DNA from: Alphaproteobacteria bacterium
GTDB lineage: Bacteria > Pseudomonadota > Alphaproteobacteria > JALCBB01
Direction of reading: 5' to 3'
Assembly: GCA_028066985.1 (NCBI GenBank)
Contig: JALCBB010000003.1
Location: 1-39,759 of the forward strand
DNA: 39,759 bases
Part shown: piece by piece, positions 1-39,759 of the stretch
How the letters are laid out: every line of letters starts with the position of its first letter
Position numbering within the stretch: position 1 is the first letter of the stretch
The notes under the pieces: generated by a model
What the model was told of the DNA's origin: nothing
The model's database searches: none
Seen by the model: only the letters and a program-made list of their open reading frames with translations
Made by a program: the position numbers and the translations under genes

Positions 1-157
1 TGCGGGCTAGCCCGCACCCATTAGTTGGCATCGCTCGCTTGAGCCAACATCGTGACTGTCTTAGTCAAACGCCCACTAATGCCAGGTGCTGACCTTCGTT
101 GTCTCTTAATTAAAAACTCCCACTAATGCCAGGGGCGGTTCGTCGTTGTCTCTTTAA
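1..157. repeat. Composite palindromic intergenic element, copy E1 (right arm only; the rest lies outside the window)
   Basis: GC hairpin GCGGGCTAGCCCGC at 2-15, then an arm ending CCCACTAATGCCAG, then outer motif CCTTCGTTGTCTCTTAATTAA at 93-113. A second partial module (CCCACTAATGCCAG + TTCGTCGTTGTCTCTTTAATTA) runs into the stop codon of the 158-721 gene. The same modules recur at 7 other sites. Confidence 0.85.
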
Positions 158-721
158 TTAGAGGTTCTGACGCTCGCGATCAGCAATGTCGCGCAGCACC
201 ACCTCCCGCGCCTCCAAAACCTTCAGCAAAACAAGGTTTTTCGCATTGTCATCACCGTGCCGCCACTCCCTCCGCTCCGGATGCGCCGACGCCCGCAACA
301 ACTCCTCCGCACGCGAACGAACCTCATCCGCCGTCGCCGTCGCACCCAGTCCTAAAACTCGGCGCGCCTCCCGCAACGACATCACCGTCGCATCCGCCCG
401 TCGCGCCGCGCTCCGCGCCCGCCCCCCAGGACTCAAACGATAACGCAACAAATGAAAAATCTGGTACGCCACCACCCAAAACAAATTCCGCGGCGACAAC
501 CGAACCACTAAATGAAATAAACGCGCCAAAAACGGCAGCGAAAGCAAACTCCACAACTTCTGCCCCGCCAGCAACAACACCAAACCCGCCACCACACCCA
601 AAACAGGCACCACCCACGGCGACATCCGCACTCCCGCCGCGTGTCGTCGAGCAATCCCGCGCGACAACAACGCAAGTCCGATAATTAAGACCACCGCCGA
701 AAACGCGATCACAAAAGCCAT
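158..721 (-). CDS. Membrane protein with a C-terminal J-domain-like segment (HPE instead of HPD)
   Basis: The N-terminal half is hydrophobic with several predicted TM helices. The C-terminus reads SLREARRVLGLGATATADEVRSRAEELLRASAHPER, which fits the J-domain helix I-II pattern but has HPE at the HPD position. Confidence 0.5.
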   Translation of the reverse strand: MAFVIAFSAVVLIIGLALLSRGIARRHAAGVRMSPWVVPVLGVVAGLVLLLAGQKLWSLLSLPFLARLFHLVVRLSPRNLFWVVAYQIFHLLRYRLSPGGRARSAARRADATVMSLREARRVLGLGATATADEVRSRAEELLRASAHPERREWRHGDDNAKNLVLLKVLEAREVVLRDIADRERQNL

Positions 722-734
722 GCCTCAGTCCCCC

Positions 735-2786
735 CTAATCCCTCAATGAATCATGAATCTGTCGCGCCAGACCCGCGCTGATCCCGCCAACCCGCGTCAA
801 GTCCTTCACCGACGCCCGCGAAATCGCCCGCACATCCCCGAAATGATGCAGCAAAGCATGACGCCGCTTCACACCAACACCAGGAATGTCGTCAAGACGC
901 GAACGCAACTGCGCCTTCGCGCGTCCGCGGCGATGCGAACTCACCGCGAAACGATGCGCCTCGTCACGCAAACGCTGAATGTAATGCAGCACCGGCACAT
1001 TCTCAGACAAGTCCAGAGGCGCGTCGCGTCCGACAACAAAAACACGGTCAAACTTCGGATCGCGGCCAGGTCCCTTCGCAATCGCCAGCAACGCGGGACC
1101 TTCAATGTCGCCGCCGCCGTCACCGTCGCTGTCGCCGTCACCGCCGCCGAGAACCTCGCGCGCAACCGCAAGTTGATTCCTGCCGCCGTCAATCACCCAG
1201 AGATCGGGACGGTCACTGTCTCCGTCGCGAATGTGCGCCAGCCGCCGCGTCAAAACCTCGCGCATCATCGCAAGATCATCCTCCGAACTCGCCGCCGACT
1301 GAATGCGAAACTTGCGATAGTCGCGGCGCCGAAAGCCGTCGGCGGTCGCCACCACCATCGCGCCATACGGAAAACTGCCGCGCAGATGACTGTTGTCAAA
1401 CACCTCAACACGCTCAATCGCGCCGTCAAGCCCGAGAATGTCGGCGAGCGCGCGCAGAAACTCCTCGCTGTTCTCGCCCGCAAGACGCCGCGTCAGCGCC
1501 GCCGCAGCGTTGTGAACCGCATGCTCCATCGCGCGCCGCTTCGCCCCGCGCTCGGGAACACGCACGCGCACCGCATGTCCCGCGCGTTGCGACAGCGCCT
1601 CGGCAAGCAGCGCGGCATCGTCAGGCTCGGCGTTCGTCAGAACCAAAGGCGGAGGCGGCGCCTTCGCGTAAAATAACGCGACAAAATCAGCGAGAATGCG
1701 TCCCTCGGACAACTCGTCGCAGCCGCTCGGAAAAAACGCGCGGTTGCCGTAGTTACGTCCGCCGCGAAAGAAAAAAACCTGAATGCAGGTGCGCGTCCCG
1801 TTCTGCGCGCACGCGAACAAGTCAGCGTCATCGCCCTGACTCAAATTCACCGCCTGATCCGCCGTGATCGCCGCAAGCGCGCGCAATCTGTCGCGCAGAC
1901 GCGCCGCCGTCTCAAAATCCTGCGCGTCGCTCGCGCGTCGCATGTCGCGCGTCAACCGCTCGCGGATAAGCGCGTCGCTGCCGGCAAGCGTCTGACGAGT
2001 CTGGCGCACAAGTCCGTCGTAATCTTCGCGCGTAATCTTGCCGACGCACGGCGCCGAACAACGCTTGAGGTCATACAAAAGACACGGACGCGAGCGCGCG
2101 CTGAAAACACTGTCCGAGCAACTGCGAAGCAAAAACGCGCGCTCAAGCGCCGCGAGCGAATTGCGCACCGCGCCGACTCCCGCGAACGGGCCGAAGTAAT
2201 GGCCGGGCGCCGTATGCGCTCCGCGGTGCCGCATCAGGCGCGGAAAGTCATGCCCCGTCGCTATCAAAATGTACGGATACGACTTGTCATCGCGCAGCAG
2301 AACATTGAACTTCGGCTCAAGACGCTTGATGAGATTCGTCTCAAGAAGCAGCGCGTGGATCTCGGTCTCGGTCTCAATGATCTCAACATAGCGCACGAGC
2401 GAAATCATCCGCGCGATGCGGTTGGTCTGCTTGTCAGGACGCGCATACGCCGCCACACGCTTGCGTAAATTCTTCGCCATGCCGATGTAAATGGCGTTTT
2501 CGCCGGCGTCAAGCATACGATAGCAGCCGGGGGCGTCGGGCAGATTTTTCAGCGTCTGCAAAATCACATTGACGCCGTTCTTGAGAGAGGGCGCGGCGGA
2601 GTCGCGGGGCGTCCCGGCGGCGAGCGCGTTGGCGCGCGCCTCTCTGAGTTCGCCGCCGTCGCCGGGCAGGCGGATGTCAAGCGCCGCGCCGTACGAGGCG
2701 AGTTCGCTCTTCGGGCGGGGCGCGCGCTTTCCGCCGAGACTGGGTTCGGTTTTGCGACTGGTCATGGTGTGGTAGGATGCCTCCAT
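735..2786 (-). CDS. uvrC: Excinuclease ABC subunit C (UvrC)
   Basis: GIY-YIG motif (GCYRMLD..IYIGMAKNLRKRVAAY), UVR domain (DFETAARLRDRLRAL), IDGGRNQL endonuclease region and C-terminal (HhH)2 (IPGVGVKRRHALL...GGISAGLARQI). An alternative ATG at 2765 is possible. Confidence 0.95.
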   Translation of the reverse strand: MEASYHTMTSRKTEPSLGGKRAPRPKSELASYGAALDIRLPGDGGELREARANALAAGTPRDSAAPSLKNGVNVILQTLKNLPDAPGCYRMLDAGENAIYIGMAKNLRKRVAAYARPDKQTNRIARMISLVRYVEIIETETEIHALLLETNLIKRLEPKFNVLLRDDKSYPYILIATGHDFPRLMRHRGAHTAPGHYFGPFAGVGAVRNSLAALERAFLLRSCSDSVFSARSRPCLLYDLKRCSAPCVGKITREDYDGLVRQTRQTLAGSDALIRERLTRDMRRASDAQDFETAARLRDRLRALAAITADQAVNLSQGDDADLFACAQNGTRTCIQVFFFRGGRNYGNRAFFPSGCDELSEGRILADFVALFYAKAPPPPLVLTNAEPDDAALLAEALSQRAGHAVRVRVPERGAKRRAMEHAVHNAAAALTRRLAGENSEEFLRALADILGLDGAIERVEVFDNSHLRGSFPYGAMVVATADGFRRRDYRKFRIQSAASSEDDLAMMREVLTRRLAHIRDGDSDRPDLWVIDGGRNQLAVAREVLGGGDGDSDGDGGGDIEGPALLAIAKGPGRDPKFDRVFVVGRDAPLDLSENVPVLHYIQRLRDEAHRFAVSSHRRGRAKAQLRSRLDDIPGVGVKRRHALLHHFGDVRAISRASVKDLTRVGGISAGLARQIHDSLRD

Positions 2787-2820
2787 TGTAGCACGACAGG
2801 AGCCGACACAGGAGCCGACA

Positions 2821-3192
2821 ATGGCGAAGCAAAAACGCGTGACGCAGTGTCCGGAGTGTCATGCGCCGGTGGCGCATCGGCGCGCGCTGACCTGCGGCAA
2901 GTGCGCGGCGCAGTTGTATTATCCGAAGCGCAGTTTGGTGGGCTGGGTGTTCGTGTGGCTGTTCTTCGCGTTCAACGGCTACATGCTGGTGCGGCTCTAC
3001 TTCACGGGACTGGGTTTGTTTCGGACATACTCGACGGTGGCGTCTCCGACGGGCGCGGCGGGGACGGCGGGCGCGGGCTTCACGGTTTCAACGACGGCGG
3101 CGACGGTGGTGAGTCTGTTTTTTGAGTGGTTCATCGGATTTTTCTTCATCGGAATCCTGGTATTGATGACGAAGCCGCGTGTGCGGCTGTGA
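2821..3192 (+). CDS. Small zinc-ribbon membrane protein (hypothetical)
   Basis: CPECHAPV...CGKC zinc-ribbon followed by two hydrophobic segments. AGGAG lies 7 nt upstream of the ATG. Divergent from uvrC. Confidence 0.45.
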   Translation: MAKQKRVTQCPECHAPVAHRRALTCGKCAAQLYYPKRSLVGWVFVWLFFAFNGYMLVRLYFTGLGLFRTYSTVASPTGAAGTAGAGFTVSTTAATVVSLFFEWFIGFFFIGILVLMTKPRVRL

Positions 3193-3204
3193 TTATGTTT
3201 CGCG

Positions 3205-3960
3205 TTGCGGCTGACGGCGATGCCTGACCTGTTGCTGCTGCTGCTTTGCGTTCCGATTTTTTTGTTGAGCGGACTCGTCAAAGGCACGGTCGGCATGGGA
3301 CAGCCCGCGACGGCGATCGGTCTGCTGACATTTTTTGTTCCGCTGGACGAGGCGGTGGTGATTGTGCTGGTTCCCGGACTGATTACGAACGCGATTCAGA
3401 CCTTTAAAGGTCCGCCTGTGTGGGGGATGCTGCGACGGCTGCGGATTTTTTTCGTGATGAATGTTGTGTTCGCGTGGATTGGCGTGAAGATTCTGGCGAC
3501 GGGGGAGATCATGGCGTTGACGGCGGTGCTGGGGGTGCTGTTGATATTGCATGCGGGCGGGATGTGGGTGACGAACTGGCGGGTGATATCGCGGCGAGCG
3601 GAGCGGATTTTGCAGGTTCCGGTCGGATCGTTGAACGGACTTTTTGTGGGGATGACGGGCGCGACGCCGTTTCCGGGGGTTCCGTATTTGCAGTCGCTGG
3701 GGATGGAGCGCGAGGAGTTGATTCAGGCGATGGGGGCGATGTTTTTGATTGCGGCGATCACGCTTGCGTTTGGTTATGTGAGCGAGGGTTTGCTGACGCG
3801 GGAGGGGGTGACGGCGTCTGTGTTTGCGGTGGTTCCTTCTACGATTGGTTTGTACCTGGGGCAGCGGATACGGCATCGGCTGTCGCAGGAGGCGTTTCGG
3901 AAGACCTTTCTGGTGGTGTTGTTTGCGCTGGGTGTGTATATCACCGCGACAAACATTTAA
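3205..3960 (+). CDS. TauE/SafE-family (sulfite exporter-like) integral membrane protein
   Basis: About 250 aa and multi-TM, with a glycine-rich first helix (GLVKGTVGMGQP) typical of the family. The ORF opens with TTG at 3205; ATG at 3220 is a likelier start. Confidence 0.55.
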   Translation: MRLTAMPDLLLLLLCVPIFLLSGLVKGTVGMGQPATAIGLLTFFVPLDEAVVIVLVPGLITNAIQTFKGPPVWGMLRRLRIFFVMNVVFAWIGVKILATGEIMALTAVLGVLLILHAGGMWVTNWRVISRRAERILQVPVGSLNGLFVGMTGATPFPGVPYLQSLGMEREELIQAMGAMFLIAAITLAFGYVSEGLLTREGVTASVFAVVPSTIGLYLGQRIRHRLSQEAFRKTFLVVLFALGVYITATNI

Positions 3961-4230
3961 GAGACAAGCGAAGCGCGATAAATTAAAATTAAAAAGAAAA
4001 CAATTTATTTAATTGACACCATTAATTGTCTACTATTAAATTAAGAAAACAATTTATTTAATTTGACCTCTTAAATAGTCCAATTGCTTTTTAATTTTTT
4101 TTGCGGGCTAGCCCGCACCCATTAGTTGGCGTTGTTCGCTTGAGCGGCTATTGTGAATGTCTTAGTCAAACGCCCACTAATGCCAAGGGCTGTTCTTCGT
4201 CTATCTCTATTAATGTGCTACAATAATTAA
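3961..4230. repeat. Composite palindromic intergenic element, copy E2 (left arm reduced to the outer motif, full AT-rich core, full right arm)
   Basis: The TauE stop TAA is embedded in TTAAGAGACAAGCGAAG (outer motif, reverse orientation). Next comes the AT-rich core with two GAAAACAATTTATTTAATTGAC boxes, a T-run and hairpin GCGGGCTAGCCCGC (4103-4116). The arm ends CCCACTAATGCCAAG, followed by CTTCGTCTATCTCTATTAAT. Confidence 0.85.
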
Positions 4231-4830
4231 ATGAAAAGATTGACCCTCGCCATCACTATCGCCTTCGTCGTCACCATCACCGACGCCGGCGCCCAGGACA
4301 ACGAACTCCAGGAAGCCCTCAATCACATCAAAAACCAAAACTTCCACACCGCCCTCCAGCAACTCACACCACTCGCGCAAAACGGAAACCCCGCAGCACA
4401 ATACCACCTCGGCCGCATCCACCAACTCGGCTGGTCCGTCACCCCAAACATCACCACCGCCAAAATGTGGTTCCAACTCGCCGCCGAACAAAATCACCCC
4501 CTCGCCCAAATCGCCCTCGGCACCCTCCACGAAGGACTCTTCAATCACCCCCGGAACTACAGCGCCGCCGCCAACTGGTACCGCAAAGCCGCCGAACAGG
4601 GAAACCCCGAAGCACAAGCCAACCTCGCCGCGCTCTATAACCTCGGACGCGGCGTCCCCAAAAATAAAACCTACGCCTTCATGTGGTTCCACCTCGCCGC
4701 CCAGAAAAACAACGACCCGTTCTTCCGCGCCGAAAGAGATTCCGTCGCCAGAAGAATGTCGGTCGCCGCGATCTTCAGGGCGCGCAGACTCGCCGTCCGC
4801 TGCCGCGAACAAAACTACAAACAATGCTAA
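4231..4830 (+). CDS. Secreted Sel1-repeat (TPR-like) protein
   Basis: Signal peptide MKRLTLAITIAFVVTITDAGAQ. Repeated A-x-x-LG-x-x-Y/H-x-G-x-G-V-x-x-N/D-x-x-x-A-x-x-W-F/Y-x-x-AA-x-QG units. Confidence 0.8.
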   Translation: MKRLTLAITIAFVVTITDAGAQDNELQEALNHIKNQNFHTALQQLTPLAQNGNPAAQYHLGRIHQLGWSVTPNITTAKMWFQLAAEQNHPLAQIALGTLHEGLFNHPRNYSAAANWYRKAAEQGNPEAQANLAALYNLGRGVPKNKTYAFMWFHLAAQKNNDPFFRAERDSVARRMSVAAIFRARRLAVRCREQNYKQC

Positions 4831-4895
4831 AATAACAGGCGCAAACTCGGCGCCGTCAATGAAGCCCCCTGAACAAGCCTAGCCCCGACAAAACC

Positions 4896-6734
4896 ATGTG
4901 CGGAATCATCGCAATCTCGTCCGACAAACAGGTCGCCGCCGCGCTCCTCGCCGCGCTCAAGCAACTTGAATACCGCGGCTACGACTCCGCCGGACTCGCC
5001 ACCCTGGAAAAAAATAAAATCCACACCGCGCGCGCACAGGGCAAACTCGCCGCGCTCGAACAAAAACTCAAAACCCGCGCGCCGCCCGGCAGCACCGGCA
5101 TCGGACACACCCGATGGGCGACGCACGGACGGCCCTCCGAACAGAACGCGCACCCCGTCATCGCCGAGGTCGGCGGCAAAAGCGAAAACGCCGTCGCCGT
5201 CGTCCACAACGGCATCATTGAAAATCACGCGAAACTCAAACAGGAACTCGCGCGACAGAACCTCGCCTTTCACACCGACACCGACACCGAAGTCATCGCG
5301 CAACTCACGAGCCTCAACCTCGCCGCCGGACTGCCTCCGCTTGAAGCCGTCACCGAGACGCTCAAACGCCTTGAGGGCGCCTTCGCGCTCGCCTTTCTGT
5401 TTTCGCGCGACGACACTGTTATCGGCGCGCGGCGCGGCAGTCCGCTCGCCGTCGGACAGTCCGACAACACCCTCGCCCTCGGCTCCGATGTGCTTGCGCT
5501 CGCTCCGATAGCGCGGCAGATCGCGTATCTCGAGGAGGGCGATATCGTCGTTCTCTCCGGCGACACTCCGCGACTTTTCAACGCCGCCGGCGAGAACATT
5601 CAGCCGCAGTGGAAGGCGATTTCGCCGTCCAGTCTGCAGATCGGCAAGGGGCAGTATCAGCATTTTATGCAGAAGGAAATCTACGAGCAGCCCGCCGTCG
5701 TCGGCGAGACGCTTGACAGTTTTCTGGATCCGGCGCGATTGCGGGCTTCGTTTCCGGAGTTTCCGTTTGACACGGGTTCGCTGCGGAAGGTTCTTTTGTC
5801 CGCCTGCGGCACTGCTTACTATGCGACGGTCGCGGCGCAGTACTGGATAGAGGGTGTCGCCGGTCTTCCGTGTTCTGCGGAGATTGCGAGCGAGTTGCGT
5901 TATCGTGATCCGGCGCTTGGCGGCACTGACCTTGCGGTTTTCGTTTCGCAGTCCGGCGAGACGATGGACACTCTTGAGGCGGCGCGAATGGTCGCGCGCG
6001 CGGGCGTGTCGCGTCTTGCGGTGGTGAATCAGGGTGAAAGCACGCTGGCGCGGGAGTGCGAGATGTCGCTGCTGACGCGGGCGGGCGCCGAGATCGGCGT
6101 CGCATCTACGAAGGCGTTTACGACGCAACTTGCGCTGCTTGGCTGTTTCGCGCTGGAACTTGCGCGGGCGGGCGGCGTGTCGGACGAGCGGTTGCGCGCG
6201 TATGGTTCGGCGCTGATGGAGTTGCCGTCGCGTTTATACGAGGCGTTGACGCTTGACGAGCGTGTGTCGGCGATCGCGGCGGACATTTCGCGCGCGCGTC
6301 ATGCGTTGTATCTCGGACGCGGTGCGATGTATCCGCTTGCTTTGGAGGGCGCGTTGAAGTTGAAGGAGATCAGTTACATTCATGCCGAGGGGTATCCTGG
6401 CGGCGAGATGAAGCATGGTCCGCTTGCGCTTGTGGATGACGAGATGCCTGTGATTGTGCTGGCGCCGTCTGGCCCGTTGTTCGGGAAGATTGCTTCTAAC
6501 GCGGAGGAGGTGATGGCGCGCGGCGGGCGCGTGCTGTTAATTTCGGACGCGGAGGGACTGGCGAGTTTCGGCGGCGAGCCGGAGTGGGTTTTGGAGATGC
6601 CGTCTTGTGATGTATTTGTGCAGCCGATTTTGTATGCGTTGCCGGTGCAGTTGCTGGCGTACTACGCGGCGTGCCATCGCGGGACGGATGTGGATCAGCC
6701 TCGCAATCTGGCGAAATCCGTGACTGTAGAGTAG
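4896..6734 (+). CDS. glmS: Glutamine--fructose-6-phosphate aminotransferase (isomerizing)
   Basis: N-terminal MCGI nucleophile, two SIS domains (SQSGETMDT), canonical C-terminus ...NLAKSVTVE, 612 aa. Confidence 0.97.
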   Translation: MCGIIAISSDKQVAAALLAALKQLEYRGYDSAGLATLEKNKIHTARAQGKLAALEQKLKTRAPPGSTGIGHTRWATHGRPSEQNAHPVIAEVGGKSENAVAVVHNGIIENHAKLKQELARQNLAFHTDTDTEVIAQLTSLNLAAGLPPLEAVTETLKRLEGAFALAFLFSRDDTVIGARRGSPLAVGQSDNTLALGSDVLALAPIARQIAYLEEGDIVVLSGDTPRLFNAAGENIQPQWKAISPSSLQIGKGQYQHFMQKEIYEQPAVVGETLDSFLDPARLRASFPEFPFDTGSLRKVLLSACGTAYYATVAAQYWIEGVAGLPCSAEIASELRYRDPALGGTDLAVFVSQSGETMDTLEAARMVARAGVSRLAVVNQGESTLARECEMSLLTRAGAEIGVASTKAFTTQLALLGCFALELARAGGVSDERLRAYGSALMELPSRLYEALTLDERVSAIAADISRARHALYLGRGAMYPLALEGALKLKEISYIHAEGYPGGEMKHGPLALVDDEMPVIVLAPSGPLFGKIASNAEEVMARGGRVLLISDAEGLASFGGEPEWVLEMPSCDVFVQPILYALPVQLLAYYAACHRGTDVDQPRNLAKSVTVE

Positions 6735-7096
6735 CGAAGCACCACCCTTGGCATTAGTGAGAGTTAAATTTAGACATTAACAATAGCCGCTCAAGCGAAA
6801 CACACCCACTGATGCCCGCAGGCGCTGCCTGCAAAAAATTAAATTAAAAAGAAAATAATTTATTTAATTGACACCATTAATTGTCTATTAATGAAAAGGC
6901 AATTGATTTAATTGACCCCTTAAATGGTCAAATTAATTTTTTAATTTTTTTTGCGGGCTAGCCCGCACCCATTAGTTGGTGCTGTTCGCTTGAGCCAACA
7001 TTGTTAATGTCTAAATTTAACTCCCACTAATGCCAAATACCGCACTTCGTTTGTCTCTTAATTAAAGTGTCTACTAATGCTAGGGGCGGTTCGTCG
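6735..7096. repeat. Composite palindromic intergenic element, copy E3 (complete; between convergent glmS and glmU)
   Basis: Left arm: CTTGGCATTAGTGAGAGTTAAATTTAGACATTAACAAT..., hairpin GCAGGCGCTGCCTGC (6818-6832) and an A-run. AT-rich core at ~6839-6944. Right arm: T-run, hairpin GCGGGCTAGCCCGC (6953-6966), ...ATTGTTAATGTCTAAATTTAACTCCCACTAATGCCAA and outer motif CTTCGTTTGTCTCTTAATTAA (7045-7065). The outer 37 nt of the two arms are near-perfect reverse complements. Confidence 0.9.
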
Positions 7097-8479
7097 TTAC
7101 TTTTTTTTGCGGGAGCGGCGGGCCGCGGCGCCGTTTTCGGTCATTGAGGTCTCTGCGCGGGCGACAGCAAGCGCATCATCAGGAACATCATCCGTAATTA
7201 CACTCCCGGCGCCGATAAGCGCCCCTGCGCCAACACTCACCGGCGCAATCAATGCACTGTTAGAACCAATGAACGAACCCGCCCCTATATGCGTCTGATG
7301 TTTGCTGAAGCCGTCATAGTTGCAGGTCACCACTCCCGCGCCAATGTTCACATCGTCGCCGACAACACTGTCGCCAATATACGAAAAATGTCCCGCCCGA
7401 ACTCCATCACCCAAACGCGACGCCTTCACCTCCGCAAAATTACCAACACGCACACCCTCGCCAAGCACCGTACCAGGACGCAAACGCGCAAAGGGTCCCA
7501 CAGAAGCACCCCGCCCGACACGCACTCCCTCTAAATGCGAAAAACTCCGAATGACCGCGCCGCCCTCAACCTCAACCCCAGCCCCAAACCACACCCAAGG
7601 CTCAATACGACAATCCTCCCCCAGACAAGTGTCATGCGACAAAAACACAAACCCCGGCGCCACCAATCCAGCACCGCCCGCCATCGCCGCCGCCCGAAGC
7701 CGGCACTGAATGATCTCCTCCGCCACAGCATGATCCGCGCGCGTGTTCACACCCTGTCCGTCTTCGGCATCACACTCAACAATGCGGGCGCGGCCGCCGT
7801 CGCGCGCCGCGTGAATAATGATGTCCGTCAGAAGAAACTCGCCCTGCCGATTGTCGTCTTTCAGCATAGGGAGATAGCGCGAAAGGTGTCCGACGGTCGT
7901 CACCATCACTCCGCTCCACACAAGCGGAGAAACCGCGTCGCCGTCACGGAGATTCTTTAACTCAACAATGCGCGCGGCATACTCGGAGTCGCTCCCGTCA
8001 AGAACAAAACGGCCATACGCGGCAGGGTCGTCAGGTCTGAAGGCAAGCCACGCCGAGTCCGCATCGCCCCGCATCTCGCGCAACTTCACAAGCGTCTCGC
8101 CGCGGACACACGGAGCATCGCCCACAATCAGAAAAACATCGTCGCCAGGCGCGAGAGTATTCTCAAGTTCAGAAAGCGCGCGGCGGGCGGCGTGTCCCGT
8201 GCCAAGCGGCTCGTCCTGCACGACACTGTTAAAGGTGTCGGCGTCAACAACATCAGAAAGGGCGGCGGCGACACCTTCGCCTTCTCCGTCGGGTGAAATC
8301 ACGGCGAGAACACGCGCCGGCTCAAGAGCAAGCGCGGCGCGGGCAGTCCAGGCGACGACAGGAAGTCCGGCGATGTCAAGCAGAAGTTTGGAGCGGGACG
8401 CGCGGATGCGCCGGCTGCGTCCCGCCGCAAGCAGGACAACACCGGCGCGCGGCAGTGACTCGGCAGAAGAAACAGACAT
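7097..8479 (-). CDS. glmU: Bifunctional GlcNAc-1-P uridyltransferase / GlcN-1-P acetyltransferase
   Basis: N-terminal LLAAGRSRR nucleotidyltransferase motif and C-terminal left-handed beta-helix hexapeptide repeats. Start moved to ATG 8479 (MSVSSAE...) because the 41 codons upstream in the ORF track look spurious. Confidence 0.93.
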   Translation of the reverse strand: MSVSSAESLPRAGVVLLAAGRSRRIRASRSKLLLDIAGLPVVAWTARAALALEPARVLAVISPDGEGEGVAAALSDVVDADTFNSVVQDEPLGTGHAARRALSELENTLAPGDDVFLIVGDAPCVRGETLVKLREMRGDADSAWLAFRPDDPAAYGRFVLDGSDSEYAARIVELKNLRDGDAVSPLVWSGVMVTTVGHLSRYLPMLKDDNRQGEFLLTDIIIHAARDGGRARIVECDAEDGQGVNTRADHAVAEEIIQCRLRAAAMAGGAGLVAPGFVFLSHDTCLGEDCRIEPWVWFGAGVEVEGGAVIRSFSHLEGVRVGRGASVGPFARLRPGTVLGEGVRVGNFAEVKASRLGDGVRAGHFSYIGDSVVGDDVNIGAGVVTCNYDGFSKHQTHIGAGSFIGSNSALIAPVSVGAGALIGAGSVITDDVPDDALAVARAETSMTENGAAARRSRKKK

Positions 8480-8550
8480 GGCGACTCGCAAAATGGCTAC
8501 ACACACAGAGTAGACCGAGCCGTCCGCGGGCGCAAGTGAGAAGCGCGGCG

Positions 8551-11500
8551 ATGGGGTATAATCATGACACAGCGCAAACAGCCAAGATGCCGAAGTTTCC
8601 AAACCCTTTCAGAAGGCGGCGCGTCCGCGAAGACGCCGCGCCCGGACGCGTCCGCGGAGGCGTCCGCGGGCGCGGGCGCGCGCGCGGGCGGGCGCGGAGT
8701 TCGGTCTATGTGCTGCGCGCGGCGCTTGAGGTGGTCGCGGTGCTGGCGGTGATCGCGGGCGTGCTGCTCGGCGCGCTCGTGTGGTGGCTTTACGAAAACC
8801 CGCAGGAGTTCACGCTGCTCGGCGGCGGCGTTGAGCGCGCGCTCGGCGCCGCGCTCGGCGGACAGGAGGCGAGCGTTGAGTCGGTGAGCGTGTCGTGGCG
8901 GCGCACGCCGAGTCCGACTTTGTATATTTTCGCGAGCGGCGTTTCGCTGTCGGACGCGGACGGCGCGCTCATCGGGCGGCTTGACGGCGTTGACGGCGTG
9001 CTGTCGCTGCAGGATTTGTTTCGCGGACGCGTTTATGTGTCGGAACTCGGGTTGCGCGGACTGGTTTTGCCGGTGCGTGTCGGACGCGGCACGCTCGGTT
9101 TCGGCGGCGCGGAGAATGATAATGCTTTGACCGGCACGGCAACAGAAACGGCGCCCGAATTTTCTGCCGAAACGGAGACGGAAACGGCGCCTTCATTGTC
9201 TACCGAGACGACAACAGGCACGACACCTTCATTGTCGTCTGAATCGTCAACGACAACGGAAACGGCGGCGCCTTCATTGTCGTCCGAGACGACACCTTCA
9301 TCGTCTACAAGCACGACGACAGAAACGGCGCCTTCATTGTCGTCTGAATCGTCAACAACAACGGAGACGGAAACGGCGGCGCCTTCATTGTCGTCCGAAT
9401 TATCGTCGGAAACGGCGGCGCCTTCATTGTCCCCTTCGCCGTCGCCTGAATCAGTGTCCGAAAATGTGTGGCGCGACAGGTTGCTGTCGCTGTTCCTGTC
9501 GCCGCTCGCCGAAAGCGACCGCGTGGAGGCTTTGCCCGCCCGCGTGTCGCTGCAGGAAATGCGCCTCCTCTTCCTGGACGAGTCCGGCGCCCGCCTCGGC
9601 GCGCCCCTCAACGGCGACATCCTCCTCACCCGCGCAATGGACGACCTCGCCCTGGAAGCAGTCTTCCAGAATCCGGTGGTGTCAGACGACCTGTCATCAT
9701 CCGTGTCGCTGTCCGCGGCCTATCGCCTCGGCGGCGATCCGACAAAAACACTGAAATTTAATTTTTCGGGATTCCGTCCCGATGTGTGGCACGACCTCGC
9801 CGCGTCTCTCTGGACAGCATACTCCGGCAACGCCGGCGCCCTCAACTTCGCGTCAGATGTCGCGCTTCCCCTCGCCGGCGCCGTTGACCTGGAACTGGAA
9901 GCAGGCGCGGCGCGGCAAGTGTCGCTGTCGCTGTCGGGCAGTCCGGGCGAAGTGCGGCTCGGCGCGCTCTACAACGAGCCGCTGCCCGTGCTCGCCTTCG
10001 GAATGTCGCTCAACCTCGCGCGCGAAAACAAAACATGGCAGGGACAACTCGCCGTCACCGACCTCTTCCTCGGCGGCGCGGACGACACCGGCGAACTGCC
10101 CGTCATCGGACTCAACGCGGAACTCTCGGCAAGACCAGGAACATCACTCTCGTTCGCGGGAACACTGAGCGGCGAAGACATGTCCGTGGAATGGCTGACA
10201 CGACTCTGGCCGCGCGCGTATCTGTCGCCGCCGCGCACATGGATTGAAGAACGCGTCTCGCGCGGCACGCTCTCCGACATTAAAAGCGAAATGGCGCTGT
10301 CGTGGTTCGCGCGGTCGCCGTCAACAGGATCGTCTTACGCGACGCTGGACAATCTTGAAGTGGATTTCTCCTTCGCCGATATGGATGTCCTCTACCTTGA
10401 CGACTTTCCGGCGGCGACAAACGCCCGCGGACGCGCGCGCTGGCGGCAGTCAGGAATGGAGTTCCTCATTGACGAAGCGACAAGCGCCGACCTCGCCCTC
10501 GCAGGGTCGGTGCGCCTGGAGCCGAACAACGGCAACTGGCGCGAAACCTGGCTCGCGATTGAAACAAAAACCGAGTCGACACTCGCGGCAGGGCTGGCGT
10601 TCCTGGACATTGACGCGCTCGGCTTTCTGTCGCGCTACGGATTCAACAGCGCCGGCGTCACCGGAACCGCGGACGGCGCGCTGCAAGTGCGTCTGCCGAT
10701 CCGCGGCGATGTCGTCGCCGACGATGTTGAACTCTCGGGCGACTTCGTCCTGCGCGACTACCGATGGCCCGGCATCGTCTCGGGAATGGACCTGAGCGGC
10801 GGCGAGGCGCGCGTCTCGTACGGCGGCGGCTCTCTGCGCGCCGAGGGCGACGCCCTGCTCGGCGCCGACACCGAAGTGCGCTTCCTCTGGAACCGCGAAC
10901 TGCGCGCGGACGGCGCGACACACCTGGAAGCCGAAACGCCCGCGCTGCGAGTCTCAGACCTGCGGCGGTTCGGACTGCCGCCGTCCGACAGAATCGCGGG
11001 AAGCATCGGCGGCGCGATTGACCTCGTCTCGCGCGGCGACACCGTGGAGGCCGCGCTTGACCTCGACCTGCGCGATGTGTCGCTGTCGCTGCCCGAAATC
11101 GCATGGAGCAAACCGCGCGGCGCGATGGCGAGCGCGCGGCTGCGTACCGAGTCGCGCGGCAGCGTGATGCGAAGTCTGCGCGTGGAGTCGTTCGGCGGCA
11201 TCAGCGTCCTTGAGGAGGAAGAGGCGGGGTCGGCGCGGAAATTTCTGATTGACGGCGGCGAGATGGCGTTCACGGCGGCGGGCGAGTTGTCGTCCGCGAA
11301 CTTCGCCGCGATTGACCTCGGACGCACGAAGGTCGTCGGGCTGTCGCTCGCGCGCGACGACGACGGCGTCTACGGCGTGCGCGCCGAACGCGTGGAAGAA
11401 TTACGCATCGGACGCGGCGACTCGGGCGCGCGGCTGTCGCTGGCGTCGGGCGGCAACGGCGACGACAGCGAGACGGCGGAAACAGAAACAGAAACGGCGC

Positions 11501-12438
11501 CGGCTTCGGAAGAGCCGGAAACGGCGACGGAGACAGCGCCGGAGGAGGCGACGGAAAAGACCGCGTTTCGCGTGTCGTTCACGGAGATCGGTCGCTTGTA
11601 TTTCGGCGAGGACGCCTGGCTGGAGGGCGTGACCCTGGATATTCACCGTGATCGCGACGGCGGCTTTCGGCGCATCTATCTGGAGGGCAGTTTCGCGGAG
11701 TCGGAACTGGACGAGGGCGGCGGTTTCGGCGGCGAGGGGATTCCGAGTTACGGGACGGTGCGTTTGTCGTACGGCGAGGACGAGGGCGGCGCGTGGGTCG
11801 CGTATGTCGGGGTGAATCCGCTGGGCGCGGGGTTGCGGGCGTTCGGGCTGACGGGCGGCGTGTCGGGCGGATATCTGGTGGGGGAGGGCGCGAGCGAGGC
11901 GGCGTGGCCCTTGTCGCCGTTGCTGCTGCGTTTTGAGGGCGGGGATTTTGTGTTGAGCGAGGTGAATTTTTTCGTTCAGTTGTTGTCGCTGGTTTCGGTG
12001 ACGGGGGCGATTGAGTCGCTGGTGGGGCAGGGCGTGAGTTTCGGAAATTTGACGGCCGAGTTTTCGCTGGACTCGGACGAGATTGTGGTGCGCGACTTTT
12101 TCATGTCGGGCGAGCGACTGGGGGTGAGCGCGTCGGGGCGGACGGGGTTGCGCGGCGAGGGGACGGAGATTCAGGGGGCGGTGGTGCCGGCGTATATATT
12201 TAATGCGTTACTGGCGCGGATTCCGCTGATCGGGACATTGTTGTCGGGGGGCGAGGAGCGGGAGGGTTTGTTCGCGGTTAATTATGAGGCGCGGGGGAGG
12301 CTGTCGGATCCGGAGGTATCGGTTAATCCGCTGTCGGTGATATCGCCGGGTTTCGTGCGGCGGTTGTTTGGCGGGGGCGCCCGTCCGCCGGAGGATGTGG
12401 AGGAGGAGCCGATTCAGTTGCCCGCCCCCCCCGAATAG
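8551..12438 (+). CDS. AsmA/YhdP-like (DUF3971-type) large envelope protein with low-complexity insertions
   Basis: Basic N-terminus plus one TM helix (VVAVLAVIAGVLLGALVWWL), a long beta-rich body and an AsmA-like C-terminus (...YEARGRLSDPEVSVNPLSVISPGFVRRLF). Start is ATG 8551 or 8587; the upstream part of the track ORF overlaps glmU antisense. Confidence 0.7.
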   Translation: MGYNHDTAQTAKMPKFPNPFRRRRVREDAAPGRVRGGVRGRGRARGRARSSVYVLRAALEVVAVLAVIAGVLLGALVWWLYENPQEFTLLGGGVERALGAALGGQEASVESVSVSWRRTPSPTLYIFASGVSLSDADGALIGRLDGVDGVLSLQDLFRGRVYVSELGLRGLVLPVRVGRGTLGFGGAENDNALTGTATETAPEFSAETETETAPSLSTETTTGTTPSLSSESSTTTETAAPSLSSETTPSSSTSTTTETAPSLSSESSTTTETETAAPSLSSELSSETAAPSLSPSPSPESVSENVWRDRLLSLFLSPLAESDRVEALPARVSLQEMRLLFLDESGARLGAPLNGDILLTRAMDDLALEAVFQNPVVSDDLSSSVSLSAAYRLGGDPTKTLKFNFSGFRPDVWHDLAASLWTAYSGNAGALNFASDVALPLAGAVDLELEAGAARQVSLSLSGSPGEVRLGALYNEPLPVLAFGMSLNLARENKTWQGQLAVTDLFLGGADDTGELPVIGLNAELSARPGTSLSFAGTLSGEDMSVEWLTRLWPRAYLSPPRTWIEERVSRGTLSDIKSEMALSWFARSPSTGSSYATLDNLEVDFSFADMDVLYLDDFPAATNARGRARWRQSGMEFLIDEATSADLALAGSVRLEPNNGNWRETWLAIETKTESTLAAGLAFLDIDALGFLSRYGFNSAGVTGTADGALQVRLPIRGDVVADDVELSGDFVLRDYRWPGIVSGMDLSGGEARVSYGGGSLRAEGDALLGADTEVRFLWNRELRADGATHLEAETPALRVSDLRRFGLPPSDRIAGSIGGAIDLVSRGDTVEAALDLDLRDVSLSLPEIAWSKPRGAMASARLRTESRGSVMRSLRVESFGGISVLEEEEAGSARKFLIDGGEMAFTAAGELSSANFAAIDLGRTKVVGLSLARDDDGVYGVRAERVEELRIGRGDSGARLSLASGGNGDDSETAETETETAPASEEPETATETAPEEATEKTAFRVSFTEIGRLYFGEDAWLEGVTLDIHRDRDGGFRRIYLEGSFAESELDEGGGFGGEGIPSYGTVRLSYGEDEGGAWVAYVGVNPLGAGLRAFGLTGGVSGGYLVGEGASEAAWPLSPLLLRFEGGDFVLSEVNFFVQLLSLVSVTGAIESLVGQGVSFGNLTAEFSLDSDEIVVRDFFMSGERLGVSASGRTGLRGEGTEIQGAVVPAYIFNALLARIPLIGTLLSGGEEREGLFAVNYEARGRLSDPEVSVNPLSVISPGFVRRLFGGGARPPEDVEEEPIQLPAPPE
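9141..9455 (+). repeat. In-frame degenerate tandem array with 7 copies of CCTTCAT(T/C)GTC, translated as (T/A)APSLS(S/T) repeats
   Basis: Copies at 9190-9200, 9226-9236, 9271-9281, 9295-9305, 9331-9341, 9382-9392 and 9421-9431, embedded in ACGGCG/GAAACG-rich spacers. The protein reads TETAPSLSTE..TTPSLSSE..AAPSLSSE... Confidence 0.9.
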
Positions 12439-12799
12439 GGACACTTTAATTAAAAGACAAACGAAGCACTGCCCTTGGCATTAGTGAGAGTTAAATTCAG
12501 ACATTCACGATGTTGGCTCAAGCGAACCGCACCCACTGCCGCCCGCAGGCGCTGCCTGCAAAAAAAATTAAATTAAGAAGAAAACAATTTATTTAATTAA
12601 CACCATTAATTGTCTATGTTAACAAGAGAAGAATTTATTTAATTGACCCCTTAAATAGTCAATAAATTATTATTTATTTTTTTTGCGGGCTAGCCCGCAC
12701 CCATCTGCTGGCATCGTTCGCTTGAGCCGGCATCGTGAATGTCTTAGTCAAACTCCCGCTAATGCCAGAAGCCGCCCTTTGTTGTCTCTTTTTTAATTA
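12439..12799. repeat. Composite palindromic intergenic element, copy E4 (complete)
   Basis: TTAATTAAAAGACAAACGAAG follows 9 nt after the asmA-like stop. Then the left arm, hairpin GCAGGCGCTGCCTGC (12545-12559), A-run, AT-rich core, T-run and hairpin GCGGGCTAGCCCGC (12685-12698). The right arm ends CTAATGCCAG, followed by CTTTGTTGTCTCTTTTTTAATTA. Confidence 0.9.
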
Positions 12800-12847
12800 T
12801 CTCCCCGCCGCTTGCGTCCGGCAACGGCGCGTAGTATTCTCAATGCC

Positions 12848-12952
12848 AGCATCTACTCAGTTTATTTGTGGGAAAGGTCCGTCGGGCCTTCCACCAAATA
12901 AAACACCCTAACGGGGAATAAGTGGAATCTTTCCCACTTCTGGGTAGATGCT
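12848..12952 (+). other. Candidate structured RNA or 5' leader (three-way junction) upstream of the Sel1 lipoprotein gene
   Basis: A 13-bp closing helix AGCATCTACTCAG (12848-12860) / CTGGGTAGATGCT (12940-12952, one G-U). It encloses a ~20-bp imperfect hairpin (12861-12902, GTCG loop) and a 6-bp hairpin AAGTGG..CCACTT (12920-12939). No known RNA family recognised. Confidence 0.3.
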
Positions 12953-13013
12953 AAAGACCCGGCATCTCATATGTCGGCGTCTCCATCAGACCGGAAGTGG
13001 AGGAGGTTCCGCC

Positions 13014-13838
13014 GTGAATATTCCAGTCCTGAAAACAGTTTTTGTCCTCGCCATCGCCCTGCTGTCGTCCTGCGCCGCGCCCTCCGCCGACTTCGAAAAA
13101 GCGAAAAACGCCCTCGCCGAAAAAGACTACGCAACCGCCGCCCGCGAACTTCAGTCCCTCGCCGATCAGGGAAACGCCGAAGCCCGGTCACTTCTGGGAA
13201 CGCTGTATCATGACGGAACGGGCGTTTCCCAAAATTACGAAATCGCCGCGCAACTGCACCGCAGCGCCGCCGAACAGGGAATCGTCGAAGCCATCTACAA
13301 CCTCGGCAACGCCTACGAATACGGACTGGGCGTCCCGCAAAACTGGGAAGAAGCGCTGAGGCTGTACCGGCGCGCCGCCGAGCAGGGGTTCCCCGCCGCG
13401 CAATTCAATCTGGGAACAGCATACGCGAAAGGAGAGGGTGTCCCCTGGAACCCCGAAACGGCGGCGGAATGGTATCGTCGCGCCGCAGAACAGGGACACG
13501 CCAAGGCTCAGCAAAATCTGGGACTGGCATACGCGACAGGAGAAGGCGTTCCTCAAGATCGCGAAATGGCGGCGGAGTGGTTTCGTCGCGCCGCAGAGCA
13601 GGGACTTGTCGAAGCCCAGGCAAGTCTGGGGGGCGCGTATTGTTTCGGCGAGGGCGTCATTCAGAATTACATCTACGCGCATATGTGGCTGAATCTTGCC
13701 GCGTCAAGAGGAAGCGAGGCGGCGGCCGAAAAAAGAGACATCATCACGGACTTGATGACTCCCGAACAGATCGCGGAGGCGCAGAGACTCGCCGCCGAGT
13801 GTCTGAAAAACGACTACAAGGGGTGTTCGCTCCCATAA
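13014..13838 (+). CDS. Sel1-repeat lipoprotein
   Basis: GTG 13014 lies 7 nt after GGAGGAGG. Lipobox LLSSC. Six or more Sel1 repeats (AxxLGxxYxxGxGVxQNxxxAxxWYRRAAEQG). The ORF-track start at 12948 was rejected. Confidence 0.8.
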   Translation: MNIPVLKTVFVLAIALLSSCAAPSADFEKAKNALAEKDYATAARELQSLADQGNAEARSLLGTLYHDGTGVSQNYEIAAQLHRSAAEQGIVEAIYNLGNAYEYGLGVPQNWEEALRLYRRAAEQGFPAAQFNLGTAYAKGEGVPWNPETAAEWYRRAAEQGHAKAQQNLGLAYATGEGVPQDREMAAEWFRRAAEQGLVEAQASLGGAYCFGEGVIQNYIYAHMWLNLAASRGSEAAAEKRDIITDLMTPEQIAEAQRLAAECLKNDYKGCSLP

Positions 13839-14243
13839 TTAAGGCTTCGCCTCTGGACTTGCCATGGCACGATCTTTGGCATTAGTGGGAGTTTGATTTA
13901 GACATTCACGATGCTGGCTCAAGCGAGCGGCACCAACTGATGGGTGCGGGCTAGCCCGCAAAAAATTAAATTAAAAAGAAATTAATTTAATTTTAATTGA
14001 CCCCATTAATTGTCTAATTAATAATTAACAGAATAAATTTCTTTTTAACACATTAATTGTCTATTAATGAAAGGGCAATTGATTTAATTGGCCTCTTAAA
14101 TGGTCAAATTAATTTTTTATTTTTTTTTGCAGGCAGCGCCTGCGGGCATCAGTGGGTGCTGCTCGCTTGAGCGGCTACATTAAGAGTCTAAAATTAAGTC
14201 TCACTAATGCCAAAGATCGCACTTCGTCTGTCTTTAGAATTGG
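13839..14243. repeat. Composite palindromic intergenic element, copy E5 (complete, inverted relative to E3/E4; between convergent sel1 and tyrS)
   Basis: Here the left arm carries GCGGGCTAGCCCGC (13946-13959) and the right arm carries GCAGGCAGCGCCTGC (14129-14143). The AT-rich core has CATTAATTGTCTA boxes. The tyrS stop lies in the terminal TTAATTAA-like motif. Confidence 0.9.
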
Positions 14244-15479
14244 TTAATTAATTTTTAACAAGACATGCTTCTTGCGTCCCAGAGAAACCTGCGCCACACC
14301 ATCATCACCGAAAATTTCGCGCGACAACACATACCCAATATCAGAAATTTTCTCGCCGTTAACACGCACTCCCCCCCCGCGCACCGCACGCCGCGCCTCG
14401 CTGTTAGAAATCGCCAAATCCGCCTCAACTAACGCCGCCACCAGCGTCAAACCCTCCCCAACCTCATAAACCGCAAGACCAGCATCCACCCCTCCCTCAA
14501 CAAAAATTCGCTCCGCCACCTCGCGCGCACCCCGCGCCGCATCTCCCCCATGACACAACGCCGTCACATTGTCCGCAAGCACAATCTTCGCATGATTGCG
14601 CTCCCGCCCCCTCAACGCCGCAAGCGACTCAACCTCGCTCATCGGCAACTCCGTAAACAAACTCAAAAAACGCCCCAAATCCTCATCACTCACATTGCGC
14701 CAATACTGCCAAAAATCATTCGGCGACACCTTCCCGCCATCAAGCCACACCGCGCCCGCAGCCGTCTTGCCCATCTTCGCGCCGCCCGATGTCGTCACAA
14801 GCGGCACCGTCAAACCATGCAAACGCGCGCCCCCCAGACGCCGCGACAACTCCACTCCGCAAACAATGTTGCCCCACTGATCCGATCCCCCAACCTGCAG
14901 ACGACAACCCTCGCGCACAGACAACTGCACAAAATCCCACGCCTGCAACACCATGTAATTAAACTCAAGAAATGTCAGCGGCTGCTCGCGCTCCAGACGC
15001 GAACGCACCGAGTCAAACGTCAGCATCCGATTAATCGTGAAATGACCGCCAACCTCGCGCAAAAACGGAATGTACGAAAGCGAATCCAGCCAGTCCGCAT
15101 TGTTGCACATCACCGCAGACGCGGCGCCGTCGCCGTCAAAGTCCAGATAACGCGAAAAAATCGCGCCGAGCGAGGCGGCATTGCGCGCAATGTCTCCCTC
15201 GGAAAGAATCCGGCGAACCTCGTCCTTGCCCGACGGATCGCCAATCTTAGAAGTGCCGCCGCCCAGCAAAACAATCGGACGATGTCCGCCCCTCTGAATC
15301 CACCGCAACGCCATGATCGTTATCAATGAACCCGCATGAAGCGAGTCCGCCGTCGCGTCATAACCGATGTAAGTGGAAAAAACCTCGTCGTCAAACAAAC
15401 GCCGCAACGCCTCGCGGTCGGTGCACTGATGGATGAACCCGCGCTCCGCAAGCACATCAACCGGATTAAATCCGCCCAT
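14244..15479 (-). CDS. tyrS: Tyrosine--tRNA ligase
   Basis: Class I motifs (DSLHAGSL for HIGH, KMGKT for KMSKS) and a C-terminal S4-like domain, 411 aa. Confidence 0.95.
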   Translation of the reverse strand: MGGFNPVDVLAERGFIHQCTDREALRRLFDDEVFSTYIGYDATADSLHAGSLITIMALRWIQRGGHRPIVLLGGGTSKIGDPSGKDEVRRILSEGDIARNAASLGAIFSRYLDFDGDGAASAVMCNNADWLDSLSYIPFLREVGGHFTINRMLTFDSVRSRLEREQPLTFLEFNYMVLQAWDFVQLSVREGCRLQVGGSDQWGNIVCGVELSRRLGGARLHGLTVPLVTTSGGAKMGKTAAGAVWLDGGKVSPNDFWQYWRNVSDEDLGRFLSLFTELPMSEVESLAALRGRERNHAKIVLADNVTALCHGGDAARGAREVAERIFVEGGVDAGLAVYEVGEGLTLVAALVEADLAISNSEARRAVRGGGVRVNGEKISDIGYVLSREIFGDDGVAQVSLGRKKHVLLKIN

Positions 15480-15485
15480 GACAAC

Positions 15486-16217
15486 TCACGACGCCCGCGA
15501 ACGCGACGAAGTCTTCTTCCTGCGCGAAGAACGCGCCGGCGGCTTCTTCTTCTTCGGCTCGGCCGGCGCATGCACAGAACGCACATAACGCTCCACGGCG
15601 CGAATCATCTTGTCCGTGTGATTCGTGAAGAAGTGATCCGCGCCCGGAATGATCTTGTAGACAATTTCAATGTCCTTCGCCTGGACATCCGTCTGCATGT
15701 TGAGTTCCCTGACCCAGTTCCCCACCGAAACAGGATTGGAAAAACGATCCTTGTCGCCCTGCACAACCAGTCCCGACGCCGGACACGGCTGCAAAAACGA
15801 AAAGTCAAACTTGTTCGCAAGCGGCGCAAGAACAATAAAACGATCCACCTCGGGACGCCGCATCAGCAACTGCATCGCCACCCACGCCCCGAACGAAAAT
15901 CCGGCGACCCAGATCGCGGAAGCCTCGGGCGACTGCATCTGCACCCAGTCAAGAACAGCGGCCGCGTCGGAAACCTCGCCGTCGCCGGCGCCCTTCTGTC
16001 CCTCGGAACGCCCGACGCCGCGGAAGTTAAAGCGCAGAACACTGAAGTCATGCTCCGACAACTTCTCGTAAAGACCGTCAACAATAGGACTCTTCATCGT
16101 GAAATCAAGCAGCGGACTCGGATGCATCACAAGCGCGACAGGCGCGCGCGCGACCTGGGCGGGTCTGTATCGCGCCTCAAGGCGTCCGGCGGGACCTGGA
16201 ATGATGACTTCCGGCAT
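15486..16217 (-). CDS. Alpha/beta-fold hydrolase with a basic C-terminal tail
   Basis: GFSFGAW nucleophile elbow (GxSxG) and the RFNFRGVGRSEG motif. Start moved to ATG 16217 (MPEVIIPGP...); the upstream 111 codons overlap the divergent gene region and are Arg/Pro-rich. Confidence 0.75.
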   Translation of the reverse strand: MPEVIIPGPAGRLEARYRPAQVARAPVALVMHPSPLLDFTMKSPIVDGLYEKLSEHDFSVLRFNFRGVGRSEGQKGAGDGEVSDAAAVLDWVQMQSPEASAIWVAGFSFGAWVAMQLLMRRPEVDRFIVLAPLANKFDFSFLQPCPASGLVVQGDKDRFSNPVSVGNWVRELNMQTDVQAKDIEIVYKIIPGADHFFTNHTDKMIRAVERYVRSVHAPAEPKKKKPPARSSRRKKTSSRSRAS

Positions 16218-16345
16218 AAGAGCAACAGGGAGCAACAGGGTTCGGGTTTGACCCGCGCGCAAAGCAGGTCTAGAATTCAAAAGCACAACCGAAATTAGCG
16301 CAGAACGGCGCGGCACGCAACAAGGCTCCCACAAAAGGACGCGGA

Positions 16346-17542
16346 ATGACAGCAGGCGGGCACGAAGGCGGGGTTCGTCCCCGAAACATATACCTGGACT
16401 ACAACGCGACAGCGCCCCTCCTGCCCTCGGCGCGCGCCGCGATGGAACAGACGCTGGACGAACTCGGCAACCCCTCGTCGGCGCACCGCCTCGGACGCCG
16501 CGCCCGCGAACGCGTGGAAACCGCCCGCGAAACCGTCGCGCGGCTGGCACGGGCGCGGACAGACGAGGTCATCTTCACATCGGGCGGCACCGAGGCGAAC
16601 AATCTCGCGCTGAGCGCGAGTCTCGCTGACGGCGGCGAAGTCTGGGCGTCGGCGGGCGAGCATAGTTCGGTGCTGGGCGTCCTGGAGGCGTCCGGCGCGA
16701 ACTGGCGCGCGCTGGCTCTCACCGCCGACGGCGAAATCTGCACGGACGCGCTGTCGGAATGTTTGTCGCGGGCGGAGCGTCCGCCGGTTTTGCTGTCGGT
16801 GCAGGCGGCGAACAACGAGACGGGCGTGCTGCAGCCGCTTGAGCCGGTGCTGGAGTTGTCGCGCCGCTACTCGGTGCCGCTGCATGTGGACGCGGCGCAG
16901 TACCTCGGACGCATCGCCGCCAATAACGCGCTCGCCGAAGCCGAAATGGTGACGCTCTCGGCGCACAAGTTCGGCGGTCCGCAGGGCGCGGGCGCGCTGG
17001 TGGCGCGCGACGCTTCTTTGTTGTCGCCGGTGCTGCGCGGCGGCGGACAGGAAAACTCGCGGCGCGCCGGCACGGAGAATGTCCTCGCGATCGCGGGGTT
17101 CGGCGCGGCGGCGGAGTCGGTGACGGACAGCGACTCGTTCCTGCGTCTTGAGCCTTTGCGCGAGCGGCTGGAGCACGACCTGCGCGCGTCGGCGACGGAG
17201 GCGGGCGTGGAGTTGCGGATCGCGGGCGCGGGCGTCGCGCGTTTGTCAAACACATCGTGCTTCGCGCTGGCGGGCGGCCGCGCCGACATGCATCTCGCCG
17301 CGCTGGACATGGAAGGCGTGGCGTTGTCGTCGGGGTCGGCGTGTTCGTCGGGGAAGATAGAGCCGTCGCATGTGCTGCTGGCGATGGGCTGGAGCCGCGA
17401 CGACGCGCGCGGCGCGCTGCGGCTGAGCATGGGCTGGGCGACGACATCGGCGTCGTTGTCGCGCTTCGTGGAGTTGTGGGAGCGCCTGTGTCTCGGACCT
17501 GTGGCGCGGCGGCGGGGCGCGCGCGTGGCGGCGGCGCACTGA
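16346..17542 (+). CDS. Cysteine desulfurase (NifS/IscS-like class V aminotransferase)
   Basis: LDYNATAP N-terminus, PLP-lysine context SAHKFGGPQG and active-site loop SSGSACSSG. Confidence 0.85.
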   Translation: MTAGGHEGGVRPRNIYLDYNATAPLLPSARAAMEQTLDELGNPSSAHRLGRRARERVETARETVARLARARTDEVIFTSGGTEANNLALSASLADGGEVWASAGEHSSVLGVLEASGANWRALALTADGEICTDALSECLSRAERPPVLLSVQAANNETGVLQPLEPVLELSRRYSVPLHVDAAQYLGRIAANNALAEAEMVTLSAHKFGGPQGAGALVARDASLLSPVLRGGGQENSRRAGTENVLAIAGFGAAAESVTDSDSFLRLEPLRERLEHDLRASATEAGVELRIAGAGVARLSNTSCFALAGGRADMHLAALDMEGVALSSGSACSSGKIEPSHVLLAMGWSRDDARGALRLSMGWATTSASLSRFVELWERLCLGPVARRRGARVAAAH

Positions 17543-18022
17543 GTCTTCGCGGCGGAAACATTGACAATGACCTTGACGACGACAACGGCGACACCTTCAT
17601 CGTCAACTTCGACAGCGACGGTGACGACAAATTCACCGTCAATGGCAACGACAGCGACGGCACCTTCACTGTCAATGTCAACGGCGACGGTGACGACAAC
17701 GACGGCACCTTCACCGTCAACGGCGACAACAACGGCGCCTTCGTTGTCTACGGCGACAGAAACGGCGGCGCCTTCACTGTCAATGGCGACAACAACGGCG
17801 GCGCCTTCACTGTCAATGGCGACAACAACGGCGCCTTCGTTGTCTACGGCGACGGCGGCGCCTTCACTGTCAATGCCGACAACAACGGCGCCTTCGTTGT
17901 CTACGGCGACGGCGGCACCTTCACTGTCAATGGCGACAACAACGGCGGCAAATTCAACGGCAATGTCGGCGCCGTTTTCGTCAATAACTCCGACGGCAAC
18001 CGCGGCGCCGTTTTCGTCGACA
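17543..18022 (+). repeat. Degenerate tandem array (~11 units of 27-45 bp) built on CCTTC(A/G)(C/T)(C/T)GTC(A/T)A(T/C)GG-CGAC(AAC)n-GGCG
   Basis: Units include GCCTTCACTGTCAATGGCGACAACAACGGCG and GCCTTCGTTGTCTACGGCGAC (e.g. 17738-17749, 17771-, 17804-, 17834-, 17861-, 17891-, 17918-). All six frames are open across it. Confidence 0.9.
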
Positions 18023-19132
18023 ATGACGAAGGCGTCGGCAACTCCAACAGCAACACGCGGCAGAGTGGTCGTGGCAATGAGCGGCGGCGTAGACTCCTCG
18101 GTGAGCGCGGCGCTGCTGCACAAAGCAGGCTGCGAAGTCATCGGAATCACGCTGGAACTGTACGGCGCTCCGCTGAAGGCAGGCGCGCGAACCTGCTGCG
18201 CCGGCACAGACCGGCACGACGCACGCCGCGTCGCCGAACAACTCGGAATACCGCACTACGTGTTTGATCTCTCCGACAGATTCCGCGAAACCGTCATTGA
18301 CAACTTCGCCGACAGCTACCTGCGCGGCGAGACGCCGGTTCCGTGCGTGCAGTGCAACGCAGGCGTGAAGTTCTCAGACCTCCTGGACTACGCCCGCGAC
18401 CTGGACGCATCCGCGCTCGCGACCGGACACTACGTGCGGCGCATCGCAGGCGCGGCAGGGGCGGAGTTGCATTGTCCGGCGGACGGCGCGCGCGATCAGA
18501 CATGGTTCATGTTCGCGACAACACGCGAGCAACTGGAGTTCCTGCGGTTTCCGGTCGGCGACCTGCGCAAAGACGAAGTGCGCCGCCTCGCGCGCGACCT
18601 GGACCTCGCGGTCGCCGACAAGGCCGACAGTCAGGATATTTGTTTTGTGGGCGGCGACGGTTATGCGTCGCTGGTGGAGCGGCTGCGGCCCGGGGCGTGC
18701 GCGGCGGGCGAGATTGTGGATGTGTCCGGTCGCGTGCTTGGGAGGCATGACGGCGTGATCCACTACACGGTCGGGCAGCGGCGCGGACTGGGGCTGTCGG
18801 GCGGGCCGTACTATGTGGTGCGGCTGGACGCCGCGCGCGCGCGCGTGGTCGTCGGAAGTCGGGAGGATTTGCGGGTGCGACGCGTGAGTTTGCGCGGAGT
18901 GAACTGGCTCGGGGAGCGGTTCTGGGGCGACGGCGCCGTTTCTGGTCGAGATTTACGGGTGCGGTTTCGTTCGTCTATGGAGCCGGTGGGGGGGTGTTTG
19001 AGTTATGGCGGCGGTGGTGGCGGAGCGCTGGAGTTTACGGAGCCGGTGTACGGTGTTTCCGCCGGACAGGCGGCGGTTTTTTACGAGGGCACTCGTATGC
19101 TTGGCGGCGGCTGGATTTCCGACATTTCTTAA
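18023..19132 (+). CDS. mnmA: tRNA 2-thiouridine(34) synthase MnmA
   Basis: PP-loop VVVAMSGGVDSSV and catalytic cysteine context PVPCVQCN, 369 aa from ATG 18023. The ORF is open back to TTG 17561 through the tandem array, so an N-terminal APSLS-repeat extension cannot be excluded. Confidence 0.88.
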   Translation: MTKASATPTATRGRVVVAMSGGVDSSVSAALLHKAGCEVIGITLELYGAPLKAGARTCCAGTDRHDARRVAEQLGIPHYVFDLSDRFRETVIDNFADSYLRGETPVPCVQCNAGVKFSDLLDYARDLDASALATGHYVRRIAGAAGAELHCPADGARDQTWFMFATTREQLEFLRFPVGDLRKDEVRRLARDLDLAVADKADSQDICFVGGDGYASLVERLRPGACAAGEIVDVSGRVLGRHDGVIHYTVGQRRGLGLSGGPYYVVRLDAARARVVVGSREDLRVRRVSLRGVNWLGERFWGDGAVSGRDLRVRFRSSMEPVGGCLSYGGGGGGALEFTEPVYGVSAGQAAVFYEGTRMLGGGWISDIS

Positions 19133-19190
19133 TTGGGGCGGGGCGGAGATGGGCGGTTTCTGCGGACTTGAGGGGGGTTGCAAAGGAACG

Positions 19191-19313
19191 GCAAGGGTGG
19201 CGAGCGTATTTAGTTCCCTGCCCCTGCTTTTGTTCCGCGGGACGCATTGACGGCGCCGCGTTTTTTGTCGGGCGCGCGGACGCAGAAATACAACTTTAGG
19301 TTGTATTGCCCGA
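19191..19313. repeat. Outer inverted repeat, left copy (IR-oL) of the RM island; includes a pseudo-copy of the last 7 codons plus stop of the ABC ATPase gene
   Basis: Reverse complement of 30720-30842 with 5 mismatches in 123 nt (hand alignment). Positions 19191-19214 read GGC AAG GGT GGC GAG CGT ATT TAG, against GGC GAG GGT GGC GAG CGT ATT TAG at the true gene end. Confidence 0.9.
19287..19307 (-). terminator. Candidate terminator hairpin for res (AATACAAC-5nt-GTTGTATT), mirrored copy of 30726-30746
   Basis: 8-bp AT-rich stem with a short U-tract on the transcribed strand. Lies downstream of the res stop, within IR-oL. Confidence 0.3.
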
Positions 19314-19363
19314 ATTGATCTGTCGCGGAGGCGGCAGGCGTCCGCCGCCGCACGCCGCCCGGA

Positions 19364-22327
19364 TCACTGCTTGCAAAGGTCCACCTTGGACAGGCTCGTC
19401 ACCACATCATAGTCGACATTAATCGCCTTGAAGTGCTTCGCGCCGCAGTCGGTCTTCTGCTTCTCGGCCTTCCGCTGCTTGTCGCTGTTCGTGGTGCTTT
19501 TGGTCTCGCGGACAAAATACAGCCGCTCGTCACACTCGGTCATGAAAGCCCAGTCGGGATTGTACGGGCCGATCGGAGTGTCAACCTTGAACCAGCGAGG
19601 CAGTTTGACAAAAAGACGGACATGCTCGTTGTTGTCCAGGTCTCTGGCGAACTCCCTCTCAATCCTGGAGTCAACCTCGATCGCGTCATAGATGCACTTC
19701 CGCGCGTTCTGCACCCGGTGCAGTCTGTTCAGATAATGCGTGATGTCGCGCTCCGCATCGGCCTCGATGCGGCTCATCTCCCAGAATCTGTCGATCTTCT
19801 CGTACTGAATCCCCTTCAGCATCAGGCCCTGCAGCGCGCGCAGTATCTCCCGCGCGACCCGCGCCATGAACTGCTGAGGATTCACAGGAAACTCCCCCAG
19901 TCTGCGGGATCGCCTCAGAATCTCGACGAGCGTATGACGGGTTAACTCCGTCTCTCCCTGCAGATATGCCAGCAGGTCGGGCAGCGCCGCGCCGCTTTCC
20001 ACTTCCTGGCTCTTGTCCTCCAGCACGCGCTCGGCCGCCACTCCCGCGGCAAGCACATCAATGCCGACCCGCTTCACGGAAACCCGCGGCGCGCGGATCT
20101 TCTCCATCGCCATGATGCCTTTGACAGCGCTCGCGATCAGTTCGCCCGTGTCAAATTTCACCGAATAGCGGGTGCGGTGCCTGATTTTCTCCCACAGCGC
20201 CGCGAATTCAGGAGTCAGGAAAACCTCCTTGTTGAATTTGACGGACACTTTCTTCCTCGCGTCGGCGACGCGATTCTTGAAGATGTAATTCCGCACCACA
20301 TCCATGATTTCGGATTCAATGTCCCTGTGCTGCGCGTCGATCTTGAATTCAAAGTGCAGGCTGTCGGGATCAAATTTATCCTGTATCGCGCCGTCGGCGT
20401 CGATGTATCCCTCGACGAACAGATTGTTCCATATCGCCCGCGACTCCTCCTGGCCGATCGGAACATCCTCGCCGTCCGCCTCGCGGGTGATTCCGGCGAA
20501 ACTGATCTGTTCAATGTGTCCGAATCTGATGCCGAAATCTTCCTCAAATTCGCTCTGCAGGGTCGCGGCGAAATTCTCGTAGGATTCGTTGGCGATCACC
20601 GTCAGACGGTTGATGTTCTCGTCATAGACGCGCTCGCCGTCCGCGTTGACGCAGAGGCGGAGCCCGCGGCCGATTTCCTGCCGCTTCTTCTGAGCGCTGG
20701 CGGTCTCGTTGAGCGTGCATATCTGGAAGACATTCGGGTTGTCCCATCCCTCTCGCAGGGCGCTGTGCGAAAAGATGAAGCGCAGAGGCTCCTTCGGGTC
20801 CAGCAGGCGCTCCTTGTCGCGCATGATGAGGTTGTAGGCGTCCTCGTCGTCCTTGCTGCCGCGTTCCGTGGAGTCCTTCAGGTGTCCTTTTTTGTCCCGC
20901 GAGAAGTAGCCGTCGTGCATTCCGGAGATTTCATGGCCGAGGGCGTCAGGCGACAGATCCCTGTAAAGGGGTCTTGCCGTCAGGTCTCTGTAGGCGTCTT
21001 CAAACCATTCGGCGATTCTGCCGGGCGAGGGGGAGTCGTCCCGGCTGTATCTGCGGTAGTTGGCGACCCTGTCGATGAAGAACAGCGAAAGCACCTTGAT
21101 GTTTCTGCCGCGGAGGGCGAGTTCTTTTTTCAGGTGCTGCTCGACCGTTTCACGGACCTGGATCTTCATGACATCCTCGGTCTGGCTGCCGATCTCCTCG
21201 CCGTGTCTGAGGAATCTTCCGCCGGTGAATTCGATGTACTCCGCGCCCGGCGTGCAGTCAATGTTGTGGACAATGCAGCCCTGGCGGTAAATTTCGCGCC
21301 TTCCGGACTTTTCAAACAGGTCGTCGCCCTGTTTAACCCACATCCTGGCGGGTTTCACCGCCTCGTTTTTCTTCCTGTGGATTTCAATCTGAGCCCGGAT
21401 GGCGGGCTTGTTGTCGGTCTTCAGGAGCCGCACATAGGCCTCGTTAAAGCTGTCTTCGGACACGACGGAATCAACCTCGATGCGCTTGACGAGCCCCAGG
21501 TCGTAGGCTTTCACGGGGTCCAGTCTGTAGAGCAGGTTGTAGGGAGTGCGGTGGGTCGCGGAGTAGCGCAGTGTGACGGCGGGATTCAGTCTGTCAATGG
21601 CGTTTCTCGCCTTGTCCGTGTTGTCCACGCTCTGCGGCTCGTCGATGATGACGATGGGGTTCGTCGCCTGGACGAATTCAATCGGTTTGCGTCCCGACAT
21701 TCTGTCGTTTTCGCGATTGATGACATTGAGCCTCTTCAGCTCGTCTTCCGTCATCGCCGATATTTCCTTGTCGGAGATGTCTCGCTGAAAGGACTGGATG
21801 TTGATGATCATGATCTGAATCTGATTGCCCATGGCGAACTGCCGGACCTTCCCCAGTTTTCTGGAGTCGTAGATGAAGGAGCAGAACGGCTCGTTGTCAT
21901 AGAGCGCGTTGAAGTGCTCTCTGGTCATCTCAATGCTTTTCAGAACGCCCTCGCGCACGGCGACGCTCGGCACGACGATGATGAACTTTTTCAGCCCGTA
22001 TTTTCTGGACAGTTCAAAGATGGTGCGGAGGTAGACATAGGTTTTGCCCGTGCCCGTCTCCATTTCAACGGAGAACTGGCGTCCCTGCAGGGCGCCGGTT
22101 TTTTCGATGTTGTTTTCCTCCTGGATTCTCCGGACATTTTCCAGAATCTGCTCGTCCGTGAGGGTGATGTTGTTGGCGGTGCCGAGTTCCGTGGGAGTCA
22201 TGCCGGCGTCTCTCGTCAGGCTTATCTCAAATTTGGACTGCGCGAGGGGCTGGCCGTCGAACACATTGACGACGGCGTTGACGGCTTCCTCCTGGTGGGG
22301 GAGGTTGGAGGCGAATTTGATTTTCAT
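19364..22327 (-). CDS. res: Type III restriction enzyme Res subunit (SF2 helicase + PD-(D/E)xK nuclease)
   Basis: Motif I METGTGKTYVY, motif II IIDEPQS and a C-terminal nuclease motif NPDWAF...VRETK. The ATG at 22327 lies 10 nt after the mod stop; the upstream 36 codons of the track ORF overlap mod. Confidence 0.9.
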   Translation of the reverse strand: MKIKFASNLPHQEEAVNAVVNVFDGQPLAQSKFEISLTRDAGMTPTELGTANNITLTDEQILENVRRIQEENNIEKTGALQGRQFSVEMETGTGKTYVYLRTIFELSRKYGLKKFIIVVPSVAVREGVLKSIEMTREHFNALYDNEPFCSFIYDSRKLGKVRQFAMGNQIQIMIINIQSFQRDISDKEISAMTEDELKRLNVINRENDRMSGRKPIEFVQATNPIVIIDEPQSVDNTDKARNAIDRLNPAVTLRYSATHRTPYNLLYRLDPVKAYDLGLVKRIEVDSVVSEDSFNEAYVRLLKTDNKPAIRAQIEIHRKKNEAVKPARMWVKQGDDLFEKSGRREIYRQGCIVHNIDCTPGAEYIEFTGGRFLRHGEEIGSQTEDVMKIQVRETVEQHLKKELALRGRNIKVLSLFFIDRVANYRRYSRDDSPSPGRIAEWFEDAYRDLTARPLYRDLSPDALGHEISGMHDGYFSRDKKGHLKDSTERGSKDDEDAYNLIMRDKERLLDPKEPLRFIFSHSALREGWDNPNVFQICTLNETASAQKKRQEIGRGLRLCVNADGERVYDENINRLTVIANESYENFAATLQSEFEEDFGIRFGHIEQISFAGITREADGEDVPIGQEESRAIWNNLFVEGYIDADGAIQDKFDPDSLHFEFKIDAQHRDIESEIMDVVRNYIFKNRVADARKKVSVKFNKEVFLTPEFAALWEKIRHRTRYSVKFDTGELIASAVKGIMAMEKIRAPRVSVKRVGIDVLAAGVAAERVLEDKSQEVESGAALPDLLAYLQGETELTRHTLVEILRRSRRLGEFPVNPQQFMARVAREILRALQGLMLKGIQYEKIDRFWEMSRIEADAERDITHYLNRLHRVQNARKCIYDAIEVDSRIEREFARDLDNNEHVRLFVKLPRWFKVDTPIGPYNPDWAFMTECDERLYFVRETKSTTNSDKQRKAEKQKTDCGAKHFKAINVDYDVVTSLSKVDLCKQ

Positions 22328-22337
22328 GTTTCCGGCT

Positions 22338-24242
22338 TCAGACCGTCGTGAACACGATGCCGTCTTCTTCACGCGACTTGAAGGTCTGGGCGGCGTTGGT
22401 TTTGAGCTGGTCGTTGCCTTTGAAGCCCTCGTCAAGGCAGACGACCCGCCGGGGGGCGGCTTTCGCCATGGCGTCGATCACTTCCTGATTGAGTTCTTTT
22501 TCAAGGCACAGGAGCATTTCGCCGTCTTCAACGGAGAACACTTCCTTGCCCGCGAGGGCGGTTTTTTTGATCGGCGCGGTGAGCGGGAATCCGGCTTTCA
22601 GCAGGAGTTCATAGAGGATGTCTTCGGGCGTGCTTGCCGCGCGGATGTGGTCGATGTGAGCAAGGAGTTGGTCTTCCAGGTTTCCGGTTTCGTCCAGATT
22701 TCCATCCCATACTCTGAAGTTGGATGGAGCGAGCGCGAAAACTTTGAACCCAAGGTCAATTCCGGCGCCACTGGTCAAGCTGAGATGATCGTCGGACTCC
22801 TCCTTAATTTTTGCAGCCGCGCGACGGATACGATCCTTCCCGATGTCGGCGACGGTTTTGTACCCCGCCTTGTACGCTTCCGACGACTCTTCAATGTCTT
22901 CGGGAAGCTGGACCATTATGAATTTACGATTGCCGCCATCCTCCTTGTTGAGAGCAAGGACTGCATGCGCGGTTGTTCCAGAACCCGCAAAAGAGTCGAG
23001 GATAATGTCGTTCTGCTCAGAAACGGAGTCGAGAATGAGCTTGATTAACTTCACGGGTTTTGGATTCTGAAAAGCGCCGGGGCCCAAGATATGGGACAGC
23101 TCCGAGTTCGACTGCCTGGTGCTGCCAGCAAATTGATAACTCCAGAAGGTCGTCAGCTTGGTGTAGCTGCCGACATCTTTGAGGAATGTTTTCCGCTGAG
23201 GAACAGATCCCGGCTTCTCGCCGAAATAAATTCGATCGTCGCCGTCCAGCTCTTTTAGCGTCTCTTGTGAAAAGCGCGGATATGTGCCGGTAGGAGGCTC
23301 CCAGGTCACCCCGTTTGAAAAGGTGTATTTATACCGAGTTGAAGCCTTTCCTGACTTGGCATGGAGCGGTGTCAGGAGGTAGGGACCCCTTGGATCATTG
23401 TCAGGGTTTTTGTACACGCGGTCATGGTGCTGCGTTCTCTTCTGCCCTTTGATCCGGCAAAGATCCTTGTTTTTGGAGTAGCACAAAACGAATTCACAAT
23501 TCGTCGAGAAGTGCTTCGCGTCGTTTTTAACAGTGTCCATTCCCTGCCATGCAATCTGGGCCAGGAAATTCTCTTCCCCGAAAATATCGTCCATGACAGA
23601 GCGCAGGCGATGGACCTCATTGTCGTCGATTGAGATGAAAATCACCCCGTCCTCGCGCAACAGATTGCGGGCGAGGTACAGGCGGGGATACATCATGCTC
23701 AGCCAATTGGAGTGGTAACGCCCGATAGTATCCGTGTTGGTCGCAAATCGGTGACCCTCTGCGTCGATTTGGCGAGTATATGCAAGATATCTGCTCAATC
23801 CACTCGCGTACTTATCAGGATAAACGAACTCTCTTCCCGTGTTATACGGCGGGTCGATGTAGATCACTTTCACCATCTCGAAGTAGGACTTCTGCAGAAG
23901 TTTCAGCACCTCGAGGTTCTCTCCCTCAATAAACAGGTTTCCCGTGCCGTCAAAATTAACGGACTCTTCGCGGACAGGCTTGAGGGTGGCGACGCTCGGC
24001 TGCTGAAGGATCCTCATGCACTCCGCCTTGCCGGGCCAATTAAGACCGAAACGCTCCACGCCCGATTCCACCTGGTCGCCCAGGACGCGTCTTAACTGCT
24101 CGAAGTCAATCTTTCCGTCGCCGAACACTTCGGGATACAGCGCCCGCAGGCGTCTGCGCTTCTCGCGCGCGATGTCCAGAGAGGCGAGGTCTTCGCCGAC
24201 CGCCTCGATGCTTCCGCGCTTTGTGGTTTTTTGCTTCGTCAC
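22338..24242 (-). CDS. mod: Type III DNA methyltransferase Mod subunit (beta-class N6A/N4C)
   Basis: Motif IV IYIDPPYNTG precedes motif I DSFAGSGTTAHAV, with a variable central region between them. GTG start at 24242 with GAGGAGG 8 nt upstream. Confidence 0.9.
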   Translation of the reverse strand: MTKQKTTKRGSIEAVGEDLASLDIAREKRRRLRALYPEVFGDGKIDFEQLRRVLGDQVESGVERFGLNWPGKAECMRILQQPSVATLKPVREESVNFDGTGNLFIEGENLEVLKLLQKSYFEMVKVIYIDPPYNTGREFVYPDKYASGLSRYLAYTRQIDAEGHRFATNTDTIGRYHSNWLSMMYPRLYLARNLLREDGVIFISIDDNEVHRLRSVMDDIFGEENFLAQIAWQGMDTVKNDAKHFSTNCEFVLCYSKNKDLCRIKGQKRTQHHDRVYKNPDNDPRGPYLLTPLHAKSGKASTRYKYTFSNGVTWEPPTGTYPRFSQETLKELDGDDRIYFGEKPGSVPQRKTFLKDVGSYTKLTTFWSYQFAGSTRQSNSELSHILGPGAFQNPKPVKLIKLILDSVSEQNDIILDSFAGSGTTAHAVLALNKEDGGNRKFIMVQLPEDIEESSEAYKAGYKTVADIGKDRIRRAAAKIKEESDDHLSLTSGAGIDLGFKVFALAPSNFRVWDGNLDETGNLEDQLLAHIDHIRAASTPEDILYELLLKAGFPLTAPIKKTALAGKEVFSVEDGEMLLCLEKELNQEVIDAMAKAAPRRVVCLDEGFKGNDQLKTNAAQTFKSREEDGIVFTTV

Positions 24243-24261
24243 GATGTAAGCCTCCTCTCAG

Positions 24262-24290
24262 AGAGTGCCACTCGGACGCCGCGCCGTCAA
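24262..24290 (-). promoter_or_regulatory. Candidate promoter of mod-res (TTGACG-17 nt-CACTCT)
   Basis: The -35-like hexamer sits at the position equivalent to the TTGACA upstream of the Type ISP gene. It is preceded by the shared 32-nt box (24303-24333). The -10 is weak. Confidence 0.25.
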
Positions 24291-24359
24291 GCGCAATATA
24301 TAACCCCCCGCGGACGGCGGAAAAGCGAGGAAATCCGCGCATTTCCGCCATCCCCAGAC

Positions 24360-24463
24360 AGAAAACGACACGCTTACGCCTGGCAGACGGCTGGCGCCGT
24401 CTGCGGGCTGTCTCCGCCATTCCCGGGGGGAACGGCGGAGACAGCCGAGGCGTGTCGTTTTCT
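24360..24463 (-). other. 104-nt Y-shaped structured insertion upstream of mod, absent from the mirrored Type ISP upstream region
   Basis: Perfect 14-bp closing helix (24360-24373 / 24450-24463). It encloses a 9-bp hairpin (24383-24391 / 24396-24404, 4-nt loop) and a 13-bp hairpin (24406-24418 / 24434-24446) whose loop is itself palindromic (TTCCC..GGGAA). Confidence 0.7.
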
Positions 24464-24718
24464 CCCGTCAGCAAACTTTGTCCCCGTTAATAAGAAAACA
24501 ATTTATTTAATTGACCCCTTAAATAGTCAATAAATTATTATTTATTTTTTGCGGGCTAGCCCGCACCCGTCTGCCGGCATCGCTCGCTTGAGCCAACACC
24601 GTGAATGTCTAAGTCAAACGCCCACTAATGCCAGCGGCGAGCCGCCGCAGGCATAAGTTGGCGCGATTCGCTTGAGCCAACACCGTGAATGTCTCAGTCA
24701 AACGCCCACTAATGCCAG
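24461..24718. repeat. Inner inverted repeat, left copy (IR-iL) = half composite element E6 (half AT-rich core + hairpin + two tandem arm modules)
   Basis: Reverse complement of 25431-25688 with 1 mismatch in 258 nt (hand alignment: GTCTCAGTC vs GTCTAAGTC). Contains GAAAACAATTTATTTAATTGACCCC and GCGGGCTAGCCCGC, plus a duplicated module ...GAGCCAACACCGTGAATGTCT(A/C)AGTCAAACGCCCACTAATGCCAG. Weaker similarity extends to ~24773. Confidence 0.92.
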
Positions 24719-24796
24719 AAGCCGCCCTTCGCTTGTCTCCTAAAGAGACGAAAAAGGCGGCGCCGTTAATCCAGCCACCGAAACAAAGCACCTCCC

Positions 24797-25150
24797 TCAT
24801 CCACGACCATAATCGTCAGCATAACGCTCAATATCATCCTCCCCCAGATAATCGCCCAACTGCACCTCGCAGACCACGAGGTCGGCGTCTCCGTCGTTCG
24901 CCAGCCGATGCGCCTCGCCGACTCCGATTTCCACATGTTCGCCGACGCGCAGCACGCGCTCCACGCCCGCCACGAGCACGCGCGCCTCGCCCGAGACCAC
25001 CACCCAGAACTCGCGCCGCCGCCGATGGCTCTGCAACGACAGCCGCGCGCCCGCACGCACGACCAGACGCTTGACCTGGTATCCGGCGCCGGCGTCGACC
25101 GTGCGCCAGTATCCCCACGGACGCTCGTCGCTCTCGCCGACCTCGGGCAT
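24797..25150 (-). CDS. Cupin-domain protein (mannose-6-phosphate isomerase type II C-terminal-like)
   Basis: WGYW..G..VKRL.V..G..LSLQSH..R.E.W.VV.G motif pattern, 117 aa. GGAGGAG lies immediately upstream of the ATG. Confidence 0.7.
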   Translation of the reverse strand: MPEVGESDERPWGYWRTVDAGAGYQVKRLVVRAGARLSLQSHRRRREFWVVVSGEARVLVAGVERVLRVGEHVEIGVGEAHRLANDGDADLVVCEVQLGDYLGEDDIERYADDYGRG

Positions 25151-25164
25151 GGCTCCTCCAGAAG

Positions 25165-25238
25165 TAGCGGGGGAGGGACTCGAACCCCCGACACGCGGAT
25201 TATGATCCCGCTGCTCTAACCAGCTGAGCTACCCCGCC
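25165..25238 (-). tRNA. tRNA with CAU anticodon (elongator Met, or Ile2 if lysidine-modified); no encoded CCA
   Basis: Hand-folded cloverleaf: acceptor GGCGGGG/CCCCGCT (G1-U72), D arm GCTC-AGCTGGTTA-GAGC, anticodon stem GCGGG/TCCGC with loop A-U-CAU-A-A, variable loop GTGTC, and T arm GGGGG-TTCGAGT-CCCTC. Confidence 0.85.
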
Positions 25239-25255
25239 GTGGCTGCTCTGGAGGG

Positions 25256-25284
25256 ATTCTTGATTAAGTTTGTCGCGGCGTCAA
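25256..25284 (-). promoter_or_regulatory. Candidate promoter for tRNA-cupin (TTGACG-17 nt-AAGAAT)
   Basis: The -35 hexamer is the reverse complement of 25279-25284. The -10-like hexamer is the reverse complement of 25256-25261, 17 nt upstream of tRNA position 1. Confidence 0.3.
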
Positions 25285-25430
25285 GTGAGGTCGGAGGGGC
25301 GCTGATTTCGCCCTGCGGGAGCCATTAACGGCGCCGCCTTCCGGGGTTGGAGACGGCGGAGGCGGCGCCGGCCCAGGGGCTTCATTGACGGCGCCGCCTT
25401 TCCGCCCCTTAAACAGACGAAGAACAGCCC

Positions 25431-25688
25431 CTGGCATTAGTGGGCGTTTGACTTAGACATTCACGGTGTTGGCTCAAGCGAATCGCGCCAACTTATGCCT
25501 GCGGCGGCTCGCCGCTGGCATTAGTGGGCGTTTGACTTAGACATTCACGGTGTTGGCTCAAGCGAGCGATGCCGGCAGACGGGTGCGGGCTAGCCCGCAA
25601 AAAATAAATAATAATTTATTGACTATTTAAGGGGTCAATTAAATAAATTGTTTTCTTATTAACGGGGACAAAGTTTGCTGACGGGAGA
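25431..25688. repeat. Inner inverted repeat, right copy (IR-iR) = half composite element E7
   Basis: Mirror image of 24461-24718 (see that entry). Weaker similarity extends left to ~25381. Confidence 0.92.
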
Positions 25689-25741
25689 GGGCGGGAAAGG
25701 GGCGAATTTCCGCGCTTTTCCGCCGTCCGGCGGGGGGTGGC

Positions 25742-25770
25742 TTGACATTTTGCGTCTCCTGTGGTTTTCT
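25742..25770 (+). promoter_or_regulatory. Candidate promoter of the Type ISP gene (TTGACA-17 nt-TTTTCT)
   Basis: Perfect -35 hexamer at 25742-25747, preceded by the 32-nt box shared with mod (25707-25738). The TTG that opens the track ORF is the first triplet of this hexamer. The -10 is weak. Confidence 0.25.
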
Positions 25771-25831
25771 GTTTGGAGCGATTCGGGCGATTCGTTTCGC
25801 GCGGCATGTGTCCAAGGAGGCAAAAGGCGCT

Positions 25832-28800
25832 GTGTCAGAAGAAAAGACCATTCACGACATCCTGGATGAGTTGCGCGAAGACGCGCACCACTCTACGTCC
25901 AAGGGTTTCTCGTTTGAAGACCTGACGGTCGCGTATCTGCGCAAAGAACCGCAATACGCCGAACTCTTCTCGGATGTCTGGCTCTGGGGTGAATGGCCGG
26001 ATAACGGCGACAAACCCGACCGCGGAATTGACATTGTTGCTCGTGAACGGGTGAGCGGCGACTACTGGGCGATTCAGTGCAAGTTTTTTGACAGCGCAAA
26101 TCTTCTTTACCAGGGGCAAGTGGATTCGTTTATAGCGACTTCAGGTGTCACATTTCCGACGAGAGAGGGGGAGTTTCGCTACGCGCAACGGCTGGTTGTC
26201 ACGACGGCGCGGGGGCTGAGCGGCGGGACCCAAGATCTGTTTGAAGGGTATGACCCGCCTATCAAAACGCTCTTCACGCGAGACCTTGAGGCGAGCGCGA
26301 TTGACTGGGGTCAGTTTTCAAAGCACAAGAAACTCGCTGTCAAGGAGAAAAAGGCGCTGCGTCCGCATCAGACGGAGGCGGTAGACAAGGTCGTTGCGGG
26401 ATTCAAAGAACACGACCGCGGCAAACTGATCATGGCGTGCGGCACGGGGAAGACGCTTACCTCGTTGCGTCTGGCGGAACGGATGATGTCGGAGAATATG
26501 GTGGAGAAAGACGGGCAGATTCTGTTCCTGCTGCCGTCATTGTCCCTGGTGGCGCAGACCCTGCGCGAATGGACGGCGGAAGCGAAGATGAAAATGCACG
26601 CCCTCATCGTCTGCTCGGATAAAAAGATCGGGCACAAGCGAAGCAAGGACAGCGAGGATATTTTCCCGCGGGACATCGTTCATCCGGCGACGACCGACGC
26701 CGAGACCCTGGCGCGTTACGCGAAGCAGGTGGGGTCGGACAGGTGCAAGGTTGTTTTTTCCACCTATCAGTCGCTCAAAGTCGTGCGCGAAGCGCAGAAG
26801 AAGCACGGACTCGGCGAGTTTGATCTGATTGTCTGCGACGAGGCGCATCGTACGAGCGGTTTCCTCGGAGCGGAAGATGACGGGGAGGATTCGGGATTCT
26901 CCATGGTGCATGAGGACAAAAACATTCAGGGCAAAAAACGCCTTTACATGACGGCGACGCCGCGCGTCTACGGAGAGGCGTCAATCGCGCGGGCGAAGGA
27001 GAAAGAAGGGCAGCTCTTCTCAATGGATGACAAGGAGACCTTTGGTCCCGAATTTCACTATCTGGGCTTCGGCGAGTCGGTCAAGCGGGAACTGTTGTCG
27101 GAGTACAAGGTGCTGATCGTGGTGCAGGATGAGTCAACGATGTCGGGTCTTGCCGACAACTACAACTACAGGGTGAATCTGGCGAAAAACGACGAGGACG
27201 GAAAGGGGAAAAAGAGCAAGGCGAAACCCCTTAAACTCGATGACGCCGCCAAGATCATCGGCAGCTGGAAGGGTATGTCCAAATACCGGGTCCAGATGGT
27301 GGACGAGTCGGGAAGTGTCACAGGAGAGATCGCGGAAGACACGAAGCCGATGCGGCGCGTCGTCGCGTTCTCCAGGAGGATAGACAGCTCGGAGAGGATG
27401 AGAGACGCCTTCAACGATCTGACAGGCATCTACAAAGAGGATCTTCCCGAAGAAAAAGCGCAGAAGATGGTCGACTGCCAATTGAGGCATGTCGACGGCA
27501 CGATGGACGCCCTGAAGCGGGCGGCGTTTCTGGACTGGCTCAGGGAAGAGCACGGCGAGAGCGAGTGCAGGGTGCTGTCCAACGCCCGGTGCCTCTCGGA
27601 GGGCGTGGATGTGCCGGCGCTGGACGGCGTGGTCTTTTTTGACACGCGCGATTCAATGGTGGACATCGTGCAGGCGGTTGGCCGGGTGATGCGCAAGGTG
27701 AAGGGGAAGGAGTTCGGCTACATCGTTCTGCCGGTCTGCATCCCCAATACTCTGGTCAGCGATTACGACGAGTACATAGACAAAGACAAGCGGTTCGGCA
27801 ATGTCTGGAGGGTGCTTAAGGCGCTGCGCTCGCACGACGAGCGTCTGGTTTACAAATCGGAGTATCGTGAAAGGGTGGAGGTGATTCTGCCCGACCCGCC
27901 GCCGGACCCTCCGCCGGAACAGACCAACTTCTGGTTCAATCTCCATCAGCTCGAGGAGGCGGTCTCCACGATCATGCCGCGCAAGCTCGGGGATCAGGAG
28001 TATTGGAGCGAATGGGCGGAGGAGGTCGCGGATATCGCGGCGCGGGTCATCGGGCGCATCAAGAACCTGCTGGAAAACCCCGAAGCGAAAAAGCAGTTTG
28101 GCGTCTTCATAACGGGTCTGCGCGACAACCTAAACCCCCATGTCGGCGAGGGAGAAGCGATTGAAATGCTCGCGCAGCACATCGTCACCCGTCCGGTGTT
28201 TGACGCGCTGTTCGGGAGTTACTCGTTCGTCAAGGACAACCCCGTCTCAAAGGCGATGGAGGGGGTCGTGGAGGTTCTGGACAAACATGCGGTCGGGAGC
28301 GAGGTGGAAGGTCTGAACACCTTTTATGAAAGCGTGCGCGAGCGGGTGGGCGGCGCCACGGACCCCGAAGACAGACAGGAGGTCATCCGTCGGCTGTATG
28401 ACTCTTTCTTCAAGCACGGATTCAAGAAAATGGCCAGGGGTCTCGGCATCGTCTACACGCCGGGCGAGGTTGTGGACTTCATTCTCAGAAGCGCGGACTT
28501 CGCTCTGCGAAAACATTTTAACACGAATATATCCTCTGACGCAGTGCAGGTGCTGGACCCGTTCACTGGCACGGGTACTTTTATAGCGCAGCTGCTGCGG
28601 TCTGGACTGATCAGCCGGGAAGATCTGGAGCGGAAGTATCGGAACGAGTTGCATGCCAATGAGATCGTGCTGCTCGCCTACTACATCGCCTCAATCAACA
28701 TTGAGAGCGCCTTTGAACTTCAGGGCGGTTCCTCGCATCAGCCCTTCGAGGGCATTGTCTTCACCGACACTTTTCAGATGACCGAAAGCGGCGACCTTGT

Positions 28801-30706
28801 GGACAAGATCGTGTTTCCCGAGAACAGCGAGCAGGTCAATCGGCAAAACAGGCAGGATATCCGCGTGATTATCGGTAATCCGCCTTACAGGGGGAGACAG
28901 AAGAGCGAGGGCGAGGACAAGCCGAACCTGAAATATCCGACGCTGGATGACAACATTCGCGGCAGCTACGCGGCGAAGTCGTCTGCCACGAACACGAACA
29001 GTCTGTACGACTCCTACATCCGCGCCATTCGCTGGTCAACGGACAGGTTAAGGGCGGGGGGAGTCATCGCCTTTGTCACCAACGGCTCGTTCATTGACGG
29101 GAGCGCCGCCGATGGACTGCGCAAGTGTCTGATGGAGGATTTCAGCCACCTCTATGTGTTCAACCTCAGGGGGAATATCAGGCTGCGTGACAAGAGGGAG
29201 GGGGGCAATGTTTTCGGACAGAGCTCTCAGGCCCTGATCGCGATTACCGTCATGGTCAAAGACCCTGCACATGACGGGGGGTGCGAATTGCACTATCACG
29301 ACATCGGCGACTCTCTTTCACGCGAAGACAAACTCGCCATCATTAAAAAGGCCGTCAGCATTGAAAAAATTGACTGGACGCCCATCACGCCGAACGAGCG
29401 GGGCGACTGGATCAACCAGCGCGACCCCGCCTTTGATAAATTCATCTCGCTTGGCGACAAAAGGGGGGACACAAGCGAGGTTGTGTTCAATATTTATTCG
29501 GCTGGCGTCAAAACGGGACGGGACCCCTGGTCCTGCAACGCGTCGCGTCGCGAGGTCGAGGGCAACATGCGCCGCATGATCGCGAAGTACAACGAGGAGA
29601 GGGAGCGTTATCATGGCATCTGCGGTGATGCGGGCACAAAAGAGCGGCCGAAGATCGATGATGTCATCGATCAGGATCCGAAGAAAATCAAATGGACAAG
29701 GGAACTGAAGCAGTCCGCCGGAAAAAACAAACATCTGGCATTTGACGCGAACGCCACTGTCGCGGCCATGTATCGTCCGTTTTGCAAACAGCATCTGTAT
29801 TTTGACCGCGTTCTCGCGTCCATGACATATCAAACGCCCAAATTATTCCCGACACCCGAACACGGGAATATTGTGATTTCCACAGGGCGTAACCCTTCAG
29901 GACTGTTTTCTGCTCTGGTCGCAAGCTACCTGCCCGAACACCTGATGGTTTTCAACAGTCAAAATTTTCCGCTCTACTGGTATGAGAAGGTCAAGCAGGG
30001 CCAGAAGGAGCAGCTGGTCAATGTGACTCCTGACGCGCATGGCTATGTGCGGCGGGACGGCATATCGGACTGGGCGATTGCCAGATTCCGCAGTCACTAC
30101 GGGAACGACTCAATCAGCAAGGAGGATCTGTTCTGGTATATCTACGGTGTCTTCCATTCCCCGGAGTATCGGACGCGGTTTGAATCCGATCTGAAAAAGG
30201 AAATTCCAAGAATTCCCCTTGCTGGGGATTTTTGGACTTTCAGCAAGGCGGGGAAGGCGCTGGGCGAACAGCATCTGAACTATGAGACGGCGGAGCCTTA
30301 CCCGCTCACGGAGGACATGGGCGGTCAGATTCGGGAGCTCATGGAAGACGAGGGCTACAAGGTCCGTAAGATGCAGTTCGGCTGGACCGGCGAGAAGAAG
30401 GAGAAGGTGAAAGACAGGACAACCGTCGTCTACAACGACAAAATCACCCTGCGCGGCATTCCGCCGGAGGCATACGAGTATGTCGTCAACGGCAAATCGG
30501 CGATTGAGTGGATCATGGATCGCTATCAGGTCAGGGTGGACGAAAAGAAGGATGGCAGCGGCAGCGGCATCCGCAACGACCCCAACGACTGGGCGCCGGA
30601 CAACCCGCGCTACATCCTTGATCTGCTCAAGCGGATTGTCACTGTCAGCGTGGAGTCTGTCAAAATCATCAACGCCCTCCCGCCCCTCGACGAACACAAA
30701 GACTAG
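25832..30706 (+). CDS. Type ISP-like single-polypeptide restriction-modification enzyme (Mrr-type nuclease + SF2 helicase/translocase + gamma-class N6-adenine MTase + C-terminal TRD)
   Basis: Nuclease motif GIDIVARE..YWAIQCK. Helicase motifs MACGTGKT, VCDEAHRT and MTATP, plus a later SEGVDVPALD/VGRVMR. MTase motif I VLDPFTGTGTF and motif IV IIGNPPY. About 1620 aa. GTG 25832 lies 11 nt after AAGGAGG; a TTG 25742 start is unlikely. Confidence 0.85.
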   Translation: MSEEKTIHDILDELREDAHHSTSKGFSFEDLTVAYLRKEPQYAELFSDVWLWGEWPDNGDKPDRGIDIVARERVSGDYWAIQCKFFDSANLLYQGQVDSFIATSGVTFPTREGEFRYAQRLVVTTARGLSGGTQDLFEGYDPPIKTLFTRDLEASAIDWGQFSKHKKLAVKEKKALRPHQTEAVDKVVAGFKEHDRGKLIMACGTGKTLTSLRLAERMMSENMVEKDGQILFLLPSLSLVAQTLREWTAEAKMKMHALIVCSDKKIGHKRSKDSEDIFPRDIVHPATTDAETLARYAKQVGSDRCKVVFSTYQSLKVVREAQKKHGLGEFDLIVCDEAHRTSGFLGAEDDGEDSGFSMVHEDKNIQGKKRLYMTATPRVYGEASIARAKEKEGQLFSMDDKETFGPEFHYLGFGESVKRELLSEYKVLIVVQDESTMSGLADNYNYRVNLAKNDEDGKGKKSKAKPLKLDDAAKIIGSWKGMSKYRVQMVDESGSVTGEIAEDTKPMRRVVAFSRRIDSSERMRDAFNDLTGIYKEDLPEEKAQKMVDCQLRHVDGTMDALKRAAFLDWLREEHGESECRVLSNARCLSEGVDVPALDGVVFFDTRDSMVDIVQAVGRVMRKVKGKEFGYIVLPVCIPNTLVSDYDEYIDKDKRFGNVWRVLKALRSHDERLVYKSEYRERVEVILPDPPPDPPPEQTNFWFNLHQLEEAVSTIMPRKLGDQEYWSEWAEEVADIAARVIGRIKNLLENPEAKKQFGVFITGLRDNLNPHVGEGEAIEMLAQHIVTRPVFDALFGSYSFVKDNPVSKAMEGVVEVLDKHAVGSEVEGLNTFYESVRERVGGATDPEDRQEVIRRLYDSFFKHGFKKMARGLGIVYTPGEVVDFILRSADFALRKHFNTNISSDAVQVLDPFTGTGTFIAQLLRSGLISREDLERKYRNELHANEIVLLAYYIASINIESAFELQGGSSHQPFEGIVFTDTFQMTESGDLVDKIVFPENSEQVNRQNRQDIRVIIGNPPYRGRQKSEGEDKPNLKYPTLDDNIRGSYAAKSSATNTNSLYDSYIRAIRWSTDRLRAGGVIAFVTNGSFIDGSAADGLRKCLMEDFSHLYVFNLRGNIRLRDKREGGNVFGQSSQALIAITVMVKDPAHDGGCELHYHDIGDSLSREDKLAIIKKAVSIEKIDWTPITPNERGDWINQRDPAFDKFISLGDKRGDTSEVVFNIYSAGVKTGRDPWSCNASRREVEGNMRRMIAKYNEERERYHGICGDAGTKERPKIDDVIDQDPKKIKWTRELKQSAGKNKHLAFDANATVAAMYRPFCKQHLYFDRVLASMTYQTPKLFPTPEHGNIVISTGRNPSGLFSALVASYLPEHLMVFNSQNFPLYWYEKVKQGQKEQLVNVTPDAHGYVRRDGISDWAIARFRSHYGNDSISKEDLFWYIYGVFHSPEYRTRFESDLKKEIPRIPLAGDFWTFSKAGKALGEQHLNYETAEPYPLTEDMGGQIRELMEDEGYKVRKMQFGWTGEKKEKVKDRTTVVYNDKITLRGIPPEAYEYVVNGKSAIEWIMDRYQVRVDEKKDGSGSGIRNDPNDWAPDNPRYILDLLKRIVTVSVESVKIINALPPLDEHKD

Positions 30707-30719
30707 CGGACAAGCCGCC

Positions 30720-30842
30720 TCGGGCAATACAACCTAAAGTTGTATTTCCGCGACCGCCCGCCCGTCAAAAAACGCGGCGCCGTCAATGCGTCCCGCGGAA
30801 CAAAAGCAGGGGCAGGGAACTAAATACGCTCGCCACCCTCGC
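30720..30842. repeat. Outer inverted repeat, right copy (IR-oR); overlaps the genuine 3' end of the ABC ATPase gene
   Basis: Mirror image of 19191-19313. Contains the hairpin AATACAAC..GTTGTATT and the CATTGACGGCGCCGCG box (reverse complement, 30773-30788). Confidence 0.9.
30726..30746 (+). terminator. Candidate terminator hairpin for the Type ISP gene
   Basis: AATACAAC-CTAAA-GTTGTATT followed by TCC, starting 20 nt after the stop codon. Confidence 0.3.
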
Positions 30843-31815
30843 CAAAATAATACGCGCGCGCAGGATCAAACGATAAGCATACCTCGCCCGCAGGCGGAAC
30901 CTCATGCTGTCCGAAAAGACGCAGAGTCACAGTATGGCCGGAAACCGTCAGAATCACATTCGTGTCGCCGCCCAGATGCTCAATATGCTCAACCACACCA
31001 CGCAAATGTCCGTCGTCAGACAGGAAAAAATCCTCGGGACGCACTCCCAAAACACGCGGATCACCCTCGCTCAATAAACCCGCAGGCAAGAAATTCATCG
31101 CCGGCGAACCCAAGAAACCCGCCACAAACCGATTCACAGGATCATTGTACAACTCCATCGGAGTCCCGACCTGCTCGACACGACCCTCGCGCAAAACAAC
31201 AATCTTGTCCGCAAGCGTCATCGCCTCCGTCTGGTCGTGCGTGACATAAATCATCGCCGTCTCCAATTGACGGTGCAAATTCGCAATCTCAAGACGCGTG
31301 TTCATCCGCAGCGCCGCGTCCAGATTGGACAACGGCTCGTCAAACAGAAAAAGACGCGGCTTGCGGACTATCGCGCGTCCGATCGCCACGCGCTGGCGCT
31401 GTCCGCCCGACAACTCGGACGGATAGCGGTCAAGATATTCGCCCAGATTCAGCATCCGGCTCGCCTCCGCCACGCGAGACGCGATCACTCCCTTCGGCTG
31501 CCGCTCCTGCTTCAGCGCCAGCGACATATTGCCCCGAACACTCAAATGCGGATACAACGCATAACTCTGAAACACCATCGCCACTCCGCGCCGCGACGGC
31601 GGCACCGAATTCACCACCTCGCCGCCGATGCGAATCTCGCCCGATGTCGCGTCCTCAAGGCCGGCGATCACGCAAAGCAATGTGGACTTGCCGCAGCCCG
31701 ACGGACCCACAAAAACCACGAACTCGCCCTCGTCAATCTCAAGAGTGATGTCCGTCAGCACCTCCACAGCGCCGAAAGACTTGTACACCCCCGACAAAGA
31801 CGCCGCCGCGGTCAT
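30820..31815 (-). CDS. Sugar ABC transporter ATP-binding protein (MalK/UgpC family)
   Basis: Walker A GPSGCGKST, signature LSGGQRQRV, Walker B LFLFDEPLS and a C-terminal TOBE-like regulatory domain. Confidence 0.9.
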   Translation of the reverse strand: MTAAASLSGVYKSFGAVEVLTDITLEIDEGEFVVFVGPSGCGKSTLLCVIAGLEDATSGEIRIGGEVVNSVPPSRRGVAMVFQSYALYPHLSVRGNMSLALKQERQPKGVIASRVAEASRMLNLGEYLDRYPSELSGGQRQRVAIGRAIVRKPRLFLFDEPLSNLDAALRMNTRLEIANLHRQLETAMIYVTHDQTEAMTLADKIVVLREGRVEQVGTPMELYNDPVNRFVAGFLGSPAMNFLPAGLLSEGDPRVLGVRPEDFFLSDDGHLRGVVEHIEHLGGDTNVILTVSGHTVTLRLFGQHEVPPAGEVCLSFDPARAYYFGEGGERI

Positions 31816-32837
31816 GACAACTCCAGCGACACGACGCGCCGCGCGCGGATGCTCTCGTCCGCGGCGAGACAGATACGCAGACTCTGCACCGCGTCATGCA
31901 TGTGTCTCTCAAGGTCAATGTCCTCGGCGACAGCGCGGAGAATAAAATCCTGCTCGGCGTCGCAGAGTTCCTGATGCGACGGCTCGCGCGGCGTCTCGAT
32001 CAGGGTGTCGCCGCTGTTCCGATGCACGAGAATGCCGCCGACCTTCGTGTGTCCGTGAATGTCGCTGGACGCGCCCCTGCCGCCGTCGGCGATGGAAACA
32101 GCGCCGTTCGGACTCACAATGTCCTTCACAAAGAACGCCGTCTCCGAAATCATCGGGCCCCAGCCCGCCTCGTACCAGCCGACAGAACCGTCGGCGAAGA
32201 CGACCTGGAATTGTCCGTAGTTGTACATGTCCTTCGGAATCTCGTCGGAAAGACGCAGGCCGACGCCATGCACGCGCACAGGCGCGGCGTCGGTTATCTG
32301 GCACATGACATCCACATAGTGAACGCCGCAGTCAACAATCGGACTCGTCGTCCGCATGAGGTTTTTATGCGTCTCCCACTCGGCGCCGTCGCTCTGCTGA
32401 TTGAGGTTGAGACGGAAAACATAGGGGCCGCCGAGGTCGCGCGCCTCCTTCACAAGTCTCACCCATGACGGATGATGACGCAGAATGTAGCCGACGACAA
32501 GTTTTTTCTCCCGCGCGCGCGCGGTCTCAACGACCCTCACGGCGTCCGCGACGGTGACGGCGAGCGGTTTCTCCACGAAGACATGCGCGCCGGCGTTCAT
32601 CGCCTTGATGGCGTATTCGGCGTGACTGTCGGAATAAGTGGCGACCACGACGAGTTCGGGCTTCGTGTTCAGTCCCTCGTCAAAGTTGTCAAAGAACGGA
32701 CAGCCCCGCAGTTCCGCCGGCAGCGCGACCTCGGAGCGGTTGACAAGCGCGACAATCTCCGCGCGCGGGTGGTGATGGTGCGCGAGGGCGTGGGAGAGTC
32801 CCATGTTGCCGAGTCCGGCGATCATGACGCGCGTCAT
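31812..32837 (-). CDS. Gfo/Idh/MocA-family NAD(P)-dependent oxidoreductase
   Basis: N-terminal Rossmann motif MIAGLGNMGLSHA and the EKP motif (VFVEKPLA). Start and stop both overlap neighbouring genes by 4 nt (operon). Confidence 0.8.
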   Translation of the reverse strand: MTRVMIAGLGNMGLSHALAHHHHPRAEIVALVNRSEVALPAELRGCPFFDNFDEGLNTKPELVVVATYSDSHAEYAIKAMNAGAHVFVEKPLAVTVADAVRVVETARAREKKLVVGYILRHHPSWVRLVKEARDLGGPYVFRLNLNQQSDGAEWETHKNLMRTTSPIVDCGVHYVDVMCQITDAAPVRVHGVGLRLSDEIPKDMYNYGQFQVVFADGSVGWYEAGWGPMISETAFFVKDIVSPNGAVSIADGGRGASSDIHGHTKVGGILVHRNSGDTLIETPREPSHQELCDAEQDFILRAVAEDIDLERHMHDAVQSLRICLAADESIRARRVVSLELS

Positions 32838-33676
32838 TTGACCGCTCCCATCGTGATGCCGCGGATCAGTTGCCGCGAGAAGATCACATAGAGCGCGAGC
32901 ACCGGCAGTATCGCCATGCTGAGCGCGGCGAGGACGGCGTTCCAGTCGGTGACGAATTGTCCGATGAAGACCTGGCTGCCGAGGGTGAGGGTTTTGGTTT
33001 CGTCGGAGGGCGCGAGGATGAGCGGAAACCAGAGGTCGTTCCAGATCGGAATCATATTGAAAACCGCGACCGTCGCCAGCGCCGGACGCACGAGCGGCAG
33101 CACGAGGCGGAAGAAGATCGTGTATTCGCTGAGTCCGTCTATTCTGCCGGCGTTTTTGAGGTCGTTTGAGACCTGGCGCATGAATTCGCTGAGAATGAAG
33201 ACGGCGAGCGGCAGTCCCTGGGCGGTGTAGACGAGGATGAGCGCCCAGAGGGTGTTGACGAGTCCGGTCGCGACCATCATTTCAAGGATGGCGACGGTGC
33301 CGATGCGTATCGGAATCATGATGCCGAGGGCGAGGTAGAGTCCCATGAGCGTGTTGCCGCGGAAGCGGTATTCGCTGAGCGCGAACGCCGCCATTGCTCC
33401 GAAGAGCAGAATGAAAAACAGCGAGGCGACGGTGACGATCATGCTGTTCTGAAAGTAGAGGAAGAAGTCGCCCTGTTTGAAGACGGTGTTGTATCCGACG
33501 AGCGAGAAGGTGTCGGCGTTCGGGAGATCCAGGGGGTCGCGGAAAATCGCTTTGCGCGACTTGAAACTGTTGATGACGATGACGAAGACGGGAAAGAGCG
33601 CGATGAGGGTGTAGATCACGAGCGCGCCGTGGACGAGCGCGGCGTTGAGCGGGTTGGCGCGGACTTTCTTCTGCAT
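32834..33676 (-). CDS. Carbohydrate ABC transporter permease (MalG/UgpE-like)
   Basis: Six TM segments and an EAA-type loop (GRIDGLSEYTIFFRLVLPLVRPAL). Confidence 0.85.
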   Translation of the reverse strand: MQKKVRANPLNAALVHGALVIYTLIALFPVFVIVINSFKSRKAIFRDPLDLPNADTFSLVGYNTVFKQGDFFLYFQNSMIVTVASLFFILLFGAMAAFALSEYRFRGNTLMGLYLALGIMIPIRIGTVAILEMMVATGLVNTLWALILVYTAQGLPLAVFILSEFMRQVSNDLKNAGRIDGLSEYTIFFRLVLPLVRPALATVAVFNMIPIWNDLWFPLILAPSDETKTLTLGSQVFIGQFVTDWNAVLAALSMAILPVLALYVIFSRQLIRGITMGAVK

Positions 33677-33781
33677 TTTTCGTCTGTTTTTGTCTTTGCG
33701 TTCGCGTTTGTTGTCCGGAGAGGCGGGGGAGGCGATTTGTTCAGAGGGCTGGAGCGACGGTGACGGCGACGGTGTCGGGTT

Positions 33782-34699
33782 TCACATCTGGTAGCGGCGG
33801 AGGCGGGTCTGGATTCCGAAGAGGTAGATGCAGACGCCGACGAGGATGATGGCGAACATCGCGCTTGCGACGGCGGAGCCCATATGCGGGTCGCCGAGTT
33901 GCAGTTGGAAGCCGAAGAAGGTGCGATACATGAAGGTGCCGAGGAGGTCGGTGGAGAAGTTTGGTCCGGCGAGGGCGCCCTGGGCGGCGTAGACGAGGTC
34001 AAAGGCGTTGAAGTTGCCGACGAAGGTGAGGATTGAGATGATGCCGATGGACGGCAGGATGAGCGGCAGTTTGATTTTCCAGAAGGCGGAGGCGCCGGTG
34101 ATGCCGTCTATTTCGCCGGACTGCAGGATTTCTTCGGGGATGGAGAGCAGCGCGGCGTAGATCAGCATCATCGGAATGCCGACGAACTGCCAGACCGAGA
34201 TCAGGGCGAGGGTGGTGAGGGCGTATTCTTCTTTGCCGAGCCAGGGCGCGAAGAGGAACTTGAGGCCGACGGCGTCAAGGAGCGAGGGGGTGACTCCCCA
34301 GATGGGGGAGAGGATGAGTTTCCAGGCGAAGCCGACGATGACGAAACTCAGAATCGCGGGGATGAAGATCGCCGAGCGGTAGAGGGCGGCGAAGCGCAGG
34401 CGCGGGTGGCTGAGGATGGCGGCGAGGGCGATGCCGATCGGGTTCTGGACGAGCATGTGGATGACGAAGAACCAGAAGTTGTTGGCGAGGGCGTTCCAGA
34501 ACTGGTCTGCCCAGACGGGTTCGGTGAAGAGGCGGCGGTAGTTGTCTATGCCGATGAAGACGCGTTCCTGGTCAATGCGGGTGTAGAGTGCGAGGACGAG
34601 GGTGTTGAAGAGGGGGAAGATCATGACGGTTGAGTAGACGAGGACGGCGGGCGCGAGGAAGACGACGGCGTGCCATCGGATGCGCGGGGGTTTTTTCAT
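33782..34699 (-). CDS. Carbohydrate ABC transporter permease (MalF/UgpA-like)
   Basis: Multi-TM with an EAA loop (GEIDGITGASAFWKIKLPLILPSI). Confidence 0.85.
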   Translation of the reverse strand: MKKPPRIRWHAVVFLAPAVLVYSTVMIFPLFNTLVLALYTRIDQERVFIGIDNYRRLFTEPVWADQFWNALANNFWFFVIHMLVQNPIGIALAAILSHPRLRFAALYRSAIFIPAILSFVIVGFAWKLILSPIWGVTPSLLDAVGLKFLFAPWLGKEEYALTTLALISVWQFVGIPMMLIYAALLSIPEEILQSGEIDGITGASAFWKIKLPLILPSIGIISILTFVGNFNAFDLVYAAQGALAGPNFSTDLLGTFMYRTFFGFQLQLGDPHMGSAVASAMFAIILVGVCIYLFGIQTRLRRYQM

Positions 34700-34744
34700 C
34701 GGACTTGGGCGGTCTGAATTGTCATACGGACGACGGGAAGGCGC

Positions 34745-35090
34745 CGGCGAAGCGGGCGCTTGACCCGTCCATTGTCATTTATTAACGACAAGAGACGGCG
34801 ACAAAGCACATTGCGTGATTGTCCATTGTCATCCATTAATAATGACGACAGGCGACGGCGAAGCGGGCGCTTGACCCGTCCATTGTCATCTTTAACGGCG
34901 ACGGTGACGGCGACAGGGCAGGGCGCGTAATTGTCAATCGCCGTCTTAAGTCCGGCGCCGTTACCGGGGACAATGAAAGGGCGATGACGAAGCGCGGCGC
35001 GCAGTCGTCCATTGCCGGTCTTTGTTAAAAGAGTTCGCATGACAATTCAGGGAAGCACGGCGCGTAATTGTCCGTTGTTCTCTTTAATAA
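34745..35090. repeat. Cluster of (C)CATTGTCAT / GTAATTGTC motifs and degenerate outer-motif copies between the permease gene and murQ
   Basis: The 34-mer CGGCGAAGCGGGCGCTTGACCCGTCCATTGTCAT occurs twice (34745-34778, 34856-34889). CCATTGTCAT also occurs at 34823-34832. GGCGCGTAATTGTC occurs twice (34922-34935, 35059-35072). Each is followed by TTTAA/TTAATAA-type motifs. The last copy forms the murQ C-terminal codons. Confidence 0.8.
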
Positions 35091-35925
35091 GAGCGTCCGC
35101 CGCCTCAACACTCAGACCGCGCGACACCATCACCGCCGCGACCTTTATATCATCCGCCGCGTCCTCTAACGCCGCCGCCGCGACAGACTCGGATACATTC
35201 CCGATCTCGCCGACAATCCGCGTCGCCCGATGTTTCAGTTTGTCATTGCCAGGACGCATGTTCACCATCATTCCGTCATATATATGACCCAGACGCAAAC
35301 CCATCAAAGTAGACAGCATGTTCAGCGCGATCTTCTGCGCCGTGCCCGCGCCCATCCGCGTAGAACCGCTCACCAGTTCCGGCGGCGTCTCCAGAAGCAC
35401 GGCGTGATCGCTCGCCAACAGAAGCGGCGACCCCGCATTGTTCGCAACGCCAATCACCGCCGCGCCCCGCGACCGCGACACCTCCGCCGCCGTCACCGTG
35501 AACGGAGTGCCGCCGCTCGCCGCGACCGCAATCACCGTGTCGCCCGAAGACACCCGCGAAAGTTTCGCCTCCGCCTCGTCCGTGTCGTCGTCAGACGCCG
35601 CCGAAGTCACCGGCGAAGTCGGCACGCCGCCCGCCATCACAATGCGGATGCGCTCGCTCGCGACGCCGAAAGTGCTGCCGAGTTCCATCGCGTCCATCGC
35701 CGCCAGCATTCCGGACGCGCCCGAACCGACATACCACAACACGCCGCCCGCCCGCAAAGTCGCCGCCATCGCCTCCGAGCCCGCGCAGATCGCGCGCAAA
35801 GTCTCCTCGTTGAGAAGAGACTTCGCCGCCTCTATCTGCGCGTCTCTCAGAAGCGCCGCGACCTCGGCGACCGGCAAGGCGTCAAGCCCCGCCGCCGCGT
35901 CATGCAGCCGCTCCGTGTTGCCCAT
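35047..35925 (-). CDS. murQ: N-acetylmuramic acid 6-phosphate etherase-like SIS protein
   Basis: Single SIS domain (YVGSGASGMLA...), ~292 aa, in a GlcNAc/MurNAc gene context. Start moved to ATG 35925 (MGNTERL...), 30 nt after the upstream stop. Confidence 0.65.
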   Translation of the reverse strand: MGNTERLHDAAAGLDALPVAEVAALLRDAQIEAAKSLLNEETLRAICAGSEAMAATLRAGGVLWYVGSGASGMLAAMDAMELGSTFGVASERIRIVMAGGVPTSPVTSAASDDDTDEAEAKLSRVSSGDTVIAVAASGGTPFTVTAAEVSRSRGAAVIGVANNAGSPLLLASDHAVLLETPPELVSGSTRMGAGTAQKIALNMLSTLMGLRLGHIYDGMMVNMRPGNDKLKHRATRIVGEIGNVSESVAAAALEDAADDIKVAAVMVSRGLSVEAADALIKENNGQLRAVLP

Positions 35926-35954
35926 AGCGGACGACAGCCCGCGCCGCCAGCGCG

Positions 35955-37223
35955 CTACTGCTGCGGGCCGTACCAGGACGCGAGGCCTTCCTGCAACTTC
36001 TGTCCGAGTTCCTGCGGGGACGATGTTCCCTTGATCGCCGCAACCGACGCGCCCCATGTCTCGTTCTCAAGATTAGGCGTGCCGCGCGACAGAATCTGAT
36101 AGGTAGAACGAATCGTCGACTCGCACTGACCGCGCCAGCCGATAAACTCGCGCGCAAGCGGATCCTCAAGCGTGACCGGAGTCTTTGACAACGGAAAGAA
36201 ACCGGGCAAAGCATTGCCGAAAATGCTCGCGAACTCCGGCGACGCCACCCACGCGAGGAATGTGCGCGCCGCGTCCGCGTTCGGAGTCGCCACATTCATT
36301 CCGATGCCGATGTCCGTGTGATCGGAAATGTAACAGGTGTCGCCCGCGTTACGCACGGGAGGCCGGAACGCTCCCATCTCAAACTCGGCCTGCGCGTTGA
36401 AACCGGAAATCTCCCAGCTGCCGGCGGGATAAATCGCCGCGCGTCCGAGCGTGAAAAGATTCTTACTGTCGGGATAGGTCTGCGCCTCGTAACCGTCGCC
36501 GAGATATTCGCCCCAGCGCGCGAGCGTCGCGTAAGGCTCCACCCACTGCGAGTCGGTCAACTTCTGCGAGCCGTCAATCAGACCAAGACGACCCTCCTCG
36601 CCGCGCCAGTAGTTGGGGCCGATGTTGTTGTAGCCCATCGTCGCGGCTTCCCACTGATCGTTGGTGCCCATCGCCATCGGAATGTACGAACCGTCAGCCT
36701 TGATCGCGTCAAGCGCGGCGAAAAACTCGGCCTCGGTCTGCGGCACCGAAATACCGAGTTCGTCAAAGGCGTCCCTGTTGTAGATGAAGCCGTGAATCAC
36801 CGACGCCATCGGAACACAGAAAGTCGCGGAACCATCGTCAGTCTGCCACGCCGACTTCGCAACATCGGAGAAATTAGACATCGCCGACATGTCGTCAAGG
36901 TCGGCCAGATGTCCAGCCTCATAAAGAGCCAGAGAAACGTCAAACGGACGACAGGTTATCAGGTCGCCCGCGGCGCCCGCCTCCAGTTTCGCGTTGAGCG
37001 CGGCGTTGTACTCGGTCGGCGCGGTCGGCGAGAAGGTCACGCTGATGCCGGGATTTTCCGCCTCAAACGCCGGAATGATCTCGTTCTGCCAGAGCGCGAG
37101 GTCGTCGTTGCGCCACGACTCGATGATCAACTCCTGCGCGGACGCCGGCGCCGGCGCCGTCAGGGTCAAGGTGAAGGCGAGAGCGATCGCGCCCGCCGAA
37201 AAAATGAAGAAACTGCTCCGCAT
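35955..37223 (-). CDS. ABC transporter extracellular solute-binding protein (family 1, sugar-type)
   Basis: Signal peptide MRSSFFIFSAGAIALAFTLTLTAPAPASAQE, 422 aa, first gene of the transporter operon. Confidence 0.8.
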   Translation of the reverse strand: MRSSFFIFSAGAIALAFTLTLTAPAPASAQELIIESWRNDDLALWQNEIIPAFEAENPGISVTFSPTAPTEYNAALNAKLEAGAAGDLITCRPFDVSLALYEAGHLADLDDMSAMSNFSDVAKSAWQTDDGSATFCVPMASVIHGFIYNRDAFDELGISVPQTEAEFFAALDAIKADGSYIPMAMGTNDQWEAATMGYNNIGPNYWRGEEGRLGLIDGSQKLTDSQWVEPYATLARWGEYLGDGYEAQTYPDSKNLFTLGRAAIYPAGSWEISGFNAQAEFEMGAFRPPVRNAGDTCYISDHTDIGIGMNVATPNADAARTFLAWVASPEFASIFGNALPGFFPLSKTPVTLEDPLAREFIGWRGQCESTIRSTYQILSRGTPNLENETWGASVAAIKGTSSPQELGQKLQEGLASWYGPQQ

Positions 37224-37371
37224 CGGAAATCCTCCCTTGCTGCGTTTGTCGCCGGACGCCCGCGCGTCCGCGATGCTTTAATATAGCGCGTCAGACACAT
37301 TAACACAGCACCCTTTTTCTGTTAACCTGTCAGATAAGCGAATATCCCCTGAATTCAAGCGCTTCCGCCCG

Positions 37372-38403
37372 ATGCCCGACACGCCGACACAGATGAAACG
37401 CGAAATTGACGAGATTCCGCGCGCGCTCCAGAACCTGCTCGCGCACGGCAGGGACGACATCACCAGCGCCGCCGCCGCCGCGAAAAATGCGCGCGGATTC
37501 GCGTCCGCGGCGCGGGGGTCGTCGGATCACGCATGCGCCGCGCTCAAATACACCGCCGAAATCCTCTCAGGACAAACAATGACATCGCTCGCGCCGTCGG
37601 TCGTCTCGCTCTACGGCAAAGAACTCAAACTCAACGGCGCGCTCTGCCTCGCCGTCTCGCAGTCAGGACAAAGCCCCGACATCGTGCAGACCGCGCAAGC
37701 CGCAGTCGCCGGCGGCGCCTTCACCGTCGCGCTCACCAATAACACGGAGTCGCCGCTCGCGGGGGCGGCGTCCGCCGTTGTCGGGATACGGGCGGGCGAG
37801 GAACACGGCGTCGCCGCGACAAAAACTTTCGTCAACTCGCTCGTCGCCGGACTCTGGCTGCTCGCCGAAATGCACGGCGACAAAAAACTGCTCGCCGCGA
37901 TCCAGAACCTGCCCGACTTCCTGCACGAGGCGACACTCTGCGACTGGACAGACGCCGCCTCCTTCATCGCCGACACTGACGCGCCCTCGCTCTTCACACT
38001 CGGACGCGGCGCCTCGTACGGCATCGCTCTGGAAGCCGCGCTCAAATTCAAAGAAGTTTGCCGACTTCACGCGGAAGGATACTCGTCGGCGGAAGTGCTG
38101 CACGGCCCCGTGTCGCTCGTGGGCGACGGCTTTCCCGTGGTCGCCTTCGCGGCGGCGGACGCGGCGGAGACAGCGCTCGCGCAGGTCGCCGACAAACTCG
38201 CCGAGCGCGGCGCGCGCGTCTTCGCGACAACTTCACGGGCGCGGCGGGCGTCGGCGCTGCCGCATGTGCGGACGGCGCATCCGATGACAGATCCGGTGGC
38301 GGCGGTCGTGTCGTTCTACGGAATGGCGGAGCGCGTCGCCGTCCTGCGCGGCGTTGATCCGGACGCGCCGCGGCACCTGCAAAAGGTGACGGAAACACTG
38401 TGA
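37372..38403 (+). CDS. SIS-domain sugar-phosphate isomerase/deaminase (GlmS C-terminal-like; NagB-II/AgaS type)
   Basis: Two SIS modules (GSSDHAC..., AVSQSGQSPDIV). No glutaminase domain. Its stop overlaps the nagA start (GTGA). Confidence 0.75.
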   Translation: MPDTPTQMKREIDEIPRALQNLLAHGRDDITSAAAAAKNARGFASAARGSSDHACAALKYTAEILSGQTMTSLAPSVVSLYGKELKLNGALCLAVSQSGQSPDIVQTAQAAVAGGAFTVALTNNTESPLAGAASAVVGIRAGEEHGVAATKTFVNSLVAGLWLLAEMHGDKKLLAAIQNLPDFLHEATLCDWTDAASFIADTDAPSLFTLGRGASYGIALEAALKFKEVCRLHAEGYSSAEVLHGPVSLVGDGFPVVAFAAADAAETALAQVADKLAERGARVFATTSRARRASALPHVRTAHPMTDPVAAVVSFYGMAERVAVLRGVDPDAPRHLQKVTETL

Positions 38404-39518
38404 GCGCGCGCACGGTCATCTACGGCGGCGGACGCATCTTTGACGGCGAGACGCTGCACGAGCAGAGCGCGGCGCGTTTTGAAAACGGAATGTTGTCGGC
38501 GATTTTGCCTGAGGGCGCGGCGGGTGTCGGTGTCGGCGACGGCGACTATGTGAATCTGCGCGGCGACATTCTGAGCGCGGGCTTTGTTGACCTTCAGGTC
38601 AACGGCGGCGGCGGAGTGATGTTCGGCGATGCTCCGAGCGTTGAGACGCTGGAGCGTGTCGCGGCGGCGCATCGCGGTCTCGGCGTGGCGAAGTTTCTGC
38701 CGACGCTGACGAGCGACATTCCCGAGAAGACGCGGCTGGCGGTGTCGGCGGTGCGCGAGGCGGTCGCGGCGGGAGTCACGGGCGTCGGCGGGCTGCATCT
38801 TGAGGGACCGCATTTGTCGGTTGAGAAGCGCGGGGCGCACGGCGCGGAGTTTATTCGTCCGATGACGGACGCGGATCTGGCGCTGCTGTTGTCGGCGGCG
38901 GCGGAGTTGCCGATGTTGATGGTGACGGTCGCGCCGGAGGGTGTTTCGCGCGAGCAGGTGGGGGCGTTGTCGGCGGCGGGGGCGGTGGTTTCGCTGGGGC
39001 ATACGGCGGCGGACTTTGCGACTTGCATGTCGTATGTGGAGGCGGGCGCGCGGTGTGTGACGCATTTATTTAACGCGATGAGTTTGCTGGGGTCGCGCGA
39101 GCCTGGTTTGGTCGGGGCGGCGTTGTGTTCGGGGCGTTTGTCGGCGGGTTTGATAGGGGATGGTGTGCATGTGCATCCGGAGGTTGTGGGGGCGGCGTGG
39201 CGTGCGAAGCGGGGTCCGGGGGGAATATTTCTGGTGAGTGATGCGATGGCGGTGGCGGGGAGTGATTTGACTGAGTTTGATTTTGGGGGGCGGACGGTCA
39301 AGCGTGGCGGGGGGCGTTTGACTTTGGCGGATGGGACGCTGGCGGGTGCGGATGTGGATTTGGGGGATTCGGTGCGGTTTTTGGCGGAGGAGGTTGGGGT
39401 GGATTTGTGCGAGGCTTTACGGGCGGTGACGGTGGTGCCGGCGGCTTTTGCGCCTGATGTTCTGGGCGGACGGCTGGCTCGTTTGGACGAAGTGGCTGTA
39501 TTAAAGGCGCCGAATTAG
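38400..39518 (+). CDS. nagA: N-acetylglucosamine-6-phosphate deacetylase
   Basis: GFVDLQVNGGGG, HLEGPHLS and THLFNAM motifs of the amidohydrolase NagA family. GTG start. Confidence 0.9.
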   Translation: MSARTVIYGGGRIFDGETLHEQSAARFENGMLSAILPEGAAGVGVGDGDYVNLRGDILSAGFVDLQVNGGGGVMFGDAPSVETLERVAAAHRGLGVAKFLPTLTSDIPEKTRLAVSAVREAVAAGVTGVGGLHLEGPHLSVEKRGAHGAEFIRPMTDADLALLLSAAAELPMLMVTVAPEGVSREQVGALSAAGAVVSLGHTAADFATCMSYVEAGARCVTHLFNAMSLLGSREPGLVGAALCSGRLSAGLIGDGVHVHPEVVGAAWRAKRGPGGIFLVSDAMAVAGSDLTEFDFGGRTVKRGGGRLTLADGTLAGADVDLGDSVRFLAEEVGVDLCEALRAVTVVPAAFAPDVLGGRLARLDEVAVLKAPN

Positions 39519-39759
39519 TCAACAGACAAAGAACCGCCCTTGGCATTAGTAAGACTTTGACCAAGACATTCACGATGTTGGCTCAAGCGAGCGATGCCAA
39601 CTGATGCCCGCAGGCGCTGCCTGCAAAAAAATTAAATTAAAAAGGAATTAATTTATTTAATTGACCCCATTAATTGTCTTATTAATAATTAACAGAATGA
39701 ATCTCTTTTTAACACATTAATTGTCTATTATTTAATTAATGAAAAACAATTTATTTAAT
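39519..39759. repeat. Composite palindromic intergenic element, copy E8 (left arm + AT-rich core; truncated by window end)
   Basis: The nagA stop TAG is followed directly by TCAACAGACAAAGAAC (outer motif, reverse orientation). Then CTTGGCATTAGTAAG..., hairpin GCAGGCGCTGCCTGC (39610-39624), an A-run, and a core with CATTAATTGTCT boxes and AACAATTTATTTAAT. Confidence 0.85.

Follow-up and report, generated by a model that had tools for sequence, protein, structure and literature searches.

What makes strand composition alternate on a scale of kilobases in a bacterium? The question is raised by a 39,759-nt stretch of contig JALCBB010000003.1 (assembly GCA_028066985.1) from an uncultured alphaproteobacterium, which is called the window below. 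A bacterial chromosome is divided into two skew domains with values typically well below those met here, and its skew is usually taken to record replication in two domains. In the window, by comparison, composition would hold a record of recurrent single-strand exposure at kilobase resolution. We found no earlier description of such a pattern in bacteria in the literature.

A kilobase-scale sawtooth

A sequence-only reading of the window had proposed, from counts of single 60-nt lines, that each native block begins C/A-rich to the right of a repeat element and ends G/T-rich at the next one. We calculated keto skew, (G+T-A-C)/length on the + strand, over 200–300 nt at a time, both for the window and for a 59-kb composite in which it is extended at either end by about 10 kb of the same 2.27-Mb contig; altogether, about 71 kb of the 2.27-Mb genome were covered. 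The sawtooth is real and stronger than hand counts could reveal, and all 16 of these counts were reproduced exactly. Skew climbs from about -0.5 to about +0.5 over each native block of 1–5 kb (Table 1). The alternation is present at synonymous sites, where the reading had proposed to look for it: the swing reaches ±0.8 at 4-fold degenerate third positions, compared with ±0.4 and ±0.3 at the first and second codon positions, a gradation that favors a mutational origin. The 4-fold sites between 4400 and 4800, for example, comprise A5 C56 G6 T0, and those between 38800 and 39200 A1 C7 G64 T13. Skew crosses zero at about 2400, 5500, 10600–11000, 16600, 32500, and 38050, matching the reversals placed by eye in uvrC, glmS, the asmA-like gene, the NifS-like gene, the oxidoreductase, and the SIS gene.

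A jump scan of the composite recovered 15 downward jumps with a size of 0.3 or more, and at least 13 sign changes with a local skew of 0.5–0.8 occur in the same 59 kb. Every one of the 15 jumps falls at one of the elements E0–E5 or E8, an ATTGTC/GGCGCC array, the 34700–35090 motif cluster, a 124-nt inverted-repeat arm at the RM island, or the end of the DarT-Macro island. The resets are abrupt and run from plus to minus. As the leading strand has G>C and T>A, this resembles a terminus, but in sign only. Their proposed coincidence with the repeats was borne out for E1–E5, E8, the arrays, and the cluster. It failed at the outer sides of E6 and E7, which adjoin RM genes with flat skew and carry no reset, and the resets near 19.3 and 30.7 kb lie at the 124-nt inverted repeat, not at E elements.

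Table 1. Features along the window (J refers to the reset, z to ssDNA folding against shuffled sequence).
Feature	Position	Strand	Remarks
E1 right arm and outer motif	1..160		full element starts about 330 nt left of window; repeat families D2, D11, D12, D14; z -19
Ramp block 1	161..3960		187-aa hypothetical (-), uvrC (-), 123-aa ORF (+), tauE (+); skew -0.5 to +0.4
E2, one-armed	3961..4215		from sequence; J = 0.59
Ramp block 2	4216..6734		Sel1 protein (+), glmS (+); sign reverses in glmS near 5500
E3, complete palindromic	6735..7105		from sequence; z -14
Ramp block 3a	7106..9140		glmU (-), 5' part of yhdP (+)
In-frame GGCGCCTTCATTGTC array in yhdP	9141..9455	+	read as ...APSLS...; moderate reset
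Ramp block 3b	9456..12439		remainder of yhdP; middle flat, +0.46 at 3' end
E4, complete palindromic	12440..12800		J = 0.46; z -13
Short ramp block	12801..13849		Sel1 repeat gene 13014-13838 (+); swing attenuated
E5, complete palindromic	13850..14235		J = 0.45; z -16.5
Ramp block	14236..17542		tyrS (-), hydrolase (-), class V aminotransferase (+)
GGCGCCTTC(A/G)(C/T)TGTC array	17543..18022	+	165-aa N-terminal extension of MnmA; reset
Ramp block	18023..19189		mnmA catalytic part; climbs to +0.38
124-nt inverted repeat, left arm	19190..19313		I2, 96% complementary; left edge of 11.4-kb island; J = 0.33
Type III RM genes res, mod	19314..24460	-	flat skew
E6, tRNA-Met, E7	24461..25690		arms 276 nt, 97% complementary; small internal ramp
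Type ISP RM gene	25808..30706	+	flat skew
124-nt inverted repeat, right arm	30720..30843		native ramp resumes
Ramp block, minus-strand genes only	30844..34699		ABC ATPase, GFO oxidoreductase, two permeases; skew -0.36 to +0.35; 4-fold -0.54 to +0.85
Intergenic GTCCATTGTCAT-type motif cluster	34700..35090		no E arms; full reset; z -7
Ramp block	35091..39512		SIS (-), SBP (-), SIS (+), 372-aa ORF (+); skew -0.26 to +0.51
E8 left arm and centre	39513..39759		extends to about 40130 outside window; J = 0.49

The chance that the sawtooth is an assembly or sequencing artefact, a concern already voiced by the reading, is negligible, since the long contig and several independent assemblies with short contigs (ENA, NCBI, Logan) agree in sequence at 99.9–100% identity, with all ORFs intact and matched by Pfam. 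The pattern continues through the 20 kb of flanks and recurs in L094, a second, independent contig from this organism (r = 0.39). In three syntenic relatives without the elements, the comparison that the reading had suggested, it is weak or absent: the relative without arrays (L089) has no sawtooth, and of the two with intergenic tandem arrays L087 displays weaker waves and L088 a faint pattern only. Skew stays flat in the RM and DarT-Macro islands, with the native ramps resuming at their borders, which speaks for time dependence. That the RM genes stand outside the pattern had been recognized before; we take them to be recently acquired DNA that lacks it. The small block between E6 and E7 does contain a ramp, as had been described, while the “cupin” label given to it has no Pfam support.

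Position between elements and gene orientation

Skew is explained far better by position between elements than by gene orientation. In logistic fits to 7262 4-fold sites, the negative log-likelihood (nll) fell from 5023.9 for the null model to 4901.6 with gene orientation, 4506.5 with phase between elements, and 4485 with exponential decay from the elements. Exponential decay was also the best of the shapes compared (linear phase 4499, step 4621), with a best-fit decay length λ of 1.3–2 kb (about 1.5 kb). The decay tracks absolute distance from an element, not block phase, and an attenuated swing is accordingly expected in the short block at 12801–13849, where two decaying effects overlap. Near-element logits of +1.66 and -1.72 indicate that both sides are equally strong. 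In a circular-shift permutation with sites defined by sequence alone, none of 1000 shifts was as high as the observed r of 0.255 (null sd 0.047); the reading had asked for such a test of sign changes against elements.

A transcription-linked origin, in which the coding strand would be keto-rich, rising toward operon ends, and the elements would be nothing but terminators, could draw on the modest signal of orientation alone and on the many elements that have convergent genes on either side and contain terminator-like hairpins. The orientation coefficient, however, is only 0.11 with position in the model, against 0.37 without it, answering the reading's question whether orientation accounts for the pattern. 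Transcription-associated skew should moreover follow the gene in sign and stay roughly constant per unit, but operons made up of minus-strand genes alone contain sign reversals, as do glmS, uvrC, and GFO themselves, the coding strand is strongly C/A-rich in Sel1a and over the 5' half of the glmS gene, and full resets interrupt ORFs and operons (near -4900, 9300, and 46700 in composite coordinates). The 4-fold keto skew to the left and right of E1 is +0.50 and -0.75. Flanks within co-oriented gene pairs behave likewise, namely around E2 between two + strand genes (+0.75/-0.83), the cluster at 34900 in a minus-strand pair (+0.65/-0.60), and the arrays at -4900 (+0.54/-0.47) and 46700 (+0.69/-0.47). 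A transcriptional cause is therefore highly improbable.

The rule that does hold, and that the reading had stated correctly, is that the keto-rich strand is the one whose 3' end points toward the element, identically whether this strand is coding or template. On it, C and A are depleted and G and T gained: 4-fold composition is A.05, C.18, G.60, T.17 within 400 nt of an element and A.11–.14, C.37, G.39, T.10 at about 2 kb. A toy equilibrium model fits best when C>T and A>G are both raised on this strand; the C-to-T changes envisaged by the reading are included in it, but on their own they under-predict G. The spectrum is read from equilibrium composition and 44 amino-acid changes, not from polarised mutations.

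Structure of the repeat elements

The E elements are AT-rich, multi-copy imperfect palindromes of 250–600 nt with an AT-rich, iteron-like centre, which lie mostly between gene ends and carry terminator-like hairpins. Ten copies are present in the 59-kb composite and five in contig L094. E3 consists of two arms of about 110 nt, each with a hairpin and a terminator-like hairpin, around an AT-rich centre of direct TTAATTGAC..TTAATTGTC repeats, and folds as ssDNA at -87.9 kcal/mol. Relative to shuffled sequence, ssDNA folding reaches z values of -5 to -19 at all reset sites and -13 to -19 in full E copies, compared with +0.5 to -3.4 in controls. Among six assemblies of the species all differences fall within the centres of E3 (6893–6937) and E4 (12531–12631). 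The arms themselves have no skew, which requires that they be homogenised or have spread recently.

Long palindromes had been suggested as substrates of hairpin nucleases. The palindromes are real in the E elements, but they are dispensable for a full reset: E2, which retains the AT-rich centre and the right arm and lacks the left arm, has the largest reset of all, and the in-frame arrays of GGCGCC-N3-ATTGTC units are not long palindromes and yet reset the skew. A simple version in which a cruciform is cut by SbcCD is therefore too narrow. Little effect is seen at E6, E7, and in part at the element at 44346–44590 of the composite.

As multi-copy, non-coding, imperfect intergenic palindromes, the E elements conform to the definition of REP/BIME or MITE-like repeats, and they share strong ssDNA folding with REP/BIME and the SbcCD-cleaved palindromes of E. 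coli. They differ from REP/BIME in their much larger size and iteron-like centre, and in that the one-armed E2 and the non-palindromic arrays act equally. We know of no flanking skew reported for REP/BIME. Rfam yielded sub-threshold hairpin matches and no family at gathering score, PLSDB plasmids contained no sequence match, and exact-pattern scans of GTDB genomes and JGI metagenomes detected no relative of the E elements. An integron-like cassette array, with promoterless accessory cassettes in one orientation and an attC site at the end of each, was rejected, the blocks being composed of housekeeping genes (uvrC, glmS, glmU, tyrS, mnmA) in both orientations and in synteny with relatives.

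Proposed breakage and resection, and competing explanations

With a probability of slightly less than one half (roughly 45%), we favor the view that the repeat features, i.e., the E elements, the arrays, and the ATTGTC cluster, are fixed sites at which the chromosome is recurrently broken or nicked and then resected. A break or nick would arise at the element, and 5'-to-3' resection outward on both sides would leave 3'-ended ssDNA, the + strand to the left and the - strand to the right. In this ssDNA, cytosine might be deaminated to uracil and read as T, and damaged adenine would probably be read as G; as the complementary strand is degraded, fill-in synthesis would fix the change. With many repetitions over evolutionary time, neutral sites lying up to about 1.5 kb from an element could come near a new equilibrium, in which the strand with its 3' end toward the element is G/T-rich. 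The break, the resection, and the chemistry are inferences. Breakage with resection would predict a change of strand of the depleted bases at the site, C and A being lost on the strand whose 3' end lies there, and a decay on both sides over about 1–4 kb; the polarity and the λ of 1.3–2 kb observed here agree with this. It would further predict a mutation spectrum dominated by ssDNA damage, C>T and also A>G or C>G. The suggestion of a recurrent break or ssDNA-exposure site, one of two offered by the reading, fits the polarity, graded decay, left/right symmetry, ssDNA folding, strain differences in element centres, and published footprints of breaks.

Two such footprints are close. Bidirectional resection of double-strand breaks (DSBs) in yeast leaves mutations of top-strand C to the left and of top-strand G to the right of the break, caused by damage to 3'-ended single strands (PMC6786661). 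The same switch of the lost top-strand base from C to G across the site, over kilobases, is found here, but the yeast clusters are single events under an added mutagen, unlike a standing evolutionary state at cis-fixed sites in a bacterium (PMC6786661). In human meiotic hot spots, C>N and A>N mutations arise on the single-stranded strand within ±2 kb, again with C and A as the depleted bases and strong strand asymmetry (PMC7615360). Those sites, however, move with PRDM9 and produce a faint excess of de novo mutations, whereas the sites described here persist without meiosis, with synonymous sites close to saturation at a skew of ±0.8.

The main rival, which we consider unlikely, holds that the elements pause or arrest replication forks as “soft termini” or leading-strand blocks. 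Either the lagging-strand template would remain single-stranded for about one Okazaki length behind a paused fork, or the leading template would be exposed beyond a blocked polymerase until re-priming. The strand that is single-stranded for longer during replication turns G- and T-rich, and along vertebrate mtDNA the skew follows a gradient of exposure time. Fork geometry predicts the observed polarity, the decay of about 1.5 kb is comparable to the size of bacterial Okazaki fragments, and the repeats at the reset sites are prone to structure or resemble iterons. A fork travelling in one direction exposes only one side, but the effect at each element is of equal strength on both. This version would therefore need forks arriving from either direction at every locus, or frequent inversion of blocks. 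The literal “miniature replication terminus” of the reading, with the square wave of fixed origins and termini that it entails, was discarded: the step fits clearly worse than the decay, and 15 downward jumps in 59 kb contrast with the single origin and single terminus at which replication skew switches in a replicon. Mammalian N-domains likewise form a sawtooth, but with abrupt upward jumps at origins and lengths of hundreds of kilobases to megabases, as opposed to downward jumps, a period of 1–5 kb, and decay with absolute distance.

Alternatively, the elements could be fixed sites of recombination initiation, with skew generated not by damage but by strand-biased mismatch correction in heteroduplexes or by integration of imported 3'-ended ssDNA delimited by the elements. 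The polarity and a kilobase-scale gradient would be expected, as in the polarity gradients known from gene conversion, and the confinement of sequence turnover to element centres agrees with it, as does the near-element 4-fold GC of 0.76–0.83, which pure C>T damage would lower. Against this, a bacterial repair bias that produces G>C together with T>A on a single defined strand is not known, and every step of the breakage model would be needed plus one more, which makes the proposal rather improbable. Selection instead of mutation, e.g., for codon usage, RNA structure, or G/T-rich 3' tails as RecA- or Chi-type substrates at breaks, is the least credible of the biological alternatives: the keto-rich strand is indeed the would-be tail strand, and RecA and known Chi sequences favor GT-rich DNA, but the effect peaks at synonymous sites, in their thousands, is graded over kilobases, and overrides amino-acid composition; selection acting on any one site would be much too weak.

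Somewhat more tentatively than for the break sites as such, we suggest that this chromosome carries cis-encoded, stable hot spots of breakage or recombination every few kilobases, comparable to permanent versions of the meiotic hot spots of eukaryotes, whose single-strand mutagenesis has brought flanking synonymous sites near saturation and reshaped essential proteins in amino-acid composition along their length. If the break reading is true, this is a natural system in which repeats set the local rate and direction of mutation, and fragile sites or recombination hot spots could be mapped computationally in uncultured organisms. Such genomes break the assumptions of skew-based origin finding, codon-usage models, and stationary phylogenetic substitution models.

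The same mutational pressure would shift codon positions 1 and 2, and hence amino-acid composition, in the same direction, and if breaks are the cause this explains the drift in composition along the essential proteins GlmS, UvrC, and YhdP. Protein divergence from relatives was not measurably higher near elements when general constraint was controlled. Of the 19 derived replacements in the C/A-rich portion of GlmS, 14 lose a G, eight of these by G>A. GlmS is only 52–65% identical to its nearest relatives.

Keto skew between repeat elements

On the + strand, keto skew, (G+T-A-C)/length, starts near -0.5 immediately right of each repeat element and climbs to ~+0.5 on reaching the next one, where it falls abruptly; GC skew and TA skew shift in parallel in the same 200–300 nt windows. 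The sequence-only reading had proposed this sawtooth from counts in single 60-nt lines, every one of which was reproduced exactly, and its by-eye zero crossings within the blocks were placed correctly. The window is 99.9–100% identical to several short contigs from other ENA, NCBI and Logan assemblies and is also matched by the 2.27-Mb contig ctg64743c of the ENA metagenome assembly ERZ21781341. Because several independent assemblies agree at this level, an assembly artefact is rejected. In a 59-kb composite of the window and ~10 kb per side from the 2.27-Mb contig, the sawtooth goes on in both flanks. A Sel1 homology search for paralogous loci in the same genome returned mostly unrelated organisms and one match leading to a separate contig from the same sample (L094, 11.8 kb), which carries the AT-rich palindromic E elements and three further sawtooth blocks, one consisting exclusively of + strand genes.

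A jump scan of the composite found 15 downward jumps (resets) of at least 0.3, every one at a repeat defined by its sequence or at the border of an island; upward changes (ramps) are gradual and motif-free. With sites picked by sequence alone, a circular-shift permutation gave r = 0.255 (z = 5.4; 0/1000 shifts as high). The skew swings by ±0.8 at 4-fold degenerate sites, ~±0.4 at codon position 1 and ~±0.3 at position 2. The alternation at synonymous sites is significant, which upholds the observation, and since the swing is largest at 4-fold sites, its agent works at the DNA level, not via protein or codon choice.

Gene orientation or transcription is rejected as the main cause. Orientations were set by gene calls and Pfam matches, and logistic fits to 7262 4-fold sites were compared by negative log-likelihood: 5023.9 for the null model, 4901.6 for orientation, 4506.5 for phase between elements, 4498.7 for both together and ~4485 for exponential decay from the elements (lambda 1.3–2 kb). 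A step function reaches 4621, and a square-wave origin/terminus model is rejected relative to exponential decay. Composition changes equally whether the strand considered is coding or template, and co-oriented gene pairs undergo a full sign flip across an element. Along an uninterrupted run of minus-strand genes the skew passes from negative to positive, resets at 34.7–35.1 kb and is negative again. Two flank resets lie inside ORFs (composite coordinates), at ~-4900 in a fused OppC/ABC gene and at ~46650 in the 5' portion of a GH36 gene that belongs to a translationally coupled operon; at each of them GGCGCC-N3-ATTGTC or its reverse complement is arrayed in frame.

Coordinates of features in the window, its flanks (composite) and related loci
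Feature	Position	Remark
In-frame repeat, OppC-ABC fusion	-4960 to -4740	composite
tauE and Sel1a-glmS interval	3220-6734	
Sel1a gene	4231-4830	
GlmS	4896-6734	
Base differences, E3	6893-6937	window vs five other assemblies
YhdP	8590-12438	
In-frame repeat, YhdP	9141-9455	
Base differences, E4	12531-12631	window vs five other assemblies
Sel1b gene	13014-13838	
In-frame repeat, MnmA	17561-18060	
124-nt inverted repeat	19190-19313 and 30720-30843	
Type III RM system	19.3-24.4 kb	
E6/E7 unit	24461-25690	
tRNA-Met gene	25164-25238	minus strand
Type ISP RM gene	25.8-30.7 kb	
Minus-strand gene run	30820-37223	
Intergenic ATTGTC cluster	34700-35090	
DarT-Macro pair	40149-41873	composite; L090 11750-13474
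GC-richer E-like element	44346-44590	composite; L090 ~15947-16191
In-frame repeat, GH36	46590-46830	composite
Arrays in relative L087	18367-18650, 12635-12819, 4085-4254	
Arrays in relative L088	18942-19145, 4074-4274	

Structure of the reset sites

When complete, an E element comprises a pair of inverted ~110-nt arms, and each arm consists of a hairpin, then a terminator-like GC hairpin and an A or T run. The AT-rich centre between the arms (23–40% GC) contains TTTATTTAATTGACNCCNTTAATTGTC once or in up to four direct repeats, and the arms are flanked outside by CCTTCGTTGTCTC motifs. The single-strand fold of E3 has an energy of -87.9 kcal/mol (z -14); z runs from -5 to -19 across reset sites, while mid-block controls give +0.5 to -3.4. 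The motif CCTTCRTTGTC (one mismatch) is present in 23 copies window-wide versus 1.4 expected. Common to the reset sites are ATTGTC-type motifs and excess single-strand folding. Of the motif copies, 21/23 lie on the + strand.

A long palindrome was considered as the essential feature. E2 possesses a single arm and yet causes the largest reset, the arrays, including those inside ORFs, and the 34.7–35.1 kb cluster are entirely armless, and the arms themselves show no skew; a simple palindrome requirement is therefore disfavoured. The E-arm pattern had no match in GTDB genomes or JGI metagenomes, E3 had none among PLSDB plasmids, and no Rfam family matched; judged by these searches, the elements appear to belong to no described family.

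The same DNA repeat is read in frame in four unrelated proteins: as ...APSLS... (forward orientation) in YhdP and in a 165-aa N-terminal extension of MnmA, and as ...DN(N/E)GA... (reverse orientation) in the OppC-ABC fusion and GH36. The GC-richer E-like element in the right flank, with both arms and a short centre, is situated inside an operon; no reset is visible there in raw skew, and 4-fold sites show a drop of ~0.57.

Base spectrum and candidate mechanisms

On the strand whose 3' end points at the nearest element, 4-fold sites shift from A.11–.14, C.37, G.39 and T.10 at ~2 kb to A.05, C.18, G.60 and T.17 within 400 nt, and their GC content remains 0.76–0.83. The C>T changes proposed earlier for such 3' tails survive in part: in a toy equilibrium model C>T alone under-predicts G, and extra C>T combined with extra A>G fits best. 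In the C/A-rich part of GlmS, 14/19 derived single-nucleotide replacements removed G, eight of them being G>A; in the G/T-rich part the trend is less clear. Protein divergence, normalised by that among relatives, shows no excess near elements. Amino-acid composition drifts with DNA skew along GlmS and YhdP, K, Q, T, A, P and H being abundant at the ends that lie in C/A-rich DNA, and G, V, L and F at those in G/T-rich DNA.

A strand exposed as single-stranded DNA is known to turn keto-rich. Our tentative explanation, with a probability of roughly 0.45 and for the ~3% of the genome covered by everything read, is that recurrent two-ended breaks with 5'-to-3' resection occur at the elements. Such a break would leave a single strand of the observed polarity, and the graded kilobase-scale decay, the symmetry on both sides and the lack of transcription dependence are consistent with resection. 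Single-strandedness accelerates cytosine deamination ~100-fold relative to double-stranded DNA, and SbcCD of E. coli can cut a long palindrome in an appreciable share of replication cycles. By a rough estimate, breaks in 0.1–1% of generations would suffice to dominate local mutation, and given these two rough figures the needed rates are plausible. Mutation clusters at yeast breaks, in which top-strand C is hit on the left and top-strand G on the right, have the same polarity as the elements (PMC6786661). Human meiotic hot spots display a break-flank footprint of the kind proposed here: within ±2 kb, the single strand on the resected side carries C>N and A>N (PMC7615360). Such footprints being already known from yeast and human, what appears to be new is the element-phased, kilobase-scale sawtooth in a bacterium: the literature searches gave no report of a bacterial chromosome with a near-saturated skew sawtooth of kilobase period that follows repeat elements, nor any publication on the window's assembly accessions.

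The main rival, in which forks pause at the elements or polymerase and helicase uncouple there, is unlikely. It yields the observed polarity, but on one side only per fork direction, and therefore requires that forks arrive from either direction or that blocks invert frequently; inversions did happen, tauE and Sel1a-glmS each being inverted versus relatives. Strand-biased heteroduplex repair is more doubtful still, and transcription, selection and artefact also rank below fork pausing. Origin-like firing, outward transcription, strand displacement from a nick and 3'-to-5' degradation predict the opposite polarity and are ruled out by strand geometry, because the wrong strand would be single-stranded.

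Islands, relatives and sequence turnover

As noted in the sequence-only reading, the RM genes are off-pattern, both type III and type ISP being flat, and the DarT-Macro genes right of the window likewise lack the pattern. Native ramps resume exactly at the RM and DarT-Macro borders (skew -0.52 at 41877). The pattern thus accumulates slowly in resident DNA. The E6-E7 block had been assigned to the sawtooth; its internal ramp is present but only small, and its supposed cupin gene is a short ORF without a Pfam match. This ORF and a tRNA-Met gene lie between E6 and E7, which are inverted copies of each other over 276 nt (97% complementary). A 124-nt inverted repeat (96% complementary) encloses 11.4 kb comprising the type III RM system, the E6-tRNA-Met-E7 unit and the type ISP RM gene, which looks like a composite island put into a former reset site. 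The DarT-Macro pair, a DarTG-type toxin-antitoxin, has E8 on one side and a native ABC ATPase gene on the other.

Among six assemblies of the species, all base differences are confined to the E3 and E4 centres, with none in ~55 kb of genes; element centres are therefore the places of sequence turnover. The top GlmS match among GTDB species representatives is 52–53% identical (Rhodospirillales/Acetobacteraceae). Three syntenic relatives (GlmS identity 62–65%; fetched loci ~51–57% GC) have zero E elements. L089, with almost no tandem repeats, has uniform, leading-strand-like skew; L087 shows weaker, longer waves resetting at unrelated intergenic tandem arrays, and L088, also with such arrays, only a weak pattern. 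One tandem unit of the relatives, GGGCTTGTAG, is repeated ~27 times. The Sel1 genes, the second as E4-Sel1b-E5, are insertions relative to these three loci, in which glmU-glmS-tauE are co-directional; here, tauE and Sel1a-glmS have each been inverted in place.

Follow-up and report, generated by a model that had tools for sequence, protein, structure and literature searches.

Repeat elements in the window

We analyzed a 39,759-nt stretch of DNA (contig JALCBB010000003.1, further called the window) from an uncultured alphaproteobacterium whose chromosome has a size of 2.27 Mb and a GC content of 60%. Gaps between housekeeping genes carry members of a real and apparently undescribed family of non-coding palindromic repeats. 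The initial annotation, made from the sequence alone, had listed elements at eight intergenic sites, and all eight are present where it had placed them (Table 1). At these sites we observed 13 copies of an arm module of ∼95 nt, mostly arranged as inverted pairs flanking AT-rich cores, with ∼6% (6.2%) of the window covered.

Table 1. Coordinates and components of the elements (window positions unless another locus is given)
Element	Position	Strand	Components
E1	1–157		Only the right half (truncated by the window start); hairpin B 2–15; arm body; outer motif and TTAATTAA 106–113; extra 47-nt outer unit 114–157
E1, full form	L001 4810–5265		
E2	3958–4230		Core 3975–4102; hairpin B 4103–4116; right arm; outer motif 4195–4207
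E3	6735–7096		Left arm 6749–6817; hairpin A GCAGGCGCTGCCTGC 6818–6832; core 6833–6952; hairpin B GCGGGCTAGCCCGC 6953–6966; right arm 6967–7044; outer motif 7045–7057; TTAATTAA 7058–7065; extra partial outer unit 7066–7096
E4	12439–12799		TTAATTAA 12446–12453; outer motif 12454–12466; left arm; hairpin A 12545–12559; core 12560–12684; hairpin B 12685–12698; right arm; outer motif with TTAATTA, end 12799
E5	13836–14251		Left arm; hairpin B 13946–13959; long core 13960–14128; hairpin A 14129–14143; right arm; outer motif; TTAATTAA 14244–14251
E6	24461–24745	+	Half-element; core module c 24480–24550; hairpin B 24551–24564; inner arm; hairpin C 24634–24648; outer arm; outer motif 24727–24739
E7	25404–25688	−	Mirror image of E6; sole core of reverse polarity
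E8	39513–39759		Left arm and incomplete core (truncated by the window end)
E8, full form	L011 11120–11745		Two more right arms; three outer units in tandem

The pattern TGGCATTAG-N14-AGAC-N13-GCTCAAGCGA, derived from the arms, had 13 matches in the window versus 0.00 expected (100 shuffles). A search with an nhmmer arm profile recovered the identical 13 full arms along with one extra partial outer unit in E1; a second such unit, in E3, was identified by reading the sequence.

Alignments confirmed the modular plan described in the initial annotation: TTAATTAA and an outer motif are followed by an arm body of ∼70 nt, a 6-bp GC hairpin, an A-run and an AT-rich core, and then by the mirror half. 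The basic unit is a half-element made of a core module with the site ATTGAC-N10-GTC, a T-run, the 6-bp GC hairpin, the ∼70-nt arm body and the outer end GAGACARACGAAG plus TTAATTAA. Half-elements stand alone, follow one another in tandem or, in most cases, form inverted pairs that make a palindrome. Elements of the family range from 270 to 600 bp.

The earlier statement that arm modules could be duplicated or deleted was correct in part. The left arm and hairpin of E2 are indeed deleted; however, E1 and E3 duplicate only the outer unit of ∼47 nt, while E6 and E7 are two mirror-image half-elements. As an inverted repeat of 276 nt with 97% complementarity, the latter two enclose a 142-aa ORF and a tRNA-Met gene (25164–25238, minus strand). 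Two restriction-modification blocks of ∼5 kb each lie in mirror-image slots, with a 124-nt repeat and the E6/E7 half-elements as boundaries.

The idea of an asymmetric element with two arm/hairpin subtypes, occurring in both orientations, had to be abandoned: we found at least five hairpin sequence variants, and arms, hairpins and cores are shuffled independently, with almost all the cores co-oriented. In E5, which had been described as inverted relative to E3 and E4, the arm types are swapped, yet the core has the same polarity as the cores of E3, E4 and E8; thus, E5 is a mosaic rather than an inverted copy. Mosaic junctions are situated exactly at the boundary between the hairpin and the A-run. 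The two arms of one element have 61–83% identity to each other, while the mean for random arm pairs is 76%. As arms of the same element are no more alike than arms paired at random, the copies are not simple copy-and-paste products of one master.

Distribution of the family

Copies of the family were also found outside the window, at loci L001, L011, L018/L019 and L020. Locus L020, with ccmAB, cobST and rnpB as neighbours, had 13 matches to the arm within 11.8 kb, of which 11 were nearly full-length; both L018 and L020 were reached via a Sel1 search dominated by repeat-driven matches. Six short-read contigs (L002–L004, L006, L012 and L014) terminate in an element or just past it; the family explains fragmentation of short-read assemblies of this organism. 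The copies at L011, L018/L019 and L020, together with contigs repeatedly ending inside elements, bear out the earlier view of a dispersed family rather than a local duplication.

No copies were found in ∼80 kb of syntenic or related regions of the nearest relatives (L009, L010, L015, L016 and L017). A blastn search of PLSDB (72,556 plasmids) with a full element gave no match; this collection is expected to hold many rhizobial replicons. A scan of IMG/VR viral contigs gave no match, and JGI metagenome contigs yielded two unrelated chance matches only. The Rfam search suggested with the initial annotation produced no family match either: at the gathering threshold the window contained only the tRNA-Met gene, and a full element searched with E ≤ 1 had only a chance-level PreQ1 match (E = 0.77). 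An element from L020 had matches to plant miRNA precursors, reflecting just its long hairpin. As a full-text literature search that included sequence motifs also returned no family matching these elements, we could relate them to no described repeat.

The elements had been reported to have no associated transposase, and the Pfam domain lists agree: among the called genes of the window and other sampled loci (∼90 kb) there were no transposase domains and no RAYT gene. Neither was a recombinase gene found in the ∼90 kb sampled.

Element ends and stop codons

The elements end in TTTAATTAA+GAGACARACGAAG, and stop codons of flanking genes are located in or beside that octamer. The stop codon of a 187-aa gene (158–160, minus strand) is inside TAATTA at E1; the stop codon TAA of TauE (3958–3960) is fused to the outer motif GAGACAAGCGAAG of E2 (3961–3973). 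E3 starts immediately after the stop codon of glmS (6732–6734) and ends immediately before that of glmU (7097–7099, minus strand). E5 has the stop codon of Sel1_274 within TAATTAA at its left end (13836–13842) and that of tyrS within TTAATTAA at its right end (14244–14251), while at E8 an amidohydrolase-like gene has its TAG (39516–39518) within AATTAG, which belongs to the terminal motif. With the exception of E7 (the mirror copy of E6), all elements in the window and flanks adjoin the 3′-end of one or more genes; four are situated between convergent genes.

Usage of stop codons differed accordingly. At the nine 3′-ends abutting elements we observed TAA six times, TAG three times and TGA not once, versus 10 TGA, 4 TAG and 2 TAA in the other 16 genes (Fisher p = 0.0099). 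The orthologue of the 187-aa gene ends in TGA in both relatives, as does glmU in one of them.

Both ends show the terminal consensus (C)TTTAATTAAGAGACARACGAAG, and the copies cease to be similar beyond the octamer. All six occurrences of TTAATTAA in the window are inside elements, four at ends and two in cores. As the ends are made of this palindrome, a target-site duplication of TA, TAA, TTAA or 8 bp would be indistinguishable from the repeat itself; beyond the terminal octamer there was no direct repeat. The association with stop codons is new relative to the initial annotation, and so are two observations described below, the coincidence with synteny breakpoints and gene conversion between copies.

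Hairpins and arms

The GC hairpin has a 6-bp stem and a loop of 2–3 nt, is flanked by ACTNATGNNN and the A-run, and contains no GTAG. In its alignment 95.8% of cells are paired, with compensatory changes in four of the six pairs; the covariation score of 0.298 (0.072 in shuffles) was reached in none of 500 shuffles. Conservation of this hairpin is structural. Next to each hairpin the run is on the wrong side on both strands, with the A-run after it and the T-run before it; therefore, the hairpins are not intrinsic terminators. Nothing but a weak core palindrome, TTGACC-N8-GGTCAA with a T-rich tail, was flagged as terminator-like in the elements, and this on the plus strand alone. Ordinary terminator-like sequences, a hairpin followed by T6, are present elsewhere in the window.

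Folded as a single strand, E3 makes a long imperfect palindrome (−89.6 kcal/mol, z = −13.2). Single arms had no consistent fold better than that of shuffles (z from −0.3 to −3.3), with structures differing between copies, and RNAalifold applied to the arms detected the GC hairpin only. On these grounds we rejected the possibility that arms are independent structured RNAs. One reverse frame of the arms is open; still, a small coding ORF was rejected for lack of codon periodicity in the arms.

Cores and promoters

The cores had been called nearly free of G and C. They are AT-rich but not featureless: with a length of 110–190 bp, they are built of two to four direct modules of ∼45 bp, each with the palindromic ATTGAC-N10-GTC, sites of which are found in the E3 core at 6867 and 6911. 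Allowing for at most one mismatch, this site had 26 matches versus 8.4 expected, and the exact matches were all in cores. The cores are polar and co-oriented, in seven of eight cases in the window and flanks and at five of five sites in L020. Core content is highly variable, with element E9 and L018 having different cores or none. Module c of E4, E6, E8 and L020 reads AGTCAATAAATTA, one mismatch from the IHF consensus WATCAANNNNTTR; the match is missing in E3 and E5. A CtrA box (TTAA-N7-TTAA) was rejected upon inspection, as the TTAA spacing in the core sites is N8–N9.

The polar cores carry TTGACA/TTGACC boxes after A/T tracts. At the right end of E2 a promoter-like sequence, TTCGTC-N17-TGnTACAAT (4197–4225), stops 5 nt before the Sel1_199 ATG at 4231, and in L020 a candidate rnpB promoter, TTGACG-N16-TATAAT, stands in place of the outer motif. 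A role of the cores as promoters of downstream genes was not supported: these genes have their own −35/−10 sequences at or beyond the outer end, and there was no significant enrichment of promoter-like matches (7 versus 4.0 ± 1.9).

Gene order and strain comparison

Twelve shared genes keep the order seen in three relatives, with glmS and TauE each inverted in place. In comparison with the relatives, two Sel1 genes were inserted and two genes were lost, and the glmU–glmS pair is split in the window. All elements from E1 to E5 are on synteny breakpoints (hypergeometric estimate 0.016); the inversion breakpoint between TauE and a 123-aa gene is without an element. No elements are present at the orthologous junctions in L009, L010 and L015, which come from distant genomes (glmS 62–65% identical). 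A segment consisting of a half-element, promoter, structured leader, Sel1 gene and left arm was found in two contexts, the window (12619–14022) and L020 (1199–2383), with 77–80% DNA identity.

The window and L001/L002 are identical over 16.7 kb save for one 14-column patch in the E3 core; part of the L001 allele of E3 is 100% identical to E6/E7 over 30 nt. Likewise, the sole difference between L005 and the window is a patch in E4, and here the L005 allele has 96% identity with E3 across 83 nt. That near-clonal strains differ only by core patches matching other copies indicates gene conversion between copies. We saw no presence/absence polymorphism of elements among the near-identical strains compared, and no excision, inversion or empty-site variant among four to six independent assemblies. 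All assemblies used for comparison, no fewer than three per element in addition to the window, had the E2–E5 cores in the same orientation.

Interpretation of the repeat family

The family is multi-copy and dispersed, its copies swap sequence patches, and they coincide with local rearrangements. The earlier suggestion of a natural, evolving, modular family similar to MITEs or BIMEs is supported and still provides the best reading. With moderate confidence we characterize the family as lineage-specific, non-coding, non-autonomous mosaic repeats of the MITE or REPIN–BIME kind, and not as a new kind of system. Copies would be spread by an enzyme supplied in trans, which probably recognizes the structure-conserved GC hairpin together with invariant arm motifs. 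Insertions would occur at TA-rich targets (TTAA or TAA), and in a genome with 60% GC the surviving ones would be mainly at gene ends. Long inverted arms may serve as substrates for homologous recombination, with inversion of a gene or genes between neighbouring elements as the outcome, while gene conversion would homogenize or shuffle modules. Any effects on expression would be by-products. The ends supply stop codons in several frames, some outer ends would carry hybrid promoters pointing outward, and read-through transcription of an element would yield an RNA duplex of ∼100 bp. Counted against a MITE-type origin are the co-oriented cores, which random transposition does not predict, as well as arm pairs no more alike than random ones, the lack of a mobilizing enzyme at the sampled loci, the lack of presence/absence polymorphism and the element-free TauE/123-aa breakpoint.

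A less likely explanation, still of some weight, is that the elements are host-domesticated intergenic punctuation modules, resembling BIMEs or RIPs, whose spread and maintenance are driven by function. The AT-rich core with ATTGAC-N10-GTC would then bind a nucleoid or topology protein (IHF-, GapR-, MucR- or gyrase-like), and the arms would pair at mRNA 3′-ends into an RNA duplex that is either protective or sensitive to RNase III. Such a role is consistent with the position of all elements but E7 at gene 3′-ends, four of them between convergent genes, with over-representation of the core site, the candidate IHF site of module c, co-orientation of cores along the chromosome and the stability of the whole-element fold (z = −13). 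However, the sampled regions of relatives do without such modules, the core content varies greatly, the IHF-like match is not common to all elements, and there is no T-run after either hairpin, whichever way it is read. It is extremely improbable that the arms encode a structured small RNA, with transcription running outward from the core: the conserved ∼95-nt module with its invariant blocks and covarying hairpin would suit such genes, yet single-arm folds are inconsistent, RNAalifold sees just the GC hairpin, the outer end carries no terminator and Rfam has no match.

Several observations would also fit sites of chromosome-wide site-specific recombination, with polar cores as recombinase sites and arm-bounded segments as exchangeable or invertible cassettes similar to pdif modules or integrons. 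Single genes are inverted in place between elements; the Sel1 segment appears in two contexts; the E4–Sel1–E5 region, whose outer arms are A-type, inner arms B-type and cores direct, resembles a cassette inserted into one ancestral element; restriction-modification blocks occupy mirror-image slots; and mosaic junctions fall at the hairpin/A-run boundary. All of this is also explained by homologous recombination between inverted or direct arms of ∼100 nt, and the sampled ∼90 kb and the independent assemblies contain neither a recombinase gene nor an excised, inverted or empty site; besides, housekeeping genes such as glmS, tyrS and uvrC are unlikely cassettes. We thus consider this explanation improbable. 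Similarly doubtful is the bolder proposal that the elements are not decaying selfish repeats but sites of an unrecognized cassette-shuffling system, in which a site-specific recombinase or structure-specific nuclease, encoded elsewhere, would target the cores; arm-bounded segments would be inverted, excised and re-inserted, the candidates being single housekeeping genes, Sel1 genes with their leader and restriction-modification blocks. If true, it would mean a pdif-module- or integron-like organization across a whole reduced alphaproteobacterial chromosome. We give hardly any credence to invertible promoter switches (invertons), in which the inverted arms would flip a promoter-bearing core. 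The cores are polar, carry TTGACA/TTGACC boxes and are flanked by long inverted repeats, and E3 and E5 differ as though the core had flipped relative to the arms; but the E2–E5 cores are fixed in orientation, promoter-like matches are not enriched, downstream genes have promoters of their own, half of the elements have their core pointing at the 3′-end of a convergent gene, and there is no invertase gene nearby.

If the reading as mosaic repeats of the MITE or REPIN–BIME kind is right, a small chromosome has recently undergone massive colonization by a large composite repeat. Its visible consequences would be the split of the ancient glmU–glmS operon, the flipping of single genes in place and the location of essential genes' stop codons within the terminal octamer of the repeat. 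Strains identical in all other respects provide a clean natural case of gene conversion among dispersed copies, and the arm profile would serve as a sensitive lineage marker. The GC hairpin next to an A-run and the co-oriented cores offer handles toward a new partner transposase or a host-factor function.

Comparison with known repeat families

REP, BIME and REPIN elements are known from gamma- and betaproteobacteria, where they are mobilized by RAYT transposases (PMC3337134, PMC3116915). Like the elements described here, they are extragenic, situated mostly at gene 3′-ends and non-coding, with a density of the hundreds-per-genome type. In both cases palindromic units form inverted pairs with a spacer, a few modules are combined into mosaics, singlets, doublets and tandem arrays are found, and it is the hairpin structure rather than its sequence that is conserved; the protein-binding (IHF) spacer of RIP/BIME-1 is a possible analogue of the core. 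The differences are several. The unit here has ∼95 nt plus a 47-nt outer end, in contrast to 20–40 nt of REP; the GTAG/CTAC tetranucleotide is absent; the spacer is an AT-rich polar core of 110–190 bp made of iterated 45-bp modules; the ends are TTAATTAA overlapping stop codons; no RAYT was seen in ∼90 kb, and the host is an alphaproteobacterium.

Correia elements of Neisseria (CREE/NEMIS) are palindromic and MITE-like, occur at gene ends and TA-containing targets, have outward promoter potential at their termini and a central IHF site, and form a long RNA hairpin when co-transcribed; they measure 100–155 bp, have terminal inverted repeats of 26 bp and duplicate a defined TA. The family shares with them the palindromic, MITE-like form, the gene-end location, putative TA-containing targets, outward promoter potential and, upon co-transcription, a predicted long RNA hairpin, and their IHF site may correspond to the core. 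It differs in having elements of 270–600 bp with arms of ∼130 nt, internal GC hairpins and a modular core, and there is no sequence similarity. RIMEs (Rhizobium-specific intergenic mosaic elements) are ∼110 bp long. RIME1, RIME2 and other alphaproteobacterial intergenic repeats are likewise mosaic, intergenic, palindromic and transposase-less; by their description RIMEs are set apart by size, ∼110 versus 270–600 bp.

In comparison with MITEs derived from insertion sequences, a copy does not inherit its two arms together, half-elements are common, as are tandem arrays of them, the cores are co-oriented, and no parent IS was found at the sampled loci (∼90 kb). At the same time, the elements are MITE-like in their long terminal inverted repeats, small size, lack of ORFs, many copies, absence from the compared regions of relatives, and insertion, nested or in tandem, at the ends of the elements themselves.

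Structure of the repeat elements

All eight palindromic intergenic elements (E1–E8) named in the initial annotation are present at those places on inspection of the sequence, and they belong to a dispersed, lineage-restricted, non-coding modular repeat. A strict pattern for the arm, a module of ~95 nt, was built from the positions that never vary in the arm alignment (TGGCATTAG-N14-AGAC-N13-GCTCAAGCGA); it matched 13 times in the window, against zero expected from 100 dinucleotide-preserving shuffles. A profile search of the window returned the identical 13 arms and one partial outer unit of ~47 nt in E1; a second partial outer unit, in E3, was read by eye from the sequence. Elements take up 6.2% of the window.

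The half-element consists, from the outside inwards, of (C)TTTAATTAA, GAGACARACGAAG, ~9 variable bases, an arm body of ~70 nt with invariant blocks GGCATTAG, AGAC and GCTCAAGCGA, a 6-bp GC hairpin with a loop of 2–3 nt, and an A-run of 5–9. Half-elements were observed alone (E2 and two sites in L020, a further family-bearing locus), in tandem with a mini-core at a period of ~160 nt (E8 and L020), and in the mirror pair E6/E7 (276 nt, 97% complementary), which brackets a 142-aa ORF and tRNA-Met.

Two hairpin subtypes had been proposed; the alignment contains at least five sequence versions instead (GCGGGC/GCCCGC, GCAGGC/GCCTGC, GCGGCG/CGCCGC, GCGGGC-GCC-GCCCGC and GGCGGC/GCCGCC). Pairing is kept in 95.8% of cells, compensatory double changes occur in four of the six pairs, and the covariation score is 0.298 versus 0.072 in shuffled alignments, with none of 500 shuffles reaching 0.298; the hairpin is thus conserved as a structure. 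RNAalifold on the arms found this hairpin as the sole structure. The arm body by itself does not fold consistently (z from −0.3 to −3.3, and structures that differ between copies), nor does it show codon periodicity. The left and right arms of one element are 61–83% alike, no closer than random arm pairs (mean 76%). The single strand of E3 folds into one long imperfect hairpin (−89.6 kcal/mol, z = −13.2).

The GC hairpins were ruled out as intrinsic terminators, since no T-run follows either hairpin in any reading direction; ordinary hairpin+T6 terminator-like sequences are present elsewhere in the window.

The AT-rich core, initially portrayed as nearly G/C-free, is present but not featureless: its direct modules of ~45 bp number two to four (labelled a, b and c), and every module carries AATTTATTTAATTGAC and a palindromic site, ATTGAC-N10-GTC, whose exact matches are all within cores. 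Being built from direct modules, the core is polar. The 15-mer ATTTATTTAATTGAC runs in one direction in E1–E6 and E8, is reversed in E7 only and, in the unrelated locus L020, has one direction throughout its five sites. E5, earlier taken for an inverted copy of E3 and E4, proves to be a mosaic: its hairpin types are swapped relative to E3/E4, while its core polarity is unchanged and, as far as the T-run, the right half of its core shares 94% identity with the E3 counterpart.

Distribution

The window sequence lies in a 2.27-Mb contig (ENA ERZ21781341 ctg64743c) of an uncultured bacterium labelled Alphaproteobacteria, and also in the NCBI MAGs GCA_028067195.1 and GCA_028066975.1. Its flanks supply full-length E1 and E8, as well as a divergent copy, E9, inside an ABC-transporter operon. 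The copies are not confined to this region: others were found at L018/L019 (radical-SAM gene and Sel1 gene; four arms) and at L020, where ccmAB, cobST and RNase P RNA are encoded and 11.8 kb contain 13 arm matches, 11 of which are near full length. These loci were reached via Sel1 paralogues and come from the same genome or a sister strain or species. It is a recurrent finding that short-read contigs begin or end inside elements, as expected of a high-copy repeat.

In ~80 kb of the closest relatives compared (glmS 62–65% identical; one MAG with an ABC ATPase 78% identical) no arm was detected at E ≤ 1e-3, E ≤ 10 gave chance-level hits of 2–3 bits only, and AT-rich islands are almost absent. 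Checks for an already described family likewise gave no match: no similar sequence was found in Rfam, PLSDB plasmids, IMG/VR or JGI metagenomes, and topic and sequence-motif searches of the full-text literature gave nothing similar. No called gene of any sampled locus has a transposase or recombinase domain, which upholds the reported lack of an associated transposase.

Gene ends and promoter-like sequences

With the exception of E7, which mirrors E6, each element in the window and flanks adjoins the 3′ end of one or more genes; convergent genes flank E3, E5 and E8. Element ends overlap TAA/TAG stop codons. In seven genes the stop codon lies within or directly against the terminal octamer: the 187-aa gene, TauE, Sel1_274 (a Sel1-repeat gene), tyrS, an amidohydrolase-like gene, ccmB (L020) and the radical-SAM gene (L018). 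Gene 3′ ends abutting an element use TAA six times, TAG three times and TGA never, versus 10 TGA, four TAG and two TAA in the remaining 16 window genes (TAA excess, Fisher p = 0.0099). In both relatives the orthologue of the 187-aa gene ends in TGA, as does glmU in one of the two. Every one of the six TTAATTAA octamers in the window is within an element.

The spot directly after the glmS stop, where E3 has its left end, serves in many bacteria as the attTn7 of Tn7-like transposons. Tn7 genes are absent here, so the position of E3 is probably a coincidence of gene-end targeting.

Genes starting beside an element have promoter-like sequence of their own at or just past its outer end. For Sel1_199, another Sel1-repeat gene, this is TTCGTC-N17-TGnTACAAT, ending 5 nt ahead of the ATG, and suggests a leaderless mRNA; for Sel1_274 it is TTGCGT-N17-TAnnCT, ahead of the leader. 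At the L020 RNase P RNA gene a near-consensus TTGACG-N16-TATAAT stands in place of the outer motif; this points to conversion of an element end into the −35 box of the rnpB promoter. The arrangement is that of the hybrid promoters known at IS and MITE ends. Given these promoter-like sequences at the outer ends, a promoter role for the core is unnecessary.

Gene order

A tblastn comparison of 14 proteins (13 from the window and SBP5 of the L001 flank) with three relatives showed the 12 shared genes in the same order in all. Two genes, glmS and TauE, are individually inverted at their original positions in this genome, so that the former glmU-glmS tandem is now convergent around E3; this tandem is widespread in bacteria, hence the relatives' arrangement was taken as ancestral. 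Two Sel1 genes are inserted, one between E4 and E5 and the other beside E2, and the NTP-transferase and phosphomannomutase genes are absent where E1 sits. Breakpoints make up seven of the 13 junctions, and all five of E1–E5 are on breakpoints (our own hypergeometric estimate, 0.016); elements therefore coincide with in-place inversions and insertions. The TauE/123-aa junction is one breakpoint without an element.

The convergent tyrS–YhdP spacer, occupied here by E4–Sel1–E5, has a different solution in two relatives, where it is filled by tandem repeats of ~34 nt that are copies of the last tyrS codons (CGCAAGTTTATCTTGCGGCTTAAATAA).

Sequence exchange between copies

Near-clonal independent assemblies are identical to the window over 9–16.7 kb, with two exceptions: a 14-column patch in the E3 core, common to HiFi contig L001 and short-read contig L002, and a patch at the E4 arm/core junction, seen in contig L005 alone. 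Over 83 nt, the E4 allele of L005 matches E3 at 96% identity; part of the E3 allele of L001 matches E6/E7 perfectly (100% over 30 nt), and the window E3 allele has variants in common with E5. Copies thus exchange patches; as each variant patch matches another copy, the sequences bear the hallmark of gene conversion among dispersed family members. Each E3 allele occurs in independent assemblies, which makes assembly error unlikely for E3.

The stretch that begins in the E4 core, takes in the leader and Sel1_274 and ends in the E5 core is 77–80% identical in DNA to a counterpart in L020, which has a different gene context and is without about two Sel1 repeats; elements and intervening DNA can therefore be duplicated or moved together. 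A third Sel1 paralogue, in L018 (56% amino-acid identity), is bracketed by arms too.

Coordinates of elements, segments and neighbouring features
Feature	Locus	Coordinates	Detail
E3	Window	left end 6735	First base past glmS stop codon (6734) to last base ahead of glmU stop codon (7097)
Half-element alone	L020	1190-1375; 7590-7810	
Tandem half-elements	L020	2380-2870	
E4 core to E5 core	Window	12619-14022	
Counterpart segment	L020	1199-2383	
RNase P RNA gene region	L020	7719-7860	Gene 282 bits; begins 28 nt past half-element
Sel1_274 leader	Window	12845-12975	Structured; between E4 and Sel1_274
sRNA-Xcc1 (RF02221) match	Window	12881-12971	Plus strand
Paralogous leader	L020	1400-1560	Ahead of Sel1 gene
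tyrS/YhdP spacer repeats	L009	4146-4307	Relative
tyrS/YhdP spacer repeats	L010	4068-4279	Relative
124-nt inverted repeat	Window	19190-19313; 30720-30843	96% complementary
(C)ATTRACGGCGCCGC(C/G)TTT	Window	4843-4876; 19246-19262; 24753-24786; 25325-25345; 25384-25402; 30770-30803	
GC-rich tandem repeats	Window	17564-17967; 9145-9460	Irregular; units spaced 12-57 nt, e.g. GGCGACAACAACGGCGGCGCCTTCACTGTCAAT
DarT-Macro pair	L011	11750-13474	Directly beside E8, right of window

Neighbouring features

Of the two copies of a 124-nt inverted repeat, one follows mnmA and one overlaps the ABC ATPase gene at its 3′ end. Within the repeat are a terminator-like sequence (hairpin+T6) and another small hairpin (TACAAC...GTTGTA). 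The two copies are almost concentric with E6/E7 and enclose, in mirror-image slots, two restriction-modification blocks of ~5 kb (type III res+mod; type ISP). Together with a DarT-Macro (DarTG-type) toxin-antitoxin or defence pair, these systems make the neighbourhood rich in defence genes. The short motif containing ATTRACGGCGCCGC adjoins the outer ends of E6/E7 and occurs in both 124-nt copies and between Sel1_199 and glmS.

The match of the Sel1_274 leader to sRNA-Xcc1 is sub-threshold (35.2 bits versus a gathering score of 53; E = 7.8e-5); the L020 leader gave no Xcc1 match at E ≤ 0.1, and its long stem has compensatory differences, as judged by eye. GC-rich tandem repeats are shared by the long mnmA ORF, towards its 5′ end, and a stretch that we take to lie in the 5′ part of the YhdP-like gene. 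The Pfam domain of the mnmA ORF begins only at residue 168 (relatives' mnmA, 388–408 aa).

Proposed mechanism

We consider it fairly probable that the family is a non-autonomous repeat mobilised in trans and later reshaped by recombination. The spreading enzyme would probably read the hairpin and the invariant arm blocks and insert units where the target is TA-rich (TTAA/TAA); with genomic GC at 60%, insertions of this kind would be tolerated almost solely at gene ends, where the terminal octamer would restore the stop codon. The tandem outer units (E1, E3, E8 and L020) are compatible with repeated insertions into the element's own TTAATTAA end, or with unequal exchange there. After the spread, ~100-nt inverted arms of neighbouring elements may recombine, flipping the intervening segment and shuffling or homogenising modules. 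The chief weak points are the missing enzyme and a target duplication that is not delimited; others are the arm relationship, mosaic rather than copy-and-paste, and the co-orientation of cores.

A domesticated protein-binding or RNA-duplex module, similar to BIME or RIP, would be compatible with trans mobilisation and is rather unlikely as the explanation; a site-specific cassette-recombination system appears less likely still. The elements could hardly be invertons, as no orientation polymorphism was seen among the assemblies compared, and small-RNA genes are a similarly far-fetched reading.

Comparison with known systems

The family is genuine and new, and it is informative about how genomes evolve in a reduced lineage of Alphaproteobacteria, while unsurprising in kind. 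In their workings the elements are most like REPIN/BIME elements (PMC3337134, PMC3116915), the other closest likeness being Correia-type MITEs. However, the defining 20–40 nt REP with GTAG is not present in them, they share sequence with nothing searched, and we therefore do not assign them to any named family. What sets them apart is their size, GC hairpins placed between arm and core, a core that is both iterated and polar, ends of TTAATTAA that fall on stop codons, and the use of the half-element as a building block.

Follow-up and report, generated by a model that had tools for sequence, protein, structure and literature searches.

The alphaproteobacterium studied here lives as a symbiont in the sponge Ianthella basta. 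Between mnmA and the ABC-transporter ATPase gene ABC331 it carries what is probably (we put the probability at about 65%) a strain-variable, mirror-symmetric defence hotspot with two bays, whose cassettes would be swapped by homologous recombination and whose symmetry would stem from an ancestral inverted duplication and from gene conversion. The DNA studied is a 39.8-kb window (the whole stretch analysed), in which the locus reads, in order, mnmA, Type III res and mod (minus strand), inner arm L, cupin and tRNA-Met genes (minus strand), inner arm R, Type ISP (plus strand) and ABC331. The flanking genes, mnmA on the plus and ABC331 on the minus strand, are convergent and conserved, and two mirror-image bays lie between them. 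Each bay runs from I5 (43 nt, at the inner side) to an outer module (ca. 150 nt) and contains one outward-transcribed defence system, with a putative promoter for each. The features of the locus are as follows:

17561..19132, plus strand: mnmA, tRNA 2-thiouridine synthase (Pfam tRNA_Me_trans domains; gene callers start it at 18260)
19126..19199: boundary module m64, 75 nt, beginning at the mnmA stop codon
19190..19338: outer module, left copy, ca. 150 nt, with two hairpins: one terminator-like with T6, pointing inward from mnmA, and one AT-rich, pointing to res
19364..22327, minus strand: res, Type III restriction subunit, 987 aa (Pfam ResIII + RE_endonuc)
22338..24242, minus strand: mod, Type III methyltransferase, 634 aa (Pfam N6_N4_Mtase, E 1e-37)
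24304..24346: I5-L, inner boundary element, 43 nt (T-run, GC hairpin, G-run), adjoining the mod promoter region on its upstream side
24347..24460: highly stable hairpin element of 114 nt, restricted to the left arm region (fold -92 kcal/mol, z = -8.35)
24461..24736, plus strand: inner arm L, with AT-rich box B, a T-run, a GC hairpin and two core units (84 nt each) from a dispersed intergenic repeat family
24737..24796, minus strand: terminator-like hairpin + T5 on the 3′ side of the cupin gene, containing the motif TTAACGGCGCCGC; putative terminator
24797..25150, minus strand: cupin of the phosphomannose-isomerase C-terminal type, 117 aa (Pfam)
25164..25238, minus strand: tRNA-Met (CAT), intact tRNA gene
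25296..25412, plus strand: two terminator-like hairpins with the common motif TT(G/A)ACGGCGCCGC, mirror images of the cupin-side hairpin; putative terminators
25413..25688, minus strand: inner arm R, an inverted copy of arm L
25694..25736: I5-R, inner boundary element, 43 nt, upstream of the Type ISP promoter region
25832..30706, plus strand: Type ISP enzyme (Pfam Mrr_cat_2, ResIII, ISP_coupler, N6 MTase and Type_ISP_C, in this order)
30711..30843: outer module, right copy, with a 16-nt deletion relative to the left copy
30820..31815, minus strand: ABC331, ABC-transporter ATPase (Pfam ABC_tran + TOBE_2)

This layout, with its two pairs of inverted repeats around res/mod, cupin with tRNA-Met and Type ISP, had been described in an earlier note on the same DNA, and a repeat search together with gene annotation bears it out. 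The outer repeat, first given as 123 bp at ca. 96%, is real: positions 19190-19313 and 30720-30843 match over 124 nt at 96%, within a module that extends to ca. 150 nt. The 258-bp inner arms of the earlier note are contained in arms of 276 nt (24461-24736 and 25413-25688) that are 97% complementary and separated by 676 nt, and I5-L and I5-R make up a third mirrored pair (43 nt, 86%). Inverted repeats this long and this similar lie far outside what chance would give. They consist of boundary sequences common to both sides and of a genome-wide intergenic repeat, and are not a dedicated RM machine.

Short-read contigs frequently break at the arms, as they might if the inverted repeats were an assembly artefact. 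However, the same structure is present on the 2.27-Mb contig ctg64743c (L001), whose suffix “c” we read, from the name alone, as marking a circular long-read contig, and again on a short-read scaffold (L003), independently obtained from another sample, in which the whole centre is covered. Moreover, the two arms of the window differ at eight positions and by the 114-nt hairpin, a left-only insertion that makes up the gap in their alignment; it follows that the arms were resolved separately. The probability of an artefact is negligible.

The two bays of the window contain unrelated RM systems transcribed outward from the tRNA-Met/cupin centre, as had been claimed, and both appear intact from their sequences. 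The res gene directly follows mod on the same strand (mod ends at 22338, res starts at 22327). Mod matched PDB entries 6k0w (a Mod, E 3e-85) and 4zcf_A (EcoP15I Mod), and its translation shows DPPY and FAGSG motifs; Res, with an SF2 helicase-like ATPase and an endonuclease domain at its C-terminus, matched EcoP15I Res (4zcf_C, E 6e-63). With both subunits recognizable, res/mod is a predicted EcoP15I-like Type III system. No simple-sequence repeat able to drive phase variation was found in mod. The Type ISP gene, for which gene callers prefer a GTG start at 25808 (1632 aa), aligned over its full length (residues 5-1619) to residues 13-1574 of LlaBIII (4xqk) and shows GTGKT, DEAH and NPPY motifs. 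All five domains are present (Mrr-like nuclease, helicase-like ATPase, coupler, N6-adenine methyltransferase of the gamma class and C-terminal target recognition), and the gene product is a putative LlaGI/LlaBIII-like single-polypeptide RM enzyme. Each system has its own leader and Shine-Dalgarno sequence. The GC content of the RM genes is 4-7 points lower, a deficit located in codon positions 1 and 2, and both their GC3 (0.67-0.79) and their codon-usage distance (0.065-0.138) are inside the native range. Since codon usage is native-like, composition gives no argument for the foreign origin that had been proposed on this ground.

Haplotypes of the locus were gathered as contigs from other sponge samples that encode an identical cupin; most of the alternative ones are short-read metagenome contigs. 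Four cargo combinations (n = 4) were obtained:

H1 (the window): Type ISP-1632 and Type III-634/987
H2: a DruE-like helicase (PADLOC E 3.5e-150) with a 614-aa partner, and Type ISP-1615
H3: a decayed Type I system
H4: Type III-712/915

The comparison with other cargos, suggested in the earlier note, shows that the RM genes are accessory: strains with 99%-identical flanks hold different cargo in both positions. H1 and H2 are 99.3% identical in the mnmA flank, 98.8% in the centre and 99.2% over 2.9 kb on the ABC331 side. H2 and H4 share 96% identity over the 806 bp that lead from the centre through I5, split right past I5 and become homologous again at the outer module. The Type III systems of H1 and H4 have only 24-27% amino-acid identity, and the two Type ISP alleles 72%. 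Homology between haplotypes ends immediately past I5, an element that precedes Type ISP-1632, Type ISP-1615 and Type III-712 in the various bays and haplotypes. The outer module, independent of cargo, marks the ends of both bays in H1 and H2 and the one visible end in H4. In addition, the mnmA-side Type ISP cassette of H2 corresponds from I5 to the outer module to the ABC-side cassette of H1 in inverted orientation (79-84% nucleotide identity), which supports the previously suggested exchange of cassettes between slots. Thus the locus has conserved flanks, differing defence systems and a variable region with no mobile-element genes, as core-gene-flanked hotspots do.

In such a hotspot, whole cassettes would be replaced strain by strain between I5 and the outer module, most likely through RecA-type homologous recombination in the centre and the flanks, as at other core-gene-flanked hotspots. 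The symmetry would most likely go back to inverted duplication of a single bay. An empty site or a single-bay ancestor, which the earlier note proposed to look for, was not found among the contigs and relatives searched, which counts against the model. The MnmA protein cluster at NCBI is that of “MAG: Alphaproteobacteria bacterium” MnmA, and the nearest relative (MnmA 76% identical) shows no modules of the locus in the 617 bp downstream of mnmA before the contig end.

The locus resembles the core defence hotspots cDHS1 and cDHS2 of Pseudomonas aeruginosa (Johnson et al. 2023, PMC10250203) in its fixed site between core genes, its strain-varying anti-phage systems, its lack of mobility genes and the presumed exchange via recombination in the flanks. 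It differs from them in having two mirrored bays around a tRNA-cupin centre, common boundary sequences of 43 and ca. 150 nt and nested inverted repeats that persist across haplotypes, and in belonging to an uncultured sponge symbiont with four known haplotypes. The minimal mobile elements of Neisseria, reportedly described by Saunders and Snyder in 2002, are said to be cassettes, often of RM genes, that vary between two conserved genes. They have no mobility genes, rely on homologous recombination in the flanks and occupy single bays, and natural transformation is documented. The differences in whole cassettes between conserved genes and the lack of mobility genes are common to both; the mirror symmetry and the presence of two bays set our locus apart.

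Exchange could also be site-specific, with I5 and the outer module used as sites by a system encoded elsewhere that docks cassettes in either bay. Three or four unrelated cargos lose homology exactly past I5 and ahead of the outer module, both elements are mirrored at both bays, and folding revealed conserved hairpins in both. The sharp cargo borders are equally expected from a site-specific mechanism, a point against the hotspot model. However, the cargo ends have in common neither an attC-like repeat nor a short core site or repeat, and the long conserved homology on both sides suffices for ordinary recombination. The DruE-like cassette lacks I5, and the bay of L008 lacks both I5 and the outer module, which speaks against site-specific exchange and also against the hotspot model. 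We consider the site-specific route unlikely. An integron was considered and rejected, as there is no integrase in the window, no attC-like repeat at the cargo ends and no Rfam match at the gathering score.

The outer repeats may alternatively be viewed as the 124-nt terminal inverted repeats of an 11.6-kb transposon-like mobile unit that inserted between mnmA and the ABC gene and brought along both RM systems, the tRNA and the cupin. Indeed, the repeats at both ends of the block are long and imperfect, RM units with long inverted repeats and without a transposase are on record (PMC2853133), and the cupin, which is 100% identical on all contigs encoding it, has no close relatives, with no homologue above 62% identity elsewhere. 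In the ABC gene, moreover, the original 3′ end has given way to the right repeat, a change that an insertion could bring about; the final seven codons and the stop codon of ABC331 lie in the right outer module, and the L008 allele has another C-terminus (..GEDGARLR*) and no outer module. Against this, the bases just outside the repeats are unlike (AAAGGAAC at the left end, AAAATAAT at the right end), so that there is no target-site duplication at the locus. Genes for an integrase, transposase or recombinase are absent from the 39.8-kb window and from the gene tables of the other haplotypes and cargos. A second copy of the repeat-bounded block turned up neither in 59 kb of the genome nor in the viral and JGI metagenome collections; within those 59 kb, this locus alone has I5, the outer module, m64 and the 114-nt hairpin. 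No empty site is seen, and the repeats stay while the enclosed cargo changes. An insertion of this kind is quite improbable.

With the transposase-free inverted-repeat RM units of Furuta et al. 2010 the locus shares long imperfect inverted repeats around RM genes and the substitution of RM types at one locus (in their case, of Type III by a pair of Type I and Type IV). In those units, the repeats flank a single RM unit and belong to the insert alone, and in the clear cases an empty site is accompanied by target duplications of 8 bp. Here, in contrast, the repeats are the scaffold of the locus, outlast cargo change, lack a target duplication and enclose two systems and a tRNA. The presence of a tRNA gene amid accessory defence genes might also suggest that an integrase had inserted a genomic island of the classical tRNA-targeted kind. 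Yet no integrase is present, the window contains no duplicate of the 26-nt tRNA 3′ end with three mismatches allowed, cargo lies on both sides of the intact tRNA, and the boundary repeats are inverted, not direct; such an island is extremely unlikely.

The conserved centre (ca. 0.55-0.6 kb) consists of tRNA-Met with a predicted promoter of its own, the cupin gene and a terminator-like hairpin. A σ70-like match, TTGACG-17-AAGAAT, is located at 25284-25256, directly upstream of tRNA-Met. The hairpin at 25356-25412 has a folding energy of -33.7 kcal/mol (z = -2.84). We infer that the motifs made of a hairpin and a T-run function as terminators.

The 276-nt arms, which contain an 84-nt tandem duplication each, belong to a family of dispersed intergenic repeats, of which the window has 13 cores and 59 kb of this genome 16. 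The only σ70-like match of the arm is directed to the centre, away from the RM genes. Haplotype H2 has no such arms; instead, a different inner repeat (103 nt at 97%) surrounds a 553-nt centre, and the nested layout is kept though the repeat sequence differs from that of H1. The earlier note had held that both RM systems have the same upstream and downstream modules in a palindromic scaffold. The mirror symmetry stands; the arms as an RM-specific upstream module do not, being dispersed repeat copies with an inward-pointing promoter-like match that are missing from H2. They sit between the centre and I5, and we do not regard them as a regulatory module for the RM genes.

Near-identical inverted repeats around a short segment with a promoter-like site, the promoter-like site in each arm and the occurrence of a nested inner repeat in H2 too would fit a programmed invertible switch, in which a flip of the tRNA-cupin segment redirects a promoter to one RM system or the other and thereby makes specificity phase-variable. 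In invertible Type I hsdS shufflons and phase-variable RM loci, the repeats are part of the specificity genes, and frequent inversion is driven by a tyrosine or serine recombinase encoded next to them. As in shufflons, inverted repeats in the RM locus permit inversion; unlike there, they are intergenic, there is no recombinase gene in the 39.8-kb window, and the contigs spanning ABC331 through cupin, which come from several samples, all have the same orientation (8/8). Furthermore, both RM systems start from separate leaders that include a Shine-Dalgarno sequence, the cupin-side terminator-like hairpin intervenes between the centre and mod, the promoter-like sites of the arms face inward, and H2 does without the arms. 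A programmed switch is therefore very improbable.

The repeats had also been put forward as substrates for recombination, and in this the earlier note was right in part: the arms are homogenised and an inversion at m64 is apparent, but inversion of the centre or of the whole island was not seen in any assembly. The identity of the inner arms is 99% over 312 nt in L003 versus 93% in the long L001 contig, and the conversion boundary falls in a shared motif, ACGGCGCCGCCTTT. The identical arms in L003 could partly come from consensus collapse. The two outer copies within one genome have a 2-nt indel in common; this indel and one adjacent SNP would be consistent with concerted evolution of the outer module. 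Module m64 has further, inverted copies: downstream of ABC352, which is a second ABC ATPase gene (L012), upstream of cargo (L008) and beside the outer module (L009). The L009 arrangement is explained by one inversion of ca. 25 kb between inverted 75-nt m64 modules, with m64 as the likely crossover site. The L009 junction spans the 75-nt repeat and could be chimeric. Arm homogenisation and the apparent ca. 25-kb inversion point to homologous recombination.

In the hotspot model, gene conversion between the two sides would keep and re-create symmetry, which would explain why haplotypes differ in the inner repeat at the same place, and the repeats would serve occasional inversions, with no sign of a programmed switch. 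Large inverted repeats of plastids, tens of kb in scale, undergo copy correction, and insertions in one copy spread to the other. Similarly, judged from two H1 sub-variants and H2, the copies studied here would be kept near-identical within a genome and diverge between genomes, although their scale is 0.1-0.3 kb and their context is different.

It is rather doubtful that the nested mirror scaffold is itself selected as a recombinase-independent “twin-dock” platform for defence cassettes. If it were, identical inverted I5 elements and outer modules would let an incoming cassette recombine into either bay, gene conversion would copy elements across the sides, paired inversions would shift cassettes between bays, and symmetry would outlast replacement of the repeats (276-312 nt in H1 versus 103 nt in H2). 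We speculate that the second bay owes its origin to the resistance of an RM system to allelic replacement, with post-segregational killing selecting for a duplication that held both alleles; RM resistance to allelic replacement through post-segregational killing was reportedly described by Handa et al. in 2001 (cited in PMC3031569). A related copy of the 114-nt hairpin is present on the tRNA side in L008.

A repeat search of the window bore out the layout proposed in an earlier note on the sequence: the nested inverted repeats and the genes that it described are present, and a third mirrored pair (I5) accompanies them. Since the flanks are mnmA (plus strand) and an ABC-transporter ATPase gene (minus strand), the island sits between two convergent housekeeping genes. 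It contains the following features:

19190-19313 and 30720-30843, outer inverted repeat, 124 nt, 96% identity
24461-24736 and 25413-25688, inner inverted repeat, 276 nt, 97% identity
24304-24346 and 25694-25736, I5, inner boundary element, 43 nt, 86% identity
24347-24460, 114-nt insertion in the left arm region
minus strand, Type III res and mod pair, EcoP15I-like
minus strand, cupin of 117 amino acids and tRNA-Met(CAT)
plus strand, Type ISP enzyme, LlaBIII-like, full length

Pairwise alignments revealed the 114-nt insertion and extended the outer module, whose right copy lacks 16 nt, to a true length of ~150 nt. The insertion folds into an imperfect hairpin of extreme stability (-92 kcal/mol, z = -8.35). 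In the window strain, a single side of the mirror structure contains it; in haplotype H3 it lies across the centre, on the opposite side (L008 9538-9606). Catalytic motifs are kept in Res, Mod and the Type ISP enzyme. Phase variation of mod was dropped from consideration, as no simple repeats able to drive it were found in this gene.

An exact-protein look-up placed the window at positions 1521530-1561288 of the 2.27-Mb contig ctg64743c, and related contigs came from Ianthella basta sponge metagenomes (PRJEB9378, "ENGE22" samples, NCBI MAGs). Given this origin and the NCBI label of the MnmA cluster ("MAG: Alphaproteobacteria bacterium"), the organism is most likely the dominant alphaproteobacterial symbiont of this sponge. 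The cupin is 100% identical across 18 contigs, and around it and an identical ABC ATPase one scaffold holds varying cargo. Other cargos, which the earlier note had suggested looking for, were found at the locus in four haplotypes:

H1 (window strain; L001, L003, L011, L015, L016): ABC side, Type ISP-1632; mnmA side, Type III-634/987
H2 (L002, L004, L012-14, L017): ABC side, DruE-like helicase (PADLOC E 3.5e-150) and 614-aa partner; mnmA side, Type ISP-1615
H3 (L008): ABC side, decayed Type I system, facing inward; mnmA side not seen
H4 (L009): mnmA side, Type III-712/915, unrelated to that of H1; ABC side not seen

The alternative haplotypes are represented mostly by short-read contigs; L008, a contig of 10.8 kb, belongs to the assembly that also contains L001. 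Since the flanks of H1 and H2 are ~99% identical, these are strains of one species. The best-supported reading takes the locus as a defence hotspot with two bays, set between core genes, a bay being the cargo slot from I5 to the outer module on each side of the tRNA-cupin centre. Cassettes would be replaced as wholes, via homologous recombination within the conserved flanks and centre.

The window contains no detectable integrase, transposase or recombinase. A transposon-like unit is therefore quite unlikely, there being also no target-site duplication outside the 124-nt repeats. That the island was inserted by a tRNA-targeted integrase is extremely improbable, as no duplicate of the tRNA 3' end was found either. 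An integron-like site-specific system, which likewise lacks its integrase, was rejected. None of the contigs compared has an empty site, and no close relative carrying the locus was found. The nearest MnmA (L112) is 76% identical and retains the tyrS-hydrolase-iscS-mnmA synteny; none of the modules is present downstream of mnmA on this contig, which ends 617 bp past the gene. A database look-up retrieved no cupin homologue above 62% identity, and a scan of genome contigs yielded, among the matches listed, only distant cupins (<=63%) and no related species. The outer module had 0 matches in JGI metagenome and viral-contig collections.

The boundaries of the cargo are sharp. Over 806 bp, from the centre to the end of I5, H2 and H4 share 96% identity; they split directly after the I5 G-run and rejoin at the outer module. 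I5 lies upstream of the two Type ISP alleles and the two Type III systems, four cargos in all, and the outer module is located 3' of the same four and of the DruE-like pair. Past I5, every cargo starts with a leader and a Shine-Dalgarno sequence of its own; that of the Type ISP gene reads TTGACA-17-TTTTCT followed by AAGGAGG. Because the junctions are so sharp, a site-specific mechanism that docks defence cassettes stays a candidate, if an unlikely one.

The boundary also reaches into coding sequence. Across the population, the ABC ATPase gene ends in one of two ways (30820-30843 vs L008 4090-4118): ..GEGGERI*, whose last 7 codons and stop come from the right outer copy, and the more canonical ..GEDGARLR* of the H3 allele, which lacks the outer module and is followed by a block otherwise found downstream of the paralogous ATPase gene ABC352. 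The outer module has thus apparently taken the place of the native 3' end, and the two alternative ends indicate that recombination at the bay boundary rewrites the C-terminus of a housekeeping protein.

A motif, TT(G/A)ACGGCGCCGC, occurs 26 times in the window, vs 5.1 matches expected. Allowing up to one mismatch, there are six copies in the island, at 19247(+), 24290(-), 24769(-), 25325(+), 25385(+) and 30786(-); all face into a bay from its boundary except that at 24290, which is located in the mod leader. In context, the motif makes up the loop and the 3' side of the stem in a hairpin with a T-run behind it, so the bays look transcriptionally insulated from their neighbours, with moderate support from folding. 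Read-through from the tRNA promoter into mod-res was tentatively set aside, since a hairpin and T5 follow the cupin gene.

The composition of the RM genes had been taken as an argument for foreign origin. Their GC content is indeed lower (0.54-0.57 vs 0.57-0.71 in other window genes), but the deficit lies in codon positions 1 and 2, i.e., in amino-acid composition, while neither GC3 (0.67-0.79) nor codon-usage distance from the remainder of the window (0.065-0.138) leaves the native range, and the Type ISP gene is among the most typical window genes. Composition is therefore no sign of recent foreign origin, and the accessory status of the RM genes rests on the strain comparison.

The inner arms, viewed in the earlier note as an upstream module of each RM system, are not private to the RM genes but turned out to be copies of a dispersed intergenic repeat. 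Its 51-nt core, TCGCTTGAGC...CACTAATGCCA, was found 13 times in the 39.8-kb window by window-wide repeat and fuzzy searches and 16 times in 59 kb of the H1 genome; it had 0 matches in the JGI metagenome and viral-contig collections. The usual unit is a ~300-bp intergenic palindrome consisting of core(-), AT-rich boxes A and B, a T-run, a GC hairpin and core(+). Units often begin 0-40 nt from the stop codons of convergent genes, or lie upstream of the Sel1-repeat genes. The element and representative units are located as follows:

1-113, 3980-4214, 6721-7105, 12448-12796, 13849-14233, 24461-24736, 25413-25688 and 39513-39735, window stretches with the element
6748-7036, example of a unit, between convergent glmS and glmU
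12475-12768 and 13876-14213, further examples of units
L011 1787-2300 and L124 ~13005, element outside the window

Each island arm corresponds to the "right half" of a unit: box B, the hairpin and two tandem cores. The arms are 97% identical to each other and only 60-90% identical to other copies of the repeat. The sole sigma-70-like match in each arm, TTGACC-16-AATTAT, points to the centre, away from the RM genes. Striking inverted repeats can thus be made up of ordinary dispersed intergenic repeats of a genome, which calls for caution in sequence scans.

We treat the repeat family as a dispersed MITE-like (miniature inverted-repeat transposable element) or REP-like (repetitive extragenic palindrome) element; the options are such an element with promoters pointing outward, a small RNA or a leader. 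A structured RNA was considered and rejected: in an alignment of 16 distinct units, RNAalifold backs no more than the GC hairpin on the 5' side, with 3 compensatory pairs, and a closing stem of 4 bp, and it predicts no structure for the conserved core. Since the T-run precedes it, the GC hairpin was ruled out as an intrinsic terminator for both strands. No module matched an Rfam family at gathering score or at permissive E-values, the weak matches (MIR8562, sRNA-Xcc1 and Pab19) being all far under gathering scores. The match to sRNA-Xcc1 at 12881-12971 (+) (35.2 bits vs a gathering score of 53, E 6e-4) lies for the most part within the leader that separates a core unit from a Sel1-repeat gene. 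This gene (12948-13838) and a second one (4231-4830) encode eukaryote-like repeats, each has a core-repeat unit directly before it, and the GC and AT skews of the second are opposite to those of most window genes.

Nested inverted repeats are also present in H2: an outer one of ~155 nt and an inner one of 103 nt (97%) around a 553-nt centre. The inner sequence differs from that of H1, being composed of the terminator-like motif and an 85-nt palindromic element, TTATCCTCCACCACC...GGTGGTGGAGGATAA, with no core units there. This element replaces the core-repeat arms on both sides of the tRNA-cupin centre in H2 and H4 (L002 9725-9827 and 10381-10483; also L009 495-597); a search of 59 kb of the H1 genome revealed no copy. 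The mirror architecture is kept while its building sequence changes.

Several sequence comparisons give evidence of recombination between the repeats. In sub-variant H1b (L003 and L115), 36 nt of tRNA-side sequence are found at the cupin-side junction; the arms are 99% identical over 312 nt vs 93% across the same span in L001, and the conversion boundary falls within a shared motif, ACGGCGCCGCCTTT. Both outer copies have GGGAA--CT in H1 and GGAAAGGCT in H2; their cargo-proximal SNPs track position instead. The Type ISP cassette on the mnmA side of H2 is homologous to that on the ABC side of H1, inverted, from I5 to the outer module (79-84% nucleotide and 72% amino acid identity, highest at gene ends). 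Finally, L009 ends with the inverted 3' end of ABC352, after the outer module, m64 (a 75-nt boundary module at the mnmA stop codon) and core. One inversion between inverted m64 copies of an H2-like genome would give exactly this order; the L009 junction crosses the 75-nt repeat. On the best-supported reading, the mirror symmetry would have arisen by inverted duplication of one bay and would be maintained by gene conversion.

Inversion of the centre or of the whole island, as the earlier note had proposed, is seen in no contig. Orientation is the same in 8/8 contigs spanning the right-flank ATPase gene through the cupin, and when iscS, MnmA-290 and Mod-634 were used as queries, H1 alone was retrieved, without any inverted isomer. 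This single orientation, together with the lack of a recombinase in the window, makes a recombinase-driven switch very unlikely. The earlier interpretation is thus supported in part: accessory RM cargo in a mirrored scaffold is borne out, while an upstream module of the RM genes, foreign origin judged from composition and the two inversions are not supported.

Defence hotspots between core genes are already known, but the turnover of their cargo without mobility genes is still poorly understood. In kind, the locus belongs with the core defence hotspots found in P. aeruginosa (PMC10250203) and with the RM loci of Furuta et al. (PMC2853133), which comprise allelic substitutions and repeat-flanked units; what sets it apart is its twinned, mirrored bays that share short boundary elements. 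It offers a compact natural example of cargo turnover, with four haplotypes of one vertically transmitted sponge symbiont in a 99%-identical background, cargo junctions that are base-exact at 43-nt and ~150-nt boundary elements, and nested inverted repeats that stay in place as their sequence changes. Should the mirror arrangement be functional, it would be a simple recombinase-free means to shuffle and double immune cargo; if it is not, the locus is still a clear case of allelic RM/defence replacement and repeat copy-correction in an uncultured symbiont.

Two further variable defence sites lie near the island, their cargo being within 20 kb. In H2, Shango (SngA/B/C; L012 2231-8123; PADLOC E down to 2e-239) replaces ~10 kb of the ABC operon region and sugar-transport genes; its upstream flank (core, m64 and a TCTATAATGG promoter-like box) is 100% identical to that of the L008 Type I cargo. 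In H1, a DarT-Macro (DarTG) pair (L120 11750-13474) follows ABC352 just beyond the right end of the window. Tandem repeats that are GC-rich and have a ~30-33-nt period occupy 17561-18050 and 9130-9460 and encode motifs such as ..NGGAFTVNGDNN... The first array lies in the 5' extension of the mnmA ORF, and the related one lies inside or upstream of a YhdP-like gene. Gene callers split the tandem-repeat region differently by strain, calling MnmA as 290, 346, 364, 368 or 369 aa, and this region accounts for most H1-H2 divergence on the mnmA side (92% identity vs ~99% elsewhere).
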